From NCBI GenBank assembly GCA_000182565.2, contig KQ257459.1: a DNA stretch of 44,364 nt; one strand, written 5' to 3'. Source of the DNA: Spizellomyces punctatus DAOM BR117 (taxonomy: Eukaryota). The notes beneath the pieces were generated by a model that made no database searches, had not been told where the DNA came from, and was given only the letters and a program-made list of their open reading frames with translations. The translations under genes and the position numbers were made by a program. Positions 1-44,364 of the stretch are shown here, one piece after another (within the stretch, counting starts at the first letter, position 1; each line of letters begins with the position of its first letter).

Positions 1-710
1 GCTACGACCCGATCGGGGAGCCGCGGCCAATCGCGCATCTGCGGGTTTCAATTGCCTGGCTTTTTCATACGACTTTTCATAGCACCATATTTTTTTCCTT
101 TCCTTTCCTTGTAACGCATAGTTGTCTTTCAGAGACGGGAATGCAAAAGAAGCAGAAGGAATGAATTCATATGCAAATTCCGATGGCCAGTGGTACTTGG
201 GGTGAAACTCAAAGTTGCGGTCGGGTTTTTTACTTCCGATGCATTTGAGATGGTTGGACAGATAGTCTTCCAAGTGCTTTCTTTTGACAAGACACGGCCA
301 TTCGGGCTTGCAGTTCCAATCAGTTTTTGTCAAACCCACACACGAACATACCCCATCTCTGCTTATAGCCAAACTTATTACCTGGTACATTAAAAAGTTG
401 TTTGTTCAGATCCGTGGGTGTGCAATGGCATTTCAAAGACATCACCCGACATTGTACATCTTGGTTAGCCAGCCATTTTTGCCCACTGGTCGCAATTGAC
501 TTCATCTTTTCCGGATCTGCTGCGGATGCACATCTCCAATGAAAGCTCATCGCAGCATGATTCTCCAGCAAAAGCATCCAGTTTGATCTTCCGCCATGTC
601 CATGATGTCGTCTCATGCAAGAGCCTTCAGCTCCAATATTTCACTTCAGCGTTTCTCACCTGCCCTAATCATCCAGTTCTTGATATCTTGCTAACTTTAC
701 GCCCCGAATC

Positions 711-2030
711 ATGTCGTCCCAAACCCAACAAGCGATCAACTATCGCTCTCCTCGCATTTTGACCCAAATTGGATGGACAACTACGAAAGCCCTCAGATTG
801 GCTTGTATCAATGCATATGGGGACGAAGGTGATGTCGTTGCTTCCATTGCCCATGTCGCTTGGAAGATCTTCGTTGGCAAAATCCCAAAGGTTAGATTCG
901 ATTTTGTCTCGCTGCAGGAGAAGATCATTGAGAGATGTCATCATTTTCATACTTACAATGTCCAGACTGCTGCATATCGGCACCTAATAGCCAATGCACA
1001 ACAAGAACTGGAGAACAATGCTCAAGGAGAGTGCACTGCGTATGGCGAATGTGCAGCAGATGCAAATGGACGTCCGCTGCAAGCCGCTTTTCGTGTCCTT
1101 CAACAGAATAGTACGGATGAGCCCATACCTAATGTACAGGTTAGAGCGACATGCCAAAAACAAACTTTGAGCACCATACGACCCACCTGCACTCCCCTAA
1201 CGTGTCATTAACATACCGTCTTTCTAGACTCATATCGTGCTCGAAATGCTCCTCAACGAAGACACATTTGAGTTCCGCGCCATCCTCCACTCGGAGGAGA
1301 TTTCCGACGAGGCTGGAATAACAGTCCTGCGCGAATTAACAAACATAATGCGTGAGATCATCGACATACCCGAAGCAGCAGTAAGATTGCCTGCTAACAG
1401 TACCGATAGTGACCTTACCGCGAGCCTGTTTCCAAACCTCACCGGGAAGATCCATCACCGTGGACATACCGTCAGCCTTGACGCAGTTTCGCACACTTCA
1501 TTCATCATTAAGGACTTGGACGGCCACCTCCGAGCCCTCGAAACCACGCCTGAAACGCTCGGTAAAGCCGCTTGGGCAAAGCTTCTTACTCACTACACTG
1601 GGGAAAACGAGGCTGAATTCGGGTTACTTCGGGGTGACAACGACTGTATTGTCCCAGTCCAGCTTTCTCTAGATGAGATAGACAACAATGTGGCCCTACT
1701 GCAAAAGCTGATGGAACAGGAGCAGGTGGCCAGGATAGACTTAATAGATCGTAGATGTGAGACCCTGCTGCAGTATGGAAGGACGCCCACAGCTATCAAG
1801 TCTCACGGGGTGAGTTTTGACCTTTCAGCTCCCAGCATTCGTATCATGCCATCGCTGTGCTAAAGAAATCTTTTAGACTATCCTCCACTTGATCATGCAC
1901 CCAACAGATGAAATCGATCAGTTCAAGCTCACCGTTCATTATAATGAGAAGCTGTTGCCCCGACGACAAGCCATGTTGCTGCTTCAACAATTTGAGCACG
2001 TCTACCGCGGAATACTAGAAAATCCCTCCG
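711..2030 (+). other. N-terminal NRPS region: two tandem degenerate C-domain C-terminal halves
   Basis: HVAWKIFVG..VRFDF and LFPNLTG..KAAWAKLLTHYTGENEAEFG resemble the FP.LSG..QAAWAKLLSYYVGEPDVTFG segments of the intact C domains. Each is followed by a C-domain terminal helix (VLRELTNIMREIIDIP; LLQQFEHVYRGILENP). No HHxxxDG motif. Confidence 0.65.
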
Positions 2031-5000
2031 CCCCACCACTAGAGCTTGCTGACACATTTACAGAGGACCTCCTGTCCATCACTATCGCAACAAATCCAAA
2101 CGTCAATACAGAATCGGCACCATTCCTTCACTCATTCTTTGCAGCTACCGCGTTACGCTGCCCGTCAAATGTAGCGCTAGAGTTTATCACGTCCATGTCA
2201 CCATTCTCCATACAGTCATGGACGTACGCATCCCTCGAGAAGGAATCAAACAAACTCGCCAACCTTCTCATTACGGCTTACAATGTCCAACCTGACGACA
2301 TTATTCCCATCTGCATGGAGAAATCAGCATTCATGTACATATCGATTCTCGGTGTGTTGAAGGCAGGGTGCGCATATTGCCCGATCGACTGGCAAACTCC
2401 AGTTGAACGAGCCCAATATATCCTCGAAGAAACCAAGGCACATGTCATTCTCATCTCCGGCGACGGACGCAAGCTTGCCTCACACCCACAGTTTCCCTCT
2501 GACGTGGTCGTGCTGCAGCTGGATGACTCTGCGTCGCCATTCCACACGTCGCCGGAAACCACACCACCGGTTCCGGCACTTTTGACACACCACCTTGCAT
2601 ATGTCCTTTACACCTCAGGTACAACTGGACGCCCGAAAGGCGTAATGATCTCTCACGACTCGGCCACTCGATCAATCCAATCGCATTGCGCAATGGTTCC
2701 TTGCAGGAAAACAAGTAAATTTCTCCAGTTTGCAGCAACTACGTTTGATGTGTCAATATTCGATATGTTCTTCACTTGGAGGAATGGCATCACACTAGTA
2801 GCGGCAAAAACGGAACTGATGCACAGGGACCTAAGTGGGGTTGTCAGAAGTGGTGGCATTACACACTTGGACTTGACCCCAACCGTAGCCGGAACTCTCC
2901 GAAAGCAGGACGTTCCTGGCCTGGAAGTATTATTCTGCATCGGCGAGGCGTTAACTCAAAAGGTTGTTGACGAGTTTGGGTCTGCAAATGGAACCGACTG
3001 CACGCTTCTGAATGCCTACGGGCCAACAGAAGCAGCAATCTCATGTACGATCGCGAACGTCAAGAAAGATGCTGGTACTTTGCCCGCAAATATCGGTACA
3101 CCGTTTCCGACTTGTTCCATCTACGTCATTGCCCGAGGGAGCTTATATCCGGTCCCCATCGGTTGTATTGGTGAACTTTGTCTCGCCGGCACACAGCTGG
3201 CGAGGGGATACTTGGCCCGTCCCGACTTGACAACTGACAAATTCCTCACCTTTCCGTACAATGGTGAGCGGATATACCGCACGGGGGACCTGGTACGACA
3301 ACTATCGGACGGAACAATCGAATATCTTGGCCGAATTGACGATCAGGTGAAATTAAACGGATACAGGATAGAGCTGGCGGAAGTCAATTCTGCTCTGATG
3401 CAGGCAAACAACGGCGTTCAACAAGCGGTAACGATGGTGCTGAGGCATCCTAGTTGGATCCGTGATCAAATGGTCGTGTTCCTTTCTCTCATTGGTGAAA
3501 AGCGGCCTGGAGAGGCTTGCGAGTTCTTGAAAACTTTTGGAAGAGAATCCACTCTGTCGAATGCTGTGTCGTTGGCAAAAAACTTGCTAGCACCATATAT
3601 GGTCCCGAATATTTTTCTGCTTGTCAGCAAAATTCCCTTGGGGACGGCGGGGAAGGTCGACCGTAAGTGCTTGAAGCAAATGTTCTTATCCTTGTCCGCG
3701 GAAGCTCTCCAAGATATGCTTGGAGGACACACGTCAGAGGTAGGTGTGAATGAAAAATGGACCGCCGAACAACATTTTCTTCGACAGATAATTGCAGAGA
3801 CAGCTGCAGTCCCACTGCACACTGTTGAAAAGGACACGACGATATTTCACGTTGGCATCGATTCAATCGGGGCAATGCGTTTCGTTGCACGGCTGCGAGA
3901 AGAACGCGGCATTGAGATGTCCATAATCGATGTCATGCAGAATCCGACCGTCGCCCTCATGACCCAATTCATCGATAATCGGGAATTGTCATGCGCAAAA
4001 GTTCAACCACCAGCGGCGAACGAATCGCATGTTCTGGAAGCGTTTGCGAGTCGTGTGCAAGAAATCGTGTTCTCCCAATTGAAGGGTGTAGTGCCGGATG
4101 CTGTGAAAGGGATATATCCCTGTACACCTCTCCAAGATGGTCTTCTGTACGGAACGCAAAAGACGCCTGGTGCCTATTTCACGCACGAGACGTTCACACT
4201 TCACCCCAGCGTAGACCTCGAGACGCTCCAAAGAGCCTGGATGGCTGTCATTGACAATAACGATATCCTACGCACTAGTTTTTGTCATGTTGGCGATTCC
4301 ACAGCCACCTTTGCCCAGATTGTTCACCACAGTGTCAAAATGCGGTGGACCTCCCGTATCGTACAGTCAAAGGAGCTGATAGCTAAAGTGCAGAAAGATC
4401 ACATATCCACCTTTGGAAGCTCCGTATTCACCGCTCAAGACGTTCCAATGTCTTTCGTGTTGTTCGAGTGTGGGGACATCAGGTCTCTTGTCTTGTCCAT
4501 TCATCACGCTCTATTCGATGGATGGTCCTTGCCACTTATTTTGCAAGATGTGCAAACGGCTTACAGCTCGTGCGGCAGCGATCTACCAAAGCGACCTCCA
4601 TTTTCAAGGATGATTCCGCATCTGTTAGGGGACAAGCAGCCCGCAAACAGCAGAAATTTTTGGACCGACGCGCTCAGCAATGTCCGGCCAGTTGCATTTC
4701 CTGGCCTCTCGCAGACGACTGTCTTTACACCCGGCAGCCATACAGTCACCCGCAAAGTCTCGACATCTCTGACTGAAGTAGAGCGCCTATGCCGCCAAGC
4801 AGGCACATCCATTCGGGCGGTGGGACAAGCAACTTGGTCCATCCTCCTCTCTGCCTATCTGGACACACCGGATGTCACATTTGGCCATGTTGTATCAGGC
4901 CGGACCCTCGATGTTCCCGGAGTCGCTCAAGTTATTGGGCCATGTCTGAATACTGTTCCATGTCGCCTGCGTATCGACCAATACAATAGCATTCATGAGC

Positions 5001-8000
5001 TGCTACAGGATATCCAAAGGCAATATGTGAATATGCTTCCATACCAGCATACGCCATTAAGATCTATACAGAAATGGTCTGGTATGGCTAATGGGCTATT
5101 TGACACCATATTTGTGCTTCAAAAGACCGATAATGGTGGACACGGTTACGAGGACGAAATATGGAACTGGGTTGACACAGTTGATGAGGACGAGGTAAAT
5201 ATTCGACATTGTTACATTCATTCAACTTGCTTATGGATTATGTGCTTCTAGTATGCCATATCGATAGAGGTCGAACCCATTGCCACCAATGATACTGTTG
5301 TATTAAAAGCCATTTGCAAGAATGCCCTTTGTTCTCAAAGTCAATCCGAACTTTTAGTCGCCGAGTTCGAAGCCATCATGCTCGGAATTCTTCAACACCC
5401 TTCCAGCAATCCAAATCTACTGCACCAGTTGAACCTGCCGGGATCCGTACTATCTATCAGCCCAATGGCGCATTTACCAGAAACATCTCGGACTGGTGCC
5501 CTCTTCATGCATAGCTTCGTGGAGAATCAGGCGAACACCAATCCCACTGCTGTGGCTGTGAACTTTGTTTCGGAGATCACGAAATCTGGGGAAGCTCTCG
5601 GAGAGGAATATACTTATCAGGCATTGGACCGTGAAGCAAACCGTTTTGCCAATCTGCTACTCGCGAAGGGTCTTACATTGGGTGCCGAGGTGTCGCTCTG
5701 CGCGCCAAAGTCTCTGTCATGGTTTGCTGCATTGCTCGGAATATCCAAAGCCGGAGGCGTTTACGTTCCTATCGACCATGAGGCACCTGTGGATCGGAAG
5801 CGATACATCCTCAACGACGTGGGAAGTAAATATGTTGTCACAATTTCGTCTTTGGAGGTTGAATTGAAAAAGGTGGTACCTCTTGATACGGAATTCATTA
5901 TTCTCAACGACGATCAAACGAGAGCCCATCTTTTTGCCCAGTCAGATCTTTCGCCTTCAGTAGAACTCACGCCTTCGGATCTCGCATATATTCTTTATAC
6001 ATCTGGGACGACCGGCAGACCAAAAGGCGTACTAGTAGAGCATGCTAACGTAACGCACAGCATCGAAGCCCACCGTCACCTTATCAAATGGCATCCAGCA
6101 GCTCGGTTTCTGCAGTTCGCGTCATGCTCTTTCGATGTATCCATTTACGAGATGCTCTTTCCCTGGAGCGCGGGCATGTGCGTGTGCGCTGCAGATAAAG
6201 ATCTTCTTCTCAAGGACCTGGAATTGGCGTTCCGTGCCATGCATATCACACACGCAGAGTTAACCCCGAGCGTCGCTTCAATGGTTAAACGACAAAACGT
6301 GCCGCAACTGGAAGTGCTGCTTACAGGGGGCGAAGCTTTGACTCAGAATGTTTTGGAAGAGTGGGCAGATGGCGAAATGTTGTATAATGCGTATGGTCCT
6401 ACCGAAGCAACAATTGGGTGTACAATGTTGTGCGGAGTTCAGAAGTCCGCAAAAGTTTCGAACATCGGTCGTCCTTTTCCGAATGTTTTTGCCTGCGTAT
6501 TACCGGTTCATGGCGAGCGCCATCCGGTCTTGAAGGGTGCTACCGGCGAACTTTGTGTGGGGGGTCCGTTGGTGACCCGCGGATACCTTGGCCAACCGGA
6601 GTTGACGGCGGCGAAATTCATCAATTGGTCGCCAGTATCATCACCGACCTCTATCGAACGCCTTTACAGGACGGGGGACCATGTCCGTTTGATGGCAGAT
6701 GGCACATTGGAGTTTTTGGGTCGTGTGGACGATCAGGTCAAGATCAACGGCATCCGGATCGAGCTGGGCGAAATCAACAGCAGATTGCGGGCTGCGTCCA
6801 AAAATGTCATCAATTCCGTCACAACGCTAATAGGACGTTCTGGTGCTTTTAAGAGTGAATTGGTCGCTTTCCTCGTGATGGATACAGCTTTCTCAAAGGA
6901 GTGCGAGATTATCCTGTCGAATGAGAAGTTCAGAGAAATTCGTGAAAACATTGTCCCGGTGTTGAAGCGAGAGCTTCCTTTGTACATGGTTCCAAGCTTC
7001 ATTCTTCCTATTACCGCTCTTCCTCTAGGAACGACGGGCAAAGTGGACATAAACCGGCTGAGTGCGCTGTTCCAGAATCTTTCGCCAGAAGCTTTGCACA
7101 GTTGCCAAGCGCCGGACGACATATCTGCAAATGAGAGCTGGACGGACTTGGAGAAGGTTATACGTGACGCGATTGTCAACCAGCGAGAAATCACAGTCCA
7201 CCTCGTTAGTAGAACCAGCACGATTTTTGAGCTCGGCCTGGACTCTTTGAGCGCAATATCGTTGTCGGCCAGTTTGCGGAAAAAGGGCCTCGAGTTATCC
7301 GTGTCTGATATCATGCAGCATCCGACAATTTTGGAGATGGCAAAGTATTTGGAAGCGAGGGTAGACACCGGAGGACGCGAATCCATCGAATTATCAAGCT
7401 CATTGGATGTATTCGCCACATATGAGGAGCAGAGTAGGAAGCTGGCGGCAGAGAATCCTTCCTTGGCCGGAAATATCGAATGTGCCTATCCATGCCTTCC
7501 ACTACAGGAAGGAATGGTGGCGGAATGCATGAAGTCTGGCGGTGCATTGAACATCAACGAAATCACGTTGGACCTAGAACCATGGGTTGAGTTTGAGACG
7601 CTGAGGCACGCTTGGTTACAGTTGCAGGAGCAAACTGATATTTTGAGAACTGCTTTTTTTGCCATGAGCGATGGCAGCTACGGTCAGGCCGTGCTTGGCA
7701 GCAATAGTGGTTTCATAGCTTCTTTTGAGACGAAATCTTACGCGAGTCAGCCTAGTCTTTCGATACTCCTAGAACAACAGCGAAATCAAGTGGTCCAAGA
7801 CATGTACAACATGAAGCCACCAGTCAGCGCATGGGTGCTTCAAAACGAGAACTCAACGAATACGAGATTGTCTATTATAATTCACCACGCGTTGTACGAT
7901 GGTTGGAGTTTACCATTGCTCCTGAACGATTTCAAACGACTGTATCATGGTCAATGCGCTCCTCGGCGCCCGCTGTTTCGTGAGTTTGTTCGTTACGTGG

Positions 8001-11000
8001 AAAATATCGGGCACACCCAGGAGGAAGTGTACTGGAGACGAATATTACATGGCGCAACGAGCTGTCAATTCCCCGACCTTAGTGGGCGGCGCAAAGATAC
8101 GGATGGTAGTCCCCATTCATGCGAAGCTTCCAGACATCTGAGCGCTACCCGCTCAGAACTTGAAACCGCGGCTCGAGCTATCGGCGTTACTGTGCAGGTG
8201 TTGGTTCAAGCTGCGTGGGCCAAATTACTGTCGTACTACGTAGGCGAACCAGATGTGACCTTTGGACATGTTATTTCCGGCAGAACGGCTCCTGTGAGCG
8301 GAGTGGAGCAGATTGCTGGACCATGTTTCAACACCATTCCATGCCGTGTGAATCTCAGTGACAGAAAATTGACGAACAGGCAATTGCTGCAATCAATTCA
8401 AACCCATAATTCCACGGCCATATCGCACCAGCATGCATCTTTGAGGTTGATCAATAGATGGATCGGGGCGTCCACCGAGCAGCCACTGTTCAACACAATT
8501 CTTATATATCAGAAGACAGAGGGATGTTCCGCCGAAGATAATTTATCTCAATTGTGGAAAGAGGAGAAAGATGGTCAAGTTGAAATCGACGTAAGTTCCA
8601 TCCTGACACGCTGACTGGGTCCTCGTACAAAAGCACTCATTAGTCCCGAATTTAGTATCCTGTCTCGGTAGAAGTAGAGCCTCTTGCAAATAACAGGCTT
8701 GCTCTTCGCATATTGTGCCGTAGCGATGTAGTTCCAGAAGAACACGCGAACTTACTGGCACGACAGCTGGAATCCGTTTTGCTAGATTTGACACTCCGAC
8801 CAGACGGAGTTGCCGCGGATATCCCATTTGATGAGCAGGAGGTCGTTTCTATCTCTAACCCTACTCCAACCGTTGTGTCTGGCCTCCTTCACGGAGCCGT
8901 TGAAAAATATGCAGAAGAAAGCCCGAAAAAAATTGCCCTCGAATGGGCGATGTCGATATCCGACACCACCATCGATATGGAAACGTGGACATATGCAACC
9001 TTGAACGAGCAAGCAAATAAGATTGCGCATCTTTTGCTGTCGAAAGTTCAAAGCTGTGCAGTTGTGCCCATCTGCTTAGACAAATCCCCCCTCTCCTACA
9101 TGGCAATTTTGGGAGTGCTCAAAGCTGGATGCGCGTACGTTCCTCTCGACCCAGCACTCCCGCTTGACCGACGGCTGTTCATTGTGAAAGACACGAAGGC
9201 ACCCGCAGTACTTACCACTAGTCAATATGCTGCAGCGCTTCAAGGAGGGAAAGCGATGGATTCGTCCTTCGATATCATATCCCTGGATTCGGTAGATCTT
9301 CAAGGTCAATCCGCAAGAAACCCCCGAGTTGCGACAAATCCTTCGGATCTCGCCTACATACTATACACTTCAGGAACAACCGGTCTACCCAAAGGCGTCA
9401 TGGTCGAACATGGCAGCGCAACAGCGTGTTTGCACTCATTCCAGAGCATGTTACCGTGGCGTCCTGTATCACGTTTTCTTCAATTTTCATCGTTCTCCTT
9501 TGATGTTTCTATTTCAGAAACATTCATGCCGTGGCTCGGGGGCCACACGGTGTGCACTGCAAGTAAAGATACCCTGCTGATAGACCTAGAGCAAGCCATC
9601 CGCATGCTGAAGATTACTCATGCTGATCTGACCCCAACGCTGATTACCCTTCTTCATCGTGACCGCGTACCAGATCTGAGAGTTCTCATTACTGGGGGCG
9701 AGATGATACCGCAAAAGATATTGGATGAGTGGGCCGGATTGAACGATATATCTCTGTACAACGCGTACGGCCCAACGGAAACGACGATCAATTGTGCAGT
9801 CAACCGACAAGTGAAGCGATCCGCCAAACCTGCAAACATCGGACAGCCACAGTCGAGTTGCTCCATTTACATCTTGTCGCAAAGCCTACAGTGCATTCCA
9901 ATCGGTGGAATTGGGGAATTGTGCGTCGGCGGGATTCAAGTCGCTAGAGGATACCTAAATTTGCCTAAATTGACACAAGACAAGTTTTGCACATTCCTGA
10001 ATCCTCTTTCTGGAAAAGAGGAACGTGTGTACCGAACGGGAGATTTGGCGCGAATGCTACACGATGGAAGCATCGAGTTCATTGGCAGACTTGACGACCA
10101 GGTCAAGCTCAACGGTCTCCGAATCGAACTGGAGGAAGTGAATGCAGTACTCTCAGGCTCTGATCCTAACATTTCTAACGTTGCTACGCTGGTTTTGAGG
10201 AGACGCGAACAGCAAAACCATCAACTCGTTTCTTTCATTGCACTCGGAAATGAAAGTGGCGATTGCAAGATAATTAAGGGCGACTTGCATGCGAAGGTAT
10301 TAGAGAATGCGACGGATGCCGCCGCACGAAAGCTGCCGGCATACATGGTCCCGACACACATTCTGTTGATCAATACGCTACCTTTGGGCAAGACTGATAA
10401 GGTGGACCGCAAAGTCCTCGCTACCCTTTACACGGACATCCCCTCGGAAGTCCTGGATTCATGGGGAAGCCAGAATGGAGCCGATGGAATCTGGTCCGAC
10501 GAGGAGAGTCACATCAGGGACGCTTTGGGAGAGATAGCAAATGTGCCTTCAGATACGATCAGTCGTCATTCCTCCGTTTTCCAGTTGGGACTTGATTCAA
10601 TCAGCGTAATTCGCTTGGCATCGTTGTTACGAAAGCACGACATTACATTGACAGTGTCTGAAATCATGGGGAACCCGTCTATAGCACGTATGTCTCACCA
10701 TTTAAAGCATCGTCAGAACGGGATGGAATCAAGACGGCACAATATTGCTCAAGCGAGGAACATGATCGCAAACTTTGAGAAGCAAATCAAGCCTGCGTTA
10801 TTGGCGCGCTCGACGCAGGAGCAGAGCGATGCGATCATCTCTGTTTACCCATGTACCCCGCTTCAGGAAGGAATGTTGGCCGGTACATCGAAATCGGATG
10901 GCTTGTATATCAACCACTTTGTGTTTGAGCTGGAAGAGCACACCGACTCAGAACGCTTATTAGAAGCCTGGCGAAAAGTCATCGAGCAAAACGACATTTT

Positions 11001-14000
11001 TCGCACCAGCTTTCATCTCACCAATGATGAAACCTTTGTCTATGCCCAGGTGGTTAATGAAAAGGTTTGGATGCCCGTGAAGAACATTCAAATCCAGCAC
11101 GGCGGAGATTTCCCCGCCGCGTTCGATGAACATACGAAATGCAGCACAGCGACAATAGGAGATTTTCGCCGACCTCCACTTGGATTTGCCCTCGTACGAA
11201 GTCCATCTCAAGCCTGGCTCATCGTTTCTATACATCATGCTCTCTTCGATGGTTGGAGCTTTTCTCTTACCCTCACGGATGTCCAGGCGCATTATCGCGG
11301 AGTACCCCCACCTTTGCGACCTCAATTTCGATCATTCGTGGAGTCCACTGTGGGACAAGTTGAGGACAAATCTAAGTTGTTCTGGCAGGAAAGGCTAGCC
11401 CGGGCAAATATATCTGAATTTCCAGATAACCTTCATGGGAAGACGTTCAAAACCCACGAAGCCAGTGCACCTCAATTGGTGGAAATCTTTTCAGAAATTT
11501 CGTATGGCGAAGTTGCAACACGTTGTCGCGAGATGGAAGTCAGTGTTCAATCAGTAGGACAAGCGGCCTGGGCTCTCCTTCTGGCTGCGTATCTTGGCCA
11601 GAAGGATGTTATATTTGGCCACATTGTCTCCGGCAGATCAATTCCTGGCTCTGCAGCTGTCATTGGCCCAACATTGAACACCATCCCATGTCGCGTGCAA
11701 GTGGATAAGCATGCATCGAATCTGGATCTTGTTCGCCATGTACATCAATTCAACATTGAAGCCATCCCTTATTACCACACAAGCCTGCGGGCAATCATGA
11801 ACGCATTGGGAAGAAACAAAGATGCTAAACCATTGTTCGATACTATCTTCCTGTTCCAGCAATCGCACCAAGAAGTGCATACGGACGAAACTACGTTATG
11901 GAAAGAAATAGCCGGTCAGGCAGACGTTGATGTAAGTAGCTTTTGTCTGGTATTTAAGCGCATGAGTGACTGCTAATCAAAGGCCATAGTATGCAGTTAG
12001 CATCGAGTTGGAACCTAACGATGACGTCTTAGTGCTCCGCGCGGCATGCAGGCCGAGCCTGATGCCCGAGGATCAGCTGAATCTTCTCTTACGCCAACTG
12101 GATATGATTCTCAGGCATATCATCCAGGAGCCGCACGGAAAGATTGGCGATTTTAAAACACCGGCGCTCGATCTCATGTCTATTCAGCCGCGAAAGATCC
12201 CCGACTCACTGGTCCAGAAAAAGAGACGATCCTGGTTCTGTCCGCGGAACTTCAAAACAAATCACACCATCGATACGATGCATCAATTCATCGAGAAGCA
12301 CGCAGCCGCTTCACCGCACCGGATATGCTTGGAATTCGCTTCGTCGATCTCGAAATCTGAAATCCATAGTTGGACCTACCGTGAATTCAATTCCAAAGCG
12401 AACAAACTCGCACGTTTTCTGCGCAATTGTGGCGTTACCCGCAATATGTTGGTGCCGATTTGCCTCAAGCAATCTCCTTGGATGTATCTGGCTATCATAG
12501 CTGTTTTGAAGGCTGGTGCTGGGTATGTGCCCGTCGACCCGCAAGCACCGGCAAAACGGAAGACATATATCTTCTCGGATGTAGACGCGAGTTTCGTTCT
12601 TACTTCCCCAGACATTGCAGATATTATGGAGGAGCTTGAAGACGGGACACCGAGGCAATATATCTGCGTTGATGATTCTATCGAGGGTAGACTCAAGACG
12701 CTATCAAGTTCGAACCTGCCCAATAAGGTTACCCGAAATGACCTCGCGTACGTCATCTACACCTCGGGGACAACAGGGTTGCCCAAGGGCGTCATGATCG
12801 AGCACGGCAGCGCTGTAGTTGCAATCGAATCTTTCCAACGGCTAATTCCAGCTGACCAGCACGCGCGATTCCTTCAGTTTGCCTCATTTACATTTGACGT
12901 ATCGATTTTCGAGATGTTCTTCGCATGGAGTATGGGACTTACTCTGGTAACAGCGCCGCGGGATGTGCTGTTGGCTGACTTAGAGTTGGCAATGCGTGTG
13001 CTCAACGTCACACACGCAGATCTAACTCCAACGGTGGCCACATTAATTCGACGTAGTGCTGTACCATCAATTGAGCTTCTGGTGACAGGAGGAGAAGCCT
13101 TGAGCCAGCAAGTCCTAGATGACTGGGCTGGTACTTTGTATAATGCATATGGCCCTACTGAAGCCACAATCGGGTGCGTGCTGAGGCCAAGCGTATCAGC
13201 CGAGATCCGCCCAACCAACATTGGGCATGTATTCGACTCGTGCTCCGCTTTCGTCTTATCAGAGGATCTGAATGTTATACCACGCGGTGGTGTTGGTGAG
13301 CTATGTATCGGGGGACCGCAGGTTGCTCGAGGTTACTTGAAGCGACCGGATCTGACAGCGGAACGGTTCGTTTACTTGCCCTTGGCAAAAGAGAGGATTT
13401 ACAAAACCGGGGATTTCGTTAGAATGTTAGCCGATGGCTCCATTGAGTTTTTAGGACGACAGGACGATCAAGTGAAGCTCAATGGATTGCGTATAGAATT
13501 AGGCGAGATCAACTCTGTCATGTGCAAAGCACATCCCGACATCAAAGACGTGGTCACACTTGTGCTCAAGCACCCGCAACTGCAAAGAGAGCAGTTAGTC
13601 GCCTTTGTCGTCTTGAAGAGTGACTATAGGACGGCGGTGGAGCCTAAGATTATTGGTTCCCTTGCGACATCTACAATTTTGAAGGAAGCACTCAAAGCTG
13701 CTAGGCGAGCACTACCGCTTTACATGGTGCCGGCTCATGTCTTTTTGACAAGCCTGATTCCGCTCGGAAACACAGGTACTGGAATCTTCCTGAAATCGAT
13801 GAAAGTGTTGACGCTAATATCCGCCCCCTTCCCCCTTTTTCTTTTTTTCTCACTACAGGAAAAGCGGATCGTAAAGCTCTCTCGTATCTGTTCTATGACT
13901 TGGACGCGAATTCACTCCAAGCGATGCAGGTGCCGGACATCGATCGTCCTTGGAGCGAACTTGCAAGAGAGATCCGTCGCTGTCTTGCACAGGTCGCACG

Positions 14001-17000
14001 CGTACCAGTGGAAATGATTGGACAAGACTCATCCGTTTTCCAGCTCGGCCTAGACTCGATTAGCGCTATTCGTCTCTCATCGGAGCTGAAAAAAAGCGGG
14101 CTGAACATTGGCGTATCTGAAATCATGCGATGCTCAACAATTGCTTTAATGGAGTCGCATGTGCAAGATAGCCGTGACAAACACCACGAGGACGTCCAAC
14201 TGAAGAGGGATCGCGAAGCATTTTTGAACAAGTTTGTCGAGCGCCACCAACGCGGACTCGATGTTGATCTCAATGATGTTGTCGCAATCTATCCCTGTAC
14301 GCCGTTACAAGAAGCCATGCTAGTTGAAACCCTAAAGTCCACCAAACGCCCTTATATCAATCATATTCCGTTTGATCTGCATCCAAGTGTGGACGTGAAA
14401 CAGCTTGTTGATGCATGGCAGGCAGTCGTTGCTGCGAATGATATTCTCCGTACAAGCTTTCACCCTGTCGAAGATGATAGGTACGGTTATGCCCAAGTTG
14501 TTCAACGGGGAAGCACGGTTCATTTCATGGAGCGGCACCTGGAGCACGACGAAGATCTTCAAACCGTTATTAAGGAGCAGACTGACGTGATATTTAAAAA
14601 TGTGCGAGATCTACGACGACCACCTTTGGGCTTTGCCTTATTGCAGGGACCGATTGGTACCTGTTTGTTGCTTTCGATTCACCACGCTCTATACGATGGC
14701 TGGAGCTTGCCGCTGATCTTACAAGACGTGAGGCGCAAGTACAAAGGAGAACCCCTTTCAGACCGACCCCAATTTGTCACTCTTGTGAAGAGTATTCTGA
14801 CGGAGTCTGAAGAAGACTCCAAACGGCATTGGCTAGCACTGTTGGATGATTGCCATCCGTCTATTTTTCCCACAACCCTTTACGGGACCCATGCACCCTC
14901 TGAGTCTGATGTATCATTTTTTGCGTCGAGAGTGTGTGGCGTGGACGCTACCGACATATCAAAAATCTGCCAGAGTTTGGGTGTTAGCATGCAAGCTGTT
15001 GGACAGGCTGCATGGGGACTTCTCCTTGCTGCCTATCTAGGCGAAGACGATGTGGTTTTCGGTCATGTTGTATCTGGACGATCCGTACAAGTGGACGATG
15101 TTGGCGATGTCATTGGCCCTGCGTTCAACACGATACCAACACGAGTAAAGCTTGCGCAGTGTCGGACGTACGCAGATCTCCTGCGTGCGATTCACGCTGC
15201 AAATGTTTCGGGAGTGCCTTTCCAACACACCCCGTTGAGATCCATTGCCAGGTGGACAAGCCAGTCAGCATATGGTTGGTCCTTATTTGACACCATCTTT
15301 TTGTTTCAAAAAACCGAAGATAGTTCGGAAAGTGGTGAACCGTTGTGGGACATTGCCGAAGGCCATGCGGAAGTGAATGTAGGTAGTCTTTGTGCTGTTC
15401 AGTTGGACATGTGCTAAACTAAGGATTTTTCTACAGCATGCGGTCAGCATTGAGATGGAGCCCACCGGCAAGATTCTCCATCTTCGCGCATCCTGCCAGG
15501 CTAAAGTCATGCCGCATGCCCATTTGACGATGCTCTTAGAGCAGCTTGAGCGGATTATTAAGCGAATAATATCGTGTCCGGAAGAAAGTGTTAGAAGCTA
15601 CGGTATGAAAAGCACCTCACATCTGGCATCAGTACATGAACAAAAGCGCAAAGTGAAAACCTCAAGCATAACTACCCTGCACGGTTTCCTTGAGCACAAT
15701 GCATCTCGTCTCCCCACCCATCCCGCTCTCGAGTTTAGCGCTCCTGTTTTAGCCGACAACTGTGATACTACCATTTTCACCTATGCTGAATTAAATCGCA
15801 AGAGCAATCAACTTGCTCACTACTTTATAAGTAGAGGAGTAACGGCCAACACCTTTCTACCCATCTGCCTTGAGAAAGGAATATGGATGTATTTGTCGCT
15901 GCTTGCTGTCTTGAAAACGGGTGCGGCATACGTCCCCACGGCCCCGGAGATTCCTCCTGAGAGGAAGGAGTACATTTTCAAGGACGTAAATGCTCAATTC
16001 GTGGTCGCCACTGAGCCAGTGTCGACAGAGATTACGTGCGGCAATCCAGACGCGACAGTACTTGTCGTTGATGATCGGATGACAGAGATTCTTCGAGAGT
16101 TTCCTGACACGAATCCTGCTGTTCCCGTTTCGATATCCGACCCTGCGTATGTCATCTACACATCTGGAACCACTGGTGTTCCTAAAGGAGTGGCTATTCA
16201 GCACGACAGCGCAGTTGAGGCATTTACTTCATTCCAAGAACTCATTCCTTGGAATGCTACCTCACGGTTCCTTCAGTTTGCGTCTTTCACATTTGATGTA
16301 TCAATTTTTGAAATGTTCTTTGCTTGGAGTACCGGCATCACTTTGGTTTCAGCACCAAAAGACTATTTGCTGGCTGACTTAGAGCAAGCGATGAAGAAAT
16401 TGAGAGTGACGCATGCAGACTTAACGCCAACGGTCGCTACGATGATCAGACCTGACAACGTTGCTCTTGATATACTCGTAACTGGTGGCGAAGCGTTGAC
16501 GCAGCAGGTCTTGGATGATTGGGCTGGGAAGGGCGTCTTATACAATGCTTACGGACCAACGGAAGCAACCATTGGATGCACCATGCGAAAAGTCGATTCT
16601 AATACGAGTCCATTGAATATTGGCATGCCATTTAATTCCTGCTCAGCTTACGTGTTGAACGGCCCCGAAATCCTTCCCCGTGGGGCCATTGGAGAACTCT
16701 GCATAGGCGGCCCTCAAGTAGCTATGGAGTACATCAATAATCCAAGTCTCACCTCTGAAAAGTTTGCCATCTTGCCGGCAACCAACGAACGCATATACCG
16801 GACTGGGGACTATGTTCGTATGCTCGCAGAAGGATCCATCCAATTCTTGGGGCGGCAGGATGAACAGGTCAAAATGAACGGTCTTAGGATTGAATTAGCA
16901 GAGATCAGTTCTGTCTTAGCAAAAGCCGACGCCGCATCAATTTGCGACGTTGTTACGATGGTTTTAAAACATCCGGCTCAGGAAAGGGATCAGCTTGTTG

Positions 17001-20000
17001 CTTTTGTGAGCTTACTTCCGGGAAGGGATGAGACGGAGAGTTTGCTCGCTGAAGAATGTAAAATTATCGGTTCGGCGTTCGAGTCTCCAGTGTTGAAAAC
17101 AGCGATGGAGATAGCCGCTCGAAAGCTTCCCATTTATATGGTTCCGGGGCTAATTTTCTTGGTGAACAAAATTCCCCTTGGAAATACCGGTAAGAGCAAT
17201 CACACGAACCGCTTAGGTCTGGCAGACAACTAAACTCATCAATACAGGCAAGGCGGATCGGAAAAAGTTGGCACAAATATATCAAGGATTAGACATCACC
17301 TACCTGCGGTCTGCCGGCGCCAACGAAGAATCAGATGATAATTGGACGCAGACGGAAAAGGTGATTCGGCAATGTCTCTCGGAGGTATCAGGGGCTCCTT
17401 TGCAATCTATCACCCGACACAATACGTCCATTTTCCAACTTGGACTTGACTCCATCAGCTCGGTTAAGTTATCTTCAAAGCTCAAGAGCCATGGCATTGT
17501 TCTACCTGTACCCGACATTATGAAATTCCCCACCGTAGCTCGACTATCGAGTCGGCTGTCGGAATTTAATGCTGATTTGGAAAAGGAGAAAGTGGAAATG
17601 GCCCAAGCTGCAAAGCGTGAGAAGATTCTTGTGGACTTCGACGCAAAGTTCACGCCTGTTGTTCTGGAAGAGTCTGGCTTGGAGGATGGCGCTGTGGCTG
17701 CTGTCTATCCTTGCAGCCCGTTACAGGAAGGAATGATTGTCGAGACCTTGAAATCCGAAGGGAGGCATTATTTGAACCACGCCATTTTTGAGCTCAAATC
17801 AGCGGTGGATGTGCAGAGGCTGTTGAATGCATGGGAGTCGGTCATTCGAGCCAACGACATCCTCAGAACAGGTTTCTATTCCGTTGACAGTCCTTTATGC
17901 GGCTATGCGCAAGTTGTTCTCTTGAAGTCCAAGATGCAGCTTACCGTTGAGTATCTCTCCAGGAATGACCAGTTGCGGCCTGCGTGCGAAAGGCACATCC
18001 AAAATGTAACTCGTTCGATGCTCGATTTACGCCAGCCACCAATTGCTTGTGCAGTGCTTCATGCTCCCCAGCAGAAGTGGCTGGTCGTGACGCTTCACCA
18101 TGCGTTGTACGATGGTTGGAGCTTGCCTTTGATATTAGACGATGTTCGAAAAGCGTACATGGATCTGGAGCTGACAAGGGTGCGACCACAATTCAAAGAA
18201 CTTCTGAAGTATATCTTGATGGATTCTCGAGTGGATGCCCAAGAACACTGGAGCAATGTCCTCACGGGTTTTACACCAACGGTGTTTCCAGATACCCTGC
18301 TCGGTACCGCATATATATCCGGAACATCCAAGACCTCCACCCATTTCGAATCGAGGATAACTGAATTGAAGGTTGAAGAAGTGGCGGCCGCGTGTCAGAC
18401 ACTAAATGTCAGCATGCAATCATTTGGGCAAGCGGCCTGGGGTCTGCTCCTGGCTGCCTACACCGGCGAAGCCGATGTCATATTCGGGCGAGTGATATCT
18501 GGTCGCTCCATCCCCCTTGACGGAGCTAATGATGTTATTGGGCCATCCTTTAATACGATCCCCTGTCGCGTCCAAACGGAAAATGTCTCCAATGCACAGT
18601 TGGTCACCGCTGTCCACAAGGCAAATATTGATGCCATTCCCTATCAACACACTCCCTTGTCGTGGATTCTAAAATCGACAGAGAAGAATCGCGATGGCCT
18701 GCCGCTGTTTGGAACACTATTTTTGTTCCAAGTCGGATCTGGTGAAAATGAAGATGACGATCACCCACTCTGGACAACGATTGGAGGAGAGGCAGAAGTG
18801 AATGTGAGTTAATGAAAGTTACTTCAGTCAAATGCAACCCCCCTTAACTGAGTCATGCGCATCTGTTACCAGTATGATGTTACCTTGGAAATTGAGCCGA
18901 CAGGCCCCAATTTTGCGGTCAGAGCTACATGCAAAACCTCCATCATGCCGACATCCCATCTCTCTACTCTTCTGCTGCAGTTCGAACACATCCTCACAAA
19001 CCTTATCCGAAATCCAGATCGCCGCCTTTTGCCGTTGGATGATCCGTTGCCTGACAGAATGATGTCCATCATACCGCGGACTCGCGACGCCAACGTTGGT
19101 GGCATGCTCACCGATCAACCACTCTATCTGCATACATGGGTGGAACATAACGCCCAATCGCAGCCCGATGCGATGGCGTTACAATTTGCGAGAAGCACGT
19201 CGCTAACGCAATATCCAGAAATTGAGACAATTACATACGATATGCTCAATCGGAAGTCCAATCGTATAGCGCACTTCTTGATTTCTCGCGGAATTCGTCC
19301 CGAGACCTTTGTCCCGCTTAGTATGGACCGGTCTCCTTGGTATGTGTTATCGTGAGTTTCGCATTCGATGTAAGAAGTCTTACATTTTCTTTCCTTATAG
19401 GATGTACATATGCATTCTTGGGGTACTCAAAGCTGGAGCAGCGTACGTTCCCATGGATCCTGATGCCCCACCCGAGAGGAAACGGTTCATGCTCTCTGAC
19501 GTTGGAGCAAAAATTGTCCTCACAACTGCAAGTGATGCAATGAACCTCAGGACTTGCTGTCCGGATGAGATAGAAGTCATCTGTGTTGATGAGTTGGACG
19601 ATCTCATCTCAACATACCCACAGACAAACCCACATGTTGAAGAGTTCCCTCAGTCAACGCTCGCATACCTGATTTACACTTCAGGCACCACCGGGACGCC
19701 AAAGGGCGTAATGATCGAACACCACTCTGTGGTCGAAGCCATTCTCTCTTTCCAAGAACTTATACCGATAAGTGGAACTGCCCAGGCACGATTCCTCCAA
19801 TTCGCTTCATACACTTTTGACGTGTCGGTTTTCGAAATGTTTTATACATGGAGCATGGGAATGGTAGTTGTGAGCGCGCCAAAGGACGTGCTGCTTACCG
19901 ATTTAGAGAATGCTATCCAAATCCTCGGTGCCACCCATGCAGATTTGACCCCAACCGTAGCTGCCATGGTGAGGCCGGAAAATGTACCAAGCTTGAAGGT

Positions 20001-22659
20001 GCTGGTGACGGGAGGCGAGTCTCTGACCCAGCATGTAGTTGATGCGTGGACTGGAGATGGAGTCACACTTATCAATGCTTACGGACCGACCGAAGCCACG
20101 ATTGGCTGTACCATGTTTGTCGGAGTCGAGTCTACCACCCAACGAAATAATATTGGACAAGTGTGGCCGTCTTGCTCGGCCTATGTTGTCTCCACATCAC
20201 ACGATCTGCTTCCGCGCGGTGCAGTTGGAGAATTATGTGTCGGCGGTCCACAGGTTGCCCGAGGATACCTCAACCGCCCCGATCTCACTTCTTCAAAATT
20301 TATCCAGCTACCTGCTGGCGGGGAGAGAGTATACTGCACTGGCGATATTGTGCGCTTACTTCCAGACGGATGCGTACAGTTTCTGGGACGGCGGGATGAT
20401 CAAGTTAAACTAAATGGATTGCGCATTGAACTGGGCGAAATCAATGCGGTAATTACAAAATCGGATCCTTCTATAACGGACACGGTTACAATGGTAGTTA
20501 AACATCCGAAGCAAGTTCGAGATCAGATCGTTTCCTTTATCGGATGCGACAGGGATGTTAGGCAAATCCAGATAGACAAGTTCGAGAACATGCTGCTGAA
20601 AGATGACGATGGAACTTCTACCAAACTTATTTCAGCTGCGTTGCATGCGGCGCGACGTCACCTGCCGGCGTACATGGTTCCCTCGCTCATCGTTCCACTG
20701 ACTGGTCTGCCGCGAGGGGCAACTAATAAAGTAAACTCGTCTGCCCTTGCCCGAATGTTCAAGAATTTGGATTTCAAGCTGGTTGCCAGTCTTACGAAGC
20801 AGATGGAAGACAGCGACGGCGGCATTTCGGGCGATCTTGCCGAAACAACTTGGACAGACCTGGAGAGCGCCATCCGGAATGTTTTGGCCGAAGTCTCTTC
20901 ACTCTCTCTGGACGAAATTACGCTGCGAGCCTCAATTTATCATCTTGGATTGGACTCCATCAGTGCGATTCGCGTATCGTCCAAGCTTCGTGGATTGGGT
21001 ATTCACATCAGCGTTGGAGAAATACTTCGGCAAAAGACCATCAAGAACATTGCCGACTTTTTAACTGAAAGAGACAGACTTCCAGAATACAAACATCAAC
21101 CTGGTGCTACCCGGTTGATGGCGCGTGAACTCGTCAAAAACTGGATTGGAGAAGATTTCCTCAGTATTGACCTTCCCAACCGGTTATCGACATCAATGCC
21201 TGCCGTTGCAGGCGTATATCCAGCGACGGCGGGTCAAATCTTCACCCTTTCCTCCTGGCATATGTCCCAAGGCAGATACTTTATGCCATCCTTCATCTTC
21301 ACATCGCGCGATGCTATTGATGTACGCCAGCTCGAAGAAGCGTGGATTGCACTCTTGAAGCGTCATGAGATCCTGCGCACCGGTTTCCTTTCCACATCCT
21401 CACAAACGGCACCCTTTGTGCAAATTGTGTTTGCTGATCCAGTCGTAAACTGGTCGTGCGAAGCTTTTGACATACCATTGGAGGAGAATATCGTTAAAGA
21501 GCGTGTCGAGTACGAAAAAATGCAACCTGCGGTGGTTTCTTCACCTCCTGTACGCCTTCATTGCATGGCATTCCAGGATCGCGCAGCTTTGGTGCTTACC
21601 ATTCACCACGCATTGTATGATGGATGGAGCATTCCGCTTCTTCTTTCAGATCTTTCGACCCTTTACCGCAAGCAGCCATTGGCGGAACATAGTGTACGCT
21701 GGTCCGACTACCTTGAGTACGCTTTCGAGACACGTCAATCAATGGATAATAGCCCTCAGCAAGAATATTGGCGTAAAATGCTGGATGAGACAGGGACAGC
21801 CTTCTTCCCACATTTGAACGCCTCGTCCCCAAATTCGACAGACACTGCTCTTTATGTGCCCGTTGCAATCCCTAATGCTGCAAAATATACGTCAGCGTGC
21901 CAGCGGAAAGGAATCACCCTTCATTCCCTATTCCTTGCCGCCTGGGGACAACTTCAAGCCAAATACACCAATGCCAACCATGCATTATTCGGACTTTACC
22001 ATTCCGGACGATCCATTGGTATCAGCGACGTTGATACCCTGCGTGGTCCGTGCGTGAACGTCCTTCCCTTCCAGGTCCGGAATGCAAGAACATTGAGTGT
22101 GTTGGATTGCGCCAAAAATGCGCAGGACGAGTTGGCAATGCAGAATGAAGCAGTGCCTTGCGTGTCGATGCATGATGTTCAAGTGTGGAGCGGTTATCCA
22201 GGCCAGCCAATCGTTAATGTATTTGTTAACTTTTTGATGTTTCCAAATGGTGGAAATGATGGAGATGATGCGAAAGTGGAACTTTTTAAGGCATGCCGGG
22301 TAAGGCGCTGTTGTGATATAGGATCTCTCTATCGATGGCACTGTGTATTTACATCTATTTCACTCTACCAGATGCGAGACTGGGAGACACAAAATGCCCC
22401 AATACCAGCCTCTCACAAAACCGGACTCGACGGATGCCTTGCAGCTCCTCTTCAGGTTAGTTTTTCCATCTGCTCAATCTTTCCGTGCGATAACCGCTAA
22501 ACATTTACTTCACCATAGAATGATATTGATTTGGAAGTCGCTGTTCACAATGATGTCATCAGTTTAGGTCTTTACTGTCCCTCGCATGTTATGTCTATGG
22601 ATCAGGCGGGAAGCGTTGTAAAACAATTATGCGATAGTGTTATAAATGCATTAGATTAG
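711..22659 (+). CDS. Hexamodular non-ribosomal peptide synthetase, ferrichrome-type siderophore synthetase family (SidC/Nps2/Sib1-like), ~7,049 aa; architecture relicC-relicC-(A-T-C)x6
   Basis: Exons 711-1139, 1228-1809, 1877-5194, 5252-8590, 8656-11931, 11990-13775, 13859-15378, 15437-17189, 17248-18803, 18873-19339, 19401-22299, 22372-22455, 22519-22659 join in frame through GT-AG introns (21,150 nt). Six copies each of A3 YTSGTTGxPKG, A5 NAYGPTE, A7 Y(R/K/C)TGD, T-domain G(L/I)DS and C-domain HHAL(F/Y)DGWS. No TE or R domain. The first two exons and the 22300-22371 intron are less certain. Confidence 0.93.
2120..5400 (+). other. NRPS module 1 (A-T-C), approximate bounds
   Basis: YTSGTTGRPKG; T-domain Ser in GIDS at 3863-3865; HHALFDGWS; pocket residues read by eye as DVFDFIAISK. 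Confidence 0.9.
5500..8790 (+). other. NRPS module 2 (A-T-C), approximate bounds
   Basis: YTSGTTGRPKG; GLDS Ser at 7244-7246; HHALYDGWS; pocket DVYELGAIGK. Confidence 0.9.
8880..12130 (+). other. NRPS module 3 (A-T-C), approximate bounds
   Basis: YTSGTTGLPKG; GLDS Ser at 10597-10599; HHALFDGWS; pocket DVSDIGAINK. Confidence 0.9.
12275..15580 (+). other. NRPS module 4 (A-T-C), approximate bounds
   Basis: YTSGTTGLPKG; GLDS Ser at 14056-14058; HHALYDGWS; pocket DVFDVGAIGK. Confidence 0.9.
15675..19015 (+). other. NRPS module 5 (A-T-C), approximate bounds
   Basis: YTSGTTGVPKG; GLDS Ser at 17451-17453; HHALYDGWS; pocket DVFDVGAIGK. Confidence 0.9.
19125..22659 (+). other. NRPS module 6 (A-T-terminal C), approximate bounds
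   Basis: YTSGTTGTPKG; GLDS Ser at 20956-20958; divergent C1 motif YPATAGQ; HHALYDGWS; pocket DVFDVGAIGK; protein ends after this C domain. Confidence 0.9.
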
Positions 22660-23274
22660 ATCGTGCACGGCTCCAAGCTAGATATCTTGGAATTTGCGAC
22701 GTAGAATAGAGCAGTTTTTTATGATATATGCATATCAGTATCTTTTCATTTTGATTTTGCCATATTCTGATGGTAATCAGCATTCATATCTGCAAGATGC
22801 CCCGTTGACGCCTCGCGAACACTTTGGCAATGCAAGTCAAGAATAGACCTGCAACGCACAAACGAACCTGCCCTTCGCATCTTTGCAGGAAACCGGCTGG
22901 TTTTGGTTCTTCAAAAGCTGCAGTGCTGGGATCCGTCATCATTAAGCCATGTATTACAAGAGAAGGTTTCGTCACTTCTAGGATGACCAGCATCTATTCA
23001 CGGACGATTGGGGAAACATTTACAGGATCTATCTGGCAAACATTCTGTTCTCTATCGGCCATCTTTCACAACCAGATTGATAAAACATCCTGGTTCCCCA
23101 CTCCATTAAAGATCTAATACAATATTACATTCTGGACAGATGTAGCCGAAGCCGCTTCAACGATGCATGAACCGTCCGTTGCGTCTCTCCAAACGCAACT
23201 CTGTCTACATTTCTCGAGCCAGCGAGAAAGAAAAATAAATTAAACAAGGAGTAGTTGGAGTTGTTTGAGCACCT

Positions 23275-24477
23275 TTATTGTTGCATCCCCGGATTTCGTA
23301 ATTCGCCATCCATCGCCAACAGAGCTTCCCGCAGCATATCTCTCACGGAAGCGCTTACATTCGGTAAATGTCGGGAAAGTATCTCCTCCAAGCGAGGCGG
23401 TAAGATGATTGGTCGCGACACGGAACTACTGACTTGGGCTGAAGAAGGGCCGGGCGGTCCACCGATTGAAGTTACTGATCGAGCTGCTGACATTTCCTCT
23501 CTTAGCTTTCGGGTCTCCTCGTACAACATGTCTGTATGCCTCCTCAGTAACAGAACCTCTTCACGAAGGGCGTGATTCTCGGTGCGCAAGCGAGTACATT
23601 CCTCTTGTACATATCGCATTCCATCATCCGTCTGCGGGGATGGTTCTGCTGCTGGGGCCGTTACAATGCTAGGAGAACGGCGAGGGTGCGGGGGATATGA
23701 CGGATACTCGGGCGGTCCAGAGTATCGATAGGATCGGGATTGCGGTAGTGGATGATAATAGGGAGACGATGGGAATGGTGCTGGGAGGTGAATGAGGCCG
23801 GGTGCAGGTGGAGGGGGGTGAGGAAATGGCGATGCTCCTGCTGGTGTTGGTGGTTGAGATCCGGCATGCAACGAAGTAGGTGGACGCGGTGATGTGGAAT
23901 TTGATGTGGTGGGACCGACGGATTCGCGATGTAGGGAGGTACCTGGCGGGCCGCGAAAATCCTGGGCATCAAAGTTCAGTTTGACATCCATGGTACAGTT
24001 TGTCTCTCTCCAAGCAGATACATACGTCATCTCCTTCCGATACGCCGGGTTCCTCCACAGCGCGTTCACCCCCTACATTTGGAGGAGCAGCGAGGGGTCG
24101 CTTGTGTTTCTCCATGTAGATAATCAGCTGCAAAAGCCGCTCTGACTCTTCTTCACCTGGAGGTGCCGCCGGCGGAGCCCCAGGTCTCAGAGACAATCTC
24201 CCTTCCCGTTTTGCGCGAAGTCGATCTATTAAATCTTGCTGTTTGCGAGGACTGAAGCAAAGGGTAACATGTTGATACGTCTCCAGCGGATATATCATCC
24301 AGACAAAACAAACCAACAATACTACCTTAGATCATGAAAGCATGCGCGGCAAACGGTCCCCTTGGTGCGCAGTCGTATTCGCACGTACGGCTTTCCATCC
24401 TGTGTACTGAACCATGCGACCTGGTGCGCACAACGGCCAGAAGTGTTATCTCCGGACACGAGAAATTCTCTGATCAT
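23275..24477 (-). CDS. Hypothetical protein (~354 aa): N-terminal Cys/His + CxxC basic region, Pro/Ser-rich linker, C-terminal coiled coil
   Basis: Exons 24477-24326, 24251-24026, 23961-23275 join in frame through introns 24325-24252 and 24025-23962. Reads MIREFLVSGDNTSGRCAHQVAWF..TVCRACFHDLSPRKQQDLIDRLRAKREG..; heptad segment YVQEECTRLRTENHALREEVLLLRRHTDMLYEETRKLREEM. Confidence 0.65.
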
Positions 24478-26139
24478 GTTGCACGACTTTGATTGTCACT
24501 CACTGTAGAGACGTCCTGGACGTTATTGAGTTGCGGAGGTCGAAGGAGTGGCAGTCTGTCAAAATCTGCCGAGTACGGTGCTATCCGCGTACTCGGTGAG
24601 GGCAGCTGTGTGTCGTGAGTGTCCATAAGACACAAGCGTCAAGACTAACGAAGGACCAGCTTCGTAGGATGGGTGAGTATAAATTCCCCGGGTATACGAG
24701 TGAAAATGAAAAATGACGACGAGATTGTTGAGGATTAAGCGCACTGGGTTCCGACGGCCCACTGCTCAGGGGGGGACGCGCGGACCCAAGGTACGCAACC
24801 GAAGTTCATGACGCTCAAACGCTGTCAACAAAGCTCTCCCTGCCAGCCAAAAAAAGTGTTCCAACACTTGTTCATCCCGTGTTGGTTTCTCTTTTTTTTG
24901 ATAATGTTTTGGGTGTATTCTTTGGTTATAGTTGAATGTTTTAAATTGGGTGTTTGGATCTAATGGTAAATGTGTTGCGTAAAATTCCTAATTTTAAAAA
25001 GTAATTATATCCAAACTGAAAACCAGGTAGCCGGTTGGTGGCTCAGCGGCTCAGCTGTTCCGATTACTCAGCGACAGTGTCTCAATTTCCCTGAGGAGAA
25101 TTTTTTTTCAAAAGGTTAAATGAAGCGCGTGCCGCGTGTGTCCGCGGCACATTGCCTAATATGGAAGGCAACCCACGGATCTGGCCGGAATGGTGTGTTG
25201 GTTCTAAACGCTCAATAACTGCCCAACACTGTTTCAGAATCGCCAACCAGGGCGGCAAAAATCGGGAGAGCCGCCAGTCCATCGGAAGCGCTTCATTTGA
25301 TTATCCACCGTTCCCTAGGGCCAAAAGATTAAGCTTTTTTTTAAAGCTAAATTATTATAGACTTTGGATTGGTGTCATTAGAAAAATCAGCTATGAACTT
25401 GCTATTAGCAGACAATGGAAGGGATACACTTGTCGTCATGCTCACGCTACTCTCATAAATGAACTTTAACGTGTTGTTGCTGTTCTTGTAGATGGAATTG
25501 CGTAGTGTCCACAAAAGTGCCATGGCTTACATATTTGGTCTGAAAGCCTTGCCGCAATAACCCTAGGAAAAGCTCACACTGTTCGTTGTGTTTTGAGGCA
25601 GTTCAAGAGCTCACCGTATCCTGACATGCCTGGTTCCCCCCTTCCTGTGCTGGGCATCAACACTCGCGCATGTCGTAGACTTGGGATTTTGAACAATGCC
25701 ACTCATGCCACGCCTTCCCAACCAATCATCAGCATCAGCCGTGGCTGTGCCACAGACGCGATTTTCGTCAGGAGCGCATCGGACGTTCGTCCTGGCTGTC
25801 GTCGTCGTCGAACGACCGTTTCTTTTCCAGACACACACATACACACGCCATACATGGACAGAGCAGGTGGAGAGCCGCTCGCCGCGTGGGGTACTAACCA
25901 CCCCCTCTCTCACTTTATACAAGTCCCCTGCCTGTCTCCGGCTCGTCTACGTTTAGGCTCCTTGGCGAACGCTCCGAGACTGCAAAAAAAAAAAGTGACA
26001 CTAGAAAGCTGCAAATAGTGTAGCACCTTTATCTATTGAATCTATCCCCCAATATTCTCGATATAGACGAGTACCGTATACATAGACTAGCACCGGCTTG
26101 CGTCCTTTGCACTCTCGGGCTTCCACCGATTTGTTTGTC

Positions 26140-27720
26140 ATGTCTGCGTCAGCCCTTCTCGCGTCGGCCACGCATCCAACGGAGCTCTATGCTTTGTTCA
26201 AATTCCTCGCTACCCCATCACCAAAGCTCGAAGATGCAACCGCCGCGGCTTCCCCCTCAGTTTCAGATCCTTCCTATTCGCGTAGGATGTGCTATCACTT
26301 TCTCAACCTCACTTCTCGATCATTTGCCCGAGTGATTCAGGAGCTTGATGCGGAACTTCGGCATCCTATTTGCATTTTTTATCTAGTTTTGAGAGGTTTG
26401 GATACAGTTGAGGATGATATGACAATACCGTTGGAGAGGAAGAAGGAAGTACTGCAAAATTTTCACAAGAGTATATATCAGCGAGGGTGGACATTCACTG
26501 AAAATGGAGAGAGTGAGAAAGATCGGGAGCTCCTAGTTAAGTTTGACGTTGTGGTGAACGAATTTCTCAGCTTGAAGGAGAGGTGAGATTGCTCCAACTC
26601 TGAAAATTTCGTGATTTGTCTGGGCGAAAAACTAACAATGGTCCCTTTCTCTAGCTATCAGACTGTCATTGCCGACATAACCAAGCGCATGGGTCACGGA
26701 ATGTCCGACTTCGTTTCCCGACCACTCCAAACGGACAAATCCATTCATCACATCGAAATCACAACCAAGGCAGATTACAATCTATACACTCACTACGTGG
26801 CTGGCCTTGTCGGTATAGGCTTGACAGAGCTATTTGTCGCCTCCGGCTTGGAACGGCCGTCGCTCGGCGCCCCGCACAATATCGAACTGGCGAATGAAAT
26901 GGGACAATTTCTGCAAAAAGTCAATATTCTCAAGGACTTTTTGGAGGATCTAGGGGAAGGGCGAGTGTTCTGGCCAAAAGAGGTATGGAGCAAGCACGTT
27001 CCCAAAGGAGCACCAGCCGAAGCGCTTGCCAAAGAGGAAAATATTGCGCGAGCGCTTGCATGCCTGAACGAGCTTGTGGTTGATGCGTTGGAGCATGTGC
27101 CGAACTGTCTAGAGTATATGAGCTGCATACAGAATCAGACCGTATTCCAGTTTTGCGCTATTCCTCAGGTTTGTCGTTGATTGTCTTTGCTGTTGTTAAT
27201 GCAGGCACTAAACTCTTGCGGTACGGCCCACAGATGATGGCCATCGCAACGCTGGATCGCTTTTTCAATGACCCCACGTTGTTTCGCACAACGGGAACTA
27301 AGATTCGTCGCGGCTTAGCAGTTAAGCTAATGTTAAAGTCTGGAGACATGGATAGTGTAAAGCGCACCTACGAGCAATATGCGTTGTCCATAAACAGAAA
27401 GAACGCACAACGCGTTGGTACCAACGAGCAGGATGATAGCTTTTTGAAAGTCAGCACTACATGCGCAAAGGTGGGCACCGACTCTTTCGTGTTGTCAGTT
27501 TCAGATAACCTTAACCATATTGTTATAGATTGTTAGATGGATCCACACCCACGATCAAAAGTATGGGCTGGTCACCAATGGCCGGCGTAAGGACTCTGGC
27601 TACGGTTCAACGCTTGTAGATCAATCGAGTAATTCTGGAGGTTACAGCTTTATTGTAGTTATTGGTGTAGTCATGATTGGACTTGCACTGTCGTTGGGAA
27701 TGCTTCCAGCCGTTCAATGA
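26140..27720 (+). CDS. ERG9: Squalene synthase (farnesyl-diphosphate farnesyltransferase), ~461 aa
   Basis: Exons 26140-26582, 26655-27168, 27234-27470, 27529-27720. Motifs TSRSFARVIQEL, FYLVLRGLDTVEDDMTI, YTHYVAGLVGIGL, MGQFLQKVNILKDFLED, FCAIPQMMAIATL; C-terminal hydrophobic anchor FIVVIGVVMIGLALSLGML. Confidence 0.95.
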
Positions 27721-28022
27721 GAGTGAAATCTTGTTATTTCTGTAATTGACTTGTACAATGTGCATGTTGCCGATTGTGAAACTCTTCACGACGCAGGCCC
27801 GATCCTATATGATCGGATATCGTTTGGACTCCGCTGGTACACTGCAACACCCGATACATAGTGTGGTAAGCGCAGTAAGCAGATGTAGCCCTTCCATGAT
27901 GTCTCCCACTGGAACCGATCTGAAATCTTGTGTTGCTTGACACAGCGCTTCATCTTGATCCCCCAGTTGCACTCTCAAATCGGCAATACGTTTGGTATCA
28001 ACCGTAGGAAATACACTCTTAC

Positions 28023-28231
28023 CCTTGTAAGCATTTTACGAAGAGTTCCCAGATCTTCTTGTGCAGCTTGACGGATTCCAACCAATATATATTGTTCTGA
28101 CGACCTAGTTGCGCTCATGAATCGGCAACAAGTTTTGAGAGGCACGGCAGAAAAGACTCTTCTTAACCTTGTAAGCATTATATGGAGAGTTCCCAGGCTT
28201 TCTTGTGCAGATTGGCGGGTTCCCCAACCAA
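28023..28231. repeat. Imperfect ~63-bp direct repeat pair (28023-28085 and 28167-28231)
   Basis: ccttgtaagcattttacgaagagttcccagatcttcttgtgcagcttgacgg versus ccttgtaagcattatatggagagttcccaggctttcttgtgcagattggcgg, offset 144 nt. Confidence 0.8.
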
Positions 28232-28911
28232 GAGCTCCAAATGAGAGGCGAAATGTGGCGAGCCCGACCTGGCAGATATGCGGATGTATAAATGGTGGAA
28301 CTTGCCAATGTCTCTCACAAAAGAGAGACTCAACACCTGCGATACAAACTCCTTTCTGAATCGAGCTTGACCAGTAGTAAATGGCAACATGTCCGTCGCC
28401 TCCACTCCTACTCTCACTACGCCTCCTCGTTACTTTCGTCTAATCAGTACTACACGCTTTGAAAACGAAACCTCGTTCACTGTCATCCGGGTCCGACGAG
28501 GACCTCGTGGCAGTGTCACGCACGAGTTATCTCCTTCTGCTGGGAGCCTGCACCGGAGGCATGCTATTCTGCAGAGTGGCAAAAATAAAGAATCGCAAAC
28601 AGTATATAAGGAAATCGCAGAAGCGACCCATGACGCTGTGGAACTTTAGGCAACGCATTGAAAGGGAACGAATGTCTGCTATTGACAGTTTGTTTGTTGT
28701 CACATCCGTCGAGCGGAGATGTTGGCTGGGTTAATGTACATAGCGGCTCTTGAGCTTGGACCTCACATACGTCGGATAGTGAAGGACATTAAAAGTGCAA
28801 AAAAGAAACACTATATATGCAAATATCATGTTTTCCTTCAAGGGTATTCCAGACCTCTGTCTACAGCATTTATACACCTGGTACTTGTAACTTTAGAACG
28901 GGTACCCTATG

Positions 28912-30224
28912 TCAATGCACCTCTATACTAATGCTAAACCCCCAATCTTGTTGTTCCCACGCTTGTAATTCGGGCAGCTCAGGCACGGCCCCCGCCTCCA
29001 GTCCATGTCCATTGCTACTCCGAACACCACGATCTCCATTGAGAACTGTGGGGGGCAATGAGGTGCGTTGTGACTTGATCATGGAAGGATTACCATTGTA
29101 GCCGTTAGTTTTCGAGGCTGAACCCGATGCATCTGAAGAGTGTTTAGAATTATCCCGCTTGTTGACTTGTTTGCCAAAGCCTGTCGCGGCATACTGAACA
29201 AAGTTCTGCGTATTGAGGGCAGTTAATTGGTGAGCAAATCAATAAAGCTGCTATTTAGAAAACCTACCAAGAAGCCCGACAAATGTGCGAACGCAATAAC
29301 CAGCGTTTCCGCCCACCAAGGGGCATCTGTCCTCGTTCCACCACCCACTACAATTAGCACTAGAACACCAGACCAACTGGTCATAAACACAAATACGAAT
29401 GTCGCCATGACTGTTGCTGCTTTCAGTTGGTACATTCTGGCTTCCTTGCTTTTATTCAAAACCTTGCTCATCTCATTCGATGCAATCGCACGGATGTGGA
29501 GATATATTCGCATGTAGCAGAACACCATCAGAAGGAGCGGTGGCGCAATGATGGATCCCACCACTACTGCTGCCGCTGCTTTATTTGAATGTTGAATGGC
29601 GCACCATATCTCGTTCCGGTAACCCCAATCGTACAAACTGGCCTTTGCCCAGGAGACGATACGAGACCCAAGCACAAGAACGAACGAAATTGACCAGGCG
29701 GATGCCAACATGAGGTTTCTGCGGGCATATATGAGAAGGGTTAAGCATCGTTCCATTTTATCAAGGAACAATCTTGCTTACTCGGTTCTATGTGAAGGTA
29801 TTCTCCCCCGAATGATAACTAGGTATGAATAGGCGCTACTGGTGGAAAGAATATAGACACAGGCTCCCACAGTAAAATACAAAACTGGTCCTTGCGACTA
29901 TCAAGTAATTGCATTCAATTCTTGCTATCGAGAAAACGCATTCAAGGACAGCAGCGGACAGACCTGGCACAGAAAATCCCGCTCTGGCATTTCCACTCCA
30001 AGCACATGACAAAGGCAATATCCAAAGCATGAAGCGCTAAACACCAAATTAGAGATGCTGACATGGGCGATAACGCGGTGGCCATATCCCTGGCGTCGTT
30101 TCCGAACATGTCGCCAGTAATTCCATAGAATGATGATGTCACAGCAGAGCGAAAGAGCGGTGAAGGTCACAAGGAGAATCCAAGTTATTCGGGACTCGCT
30201 TTGAGTGTATACCATATCATGCAT
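28912..30224 (-). CDS. Seven-transmembrane rhodopsin-like (class A-like) GPCR, ~373 aa
   Basis: Exons 30224-29964, 29897-29782, 29718-29268, 29205-28912 join in frame. Seven hydrophobic segments; LCQSQG at the TM3 start, WC in ECL2, FCYMRIY at the TM5 end, FMTSWSG in TM6, AFAHLSGFLNFVQY in TM7; Ser/Gly-rich tail. Confidence 0.8.
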
Positions 30225-31095
30225 TTTGTCGTAACGTATGCCGTGGTGAGAAGAAAATGGTACGATTCGTGTCTGCTAAAACTTGGTCAACACGACCCCC
30301 CGAAGGGCAACCAAAATGGTGGCCCTTGGTCGAAGTCTAAAATTGATGACTGACTGTATTTGCACCTATTTCCGTTATTTTCTAGGCTCGAAAGTATAGC
30401 TGACAATCGTACCAATTCCCCGGTCTCCATAAGCTTGAATCCGTACTCTGAGGGTCACCCTGGTGCGAACCTATTGAAATTTAGGGGCGTTCAGCGTAAC
30501 GGTCAACATCTTGCTAATATGGGGGGGTAGCGTGGCTGATAATGTTCATAATCCCAGTGTAAGCGATTATGAATCCTAGCATAAATATTCCTGGATAACT
30601 CTATGAATAGAAGACCCGTGTTTAAGTGAAGTACCTGTCCTACTTTTCTGGGGTATCGGCTTTGACTATTTTACGCTCGGTACATTTCACACTCAATTAG
30701 TGATTGCATCAAAGGTTTGGATGCGCTTTACTTAAGTACGATTTCTTTATTAACTACATCCTACATGCCATCCGCTGAACTTATTTAGATATTTCCTGCA
30801 AACTTAAATGATATGCCTAACTCGTACGTTCGGCGTAAGTTTAAAATGTCCAATGTCAATGCTCTCCAGTCCGTGGCTTAGATGCTTATGTCACTCAACC
30901 TCAACCAATGATCAAATTGCTGTGCCACCCAGTCAAGCCCATCAATTCCGTAGCTTGCAACGTCGTTGAACCTCCTCTTTCATCAAAGCAAGACTCACGG
31001 CGCATGTATGTATCCTGGGAGGATGAAAAAGGAGATGGATGATATTGATGTAGTGGTGTGCCCCTGAATGATGGATGACTGGGGTTCGATACATG

Positions 31096-31115
31096 GGATG
31101 GATGGATGGATGGAT
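31096..31115. repeat. (GGAT)5 microsatellite upstream of RPS12
   Basis: ggatggatggatggatggat read directly. Confidence 0.85.
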
Positions 31116-31273
31116 AGATGGGAGTGTTGATGGTGAATGGCGAGCAGAAGTTTGTCATGGCGTACATTTGGACCTGATGCTGATCTGTCGCTGCTTTCCT
31201 TTTTTTCCTTGATTCTCTCAGTGAGGACGTCTGTCGACCCCCTTTATCTCGCATATATCAAGAAACACAAATC

Positions 31274-32048
31274 ATGTCTGCAGAAGGAGATGTCGCCGCT
31301 GAGGTTGTTGAGGTTGCCGCCGACGCTGGTAAGCGTGCTTGATAACTGAAGGGTTCCAGACACGACACTAACTGTCCTATTTAGTTGCCCCTCGTGGCAC
31401 TATGTCTGTTGAGGAGGCCCTTCAGGAAGTGTTGAAGAAGGCTCTCGTTCACGACGGTCTTGCGCGTGGGTTGAGGGAGGCGGCCAAGGCTCTCGACAGG
31501 TGAGCAGTGTGGTGCTGAATGCATATGGAGGAAGCTACTAGGAGGGGGCCCTGTGATGATTTCGCATCTTCCAATCAGTTTCAAGACGGGACTGACCGCC
31601 TAATGGCATGAATGACACGCGGATTCCACTGAGGGGCATGGGGGGATATGGATCACCGCCAATGTTTAAGCAGAATCTGGACGAGACCACATTACTGATA
31701 TGGGCTTATTTTCGACAATACTAGACGCCAGGCTCACCTTTGCGTGTTGGTCGAGACCTGCACGGAGAAAGAGTACATCAAGCTCGTTGAGGCTCTTTGT
31801 GCCGAGCACAACATCAACTTGATCAAGGTGTCTGATGCAAAGAAGCTCGGCGAGTGGGCTGGTCTCTGCAAGATCGACCGTGAGGGTAACGCCCGTAAGG
31901 TTGTGGGCTGCTCGTGCGTGGTCGTCAAGGACATTGGTGAGGACTCTGAGGCGATGAACGTACTCCTCGAGGTGAGTAAAAACATTCAAATGGCGCATGT
32001 AGTATGACAGCTAATGCCCATCGTTCGCAGTACTTCCGCACCCGTTAA
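31274..32048 (+). CDS. RPS12: 40S ribosomal protein S12 (eS12), 144 aa
   Basis: Exons 31274-31328, 31385-31499, 31725-31971, 32031-32048. [84 protein letters not shown]. Confidence 0.97.
31548..31637 (+). ncRNA. Intronic box C/D snoRNA with a SNORD21/U21-like guide, in RPS12 intron 2
   Basis: Terminal stem GCCC (31548-31551)/GGGC (31634-31637); C box GTGATGA 31553-31559; D' CTGA 31592-31595; C'-like ATGAATGA 31608-31615; D CTGA 31629-31632. Guide GTTTCAAGACGGG (31578-31590) is complementary to conserved LSU rRNA CCCGUCUUGAAAC. Confidence 0.88.
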
Positions 32049-33023
32049 GCATAGATTACTTGGGAAAATGCCCTTCCATGATCATCATGTGTCACTTGAC
32101 TGGAAGGGTACCCGGGGTAGTACATTACCCCGGGATGTACTGAAAAGGTGAGCACATGGGCCTTGGAAGTCTTTCGATGAGGTTGCGGTGATGATTGTGG
32201 AGCTCCCTCTACTGAATGCATGTGAGGATAAATCCGCATCCGGAATCATAATATGCTTATCTGAGCGACCTCATTGCGGGCATTTGCAATACTTCATGAC
32301 TGTAAATTGTCATACTAAAACAACTGTTATTCTGTTCAGGTCCTTGTCAACCCATTCGGATCACTGACTGAAACAGCTTGTATATGTCGCATAGATTTGT
32401 GCATGCTGAATATACGCTTAAAACCATGCCAATGTGTGCGCTAATAACAAGTGCTGATACCTGTTTCCATTGCGAGATAAAGATCTGACACTGCTTGTAA
32501 AATCCGTGTCATTGAATGTGAATTCTAGTTGTATTTGCCATGTGGAAACAGGGTGCGATTGCGGTATAGATTTATGGTTGCGTGTCAAATATGGTTGCCT
32601 GGGTGCGTAATTTATCCAAAAATGGATAGCGATAGACTGGATCCGTGGGTACGTTGGGGTGCGAAACGACACCTGGAGTGAAAGCGTTGGTCCTTTGGCG
32701 CCGTGTTCTTGTTTTGCGACGAGCTTTGCTCCTCTCCTTGGGGTTGCTGAGCCGCTGTTCTTGCCCTACCGTTGTTGACTGTTCGTCGTAGCCACGCGCT
32801 GTATTTTGTTTGACGTCATACTGGCTCAGGGGTAAGTTGTCGAACCGGTTTTTGGTTCTCGGAAACGGCGCTCCGTCTCGATCTCTCCATTCGATTTGAC
32901 ACTGGTTTCTTCTTTGGCAGACCGCTTGCGGTGGCCGTATTTGACAACACTGGGGTCTTGTTCTGCTCCAATTCTTTGGGCCTGAGTTATTGACTGCCCC
33001 TTGTCAGGTTGGCAATCGGCACC

Positions 33024-35879
33024 ATGACTTCCCACGATGGCTATAGTGACAGCTACGACTACGATAACGACAATGATAATGACATGGATAACGATGATGA
33101 TCAGGACGAGTTTGATTCTGGGCCGACTGGTGGAAAGCGAAAGCGAATAACACAGGCATGTGATGCATGCAATAAGAAGGTGGGTATAGCCTGTGCGCGA
33201 AGCATTCGTCCTCTGGTCCTCTTCCCTTATGGATTATTTGGAACGCTGCTCGCGATAAAATCAGTCGTTCTGCATTGTCGCTGACCTGGTTGGCTTTGGT
33301 TCATGCAGAAAGTGAAGTGTGACGGCATCAAACCAACGTGTTCCAATTGCTTGCGATCCAGTTCGTCTTGTTCATACTCTCGTGGGGCAAAAAAACGTGG
33401 ACCACGGGCTGGCTATATTGAATCTTTAGAAAATCGATTGAAAGAAATGGAAGCATTGCTAAAGCCTTTGCACGGAAGTGACGAAAGCTTAGTGTCCGGG
33501 CTGTCGTCAAACGAAACGTTGGATCAAGCTAATCCGTCACGATCATCCAGCACGTCCATGGCATCTCTGGATTTGGCTAATTCAACAAGCTCGGCGCCGC
33601 AATTTCACAATGATACCATGTTTACCCAACACGGCGTGATGATCAAAGACCAAATTCCTTTCTCAAATTCCTTTTTCATGTCCCCGAGTATCGATTATGC
33701 AGGAACATCTTGCCCACCAGGTCCAACAGCACAGCAACAGAGCACGGGTTACGTACCACCAGATGCCACGAACGATCTCCTTGAGCTGTACTTCCACTAC
33801 ATAGGACCAATTATGCCCTTGATACACAAGCGAACGTTTTACCAGAATATCGCCAATCAATCCCCGTTGATGCTGAATGCGATGTACGCGCTTGCCGCCC
33901 GGTTTTCGACACACCCTGCGATAAGGACAAATCCCGACGCATTTTATAGTTCTGGGGATAACTTTTACATCAAGGCGCGAGAGATGGTGGACCACTATAT
34001 GGACGTGCCGAATGCCACAACAGTGAATGCTTTATTGATTTTGGCAACATATGCAGCAGAATCTGGTCGAGGTTTGTATTTTGTGGTAGACCAATTGAAA
34101 TCAATTCGTGAGCTGATGATACGTGTTTTCCTGGTTGCAGGTTCAGCAGCGTGGATGTATTCTGGAATGGCTATCAGAATGGCCCAAGAGTTAAAGCTAA
34201 ACGTGGAGCCCGATTTTGAGGAGGCTTTTGCTGGTGGGTCGCGGATGGGATGGCTGGAGAAGGAAACGAGGAGAAGATTATGGTGGTGCTGCTTTGTGCT
34301 TGACCGGTATGCTGGTGCAGCTGCTGACCGCTCGATGATCATAAACGAGAAAGACTGCAAGGTTTACCTTCCTTCGTCGGAAATATCTTGGGAGTCGCTG
34401 GATCCATCGGAGATAGCGAAAAATGTCTCTGGGCTACCTACACCAGATTCATATCAAATTGCGGTGCTCACGTCGACCAATGCGTTTACACCAGGAATCC
34501 CTGCTCAAAGCCCCTATGGGTATTTCATCCTTCTTGTCAAGATCTTCGGAAAGATTGTTGAATACTCCAATCTCTTCAAAACGGCGCAACGCACCAATAC
34601 GACTCCTGCGCTGACACCAGACGCGGATTATCAGCTCTCTGTGTTGGACGCATCGCTTCGAGATTGGTTTGGATCTTTACCGGAGTGGATGCGCGTAATA
34701 GGGGACAGCTTTGTTCCGGAACTTACGTCCACAAATCCACCATCCTGGCACATTGCATACCTGCATATCTTTTATCACACGTGTGTGATTGTTCTCCATC
34801 GGCCAAAGATGATGGTGACACTCCGTGACATACGCGCAAAGAGTGGATCGGCGGCAGCAACTTCCAGTCCATCCTTTGTCGTGTGCTTGTCCAGTGCCAA
34901 TGAGATTAGCGCGGTACTGCAAAAGGTCATGAAGACCAATCCGGACTTTTTATATTTTTCGCCCTTTGTGGCATATTGCATATTTCAAAGCGGCTTGGTG
35001 CATCTAATGACGATGCAACTTGGTGCGACTCCTGGGGGCGCCAGATCGCAGGCCACCGGAGAGGATAAGGAGATGGAGGCGCAAGCTGAAAGTAACGTTG
35101 AGGTTCATATGAAGGCGTTAAAGGGGGTGGGACGATACTGGTTCATGGCTGGCAGGTTGTTTACGATGCTAAAGTCACTTGTTGGAGGTGGAGCCGGATC
35201 TGTCGCCTTGGTGGAAGGGGGTTTGTCGATGTCGGACCGCAGATGGGTTGCGTTGAAGGAGAGGACATCGGACGGTAATAATCTGAATGGACTCGACGGA
35301 GGCATGGACAAGTCTTCAAGGGGTCGGGTTACCGGTATAGACGGTGGAGGGGTGGGAAATACACCTGATCGAGATACATCGAATGGGCCGACAGGTGTGA
35401 CAGCAGGCTCGAGCGGCAATGGGATGGCTGGGGCAGATCTGCAGCCTACGGCGGGCCTGCCGCGCATAGGACCTCCCGGGGTCTCACCTGCGGTCCCTCT
35501 CGGCCAGCCTCTTGGCATGGAAAGTGACCCCAACTTTGTGGATTACGAGTTTTTCGCCGAAGTGGGGGGCCCCGGTGCGGCGTGGAGTGCTGCGGCAAGC
35601 AGTGCGGGGATGCGACCTCAACATCAAGGGATGGCTGTTGGGATGGGATTGATGAATCCAGGTATACCCATGGATGGTGGCGCTGGAATAGCTATGCTTG
35701 GCGGGATGTATCCCAGTGGACAGAATGGTGCGGTGCCGATGGGGATGGGAGGGTATGGCCAGCAGTTTGGAATGATGAGCAATGGAAATCGGCAGGGGCC
35801 GATGCAATCTATGGGACACCCGTCCGAAATGGGACGAGGGAGGGGAATGTATCCTGGTTCGGATGCAAGGTGGCCATGA
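33024..35879 (+). CDS. Zn(II)2Cys6 fungal transcription factor with fungal-specific TF (middle homology) domain
   Basis: Exons 33024-33179, 33309-34071, 34141-35879. Spliced CDACNKKKVKCDGIKPTCSNCLRSSSSC; YIESLENRLKEMEALL coiled coil; AWMYSGMAIRMAQELKLN..EKETRRRLWWCCFVLDR; acidic N-terminus and Gly/Met/Pro-rich tail. Confidence 0.93.
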
Positions 35880-36249
35880 GCATTAATAGCTCTCATTCGT
35901 CTGATGCATGGCATTGCATTTTTATGATCGCATACAGATATTGATTTCTTTTTAATTTTAATAAATTCAAAAAGTCTTTTGTTTTGTTGGTCTTTGGTGA
36001 ATGAACCACTTGAGCCGATCCCCCAAATGTGGCCGAGAGTCGAAACCCTCCTGAAACTCTGTTATGGCACAGTCATTCACACATGTGATAACTGTGCCAT
36101 CCAGGCCGACGCTGGACAGTTCTGCTTTCGGCAAGTTACATTGTGTTCAAACAATTGTTAACTTGTCACTCGCCATCGCCTGGTTTCGTCGCAAACACGT
36201 AGAACAGGAGCATCGCCAACGGTTCCGCCCGGCCGACCGATCGCGAAGA

Positions 36250-39200
36250 ATGGTGGCGGATCTTGCTCAACTCGACTTTCAGATCGCTGCGTGCTCCGGG
36301 TATGATGAGGAATGCCCGCCAGAACAGCTTCTGTTGAAACACCATGGGCCGTTGGTGAAGGGCTGGCAGAGCGAAAGGTAAAAAGATTGCAAGCATTACC
36401 CAGTAGGCAGTTCTGCAAGTCGTAGTTTCTTACCGTTGGGGACAATGTTTCTTGAACGACAGGTTTTGCAACTGGCCGCAAGCCCTTGTCCTGCGATTTT
36501 CAGCTGGAAATAGCCGAATACGAAAGATAGAAATACTCGTACATCATTTCAAGATACCTACACGACTAGAATTTTTTATGGGAAGAACGGTGACTGGGGA
36601 TGAATTGCCTGCAGGTATGCATTCTGGATGAAATGACGTGCGGCCTTGTTTTATTTATGCATTAGTTGTGATTACAGAGAGTAATCTTGCATTGGAGGGT
36701 GAAAGACGGCTGGATGATGGGAATCCTACAGTCGATTTCGTGCGGTTGGGGTAGGCGTTTTTTCATAGTTTCTTCGGTAATCTTGGGATTTTTGGGTTGA
36801 CGGGCATGTTTGCAGATACGTCTCTTTGAATGACGGTGTGCAGATCGGGTTCAAAGCACGAGAGCTCAAATCGGTTCATATTGATGCGGAGGGAGAGTAC
36901 TTAAAGATTTTGGTACACAAATGTTATGTCAACCCTTTGAATCTGTACAATCAGGTTCGTTGCGAGTGATATTTTCGTGGCGTGGGCCGTTCTTTGACGA
37001 TGCGGATTCAGGTCGGAATTATAGGTGTCAACGTCTTTGGTGAGCCGCAGAATGTAGATCACATGTTGAAAACACTTAGTTCCCATCAACAAGCTTTGCT
37101 TGGAGTAGGTGTTCGCTTCCAGCTTTTGCTACGTAACTCTACAACGAGATCTCTGGTTGACAAACGGTTATTTTTCTGTAGTTGGATCCATTGACTGATG
37201 CAGATTTGGTTGTCCCACGCGACAACGCCAATGCTGCCTTCTGGGGTCTGGTGAATGAAACCGCAACGAACCGACGGATACCACCTGAAAAGGATCTGGC
37301 GTTCGAAATCTATCACGATGATGAAGTGATGAAGATTATATCAGGTGTCGCTAAGGCAAAAGATGCGGCGGTGAAAGAGGAGCGGTTTGCAGATGCGAAG
37401 ATGCTCAAGAGTTTATTGGATAAATGCAAAACCGCAGGGGAAGAAGTTGCGAAACTCCAGGTCACCAAATCACGGGCTGTGCAGGTGGAGGATTACGATA
37501 CCGCAGCGGAAATGAAGGCGGACATTGATGCTGTGAAGCGAGCATTGGCTCACGAACTCGATCGAGCCGGACTTGACGTGAAGACTGATGGATCAGTTGT
37601 CCGGAAGGAAGAAGAGAATAAGACCCAAGAACCGTCGCGAAACCAGACCCGACCTGCCGTTGCAGAGACGTCGTTACCTCCATCCCCACCATCCTCCAAA
37701 ACCGCATCACCCCCCAAACCCGACATATCAGCACCATCTCCCCGAAGAGTTCCGCCGGTACTTCAATTACCTATTGCTCCATCACCCCCAGTCATCACAC
37801 CTACCCCAGCACCGGCGAGACCTCCATCGCCCCTAGTACCCACAGTGGCACGGGAGTCACCACGCTCTAATGGATTACCGTCACCTTCTTCTCGACTGAA
37901 GGATTCATCTCAGCTTCCGCCGGAAAGATCGACATCCCTTTCTGACAAATCCCTTCTACGTCCCCGACCAGCACCATTGGAAATCTCCGTCGTCCCGAAT
38001 CCGCGGGATATAGATGTCGTGTCGCCACCGGCGTCGATCTCCGAACCACCGGCGAAACGGCCACCACTTCCCAGATCTCCGGCGGCACATGCTAATGATC
38101 GCGCGGATAAAGATCCTATACCTCCACCACGACCGACGTCTCCACCTGTCCCGGCGCTCCTGCGTGCTTCTCACAGAATTCCTTTTGAGGACGATCCGTC
38201 TCCGTCTGACCTCCAAGTTCAATCTAGCCTTCCGATAACCAAACCCCCGCCCAAGAAACGCTCTCCTGTCAAATCGAAACCGCCGGAAAGACCGCCATCA
38301 CCTCCCGTTCCAGCGCATAAATCACAACAACAACAACAAGCTCCGATATCTCCACGGTCGGACCCGGTTCTAGCGGAATCCATATTACCGCCTGGCTTCG
38401 ACCCGCCAGAACCGATACCGGATCATTTGGCCGCCGACTTTGCATTGCCCATTGATGCATTTGGGCCTCTTTTGATTCGGTGCCTGTTGGGACGGCAGTT
38501 TGGATTAAGGGAGTGGGCAATGGGGGAGATGATCGGAAAGGTGGAGGAGCGAGGGAAAGGAACGGGGAAGGGCGACCATACAATGGACATCAACAGCTTT
38601 GTGGATGCCGGTTATCAGATTGTGCAGAGCTCGTTAGATGATAGTAGAGAAAAGGCGATTACAGGGGCAGTTTCATTACTGGAGAAGGTACATGGTAAGT
38701 TTGTTCGGTGCAATTGATGCGTTGTCAGGTAAGCTGGAATCAACATCTGTCAATTATACGCAGTGCTATGTACAAACCAGCGAGTGCCGCCCGCTGTCAG
38801 TTTTCGTCACTTTGATACCATTGTTCCATTACTACTTGTAAAAGCGGGCGATATGAACCCGCGAGTGAAACAGGCAAGTCTAAATGTCTCAAGTCCTAGT
38901 GAACGACTATCTGATTTGTTTTTTTTTTTTTGGTAGGCATGTTCGGACATGATTGTCACACTCGCCAAATCGTACAATGAAGCGCCTTTTAGTATTTATC
39001 CCTACGCTCTAAGACCGCCCGAAAGCAAGAAGGGCGCCACTCCCCATTGGAAGGTCTTTAAAGGACGGTTGGATGTGTTGCATCGACTCATTGATGAACG
39101 TGGATTGGATGATAATGAAGGACGCGGAAAATCGCGGGGCGCGTCATTGCAGGTGGGAAAGCTGTTTATGTGTCGTATTCAATGTGCTCTATTCATTCGG

Positions 39201-40943
39201 TGATACATTTGCGAACAAAGAGTATAATGGACTTTACCGAACCTCAACTGCACCATACGAATGTTGAGGTTCGAGAAGCGGCGGTTCGGGTGGTAGTGGA
39301 TTTAATGAAGGCGTCTGGGGAAGACGCTATTGCACCTTATTTGAAGAAAGTAAAACCACAGCTGATGGACAGTATTCGGAGCAAGCTTGCGGAAGCAAAA
39401 GGAACGCCTGTTAAACGGGTGCAGAAGGCTCGACCAGGTATGGTGTCACTGATGTTGCCTTAACTTTTGGCATTCACTTGACGATGAGTATTGATACTCT
39501 ATTAGCGCGTCCATGGGAGCGAAGCCCATCAAAGCCTGCCGGGCCAGCAGCACCAGAGGAAGGTGCGGAGGAGGTCAAGAAATTGCAGAATGAGCTGAAA
39601 GCGCTTAGGCAAATGGCGGACTCTCCTCCTGTACAATCGAAAGTCAAGGGCGGTGACAAAAAGAGGGTCACGTCTACATCTTCGAATGGATCTACGGGAG
39701 GAAAGCTTGGGAATGGAGGACATGGGGAGAAGAAGGGAATTCGGTCAGACGATAAGATGCGAAAGTCAAGAGTAAGAAATTTGTCCAATTTGCTAATGAA
39801 GCATGGATTTCGATCTCAAGATTATTTTTTGTGCGTGCTAGTCGGTGGATGGTGTAGAGGGACTTGCGAATTCCCTGAAATCAGAACGGAGAGTAGGGAA
39901 AACGGCGTCTGTTCCACCACCTGCAAGAGATGCACCAAAAACGAAACCGGACGGAAAGTCCAAGGGTAAGTCCCGCTGATGTGGCTTAATCTTGCCGACG
40001 TAACATCTGATCATGATGGATCGATAGCTCGCGAACCGCCTGCACCAGCCCCATCCCACAAAAACGATGAGTTGTATTCCAACAACTGGAATATAGATCG
40101 GACATGTATCTTTTGCGAAGAGCAAGATGAAGGTTTCACAGAAGAGAATCTTGATATGCATTATTGGAGAGATTGTCCCGTTTTGACAAATTGTCCCTTG
40201 TGCAAGTTGGTATGTATGCTTGTTAAAAGGTTGATTTTTTGGGAGTTGCAATTAAGCCAACAATTGTGTAGATTGTGGAAATACCAATGTTGACGGACCA
40301 TTTGCTAAAGGACTGTGATAGAAAAAAGGACGTGCGACAATGTCCAAGGTGTAAGGAAGCATTCAAGGCTGTAGACTTTGCGGCTCATGTTGCCAAAAAA
40401 TCCTGCCGAGGTAAACTTTTAGCGCGCAATTTGAACTTTTGAATAAACTTCTCCCGATCTAACTCTGGCTTTGTTTTAGTGCTGAACCATAATCCCGATC
40501 TGGCAAGATGTCCCATGTGTCATCAGGACGTGCCCGGTGACGAGGAAGGCTGGCGACAGCATTTGGTGACGGGTACTGGATGTCCTGGCAGCGAACGAAA
40601 ACCAAAAGATCCGAGTCATTATCCTGCCTTTAGTACCATGCTCCCTGATCTAAATAGCGATGTACTATCGTCAGGCGGTTTGACCAGATCTCTACAAATC
40701 CCCTTGTCTGAACCAGAGACAAAATCCGGAGCGTCTCCCGTGTCACCAAGACCTACGGACACGACACCACCACCAAAGAAAGGTTTATTCAAAAGAGCAC
40801 CAAAAAAGGAACAACTCTCGGTATCCAAAAGCCTGTCTACCCCGGTCAGCAATCTGAAATCCCGCGGTGGGCTGGTGGGAAGTGTTAAATCGACAGTACG
40901 GAGGAGCTTACTACCGCGAGCGAGTGTTGGTAGGTTCACCTAA
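36250..40943 (+). CDS. CEP104: Centrosomal/ciliary-tip protein CEP104 (FAP256) homolog, multi-exon; the last exon may extend to ~41055
   Basis: N-terminal exons give CSGYDEECPPEQLL..GWQSERFCNWPQALVL..RIRKIEILVHHFKIP..LGYVSLNDG..FKARELKSVHIDAEGEYLKILVHKCYVNPLNLYNQVGIIGVNVFGEP; AKDAAVKEERF..AVQVEDYDTA coiled coil; TOG/HEAT segment (VEVREAAVRVV); C-terminal C2HC fingers CIFC..LDMHYWRDCPVLTNCPLC..CPRCKEA..RCPMCH. Confidence 0.92.
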
Positions 40944-42886
40944 TTCTTTTTCTTGTAAGGTTGCTCCTGTACTTGATCTGGCTTACTGATTCAAACCCTA
41001 TGACAAAGAGGATCGAAGTAAGGAGAAAGGGAAGGGCTTATCTATGGCCCGGTAAATACAGATGCATCTGGAACTCGATTACCCTGACGCTTGACGAAAA
41101 TATGTACATACCATGTTGTTAGCTCTTGCTTAATAGTCGTAGAGGGCTATTGTTGTTGTATGTTTTTTTTTGTTTCCTAGTGTATAGTTTTATTGTATAG
41201 TGCTCTGATAATGTGCTGCCATCCAAGGATAGATATCAACGTTGTGTGGACGTGATGTTAGTCTTGTGTTCTAGGCAAGGTTCACCGAACAGTACATTGC
41301 ATAGAGAGGATAATGGATTCCCAGAATGTTTGTCGATCAGCTTTCGAAGTATTCTCGCAACTAACTGTACCTCAGCGGACTGCCAATCCAATTCCATTTT
41401 TAGAGTTTCTGACTGCGATGTGGATAGGAATTTAGTCGAAAGATGAAAAAGCCTTTTAGCTTGGGAGGTATCCCGTACATTCTAGGATATTAGCATAGGT
41501 AAATAAACCAAAGTGCGAGAATTCGACCCACTTGTGATTGCTCTCAGTTCGCAAACAAGAGTAATATTCTAGGGCCATCTGTCCTTTAAGCACTGATTAC
41601 AACAGCGGTCAAAAAAGTGATCAAATGAAGCAAGTAACTCACCTTCCGCCTGACACTGTAATCTGGATGCCATATGGCAGTAAACCCGCGGAATACGTCC
41701 ATTTGTGCAAAAAGGGCCAAACTGGGCCCTTTCCGGAGGTAATTCAGAAACAACTTTCGAAAAATGTTCCTGAGACTTGTAATGCTGGCTGTTTTGCAAT
41801 ATTCGATATTCAGCTCTTTACGTAACGAACGGCTCCACGGAGCCCAGTGGGCTAAAAGGTCCACTTTGGGTCTCGAACGGGGGCTTGGGCTATGGCCAGA
41901 AAGATAAACTGTTGCATGGCTGATTAGCTAAAGCCGCGTGGTCCCGTTGATGAGGTGCAATCTCCGCCGTGATCAACAGCAAAAAGTTCATTTCAAAACG
42001 CTGACGAAACCTCTCTCCAGCTGATGGTTAAACAACGTTGACAATGCGCCTGTGTTCTGGGCTAGAACAACAAGGACTCGGAGCATGACCTTCTTTATAT
42101 GCAGAATGTTCCATATTCCTACAGAGGAAACTTGCAACGCACACATGAAGGAGCTCAGGTTCAGCAGAAATGAAACTGAGAAAGCGAGATATGATGAGCT
42201 GCAAACGAGAAACAAAAGCCAGGGTTTTCCTTTCTGAATGTGTTGGTTTCAAAATGTGACGTTTCAGGGTGTTTGAATTTACGCAAGTTGGTTAAACATG
42301 AAGAAATGGTTTGTTTGTTGGCACCCATTTTGAACGTGGCCGCTAAAAGTCAATAATCAACTTGAAACGCTTGTTTCATCATAAGGAATGAAAGGCACAG
42401 TCACGCTATACAATGAATGATGACTATGCCACATGCGCGTTAATAACTCAAATGCCATTCATCGAGTGGAGTTGCCAACATCTAATAAAGTGTTGAAACT
42501 CGTGTGATAAACTTGTTAGTTAGGGGACTCTCCCTCCGGCTTAATACCCCTAAAACTGTATTTTACCCCCCAATTTCCGCACTCGTTATTATTTTGCAAA
42601 TGCAAACGTGTGGAATTACCGGCCAATGTCCTCCCATTTTTTCCTTTTTCTAATTAGTTTTGTGTGCCAGATGTTGGTATAAAGGAAACCGCTACGTACC
42701 CGCCCTTTCCATTCCTGCCTTTTTTTGTTCCATACCTTCAACGAGCGACTGGCTTTTCGTTTAGATAGATTTCTTCGATAGTCTTGACGGTTAACATCGT
42801 AACCGGCAGCACATTTTACATCTGCTCCGTACTCAACCTCGCTTCCATAGTGGTTCCTGGTGAACTTCTATCCCTAGTCCCCGAAC

Positions 42887-44289
42887 ATGCGATTCATTAC
42901 CATAGCTGCCCTGGTGGGAGCAGTTGCTTCGGCAACAGCCAATGCAGAGAATAGGTATGTGTCTAAGCAGCCATGTCATCTGGAAGATACGAGGTTTGGA
43001 AAACTCATTCATCCCCGTTCATAGTCTGCAAAATGATTCGTGGAATCATCGCTTTTTGCCCCGCCAAAGTCTTAGCGGAAATCGTTGCCAAAAACGGGAA
43101 AGGATGGCGTTGGCAGGCCCGGGAATCGTTAAAAACGGTGCATGCAAAGGATGGAGAAAATACGTGTGTCAATGGCAAGTCGCCCCAATGTGTCGGTTGC
43201 AAGTTTACACTGACACCCTGCGGCCGGCGGGTCTCTTCCTGTGCGGGTTCTCCCTCTTCGTAACAAGCCGTGGTAACTAGCGCTGCTTGCACAACAGCGG
43301 CCTGACAAAGAACGCACAGATTGGCCGGCCGCACAAGCGCAATGCGGTGGATTCTGCACCTGCTCGCTCGGCCGGACCATAAGACCATTAGGACCACCAG
43401 GACCACAAACACAGAAAGACAACAAGCAAAGGAAATAACAAGAACGGCGGGAATAAGAAAGGCCGCCGCCGCCGCCAAGGCTAAAGAACGACGCTGCTGC
43501 GAAAGAAAGGCCGCTGCTGCCGCTGACGCGAAGAAGGCCGCTGACGCAAAGAACGCTAAAAACAACAAGAACAACAAGAACAATAAAAACAACGCAAAAG
43601 CTGCCGCTGACAAGGCCGCCGCTGACAAGGCTGCCGCTGACAAGGCTGCCGCTGACGCAAAGAACAACAAGAACAACAAAAACAACAAGAATAACAAGAA
43701 TAACAACAACAAAAATGCCAAAGGAATCGACCCGAACATAGCCGATTTCTGCAAGGGGACGAACCAAAAGCCTGGTGACGGTACCCAAATCCGAGGCGGT
43801 TTCTGTTCCTCGCTCCCGCAAGGCCAAATCCCTGCATCCAACAAAATGGTTTCATCTCTGATCATCTCACCTCAGCCGGATCAGAAGATTCAACTCGGCA
43901 AAGCCTTCACGGTCTCCGTCCAAACCAACAACTTGCAAACCGGTTTCTTCTCCGACCCGCAAGTGCAGTACTACGCCATCCCTCAGCAACTGAACGGTCA
44001 AGGCGTTATCCAAGGTCATCAGCACGTTACCATTCAACGTCTCGGCAAACAAGGTCAAAAATTCCGGCCACCGAACGCTGAAGTCTTCCAGTTCTTCAAG
44101 GGACTGAACGACCCAGCAAACGGACAAGGTGTCTTGTCCGTTGAAGTTCCCGGCGATGCCTTCCAAAAATCGGGAGCCGGTGTTTATAGAATTTGCACCA
44201 TGTCTGGGGCCTTTGGCCACCAACCTCTGGTGATGCCCGTTGCTCAACGTGGTGCCCAAGACGATTGTATCCGTGTGAATGTCCAGTAG
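42887..44289 (+). CDS. Secreted protein with Ala/Lys/Asn repeats and a conserved fungal C-terminal domain of unknown function; N-terminal third appears frame-disrupted
   Basis: Signal-peptide exon MRFITIAALVGAVASATANAEN (42887-42954), intron 42955-43024. C-terminal domain FC..GTQ..GFCS..GQIP..MVSS..GFF..YYAIPQQL..GHQHVTIQ..FFKGLN..YRICTM..HQPLVMPVAQRGAQDDC. I recall this family often being mislabelled as ribosomal protein S17 (unverified). No clean splice links the 5' and 3' frames. Confidence 0.75.
43461..43715 (+). repeat. Coding tandem repeats: (AADKA)n and (NNK)n
   Basis: GCC/GCT GCT GAC AAG 15-bp units at ~43600-43660 and AAC AAC AAG 9-bp units at ~43561-43593 and ~43663-43713. Confidence 0.9.
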
Positions 44290-44364
44290 TTTAGAGTTGT
44301 AGCCCAGTTTACACGTCAGGTTGGGTGTATATAGTCCACAAAAGATGTGCATTTGTAGTTAAAC

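Follow-up and report, generated by a model that had tools for sequence, protein, structure and literature searches.

Ferrichrome synthetases of the Dikarya have been described with an NPS2-type architecture, (A-T-C)x4-T-C-T-C, and with a SidC/SidN-type architecture, A-T-C-A-T-C-T-C-A-T-C-T-C-T-C. According to the accessible text of a biochemical study of SidC, one A domain loads N5-acyl-N5-hydroxyornithine (AHO) on downstream A-less T domains (PMC10192304). A six-module ancestor was inferred from such A-depleted Dikarya enzymes by Schwecke (2006) and Bushley et al. (2008), who did not find a six-module gene of this type in a chytrid or in zygomycetes. Ustilago maydis Sid2, in which two complete modules are predicted to load AHO, was placed by Bushley et al. 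as a transitional form leading from a hexamodular ancestor to fully iterative loading (PMC2644324).

Here we analysed a 44,364-nucleotide stretch of Spizellomyces punctatus DAOM BR117 DNA (contig KQ257459.1 of GCA_000182565.2; hereafter the window), in which positions 711..22659 encode an NRPS (hereafter the window NRPS). Our preferred reading, to which we give a probability of roughly 0.55, is that this is a single ferrichrome-clade NRPS that would assemble a hexapeptide with three AHO-like residues in a co-linear manner and whose modules originated in part through later duplication.

A single gene encodes six complete modules

The open reading frame listing shows a chain of frames on the + strand from 684 to 22500. 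In our own model, 11 GT-AG introns of 57-88 nt unite these frames into one ORF that begins at ATG 711, ends at TAG 22657-22659 and encodes a product of 7,073 aa, matching exactly the limits originally predicted for a single gene. The NCBI protein of S. punctatus DAOM BR117 (P0125; 7,024 aa) is 99.3% identical to this model and differs solely by two additional in-frame introns (891-965 and 22300-22371); overall, the gene contains 11-13 short introns and encodes about 7,050 aa. The protein is thus already public, annotated and uncharacterised. Its features are as follows.

711..22659, + strand: whole NRPS gene, from the ORF chain, GT-AG splicing and identity to P0125
711-1139, 1228-1809, 1877-5194, 5252-8590, 8656-11931, 11990-13775, + strand: exons 1-6 (own model)
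13859-15378, 15437-17189, 17248-18803, 18873-19339, 19401-22455, 22519-22659, + strand: exons 7-12 (own model)
1131..2074, + strand: N-terminal relic C-domain pieces, from hmmsearch with our own C profile and BLASTP
2090..5464, + strand: module 1, with A1 2090-3640 (DVFDFIAIS), T1 3761-3985 and C1 4085-5464 (intron 5195-5251 inside C1)
5471..8859, + strand: module 2, with A2 5471-7027 (DVYELGAIG), T2 7142-7363 and C2 7460-8859 (intron 8591-8655)
8851..12193, + strand: module 3, with A3 8851-10386 (DVSDIGAIN), T3 10495-10716 and C3 10816-12193 (intron 11932-11989)
12239..15640, + strand: module 4, with A4 12239-13765 (DVFDVGAIG), T4 13954-14175 and C4 14260-15640 (intron 15379-15436)
13776-13858, + strand: A10 intron of module 4, phase 1
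15638..19073, + strand: module 5, with A5 15638-17179 (DVFDVGAIG), T5 17346-17570 and C5 17676-19073 (intron 18804-18872)
17190-17247, + strand: A10 intron of module 5, with the site and phase of the module 4 A10 intron
19092..22569, + strand: module 6, with A6 19092-20718 (DVFDVGAIG), T6 20854-21075 and terminal C6 21187-22569
19340-19400, 22456-22518 and 22300-22371, + strand: module 6 introns, lying near motif A2, at the conserved C site and, for the last, a possible additional in-frame intron, respectively

The six complete A-T-C modules of the original prediction were recovered with Pfam, which identified six AMP-binding domains (E 9.4e-62 to 1.5e-75, the sixth interrupted by an intron), six PP-binding domains (E 1.7e-10 to 1.2e-14) and six Condensation domains (E 3.2e-40 to 3.7e-50) in a strictly A-T-C order throughout. 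The catalytic motifs noted earlier were also found in all six modules: A3 TSGTTGxPK, A5 NAYGPTE, A7 YxTGD and A8 GRxD[DE]QVK (a stricter A8 pattern matched 5/6), the T-domain GxDS[IL] with its Ser, HHALxDG, and the A10 Lys, which occupies an identical alignment column in 6/6 A domains. The phase-1 intron at A10 is common to modules 4 and 5 alone within the protein.

Upstream of module 1, the first ~400 aa contain pieces of a C domain without the HHxxxDG lobe, a feature absent from the earlier description. Residues 141-195 correspond to a C tail, and residues 205-277 plus 344-403 to the C-terminal half of a C domain (hmmsearch i-E 1.9e-5, 1.2e-12 and 7.6e-7; BLASTP against family C domains, E 2e-13). 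Directly before each relic tail lies an intron (1140-1227 and 1810-1876), at the site conserved in C1-C6. A derivation of the relic from C2 could not be demonstrated, the best BLASTP and phmmer matches being scattered over several C clades. The window NRPS is one intact, very large gene in whose product a relic half C domain precedes (A-T-C)x6.

It is extremely improbable that the locus is instead a pseudogene in decay, a row of separate genes or a recent acquisition from bacteria. Although its best-scoring PDB matches are bacterial NRPSs, there are no frame breaks once the GT-AG introns are removed, no intergenic gaps between modules and no module lacking intact catalytic motifs (6/6). The orthologue from a second Spizellomyces species (P0124, S. 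'palustris') is 90.4% identical over its full length and has the same architecture. Bacterial NRPS domains lie outside the fungal clade in both the A and C trees, which together with the 11-13 spliceosomal introns rules out a bacterial origin. The prediction of one gene rather than several is borne out by the single ORF obtained after splicing, with all six modules complete. Contigs from four sequencing runs were 100% identical and, being unspliced across 8 predicted introns and containing no joints, appear DNA-like. The expectation of a flagellated fungus as the source agrees with the near-identity to the S. punctatus protein (99.3%) and with a CEP104 centrosome/cilium gene present in the window.

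Placement in the ferrichrome-synthetase clade

In the careful tree of C domains (73 rows), those of the chytrid, Basidiobolus and Dikarya ferrichrome proteins formed one clade relative to other fungal NRPSs (100/100), and the same clade was recovered by FastTree with bacterial outgroups (SH-like 95; 175 rows). The A domains of the window NRPS were placed in the ferrichrome-synthetase clade with support of 100/100 relative to five A domains from other fungal NRPSs (63 rows), and the A family clade received an SH-like value of 98 when bacterial, Mortierellomycota and four other fungal NRPSs were included (FastTree, 140 rows). C6 grouped with Dikarya C6 in a terminal-C clade (100/99 in the careful tree; 99 in FastTree). 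Judged from these trees, the window NRPS belongs to the ferrichrome-synthetase clade, as originally proposed, with neither its A nor its C domains falling outside. The backbone uniting chytrid A clades i, ii and iii with the Dikarya AHO clade was weak (92/59 in the 63-row A tree).

The iteratively loaded A-less T-C units that are a feature of the clade were not found in the window NRPS, where all six T-C units come with an A domain of their own. Such units are present in the related chytrid proteins P0129 (Dinochytrium) and P0127 (Powellomyces), where they represent the A-domain loss typical of the ferrichrome-synthetase family. A metagenome scan with module 1 as the query found no relative.

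Ancestral retention or re-expansion

The original prediction left two origins open, retention of the ancestral state and re-expansion by tandem duplication. Under the first, modules 1-6 would be direct positional orthologues of ancestral/Dikarya modules 1-6, as might be suspected from six complete modules in an early-diverging lineage and from the orthology of C6 with the Dikarya terminal C. However, A1 grouped with Basidiobolus A3 and NPS2-lineage A3 (100/97), A2 fell in clade i with Bmer6_A4 and Spal5_A3 (100/99), and A3 fell in clade ii with Bmer6_A5 and Spal5_A4 (99/97), making A1, A2 and A3 orthologues of Basidiobolus hexamodule positions 3, 4 and 5. The A1 (90/90), A2 (98/90), C1 (100/98) and C2 (98/98) clades contained no window NRPS domains; all four include the Basidiobolus enzyme and, except for C2, pentamodular chytrid paralogs. 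Moreover, C3/C4/C5 formed a chytrid-only clade with Rros6_C3-5 and Parc5_C3-4 (98/90), and A4/A5 grouped at 98/88 and were joined by the A6 group at 94/89.

Topology tests were run under LG+F+G4. Forcing C3, C4 and C5 to group with Dikarya C3, C4 and C5 cost 205 lnL in a full search (AU p = 1.5e-25), and imposing positional orthology on the six C domains together cost 400 lnL in a fast search. Neither C1-type placement in the C1 clade (p = 0.078) nor C2-type placement in the C2 clade (p = 0.158) was rejected by AU tests, which used trees from noisy fast searches: without constraints, the -fast tree fell 28 lnL short of the one from the full search, and H11 had a poorer score than H8 although H8 is nested within H11. 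We therefore placed weight only on the full-search C3-C5 constraint and on clade supports, and none on the outcomes for single clades (H1-H5 and H7-H12).

By these comparisons strict ancestral retention is rejected, positional orthology throughout being very unlikely, and the gene is a derived form. Re-expansion is favoured because C3-C5 and A4-A6 are chytrid-specific duplicates and because positional orthology of C3-C5 is rejected. The grouping of all six C domains had been named earlier as the sign of re-expansion; it was seen for C3-C5 (98/90) and not for C6, which joined the Dikarya terminal C. A similar pattern could, however, have been left by gene conversion between C3, C4 and C5 long ago.

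If modules are numbered as in the Basidiobolus hexamodule, the trees give the window NRPS the layout [relic]-M3-M4-M5-M6'-M6''-M6. It lacks two N-terminal modules and has undergone two duplications of a C(delta)-A(iii)-T unit, changes that predate the split of Spizellomycetales, Rhizophlyctidales and Chytridiales. A2 and A3 derive from AHO-like positions, with codes that have since been altered.

Substrate codes and predicted mechanism

A4, A5 and A6 have the identical pocket code DVFDVGAIG. The Dikarya AHO-type code DVLDIG[G/A]IG was present in 12/12 ascomycete SidC-A3, SidN-A3 and NPS2-A4-type domains of our set; the A4-A6 code equals it at 7/9 positions, and A4-A6 fall in one superclade with the Dikarya AHO domains, its backbone supported only at 92/59. 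Plain ornithine or lysine would also be compatible with an acidic residue at 278 combined with Gly at both 301 and 331. Ranking of PDB matches was uninformative as a test of AHO specificity: with phmmer, SidN A3 (3ITE) scored 228 bits for A1 and 241 for A4, below bacterial PheA (1AMU) at 247 and 265, and was the top A-domain match for neither. According to the accessible text of Bushley et al. (2008), the 10-residue code is no predictor of substrates in the ferrichrome-synthetase family.

The window NRPS most likely operates co-linearly, the original suggestion of a non-iterative enzyme being plausible because A4-A6 share one AHO-like pocket code. According to this model, A1, A2 and A3 would each load a different residue (X-Y-Z), followed by loading of the same ornithine-derived residue by A4, A5 and A6, each onto its own carrier, as suggested by their identical codes near that of the Dikarya AHO domain. 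C1-C5 would form five peptide bonds, and release of the hexapeptide, probably via cyclisation, would fall to C6, which is orthologous to the terminal C of ferrichrome synthetases. Inter-module loading would be unnecessary.

We regard it as rather unlikely that the same co-linear enzyme makes something other than a hydroxamate siderophore, with A4-A6 loading a non-hydroxylated residue such as ornithine or lysine, so that three residues of the cyclic hexapeptide would be identical and possibly basic and the product would serve another function. This is what might be concluded from the 2/9 code positions that depart from the Dikarya AHO code, from the poor predictive value of codes in this family, and from the surroundings of the gene. 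No ornithine N5-monooxygenase (sidA), N5-transacylase or siderophore-transporter (SIT-type) gene was found in the 21.7 kb downstream or 710 bp upstream of the NRPS, and Pfam gave no match for the upstream ORFs (1-405 minus, 320-640 minus) or other unassigned ORFs. Clustering of siderophore biosynthesis genes is, however, not obligatory. The extended GATA motif of the SreA/Fep1 type, ATCWGATAA, was absent upstream of the NRPS and occurred once in the window, at 38612 inside CEP104 (chance expectation 0.61). In addition, blastp gave no SidF/SidL homologs in Chytridiomycota according to the accessible text of a 2024 preprint. Set against these points are membership of the ferrichrome-synthetase clade with a common terminal C, and three successive identical AHO-like codes that parallel the tri-AHO block of ferrichromes. 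Basidiobolus, which has close relatives of the gene, is CAS-positive (Tabima 2020), an activity that the accessible text does not attribute to the ferrichrome-clade NRPS family.

Discussion

Fully A-equipped ferrichrome-clade NRPSs exist outside Dikarya, including some with three consecutive AHO-like modules: besides the window NRPS, members of the clade whose modules all carry an A domain occur in Rhizophlyctis, Phlyctochytrium, Gaertneriomyces and Basidiobolus. The existence of these relatives makes the ancestor hypothesis directly testable by trees and enzymology. The window NRPS would provide a natural non-iterative counterpart of SidC for studying the evolution of inter-module loading, and it raises the question of hydroxamate siderophores in chytrids, which current literature denies. 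Full-text literature searches found no papers discussing these chytrid NRPS genes. Interest is tempered in that the protein is already annotated, the gene is derived rather than ancestral, and a six-A co-linear ferrichrome-type NRPS is known in Acremonium.

A more far-reaching version of the co-linear reading is possible, and we put it forward tentatively. Here, a real M1-M6 ancestor would have been kept in Basidiobolus and split in Spizellomyces into two paralogs, M1-M2-M4-M5-M6 and M3-M4-M5-M6'-M6''-M6, the latter being the window NRPS. Working strictly co-linearly, with its three non-hydroxamate positions recruited from former AHO modules, the window NRPS would make a new ferrichrome-like hydroxamate hexapeptide. 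If so, chytrids would be siderophore producers, against current reviews.

Comparison with known systems

The Dikarya ferrichrome synthetases share with the window NRPS the A/C clade, the terminal C and some 33% identity across about 4,400 aa. Their A domains number 3-4, whereas in the window NRPS no module is without one and orthologues of modules 1 and 2 are missing. U. maydis Sid2 differs in having no more than three A domains and a single terminal T-C; the architecture of the Ustilaginomycotina homolog P0116 is A-T-C-A-T-C-A-T-C-T-C.

Within the same clade, the 'amino acid adenylation' protein P0122 of Basidiobolus meristosporus CBS 931.73 (6,834 aa) is also (A-T-C)x6, is 39.8% identical to the window NRPS over 6,868 aligned positions and has the terminal C in common. 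In the A and C trees, modules 1-3 of the window NRPS correspond to modules 3-5 of P0122. Unlike the window NRPS, P0122 has retained counterparts orthologous to Dikarya modules 1 (A1/C1) and 2 (A2/C2), followed by an NPS2-type A3 and then three AHO-like A domains, and it fits the predicted hexamodular ancestor better; a constraint holding its six C domains to strict positional orthology was rejected at p = 0.002 in a fast search alone, an unreliable value. The pentamodular Spizellomyces paralog, (A-T-C)x5, is represented by P0121 in S. 'palustris' (5,707 aa) and by P0001 in S. punctatus (model truncated at 4,914 aa). Like the window NRPS, it is encoded in the same genome, belongs to the same clade and has three successive C-terminal DVFDVGAIG-type A domains. 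It possesses a C1 orthologue, and its A1 and A2 are Dikarya-like, with the codes DVFELIAIH (Dikarya, DVFELIMIH) and DVFDITANV (Dikarya, DVFSVAGNI); unlike the window NRPS, it has neither the position-3 module nor the extra duplicates. Together, this paralog and the Basidiobolus hexamodular protein look closer to the proposed ancestor.

The original statement limiting characterised Dikarya enzymes to 3-4 A domains needs qualifying in view of the Acremonium persicinum NRPS for the ferrichrome-type ASP2397/AS2488059, which is described as having six (Asai et al. 2022, as described in the discussion of PMC10192304). There, dedicated A domains serve three AHO and three backbone residues in a co-linear manner. 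Compared by that description, the Acremonium enzyme has a reported evolutionary origin separate from the ferrichrome family and parallels the logic proposed for the window NRPS.

Gene structure and domain content

Between 684 and 22500 on the plus strand, the window is covered by a series of long stop-free frames. Pfam searches of the frame pieces detected AMP-binding (E 9.4e-62 to 1.5e-75; one of them, the sixth, spread over two pieces), PP-binding (E 1.7e-10 to 1.2e-14) and Condensation (E 3.2e-40 to 3.7e-50) domains, six of each, ordered A-T-C throughout without exception. Introns were placed from frame logic and splice consensus; all are short and GT-AG. Splicing gives a single ORF of 7,073 aa running from the ATG at 711 to the TAG at 22657-22659, exactly the span 711..22659 of the original prediction.

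Introns of the NRPS gene
1140-1227, +, intron 1, conserved C site ahead of an N-terminal relic C tail
1810-1876, +, intron 2, conserved C site ahead of the other relic C tail
5195-5251, +, intron 3, conserved site in C1
8591-8655, +, intron 4, conserved site in C2
11932-11989, +, intron 5, conserved site in C3
13776-13858, +, intron 6, A10 motif of module 4
15379-15436, +, intron 7, conserved site in C4
17190-17247, +, intron 8, A10 motif of module 5
18804-18872, +, intron 9, conserved site in C5
19340-19400, +, intron 10
22456-22518, +, intron 11, conserved site in C6

Motifs A3, A5 and A7, the T-domain Ser and HHxxxDG occur in 6/6 modules, as do A8 (GRQDEQVK in module 5, outside a stricter search pattern) and the A10 Lys, which occupies the same alignment column in each; the six complete modules with intact core motifs that had been predicted are thus present. 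Pairwise identity among modules is 41.5-58.4% for A domains and 27.7-46.3% for C domains, and the modules are evidently old copies. In the first ~400 aa, a C-profile search detected a C-domain tail at aa 141-195, while aa 205-277 and 344-403 correspond to the C-terminal half of a C domain without the HHxxxDG lobe (aa 196-405 against family C domains, BLASTP E 2e-13).

All six C domains and both N-terminal relic tails share a phase-0 intron at one common site, directly preceding a '[YH]xVxxExEP'-like tail. Because it lies at the same site in every C domain, this intron must have been in place before the modules were duplicated, and the large exons accordingly each comprise a C-tail, A, T and most of the next C. 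A phase-1 intron within the A10 motif (GNTG-intron-K) is found in modules 4 and 5 and is absent from the other four, which fits these two being the closest duplicates.

Aligned end to end, our model shares 99.3% identity with P0125, the NCBI protein 'amino acid adenylation domain-containing protein [Spizellomyces punctatus DAOM BR117]' (7,024 aa). The sole difference is that the NCBI model removes two more in-frame introns (891-965 and 22300-22371), so the annotation reproduces the other eleven. The gene is therefore already public under a generic name, and its source is a chytrid, in line with the flagellated fungus predicted; the CEP104 gene in the window is consistent with such an organism.

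Placement in the ferrichrome-synthetase family

A word-indexed search with module 3 was run over proteins of 1,912-5,000 aa (2,803 candidates scored). Among the best 120 of 2,803, chytrid proteins ranked at the top (Spizellomyces, Powellomyces, Thoreauomyces, Fimicolochytrium), followed by ascomycete proteins, some labelled hydroxamate-type ferrichrome synthetase, SidC or SidN. A second search used the best match as query and covered proteins up to 8,600 aa.

FastTree phylogenies were built from 33 proteins, including bacterial, Linnemannia and four other fungal NRPSs, using 175 C domains (6/181 dropped, <330 aa) and 140 A domains (2/142 dropped, <380 aa). Ferrichrome domains of chytrids, Basidiobolus and Dikarya grouped in a single clade (SH-like 95 for C, 98 for A), to which the remaining fungal NRPSs lay nearest, with bacteria outside. 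Reduced sets of 12 (C) and 13 (A) proteins, each with five outgroup domains, were analysed by IQ-TREE (LG+C20+F+G4 PMSF; support as UFBoot/SH-aLRT), omitting Zcel, Pchl, Jros, Prot, Lhor, Lwil, Tver, both Powellomyces proteins, unnamed proteins and bacteria. Both trees supported the family clade at 100/100 with the window domains inside it, upholding the ferrichrome-type assignment.

Profiles for A, T and C made from the six window modules were used to annotate all 229 retrieved proteins.

Module architectures by profile annotation
P0125, S. punctatus (window gene): exactly (A-T-C)x6
P0124, orthologue in Spizellomyces 'palustris', 90.4% identity: exactly (A-T-C)x6
P0126 (Rros6), Rhizophlyctis rosea, 40.9% identity: exactly (A-T-C)x6
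P0122 (Bmer6), Basidiobolus meristosporus, 39.8% identity: exactly (A-T-C)x6
P0121 (Spal5), Spizellomyces 'palustris', 89% identical to P0001: (A-T-C)x5
P0123 (Gaer5), Gaertneriomyces: (A-T-C)x5
P0128 (Parc5), Phlyctochytrium arcticum: (A-T-C)x5
P0127, Powellomyces hirtus, with A-less T-C units: A-T-C-T-C-A-T-C-A-T-C-A-T-C
P0129 (Dkin), Dinochytrium kinnereticum: with A-less T-C units

Complete hexamodular members thus occur in Spizellomyces, Rhizophlyctis and Basidiobolus, supporting the wider idea that such enzymes exist in early-diverging fungi. Named Dikarya homologs are of the known types, A-T-C-A-T-C-T-C-A-T-C-T-C-T-C or (A-T-C)x4-T-C-T-C, and the A-less units of P0127 and P0129 indicate that A-domain loss also took place outside Dikarya. 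A few other proteins of the set have at least six A domains (e.g. P0149, P0156, P0215); P0149 and P0156, the two put in trees, land in the outgroup. Outside the window lies a pentamodular S. punctatus paralog, P0001, whose NCBI model stops within the fifth A domain and appears truncated next to P0121.

Module orthology and origin of the six modules

The original prediction left two origins open, retention of an ancestral state or re-expansion by tandem duplication. The clades holding the first two Dikarya modules are without a window domain: A1 (90/90) and C1 (100/98) each unite the Dikarya domain with those of Bmer6, Dkin, Spal5 and Gaer5, A2 (98/90) with those of Bmer6, Spal5 and Gaer5, and C2 (98/98) with that of Bmer6. 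WIN_A1, together with Rros6_A1 and Parc5_A1, instead groups with Bmer6_A3 and NPS2-lineage A3 (100/97), WIN_A2 with Bmer6_A4, Spal5_A3 and Gaer5_A3 (100/99), and WIN_A3 with Bmer6_A5, Spal5_A4 and Gaer5_A4 (99/97). WIN_A4 and A5 (98/88) and the WIN_A6 group (97/93) form a chytrid-only clade (94/89), which Spal5_A5 and Gaer5_A5 adjoin (87/86).

Retention would place each C domain with its Dikarya counterpart, and re-expansion had been linked to all six C domains grouping together. Such grouping was found for WIN_C3, C4 and C5, which cluster at 98/90 with Rros6_C3-5 and Parc5_C3-4 inside a 'delta' clade (94/98) in which Basidiobolus and Dinochytrium are each represented by a single C domain (C5), as are the pentamodular chytrid genes (C4); WIN_C6 lies instead in the terminal-C clade alongside Dikarya C6 (100/99). 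An AU test (LG+F+G4, full constrained search) rejected joining WIN_C3, C4 and C5 to C3, C4 and C5 of Dikarya (delta lnL 205, p = 1.5e-25). Forcing all six positions cost 400 lnL in a fast search. Fast constrained searches are noisy by roughly 30-80 lnL, and the single-clade tests made with them were therefore given no weight; among these, matching the beta, gamma and delta C clades of chytrids to C3, C4 and C5 of Dikarya, as an ancestral M1-M6 model predicts, gave AU p = 0.07-0.2. Of the two origins, re-expansion is favoured and ancestral retention is not. A formal alternative is ancient gene conversion among C3-C5, which could look like duplication but would leave the A-domain orthologies unexplained. 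Within the clades that hold window domains, window copies pair with particular copies of Rhizophlyctis (Rhizophlyctidales) and Phlyctochytrium (Chytridiales), so the duplications predate the split of these orders and are not recent.

If modules are numbered M1-M6 after the Basidiobolus enzyme, the trees suggest that the window gene reads [relic]-M3-M4-M5-M6'-M6''-M6. The first two modules are absent, with half a C domain and an additional C tail remaining, both preceded by an intron at the conserved C site, and a C(delta)-A-T unit would have been duplicated twice. The pentamodular paralog would correspond to M1-M2-M4-M5-M6. On the domain trees, the window gene is thus derived by rearrangement and does not represent the ancestor, a reading that is new as far as we searched. 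Schwecke as well as Bushley et al. (PMC2644324) proposed a six-module ancestor of ferrichrome synthetases. Basidiobolus P0122 is its best living match, since it combines Dikarya-type A1/C1 and A2/C2 and an NPS2-type A3 with three AHO-like modules (AHO, N5-acyl-N5-hydroxyornithine).

Substrate codes, product and neighbourhood

Nine pocket positions (235, 236, 239, 278, 299, 301, 322, 330, 331) were read from an alignment anchored on FD, TP[ST], GE and NxYGPTE, the assignment of positions to motifs following GrsA numbering.

Pocket codes of the window A domains
A1: DVFDFIAIS
A2: DVYELGAIG
A3: DVSDIGAIN
A4, A5 and A6 (identical): DVFDVGAIG

The code DVLDIG[G/A]IG is present in 12/12 ascomycete AHO-type domains of the set (SidC A3, SidN A3, NPS2 A4 and equivalents). 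DVFDVGAIG recurs in Rros6 A4 (one gap) and A5, Parc5 A4, Spal5 A3 and A5, Gaer5 A3, Powellomyces A2-A4 and Bmer6 A4. Three distinct codes followed by three identical AHO-like ones are what a co-linear X-Y-Z-AHO-AHO-AHO assembly line would need. A2 and A3 appear to have changed specificity, because they descend from positions with AHO-like codes in the paralog. In that pentamodular paralog (P0001/P0121), A1 and A2 have codes close to those of the Dikarya ferrichrome domains A1 and A2 and precede three DVFDVGAIG modules.

A hydroxamate product stands at about even odds, given the following observations. Bushley et al. report that the code fails to predict substrates in this family; the backbone linking chytrid A clades to the Dikarya AHO clade is weak in the IQ-TREE A tree (92/59); and SidN A3 (3ITE) is not the top-scoring PDB A domain for WIN A1 or A4. 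No ornithine monooxygenase, transacylase or transporter gene was found in the window downstream of the NRPS, and nothing was recognisable in the 710 bp upstream. A 2024 preprint reports SidF/SidL homologs as not found in Chytridiomycota, for the species listed in its supplement. In Basidiobolus, Tabima et al. (2020) describe CAS activity and an expansion of siderophore-clade A domains; chytrid NRPSs lay outside their analysis.

Other features of the window
25095-27536, +, multi-exon squalene/phytoene synthase gene (PF00494, E 2.2e-25 and 4.8e-09, two ORF pieces)
28912-30275, -, rhodopsin-family 7TM receptor fragment among ORF pieces (PF00001, E 1e-11, one piece)
33285-35879, +, Zn2Cys6 fungal-specific transcription factor, 864-aa uninterrupted ORF (PF04082 E 1.8e-32, PF00172 E 3.3e-06), ~10.6 kb downstream of the NRPS
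37182-40943, +, CEP104 centrosomal/ciliary gene (TOG and ZnF domains across several exons)
43005-44358, both strands, overlapping long open frames lacking Pfam matches (longest 327 aa)

Comparison with known systems

Neither the public gene model nor the published idea of a hexamodular ancestor is new. From motifs and trees, the observation of six complete modules holds, as does the occurrence of hexamodular members in early-diverging fungi, and ancestral retention by this gene does not. Full-text literature searches returned no paper discussing this gene or any chytrid ferrichrome-type NRPS, and Bushley et al., whose chytrid sampling was limited to Batrachochytrium, report no ferrichrome-clade NRPS from chytrids. 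As far as we searched, it is new that ferrichrome-clade NRPSs are present in chytrids at all, and that they include enzymes with an A domain in each module and three AHO-like modules in a row. In SidC, as described in PMC10192304, the lone A3 loads T3, T4 and T5, whereas the window gene has its own A domain for each module. The synthetase of ferrichrome-type ASP2397 in Acremonium persicinum is, according to the discussion of PMC10192304, a co-linear six-A NRPS that is reportedly of separate origin.

Follow-up and report, generated by a model that had tools for sequence, protein, structure and literature searches.

The closest described relatives of the gene considered here are the ferrichrome synthetases of Dikarya (SidC, NPS2 and Sib1; the 'SID' family of Bushley and Turgeon), whose modules include T-C repeats that carry no A domain. 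The available portion of PMC2644324, a 2008 survey, credits to Schwecke et al. and develops the hypothesis of a hexamodular A-T-C ancestor of these enzymes, states that the pocket code does not reliably predict substrates in the SID family, and records no ferrichrome synthetase in the sole chytrid genome sampled. Elsewhere among non-Dikarya fungi, the NRPSs of Mortierella and Basidiobolus are described, in the accessible part of bioRxiv 10.1101/2020.08.21.262279, as bacterial-like and intron-poor and are read as horizontal transfers; the accessible part of PMC7466969 puts the median intron number of HGT candidates at 0. The growth of multimodular NRPS genes has usually been inferred from domain trees only.

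Here we describe an NRPS gene from Spizellomyces punctatus DAOM BR117 (assembly GCA_000182565.2, contig KQ257459.1), which lies in a window of 44,364 nucleotides, the whole stretch of DNA analysed. Like the Mortierella and Basidiobolus genes it is a large NRPS gene in a non-Dikarya fungus, but unlike them it is a member of a fungal family and is interrupted by 11 introns, of which 8 occupy a site common to Ascomycota. The best explanation of the evidence as a whole, to which we give a probability of about 0.7, is that a SID-family NRPS grew by copying one ancestral intron along with its modules, with register-shifted duplication.

A six-module relative of ferrichrome synthetases in a chytrid

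Removal of 11 GT..AG introns from positions 711-22659 of the plus strand leaves one intact NRPS of 7073 amino acids, encoded by an open reading frame of 21,222 nt (7073 codons) in which the only stop is the terminal one. Two N-terminal relic exons precede six A-T-C sets recognized by Pfam (units M1 to M6; Table 1), and the HHxxxDG and carrier-serine motifs are intact in all six modules of the spliced sequence. Seven of the introns are spanned colinearly, with 0 differences, by independent genomic contigs of low depth that come from three runs. Exons 3-5 had been described in a first-pass annotation as one module of about 3.3 kb apiece, and the lengths (3318, 3339 and 3276 nt) and Pfam domain sets agree: each holds a C-tail, an A domain, a T domain and about 360 positions of the 456-position Pfam profile for the C domain that follows, as in M1 (AMP-binding, 8.1e-71; PP-binding; Condensation profile positions 2-359 of 456). 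Exon 2 is without A, T or N-lobe, and its residues 61-162 align with C-profile columns 316-433 at an hhalign probability of 96.4%; it also matches residues 936-1005 of module 2 by tblastn. Exon 1 has no Pfam match and reaches an hhalign probability of 0.1% against the C-domain profile, hence no detectable homology. The neighbouring genes, a Zn2Cys6 factor and CEP104, are eukaryotic. Among the 24 window ORFs scanned, none encodes an ornithine hydroxylase, a siderophore transporter or an N5-oxygenase or acyltransferase domain.

Table 1. Features of the NRPS gene, numbered from the first letter of the window
Feature	Position	Strand	Description
Putative exon 1	711..1139	+	143 codons from first ATG; ORF only
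Intron I1	1140..1227	+	88 nt, phase 0
Exon 2	1228..1809	+	194 codons; C-tail (strand-strand-helix), then degenerate relic of C-domain C-terminal lobe
Intron I2	1810..1876	+	67 nt, phase 0
Exon 3, unit M1	1877..5194	+	C-tail, A1, T1, C-body
Intron I3	5195..5251	+	57 nt, phase 0; in-frame stop is last codon
Exon 4, unit M2	5252..8590	+	From Pfam domains and tree
Intron I4	8591..8655	+	65 nt, phase 0
Exon 5, unit M3	8656..11931	+	E-type throughout (A-core and T-C part)
Intron I5	11932..11989	+	58 nt, phase 0
Unit M4	11990..15378	+	Two exons, 11990-13775 and 13859-15378; mosaic
Switch zone in M4 (approximate)	13577..13645	+	Hand-mapped from alignment
Extra intron in M4	13776..13858	+	83 nt, phase 1; splits Gly codon, LGNTG/KADRK, motif A10
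Intron I6	15379..15436	+	58 nt, phase 0
Unit M5	15437..18803	+	Two exons, 15437-17189 and 17248-18803; sister of M4, same mosaic
Switch zone in M5 (approximate)	16976..17059	+	Hand-mapped from alignment; equivalent to M4 zone
Extra intron in M5	17190..17247	+	58 nt, phase 1; A10 Gly codon as in M4
Intron I7	18804..18872	+	69 nt, phase 0
Unit M6	18873..22455	+	Two exons, 18873-19339 and 19401-22455; from Pfam domains and T-C tree
Extra intron in M6	19340..19400	+	61 nt, phase 2; directly ahead of LKAGAAYVP motif
Candidate twelfth intron (uncertain)	22300..22371	+	72 nt, in frame, GTAAGG..CCAG
Intron I8	22456..22518	+	63 nt, phase 0; in-frame stop
Last exon	22519..22659	+	46 codons and stop; C-tail of terminal C domain

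Judged from its sequence, the NRPS belongs to the fungal ferrichrome-synthetase (SID) family. The best 120 homologues listed are fungal proteins or unnamed records; among these matches the best are Spizellomycetales proteins at 35-42% identity, measured to module 2, followed by Saitoella, Pezizomycetes and named ferrichrome synthetases at about 32%. In trees of whole units (34 rows) and of T-C parts (49 rows), built without bacterial or other fungal NRPS families as outgroups, the modules fall within a SidC/NPS2-type clade of A-T-C and T-C units. M2 falls together with chytrid modules and with the Dikarya module (AHO) that is the last to bear an A domain (support 95, unit tree), and the T-C part of M6 is the sister or orthologue of the A-less T-C with which Dikarya ferrichrome synthetases end (support 100, T-C tree).

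The resemblance to the Dikarya enzymes includes modules that interleave in trees, a common C-domain signature (HHAL[YF]DGW) and, in four or five A domains, pocket residues that read close to the AHO-type code. In contrast to those enzymes, the chytrid NRPS has a full AMP-binding domain in all six modules and no A-less T-C repeats, bears two N-terminal relic exons, lacks an orthologue of the second Dikarya module and resides in a flagellated fungus. Its closest relatives among the matches listed, from S. punctatus itself (4914 aa), Powellomyces hirtus, Thoreauomyces humboldtii and Fimicolochytrium jonesii, likewise carry a C-lobe relic at the N-terminus, and their A-T-C modules are complete where Dikarya have only T-C; they differ in having four or five modules, with one E-type module rather than three.

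With a choice of pocket columns that reproduces Table 2 in the available text of PMC2644324, the residues read DVFDVGAIGK in M4, M5 and M6 and DVSDIGAINK in M3, against DVLDIG(F/G/A)IGK in the AHO-activating domains of NPS2-type enzymes. The M4-M6 pocket agrees with DVLDIGAIGK (FgNPS2 AMP3, same table) at 8 of 10 positions, in a code that is unreliable for substrates here. The enzyme would probably make, in a non-iterative way, a cyclic hexapeptide with many N5-acyl-N5-hydroxyornithine-type residues.

An equivalent phase-0 intron site in the condensation domains, found also in other fungi

The first-pass annotation had proposed eight phase-0 introns at an equivalent C-domain position, and this was confirmed, for I1, I2 and I8 from the downstream side only. 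All eight begin with GT, end with AG, lie in phase 0, contain an in-frame stop and carry a CTNAN branch-like motif 17-46 nt upstream of the 3' end; the length is not a multiple of 3 in four of them, and their GC content is 32-48%, compared with 49.3% for the exons. These features suggest that the introns of the gene are spliceosomal and are spliced out. In one RNA run, 63 reads fell on 20 kb of the gene (I8 and the 3' end lay outside), and no joint exceeded the listing threshold.

Mapped onto an alignment of the junction regions, the introns occupy one column, as judged by MAFFT, a junction HMM and a splice scan. When the stretches around the eight junctions were aligned with MAFFT, the same column preceded seven of the introns, and the offset of I2 consisted of trailing gaps only. 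The HMM was trained on 26 homologue junctions, none from the window; for I3-I7 both flanks match it at 111-133 bits (126 bits for I3 when spliced), with the junction at HMM position 71/72. For I1, I2 and I8 the downstream flank alone matches, in the same register as I3-I7 (I1, E = 1.2e-6, from HMM position 73; I2, E = 7.5e-11; I8, E = 1.1e-4, from HMM position 74). Exon 1 gives no detectable match to C domains, so I1 is placed as equivalent by the sequence that follows it. When every GT..AG pair of about 40-130 nt around each junction was scored with the HMM, the coordinates first proposed were the top-scoring splice for I1-I7; no candidate for I8 exceeded the threshold, and I8 is backed instead by six homologues aligned at the C-terminus. 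Chance coincidence of these positions is, by our own reasoning rather than by computation, not credible, because each added intron must strike one given position out of about 3,300 nucleotide positions per module.

A structural model places the site in the C-domain fold. In the AF2 model (101-row alignment, pLDDT 92.4) of a homologous C domain that lacks introns (metagenome locus L021, 9514-10950), whose fold is that of a canonical C domain (top structural match 8f7f, E 2.6e-30), the junction falls between residues 412 and 413, in a loop that joins strands 403-408 and 415-422. Strands 415-422 and 427-435, together with helix 441-460, come from the exon downstream of the junction. According to this model, the intron site of each condensation domain lies in the loop ahead of its final two strands and terminal helix.

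At least 11 introns, rather than the eight first noted, interrupt the gene. The three additional ones, two in phase 1 and one in phase 2, also have GT..AG ends and branch-like motifs, as do all 11. The phase-1 intron in the A10 codon is found in M4 and M5 alone among the modules. The possible twelfth intron has neither a stop nor a branch-like motif; it corresponds to an insertion of about 24 aa relative to six homologues, and the orthologue-HMM score is 123.7 bits when it is kept and 129.4 bits when it is removed.

The same site occurs in other fungi. Of 79 metagenome loci examined, 23 have at least 37% identity to named fungal SID proteins, and 7 of these 23, representing four distinct genes, contain phase-0 GT..AG introns at HMM position 71-73: at 3 of 3 junctions in L003 (one by eye), at 2 of 3 in L018 (script-confirmed) and in each of L004, L005 and L006 (one by eye), and at 1 of 3 in L021 and L022. 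The best named relatives of these loci are Tuber (52%) and Pyronema or Geopyxis (61-62%), so the genes are Pezizomycete-like. This comparison, proposed in the first-pass annotation for Dikarya ferrichrome synthetases, indicates that the intron is old and that the duplications took place within fungi rather than after a recent bacterial transfer, a view that the fungal homologues, the module clades and the A10 intron also support. The other 16 SID-like loci have 38 uninterrupted junctions, and a single ancient origin therefore demands many losses.

Module ancestry and the mosaic of modules 4 and 5

The trees indicate that modules 3-5 are a lineage-specific triplication. In the unit tree M4 and M5 (49.8% identical) are sisters (support 99), and M3-M5, sister to the one equivalent module in each of four other Spizellomycetales proteins, form a clade with E-type orthologues (support 97). 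The T-C parts of M3-M5 group with a support of 96 and are joined by the E-type sequences at 99. The gene resembles the hypothetical hexamodular ancestor of the available PMC2644324 text in its six complete, tandem-duplicated A-T-C modules, several of them in a row of putative AHO type (by code); it differs from that ancestor in that three of the six are a recent lineage-specific expansion. Six is thus not a retained ancestral number, whereas the complete terminal module looks retained.

The A-core tree gives another grouping, in which M4, M5 and M6 form one clade with D-type orthologues (support 96/93). By these trees and the alignment, M4 and M5 are mosaics, with an A-core like that of module 6 and a T-C part like that of module 3. 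Sliding windows and informative sites locate the switch from D-like to E-like at about alignment columns 598-626, between motifs A8 and A9, and hence in the A-sub domain, within an exon. The proposal that the exon between two phase-0 introns was the duplication unit is not supported by this result, with A-core and T-C part of different types and the switch inside the exon. In AU tests with groups named once the trees were known, forcing E-type sequences, M4 and M5 together for the A-core cost 18.9 lnL (p 0.057), and forcing D-type sequences, M4 and M5 together for the T-C part cost 31.1 lnL (p 0.079); the non-mosaic alternative is formally rejected in neither. The tree of the C-tail (56 residues) has no resolved grouping and alignment columns 0-150 carry no clear D or E signal, which leaves the D-like segment without a defined 5' end and does not separate register-shifted duplication from gene conversion. 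The M4 and M5 tails have their single highest identity, 55% and 45%, with the D-type tail of Powhir_3330.

Duplication history and the growth of the family

In the history we favour, all eight phase-0 introns would descend by copying from a single ancestral spliceosomal intron, which lay in a condensation-domain surface loop and was carried along by each duplication of a roughly module-long stretch, such that every C domain, the relics too, has it at the same codon boundary. The site would be old, as Pezizomycete (Ascomycota) members have it and so do all modules that seem older than the chytrid-Dikarya split. The exons themselves would not be duplication units. Instead, we infer that the two latest duplications, from one module to modules 3-5, were register-shifted tandem duplications of a segment comprising the C-terminal A-sub domain, T, C-body, intron and C-tail, up to the A-core of the next module. 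Through such a shift, M4 and M5 would have received their A-core from the lineage of module 6 and their T-C part from that of module 3; the A10 intron would have arisen in the ancestor common to both and been copied a single time.

Alternatively, whole exons flanked by phase-0 introns may have been duplicated by unequal recombination within the introns, as in the model first put forward, with later conversion or A-domain swap from module 6. This accords with same-site introns all in phase 0, inter-intron coding lengths in multiples of 3, a whole-unit tree that unites M3, M4 and M5, a C-tail and linker free of clear module-6-like signal, and AU tests that are merely borderline. However, any process that copies one intron will yield flanks of equal phase (8 of 8 in phase 0), and the 0-0 symmetry is therefore not independent evidence and does not discriminate. 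The exon-based model also requires two duplications and at least one conversion, where one register-shifted duplication repeated once would suffice; the M4 and M5 tails point to a D-type relative, and the intron sequences bear no trace of recombination. We consider this course of events unlikely.

It is much less probable still that each module gained its intron independently at a preferred site, a proto-splice site or the target of an introner-like element, in chytrids and Pezizomycetes separately. The many SID-like genes that lack the intron would fit such gains, and the conserved motif that adjoins it is a possible target; yet at least eight strikes on one codon boundary would be needed here, and more in another phylum, with the degenerate relics of exons 1 and 2 hit as well. 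Nor do the exon flanks of I1-I8 (CAG/ACT, GGG/ACT, GAG/TAT, GAC/TAT, GAT/TAT, AAT/CAT, AAT/TAT and CAG/AAT) share a common proto-splice site, and the introns form no sequence family, with no significant similarity in 55 pairs (best z 2.5). We give the least credence of all to the notion that these are no introns but the frame breaks of a decaying pseudogene, of assembly errors or of a recent bacterial acquisition. Very low expression in the one RNA run, with no junction support, would be in keeping with it. Against it stand the splice signals in 11 of 11, the stop-free frame of 7073 codons, the intact catalytic and carrier motifs of six modules, coordinates that score highest (I1-I7) under an HMM from other species, the contigs without differences, and the fungal homologues and eukaryotic neighbour genes.

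The early suggestion that module-skipping splices would keep the frame holds as arithmetic only, all inter-intron coding lengths being multiples of 3. More boldly, the common phase might permit module skipping by alternative splicing and so peptides of varied length.

Under the favoured history of a copied intron and register-shifted duplication, the gene offers two markers that are independent of protein similarity: the repeated C-domain intron and a second intron nested in the youngest module pair. Together with the M4/M5 mosaic, both suggest that a natural duplication joint lies within the A-sub domain, not at the border of a module, domain or exon, a location relevant to the choice of fusion points in NRPS engineering. 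Searches of the full-text literature, with subscription journals and supplements outside their range, gave no paper on an intron site conserved across NRPS modules, and the word 'intron' has 0 occurrences in the available text of PMC2644324 and PMC2823734.

Our findings also bring ferrichrome-synthetase relatives to zoosporic fungi, where the 2008 survey, in its available portion, found none. Because the chytrid enzymes have complete A-T-C modules where Dikarya have A-less T-C, the hypothesis of A-domain loss becomes directly testable. Tentatively, and at somewhat less than even odds, the intron may be a fossil that predates the chytrid-Dikarya split, in a family that expanded within an early fungus by repeatedly duplicating one intron-bearing module and reached its Dikarya form through A-domain loss; jointly with this, and held just as tentatively, the complete state may survive in the chytrid enzymes, non-iterative and with an A domain in all modules, the terminal one too. 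If true, this reading of the intron would be the first gene-structure evidence for the Schwecke/Bushley model.

Exon structure and the shared intron site

The NRPS gene at 711-22659 follows a chain of long stop-to-stop frames on the plus strand (684-22500), and the intervals between chained frames are short, all starting with GT and ending with AG. By Pfam, the gene has AMP-binding, PP-binding and Condensation domains in six sets. The Condensation match of each large exon breaks off around position 356-370 of the 456 in the profile, and ~85-100 residues stand at the start of the following exon, ahead of the AMP-binding match. The first-pass annotation had listed eight introns (I1-I8, from 1140-1227 to 22456-22518); a tblastn search of the window with three single-exon modules revealed three frame breaks absent from that list, and the DNA at these breaks reads as three additional introns (table). 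Joining the twelve exons yields 21,222 nt, or 7073 codons with a single terminal stop. The eight listed introns are phase 0 and the three additional ones phase 1, 1 and 2. An in-frame stop occurs in 10 of the 11 introns and the remaining one causes a frame shift; a CTNAN motif lies close to the 3' end of all 11, and the GC content of introns is lower than that of exons. Pairwise comparison of the intron sequences (55 pairs) gave no similarity that was significant after multiple testing, the best values being those of I1-I7 (z 2.46) and I5-I6 (z 2.40). A twelfth intron is possible (table), although the candidate has neither a stop nor a branch-like motif. Over window positions 600-20599, a span that ends before I8, an RNA run of the same species label contributed 63 reads, among which no joint was listed; splicing is therefore predicted here from sequence and homology. 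Three low-depth genomic data sets, as unspliced contigs, match the window across seven introns with no differences.

The proposal that the eight phase-0 introns occupy an equivalent position was borne out when they were mapped onto a junction alignment: in the eight junction windows they share one column, immediately ahead of the strand Y-x-[VI]-[ST]-[ILV]-E-x-E. A junction HMM, built from 26 junctions of proteins of other species to avoid circularity, matches I3-I7 on both sides, with the junction between positions 71 and 72, and matches I1, I2 and I8 downstream of the junction only, in unchanged register. When all GT..AG pairs around each junction were scored with this HMM, the first-pass coordinates were the top splice for I1-I7, all in phase 0, and no pair at I8 exceeded the threshold; the last exon, after I8, gives a good alignment with six homologues at their C-termini. 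As judged from these alignments, the equivalence of the eight positions holds, with three of the eight sites supported from one side only.

The site was placed in the fold with a model of a homologous C domain that lacks the intron and comes from a metagenome locus, based on an alignment of 100 other uninterrupted C domains (pLDDT 92.4; top PDB matches NRPS condensation domains, 8f7f at E 2.6e-30). In this model, residues 412 and 413 flank the junction, which sits in the loop joining strands 403-408 and 415-422, so that the downstream exon encodes the final part of the preceding C domain, namely its last two strands and its terminal helix. This C-tail is followed in the exon by the linker, by A and T, and by the greater part of the C domain after them. 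An exon thus starts within a C domain, in its C-terminal lobe, and does not equal a structural module. At the N-terminus (711-1809), exon 1 has no detectable homology, a search of it for C-domain similarity being negative, and exon 2 consists of a C-tail and then a C-terminal lobe surviving as a degenerate relic; a same-site intron closes each. Related chytrid proteins have one such N-terminal relic, whereas the window gene has two.

Features of the window gene, its neighbours and split-junction metagenome loci
Sequence	Feature	Position	Strand	Details
Window	Extra intron, M4	13776-13858	+	Phase 1; splits Gly codon at LGNTG/KADRK (A10)
Window	Extra intron, M5	17190-17247	+	Phase 1; splits Gly codon at LGNTG/KADRK (A10)
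Window	Extra intron, M6	19340-19400	+	Phase 2; splits Trp codon ahead of LKAGAAYVP motif
Window	Candidate twelfth intron	22300-22371		72 nt, in frame, GTAAGG..CCAG; matches ~24-aa insertion missing from six homologues
Window	Squalene or phytoene synthase	26086-27180	+
Window	Rhodopsin-family 7TM receptor	29223-29777	-
Window	Zn2Cys6 fungal transcription factor	33285-35879	+
Window	CEP104 ciliary protein	37182-40943	+	Multi-exon
L003	Phase-0 GT..AG introns	3997-4049; 10997-11047		Splice scan
L018	Phase-0 GT..AG introns	2963-3015; 9951-9999		Splice scan
L004	Phase-0 GT..AG intron	4137-4194		Splice scan
L021	Phase-0 GT..AG intron	4134-4188		Splice scan
L003	Second-junction region with additional intron	~7370-7620
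L004	Second-junction region with additional intron	~7400-7660
L021	Second-junction region with additional intron	~7360-7580

Likely product and genomic setting

The HHxxxDG motif is kept in all six C domains and the Ser motif in all six carrier domains. Pocket residues were read at alignment columns set by motif anchors, with which NPS2-type domains reproduce Table 2 of PMC2644324. Modules M4, M5 and M6 of the six A-T-C modules (M1-M6) share the pocket DVFDVGAIGK, 8/10 identical to the code for AHO, a hydroxyornithine-type substrate (DVLDIGAIGK); M1 reads DVFDFIAISK, near the first-module type, M2 DVYELGAIGK and M3 DVSDIGAINK. From the 8/10 match we infer, with low confidence, that the product is a cyclic hexapeptide in which ornithine-derived hydroxamate residues are abundant and which is assembled non-iteratively. 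In-frame module skipping, which the first-pass annotation had raised, is possible on paper only. The set of neighbouring genes fits a flagellated fungus, and none of these neighbours is recognisable as a siderophore-pathway gene; no hydroxylase or transporter gene was seen among the 24 window ORFs scanned.

Module ancestry and the unit of duplication

In a homologue search with module 2 that covered proteins of 1949-5000 residues, a range exceeded by the window protein itself, the closest among the matches listed are Spizellomycetales proteins (35-42% identity), with Phlyctochytrium bullatum at 32%. Saitoella and Pezizomycetes come next in the same list, and after them a large number of named ferrichrome synthetases (~32%); the best 120 homologues listed are all fungal or unnamed. 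In trees of 34 exon-bounded units and 49 T-C parts, M2 clusters with chytrid modules and, with support of 95, with the module that is the last to bear an A domain in Dikarya enzymes, and the terminal A-less T-C of the Dikarya enzymes is sister of the M6 T-C part (support 100). M3, M4 and M5 form a clade (96-97) whose sister is the one equivalent module that each of four Spizellomycetales proteins has; within it M4 and M5 are sisters (99), and with 49.8% identity no other pair is as similar. At least two duplications thus took place inside this fungal lineage. The 'B-type' module, which corresponds to the second module of Dikarya enzymes, has no orthologue in the window gene. The proteins of Spizellomyces, Powellomyces, Thoreauomyces and Fimicolochytrium each carry this module, in T-C form at least. 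PMC2644324 proposes that tandem duplication gave rise to a hexamodular A-T-C ancestor, and reports no ferrichrome synthetase in its one sampled chytrid.

That the exon was the unit of duplication, as the first-pass annotation had concluded, is not supported. Equal phase cannot settle the unit, because copying one intron in any way yields equal phases, and M4 and M5 are mosaic. Windowed identities gave the first hint, the A domains of M4 and M5 being as close to M6 as to M3. In the A-core tree, M4 and M5 group with M6 and its orthologues (D-type; support 96/93 for this clade in a careful search), and M3 groups with its own orthologues, the single E-type module of the four Spizellomycetales proteins; in their T-C parts M4 and M5 belong to the E-type (99). 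The switch of ancestry was placed, by sliding windows and informative sites, between '..VLKHP' and 'KIIGS', that is, between core motifs A8 and A9. The A10 intron is confined to M4 and M5, where it forms a second, nested duplication marker, and would have been gained before the last duplication, in the ancestor of the two. A direct link between this intron and the duplication joint was rejected, because the switch zone lies ~45 codons, or ~130 nt, upstream of it.

One register-shifted tandem duplication would yield the M4/M5 pattern if the duplicated segment comprised the end of A-sub, T, C-body, intron, C-tail and next A-core, and if this duplication were then repeated once. The alternative is an exon-bounded duplication followed by conversion of the A-core from M6, for which the data leave room: AU tests give borderline p values of 0.057 and 0.079, the tree of 56-residue C-tails, built to place the duplication register, leaves 20 of its 26 inner branches unresolved, and alignment columns 0-150 carry no signal. 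Whether by register-shifted duplication or by conversion, the exons of M4 and M5 lack a single history.

The intron site in other fungi

Full-text searches covering the main text of openly accessible papers turned up no account of an intron position conserved among NRPS modules, and the word 'intron' is absent from PMC2644324 and PMC2823734. A metagenome contig scan yielded 79 loci with the C-domain signature HHAL[YF]DGW, whose junctions, by the junction HMM, comprise 168 that are uninterrupted, 9 split at position 71-73 and 12 upstream-only matches. The split junctions sit in seven loci, which represent four distinct genes. Their best named relatives are from Tuber (52%) and from Pyronema or Geopyxis (61-62%), so they are Pezizomycete-like members of the window gene's family, the fungal ferrichrome synthetases. 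Sixteen other family loci, 37-62% identical to named proteins, hold 38 uninterrupted junctions, and the other 56 loci (L001, L002, L007-L009 and 51 more) have long, uninterrupted NRPS frames 23-32% identical to the fungal family.

Reading by eye shows the shared-site intron at the second junction of both L003 and L004 as well, then another intron 26 codons on; the single-intron splice scan is unsuited to such paired introns, in L018 as in L003 and L004. The additional intron of these Pezizomycete-like genes is placed after ..HFRR/HFRW, and the tiny exon between the paired introns encodes just the first strand-turn-strand of the C-tail. At the second junction of L021 the additional intron is kept and the shared-site intron lost. 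No A10-site intron was found among the frame breaks of the Pezizomycete-like loci. The deposited gene models of the Tuber, Geopyxis and Pyronema proteins (P0005-P0007) match the unit profile only as many fragments, which may stem from mispredicted small introns like those in L003 and L004.

PMC7466969 takes low intron number as a sign of bacterial transfer in other early-diverging fungi. For the window gene, the earlier proposal of growth by duplication inside fungi, not recent bacterial transfer, gains support from the fungal homologues, the lineage-specific M3-M5 modules and the site shared with Ascomycota. Since the site is shared with Ascomycota, the observation is stronger than was first stated. 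Intron loss is widespread in Ascomycota, and the simplest reading of the junctions compared here would be one old intron with many later losses.

Follow-up and report, generated by a model that had tools for sequence, protein, structure and literature searches.

Ferrichrome synthetases are the textbook case of non-linear logic among fungal nonribosomal peptide synthetases (NRPSs), in which one adenylation (A) domain feeds three carriers. For about twenty years the explanation has been that a colinear six-module ancestor, unseen within the family, lost A domains; such a hexamodular (A-T-C)x6 ancestor was proposed in Schwecke 2006, as cited in Bushley 2008. In the NPS2 lineage a single AHO domain presumably feeds three carriers, and the AHO assignment of the reference domains of that lineage was inferred in Bushley 2008. 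AHO loading has been proven biochemically for A3 of SidC, the ferricrocin synthetase; according to PMC10192304 (Nat Commun 2023), this enzyme was reconstituted in vitro and makes a cyclic hexapeptide with three consecutive L-AHO residues that is released by the terminal C domain, with A3 preferring L-AHO and loading T3, T4 and T5 in an inter-modular manner and with module 2 acting iteratively. The discussion of the same paper describes Sid1 (AS2488059; Acremonium persicinum ASP2397 family), which has six A domains, including a dedicated A domain for each of three L-AHO residues, which makes a product with three L-AHO plus three backbone residues and whose phylogeny points to an origin separate from that of the ferrichrome family. 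A 2008 survey found no ferrichrome synthetase candidate in chytrids (Bushley 2008), and a full-text literature search linked Spizellomyces or Chytridiomycota with ferrichrome synthetases only in that survey and in one unrelated paper.

The window analyzed here, a stretch of 44,364 nucleotides, carries an NRPS gene on the plus strand (positions 711-22659). The spliced model has 13 exons (711-1139, 1228-1809, 1877-5194, 5252-8590, 8656-11931, 11990-13775, 13859-15378, 15437-17189, 17248-18803, 18873-19339, 19401-22299, 22372-22455, and 22519-22659) separated by 12 GT..AG introns of 57-88 nt each, the least secure being intron 1 (1140-1227) and the in-frame intron 11 (22300-22371), and it yields a 21150-nt coding sequence, whose sole stop is terminal, and a product of 7049 aa with the architecture C-remnant-(A-T-C)x6. 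On the plus strand between 1877 and 22497, Pfam returned 6 AMP-binding, 6 PP-binding, and 6 Condensation domains. The A domains, all on the plus strand like the other features of the gene, lie at 2099-3655 (A1), 5480-7042 (A2), 8857-10401 (A3), 12248-13863 (A4), 15650-17252 (A5), and 19101-20730 (A6, split by the intron at 19340-19400), and core motifs were intact in A4, A5, and A6. In the last three modules the carrier domains T4 (13942-14166), T5 (17334-17561), and T6 (20842-21066) each have the motif GLDSI, and HHALYDG is found in C4 (14230-15637), in C5 (17646-19070), and in the terminal condensation domain C6 (21154-22653), the presumed cyclizing release domain. Read contigs from four runs of one sample were identical to the window and unspliced across the introns at 13776-13858 and 17190-17247; they therefore behave as DNA and are silent on expression and on the splice model.

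A condensation-domain remnant at the N terminus (1393-1641, equivalent to positions 208-282 of the 452-position C profile) could be taken as a sign that the gene or some of its modules are decaying and inactive, and a similar N-terminal partial C is present in the chytrid relatives. We consider decay very improbable, however, since the 21150-nt frame stays open to its terminal stop once the 12 canonical introns are removed, since none of the six copies of motifs A3, A5, A7, A8, and A10, of HHxxxDG, or of the carrier serine motif is damaged, and since the orthologue P0241, an annotated chytrid protein of 7021 aa, has the same architecture and is 90.7% identical over 7051 columns with 32 gap positions.

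Pocket codes were read from the motif anchors FDxS, TP(S/T), GGE, NxYGPTE, and GxxxK, with a GrsA numbering that we take to be that of Conti 1997 and Stachelhaus 1999. By these anchors A4, A5, and A6 all had the code DVFDVGAIGK, and the codes of A1, A2, and A3 were DVFDFIAISK, DVYELGAIGK, and DVSDIGAINK. The D235 equivalent, the end of position 331, and the K517 equivalent lie at 12896-12898, 13174, and 13861-13863 in A4, at 16295-16297, 16576, and 17250-17252 in A5, and at 19819-19821, 20106, and 20728-20730 in A6. Profile-HMM alignment of 651 and then 1398 A domains returned the same first nine code positions as the anchors, and the same profile columns yielded the bacterial codes DAWTIAAVC, DILQLGLIW, DVWHISLVD, and DFWNIGMVH, which we take to be the canonical Phe, Gly, Ser, and Thr codes, indicating that the column mapping is sound. 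The identity of the three pockets, seen by eye in an earlier sequence-only reading, was thus borne out by both procedures. Its interval for the three pockets, 12893..20110, does start at the F of FDVS in A4 and reach past position 331 of A6, but the K517 equivalent of A6 falls outside it. Among the 382 columns that vary among the six A domains, A4, A5, and A6 agreed in 103 (27%), and the chance of agreement at all five variable code positions was p ~0.0014, a rough value that assumes independent columns. Over 16 wider pocket positions A4 equaled A5, but A6 had Y instead of F at 243 and I instead of Y at 320. Exact DVFDVGAIG was found in 21 of 1398 A domains and 12 of 379 proteins, the carriers being the window NRPS, P0241, nine other chytrid proteins, and one Saitoella protein.

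An identical code could also have arisen as a side effect of gene conversion or of a recent tandem duplication, without functional meaning. In keeping with this, A4 and A5 are each other's nearest relatives within the NRPS (58% identity; sisters at 99 in the 66-row tree) and have an intron position in the A10 motif in common, the K517 equivalents lying directly 3' of the introns at 13776-13858 in A4 and 17190-17247 in A5. Pairwise identity among A4, A5, and A6 was nevertheless 52-58% at the amino acid level and 54-57% at the nucleotide level, none of the nine code residues had one codon common to all three domains, and synonymous-codon identity was no higher in the pocket segment (30-40%) than elsewhere (32-34%). 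In addition, A5 has its own orthologues in other genera once more chytrids are placed in the tree (Phlyctochytrium arcticum A4, 100/89; Nowakowskiella A5, 96/90; bootstrapped-tree supports here and below are ultrafast bootstrap/SH-aLRT). The recent-duplication reading was rejected on the codon evidence, with no near-identical DNA tract found across the pocket segments, and we give it almost no weight. The low identity and the lack of a common codon at any code residue indicate that the pocket identity is old and selected rather than a recent copy; A4, A5, and A6 are ancient paralogues with one retained pocket.

The pocket was compared with the codes in Table 2 of Bushley 2008, in which Spsib1 A3 has DVLDIGFIGK, ChNPS2 A4 has DVLDIGGIGK, FgNPS2 A3 has DVLDIGAIGK, and the A. 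nidulans SidC AHO code is DPLSTGAIGK. DVLDIG(G/F/A)IG was found in 142 of 1398 extracted A domains. The code DVLDIG(A/G)IGK, given in the earlier reading for Nps2/SidC, therefore describes the NPS2 lineage but not A. nidulans SidC. The domains A4-A6 matched FgNPS2 A3 at 8 of 10 code positions and at 14 of 17 extended positions, departed from the NPS2-lineage Dikarya code in having F instead of L at 239 and V instead of I at 299, and matched a T. reesei AHO-type domain at 13 of 16 pocket positions. Judged from these alignments, A4-A6 carry the chytrid version of the AHO pocket known from the NPS2 lineage.

When the module-1 exon was used as the query, the best 120 of 2852 scored matches had fungal names or no name, with chytrids first and then proteins named by their sources as SidC, ferricrocin, or ferrichrome synthetases. 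For the A4 exon the best match among proteins of 1043-2975 aa was P0001 (42% identity; code DVLDIGGIG). Other A4-exon matches in this size range were mostly multi-module bacterial NRPSs (30-42%, summed scores), P0001 and P0064 being the informative exceptions. The chytrid proteins of this NRPS family are deposited solely as "hypothetical protein." One of them, P0242 of Rhizophlyctis rosea, is also (A-T-C)x6, with codes DVFSIMAIV, DASVVGAVM, and DIATYGAVL in modules 1-3 and DVFDVG-IG, DVFDVGAIG, and DVFDIGAIG in modules 4-6. Nowakowskiella P0245 has DVFDIGAIG in module 4 and DVFDVGAIG in module 5, and of the three Phlyctochytrium arcticum domains corresponding to A4-A6, two read DVLTIGAIG and DVYNIGAIG. 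Across the chytrid orthologues, DVFD(V/I)GAIG was present in most of the last three modules, and the A2 and A3 codes drifted. The conserved late pockets and variable modules 1-3 of P0242 and P0245 thus mirror the variable tripeptide and three AHO residues of ferrichrome.

The bootstrapped A-domain tree comprised 66 ferrichrome-type rows and a thin outgroup sample of 10 rows, taken from a bacterial NRPS and a fungal NRPS of another kind, and corresponds to a 104-row set minus 28 rows (Paenibacillus, Anabaena, og254, Trichophyton, JGI 'ferricrocin synthase', dik258, Fimicolochytrium, and Thoreauomyces); the NPS1/SidC lineage is absent from the A-domain trees. The ferrichrome-type A domains, including all six from the window, split from the 10 outgroup rows at 100/100, and a larger quick tree with 22 outgroup rows supported this split at 99. 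An AHO super-clade of 41 rows, containing A2-A6 and the Dikarya AHO domains, was supported at 97/93 in the bootstrapped tree and at an SH-aLRT of 90 in the 104-row quick tree. In a 66-row quick IQ-TREE, one of three ML trees, the Gly-type clade was nested inside the group and the AHO super-clade was not recovered, and in FastTree the deep nodes had low local supports. Conclusions were drawn from the bootstrapped tree and the 104-row quick tree. A1 was placed in the Gly-type clade (97/95) as the sister of third-module A domains from Dikarya NPS2 enzymes (DMYDYISFC). A3 belonged to subgroup Y (87/98), where it paired with Rhizophlyctis A3 (DIATYGAVL) at 100/97, and A6 clustered with the final A domain of the other chytrid synthetases (SH-aLRT 95 in two quick trees, a weaker 88/62 in the bootstrapped tree). 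In a quick tree of 91 C domains, C6 lay in a clade of 12 rows together with the terminal C domains of NPS2-type enzymes from chytrids and Dikarya (SH-aLRT 99), and the terminal C was the only end unit with clear chytrid-Dikarya orthology; its tree placement thus makes C6 an orthologue of the last C domain in ferrichrome synthetases.

Because A2 and A3 lie in the same AHO clade, clade membership alone is no proof of AHO loading, and more than three modules might load ornithine-derived residues, with A2, and perhaps A3, still activating AHO or an N5-substituted ornithine akin to it. In the product a single small residue would in that case be followed by four or five ornithine-derived ones, a departure from the classical 3 + 3 ferrichrome. 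Besides the position of A2-A6 within the super-clade, this would be in line with the placement of A2 in subgroup X (99/96), which is the sister of the Dikarya AHO domains (X plus Dikarya AHO, 89/85) and has exact DVFDVGAIG in 4 of the 5 other tree enzymes outside the orthologue group. Moreover, A2 retains an AHO-like deep pocket with G301, A322, and G331, its three changes are conservative (F239Y, D278E, and V299L), and it pairs with Nowakowskiella A2 (DVFELGAIG) at 100/97, so that DV(Y/F)ELGAIG is kept between the two. Within the orthologue group, on the other hand, A2 and A3 show widely divergent codes (DASVVGAVM, DVYESGSIT, and DIATYGAVL), which is at odds with a conserved role in AHO loading, positions 239 and 331 of A3 are S and N, and three hydroxamates suffice for iron; we know of no natural hexapeptide with four or five AHO residues. 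More than three AHO modules are therefore unlikely in our view. The pocket code match, the AHO clade, and the conservation among orthologues together leave A4-A6 as three putative dedicated hydroxamate modules that are well supported by homology. The proposal in the sequence-only reading of three such modules, colinear with the product, accordingly stands on the shared code and the AHO clade, but a strict 3 + 3 division does not follow, since A2 and A3 are in that clade too.

The surroundings of the gene were searched as 98 six-frame ORFs of at least 75 aa outside the NRPS gene, and no ornithine N-hydroxylase, acyltransferase, or siderophore transporter was found in the 21.7 kb downstream and 0.7 kb upstream. 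Siderophore genes are not always clustered. A minus-strand frame at 1-405 was discarded as a gene, having no Pfam match and not being gene-like. The lack of a hydroxylase or acyltransferase gene in the window would suit a pocket that binds a substrate other than AHO, such as plain ornithine, lysine, or another long side chain, in which case the product would be a cyclic hexapeptide but no hydroxamate siderophore. The accessible part of a 2023 review mentions only siderophore transporters for Chytridiomycota, and the 2008 survey had no chytrid synthetase to report (Bushley 2008). Fungal codes are also poor predictors: the abstract of Bushley 2008 states that the substrates of these fungal enzymes could not be deduced from the 10-residue code, and PMC10192304 likewise reports poor prediction. 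A non-AHO substrate nonetheless seems a doubtful alternative, as the A domains and the terminal C nest among ferrichrome synthetases, 14 of 17 pocket positions equal those of an AHO-assigned domain, and siderophore genes need not lie in a cluster.

The gene probably encodes a ferrichrome-type siderophore synthetase, colinear throughout, in a Spizellomyces-like chytrid. In the mechanism that we propose, A1 would be of the small-residue (Gly-type) kind, and A2 and A3, of AHO-type descent, would have been re-tuned to other substrates in this orthologue group. A4, A5, and A6 would each adenylate N5-acyl-N5-hydroxy-L-ornithine and load their own carrier domains, so that inter-modular loading by one A domain would be unnecessary; C3-C5 would attach the three hydroxamate residues to the tripeptide from modules 1-3, and C6 would cyclize and release the hexapeptide, whose three consecutive hydroxamates would bind Fe(III). 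Since the last three modules have one AHO-type pocket, a separate loader for each iron-binding residue seems likely, in place of the shared loader of molds. Such an enzyme suggests hydroxamate siderophore synthesis in zoosporic fungi and offers natural, matched A-T-C units for engineering, and a chytrid family with complete modules and an AHO-type pocket in three consecutive modules makes the ancestor hypothesis directly testable.

On the strength of its domain order and homology, the gene represents a living, colinear relative of the six-module ancestor put forward in 2006-2008. The order of its modules in the trees is not the ancestral 1-6, however: A1 corresponds to ancestral module 3, A2 and A3 to the first two AHO modules, and A4 and A5 are extra copies near the last AHO module. 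The hexamodular form may therefore be partly rebuilt; Dinochytrium P0246 and Gaertneriomyces P0243 have a module order closer than that of the window NRPS to the proposed ancestor. We suggest tentatively, as a reading that could well be right, that colinear chytrid synthetases with one A domain per AHO make ferrichrome-type hydroxamates and that the single AHO domain of Dikarya, the orthologue of subgroup X, is the survivor of three. If so, the terminal T-C-T-C units of Dikarya would be relics, stripped down from modules like the last ones in the window, the gene family would be living evidence for the 2006-2008 hypothesis, and the origin of ferrichrome synthesis would predate the chytrid-Dikarya split. 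In the window gene, A2 and A3 would then have been re-tuned and the last AHO module copied twice, restoring three.

Compared with the described systems, a PDB search with A4 recovered A3 of SidN (3ITE; E 2.4e-70, A4 residues 10-506 versus chain 24-528), which activates cis-anhydromevalonyl-hydroxyornithine and has a deep, glycine-rich pocket like that of the window AHO-type domains, but which is no closer to A4 than bacterial GrsA (1AMU; E 9.2e-77) or TycA (7.6e-82). SidC relies on inter-modular loading and iteration, whereas the window NRPS on paper needs neither, and the A. nidulans SidC AHO code, DPLSTGAIGK, differs from DVFDVGAIGK. Sid1, compared by its description in PMC10192304, is the one published colinear ferrichrome-like synthetase that we found mentioned; the window NRPS instead nests with the NPS2 type. 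The closest named relatives, among the best 120 of 2852 matches in the whole-module search, are the NPS2-lineage synthetases (S. pombe Sib1, C. heterostrophus NPS2, and F. graminearum NPS2; types III-V of Bushley 2008). Like these, the window NRPS has A domains of one family (100/100 against the outgroups used), an AHO-type pocket (DVFDVGAIGK versus DVLDIGxIGK), an orthologous terminal C, and an A1 related to their third-module A domain. Unlike them, it belongs to a host of the phylum Chytridiomycota, it is without a Ser-type (DVFSVAGNI) domain, and it has an A domain in every module, whereas an NPS2-lineage enzyme carries three or four A domains in all and terminates in T-C units that lack one. 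T-C units lacking A, the architecture of types I-VI, are absent from the window NRPS, all six modules of which are complete A-T-C; this excludes the published types I-VI but not the family, because the proposed ancestor is itself colinear. As in that hypothetical ancestor, outlined in Bushley 2008 under 'Evolution of domain architecture', there are six complete modules with an AHO-type A domain in each of the last three, and the chytrid enzymes retain A domains where the Dikarya enzymes have bare T-C units.

The NRPS was encoded by a single very long plus-strand gene whose frames were split by short introns, as seen from six-frame ORFs and Pfam matches (six AMP-binding, six PP-binding and six Condensation domains). 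Twelve GT..AG introns of 57 to 88 nt were positioned by eye and by comparison of paralogous modules, giving a coding sequence at 711-22659 (+; 21150 nt spliced, 7049 aa, one terminal stop). Profiles made from the window's own domains resolved the layout as c-(A-T-C)x6, in which c is an N-terminal condensation-domain remnant, and motifs A3, A5, A7, A8 and A10, the carrier motif G(L/I)DS, and HHxxxDG were intact in all six copies. Against P0241, a 7021-aa protein from Spizellomyces sp. 'palustris' deposited at NCBI as "hypothetical protein", the model showed 90.7% identity over 7051 aligned columns (32 gap positions); the two agreed in architecture and in all six pocket codes. Seven of the 12 introns (1810-1876, 5195-5251, 8591-8655, 11932-11989, 15379-15436, 18804-18872, and 22456-22518; +, all phase 0) occupied a shared position in the C-terminal part of the condensation domains, directly before Y.(V/I)S.E.EP; both the N-terminal remnant and the last C domain carried it, and it was apparently copied together with the modules.

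Standard motif anchors, whose GrsA numbering we take to be that of Conti 1997 and Stachelhaus 1999, gave the codes DVFDFIAISK for A1, DVYELGAIGK for A2, DVSDIGAINK for A3, and DVFDVGAIGK for A4, A5 and A6 alike. Profile-HMM alignment of sets of 651 and 1398 A domains returned the same first nine residues. Since these columns yielded, for bacterial domains, the established codes for Phe, Gly, Ser and Thr, the column mapping was considered valid. Thus, the identical pocket that the sequence-only reading had aligned by eye, between the F of FDVS in A4 (12893) and just past position 331 of A6 (20106), was confirmed by both procedures (by the latter at nine positions). Over a wider pocket of 16 positions, A4 and A5 were still identical, and A6 deviated at 243 and 320.

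Pairwise, A4, A5 and A6 shared 52 to 58% protein identity and 54 to 57% DNA identity. Among the 382 variable columns of the alignment, the three agreed in just 103 (27%), which gives a very approximate p of 0.0014 for agreement at all five variable positions of the code. At none of the nine pocket positions did all three domains use one codon, and codon identity at conserved residues was 30 to 40% in the pocket segment versus 32 to 34% elsewhere. Because the pocket codons differed and codon identity was not raised, recent duplication or gene conversion was excluded as the source of the identical code, which indicated that the pocket is maintained by selection on the protein. An intron in the A10 motif, between GNTG and KADRK, was common to A4 and A5 (13776-13858 and 17190-17247; +, phase 1), whereas A6 lacked it and was instead interrupted near its start (intron 19340-19400), which fits A4 and A5 as the closer pair.

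The sequence-only reading had put the Nps2/SidC hydroxyornithine pocket close to DVLDIG(A/G)IGK. This held for the NPS2 lineage of Dikarya ferrichrome synthetases, for which the available part of Bushley et al. 2008 (PMC2644324) assigns to N5-acyl-N5-hydroxyornithine (AHO) the codes DVLDIGFIGK (Spsib1 A3), DVLDIGGIGK (ChNPS2 A4), and DVLDIGAIGK (FgNPS2 A3), but not for Aspergillus nidulans SidC, listed there with DPLSTGAIGK. A4 to A6 carried the same residue as FgNPS2 A3 at 8 of the 10 positions of the code and at 14 of the 17 in its extended form, with mismatches at 239 (F/L), 243 (F/W), and 299 (V/I). Among 1398 A domains, DVLDIG(G/F/A)IG occurred in 142 and exact DVFDVGAIG in 21. The latter came from 12 of 379 proteins, namely, the window's, P0241, one from Saitoella complicata, and nine other chytrid proteins (Spizellomyces punctatus, Powellomyces, Thoreauomyces, Fimicolochytrium, Rhizophlyctis, Gaertneriomyces, Phlyctochytrium arcticum, Nowakowskiella, and Dinochytrium).

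Maximum-likelihood A-domain trees were then compared (one bootstrapped, 76 rows, LG+G4; two quick, 104 and 66 rows). The bootstrapped tree separated the ferrichrome family from outgroups (100/100, ultrafast bootstrap/SH-aLRT) and divided it into one Ser-type clade, two Gly-type clades, and an AHO super-clade of 41 rows (97/93) that held the Dikarya AHO domains together with A2, A3, A4, A5 and A6. This super-clade was recovered in the 104-row tree (SH-aLRT 90) and not in the 66-row tree, where a Gly-type clade was nested inside it. A4 and A5 grouped with domains 4 and 5 of Rhizophlyctis and Nowakowskiella and domains 3 and 4 of P. arcticum (82/90), A5 having clear orthologues (100/89 and 96/90). 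A6 joined the A domain that comes last in P. arcticum and in Rhizophlyctis (88/62) and, in both quick trees, its counterpart in the other chytrid enzymes (SH-aLRT 95). A1 grouped first with its orthologues' first domains and then with Dikarya third-module Gly-type domains (97/95). Modules 4 to 6 are, on this reading, old duplicates of an AHO-type module. A quick tree built from 91 C domains placed C3 (10783-12190), C4 (14230-15637) and C5 (17646-19070; all +) in one 15-row clade (SH-aLRT 99) with C domains that in other chytrids follow the second AHO-clade A domain, of subgroup Y, which suggests that the duplicated unit was C-A-T and not A-T-C. C6 clustered (12 rows, SH-aLRT 99) with the C domains that end the chytrid and Dikarya enzymes.

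The module-1 exon was searched among proteins of 1937 to 5000 aa. The best 120 of 2852 matches carried, without exception, fungal names or none; chytrids, Saitoella, Tuber and Pyronema came first, and many later ones were source-named SidC, ferricrocin synthase or ferrichrome siderophore peptide synthetase. The source-named synthetases inspected had the NPS2-type codes DVFELIMIH/DVFSVAGNI/(DMYDYISFC)/DVLDIGxIG and a T-C-T-C end. P0122 of the early-diverging ascomycete S. complicata (4676 aa) read C-A-T-C-A-T-C-A(DVLDIGAIG)-T-C-T-C-A(DVFDVGAIG) and then ended, and thus seems to retain, behind a bare T-C unit, another A domain of the AHO clade whose code is the chytrid one. Longer chytrid proteins were added by exhaustive representative search. 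Rhizophlyctis rosea P0242 was (A-T-C)x6, its first three codes not of AHO type and its last three DVFDVG-IG, DVFDVGAIG and DVFDIGAIG; Nowakowskiella P0245 had six T-C units, with DVFELGAIG (A2), DVFDIGAIG (A4), DVFDVGAIG (A5), and two partly matched A domains; P. arcticum P0244 had five modules. In the Dinochytrium, Powellomyces and Cladochytrium proteins, each of the last three modules had an AHO-clade A domain. A second, five-module ferrichrome-type synthetase was present in Spizellomycetales (S. punctatus P0121 and Gaertneriomyces P0243), ordered Gly-type, Ser-type, and three AHO-clade A domains (the last three DVFDVGAIG, DVSDAGAIG and DVFLVGAVG in P0243). Its identity to the window's protein was only about 37 to 39%, indicating that two paralogous families coexist; the P0121 model (4914 aa) terminates within the fifth A domain.

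The last three modules of Rhizophlyctis and Nowakowskiella kept DVFD(V/I)GAIG while codes in modules 1 to 3 varied, the pattern expected of a ferrichrome (variable tripeptide plus three AHO residues); P. arcticum deviated in two of the three corresponding domains. Strictly colinear assembly was therefore held most likely, with A4, A5 and A6 each loading its own carrier with AHO and C6 cyclising the chain. We consider it reasonably probable that A4 to A6 are three dedicated AHO modules. Both A2 (subgroup X, 99/96, sister of the Dikarya AHO domains, 89/85) and A3 (subgroup Y, 87/98) descend from AHO-type domains, and A2 still looks like one, which leaves a small probability that the product carries four or more residues derived from ornithine. 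The proposal of one A domain per hydroxamate, in colinear order, was thus upheld in part: the conserved pocket and clade favor it, A2 and A3 are AHO-descended, and we infer the A4-A6 substrate, the acyl group, the A1-A3 substrates, and the cyclisation step.

No hydroxylase or transacylase gene was found within the 44,364-nt window. A two-exon squalene/phytoene synthase (26086-27177, +), an L7Ae-family ribosomal protein (31699-32004, +), and a Zn2Cys6 fungal transcription factor (33285-35876, +) had no obvious tie to siderophore synthesis. A rhodopsin-family 7TM receptor ORF (29226-29777, -; PF00001, E 1e-11) belongs to a family unusual in fungi. Pieces of a CEP104 homologue with TOG and zinc-finger domains lay in several exons (37182-40940, +); CEP104 is a protein of cilia and flagella, consistent with a zoosporic host.

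The 2008 survey, in its available part, reported no candidate in chytrids (Bushley 2008, PMC2644324). Full-text literature searches on Spizellomyces and ferrichrome, and on Chytridiomycota and ferrichrome synthetase, yielded nothing else relevant, and the part of the chytrid siderophore and nonribosomal peptide literature examined described no such enzyme. A colinear (A-T-C)x6 ancestor was already proposed (Schwecke 2006, as cited in Bushley 2008; Bushley 2008, PMC2644324, in part), so what is new is a colinear ferrichrome-family member, in chytrids. According to the trees, this six-module gene is not just the ancestor preserved unchanged: modules 1 and 2 of the ancestral enzyme seem to have been lost, two AHO domains to have been re-tuned, and the final module to have been triplicated. 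The sole published colinear enzyme found mentioned, Sid1 for AS2488059, is of different evolutionary origin according to the description in the available part of PMC10192304. SidC, the ferricrocin synthetase, has been shown to charge T3, T4 and T5 from a single A domain, A3 (same source, in part), whereas an own A domain per carrier is proposed here. The published ferrichrome synthetase types, as covered in the part of Bushley 2008 (PMC2644324) available, all contain T-C units without an A domain, in contrast to the six complete A-T-C modules of the window's protein.
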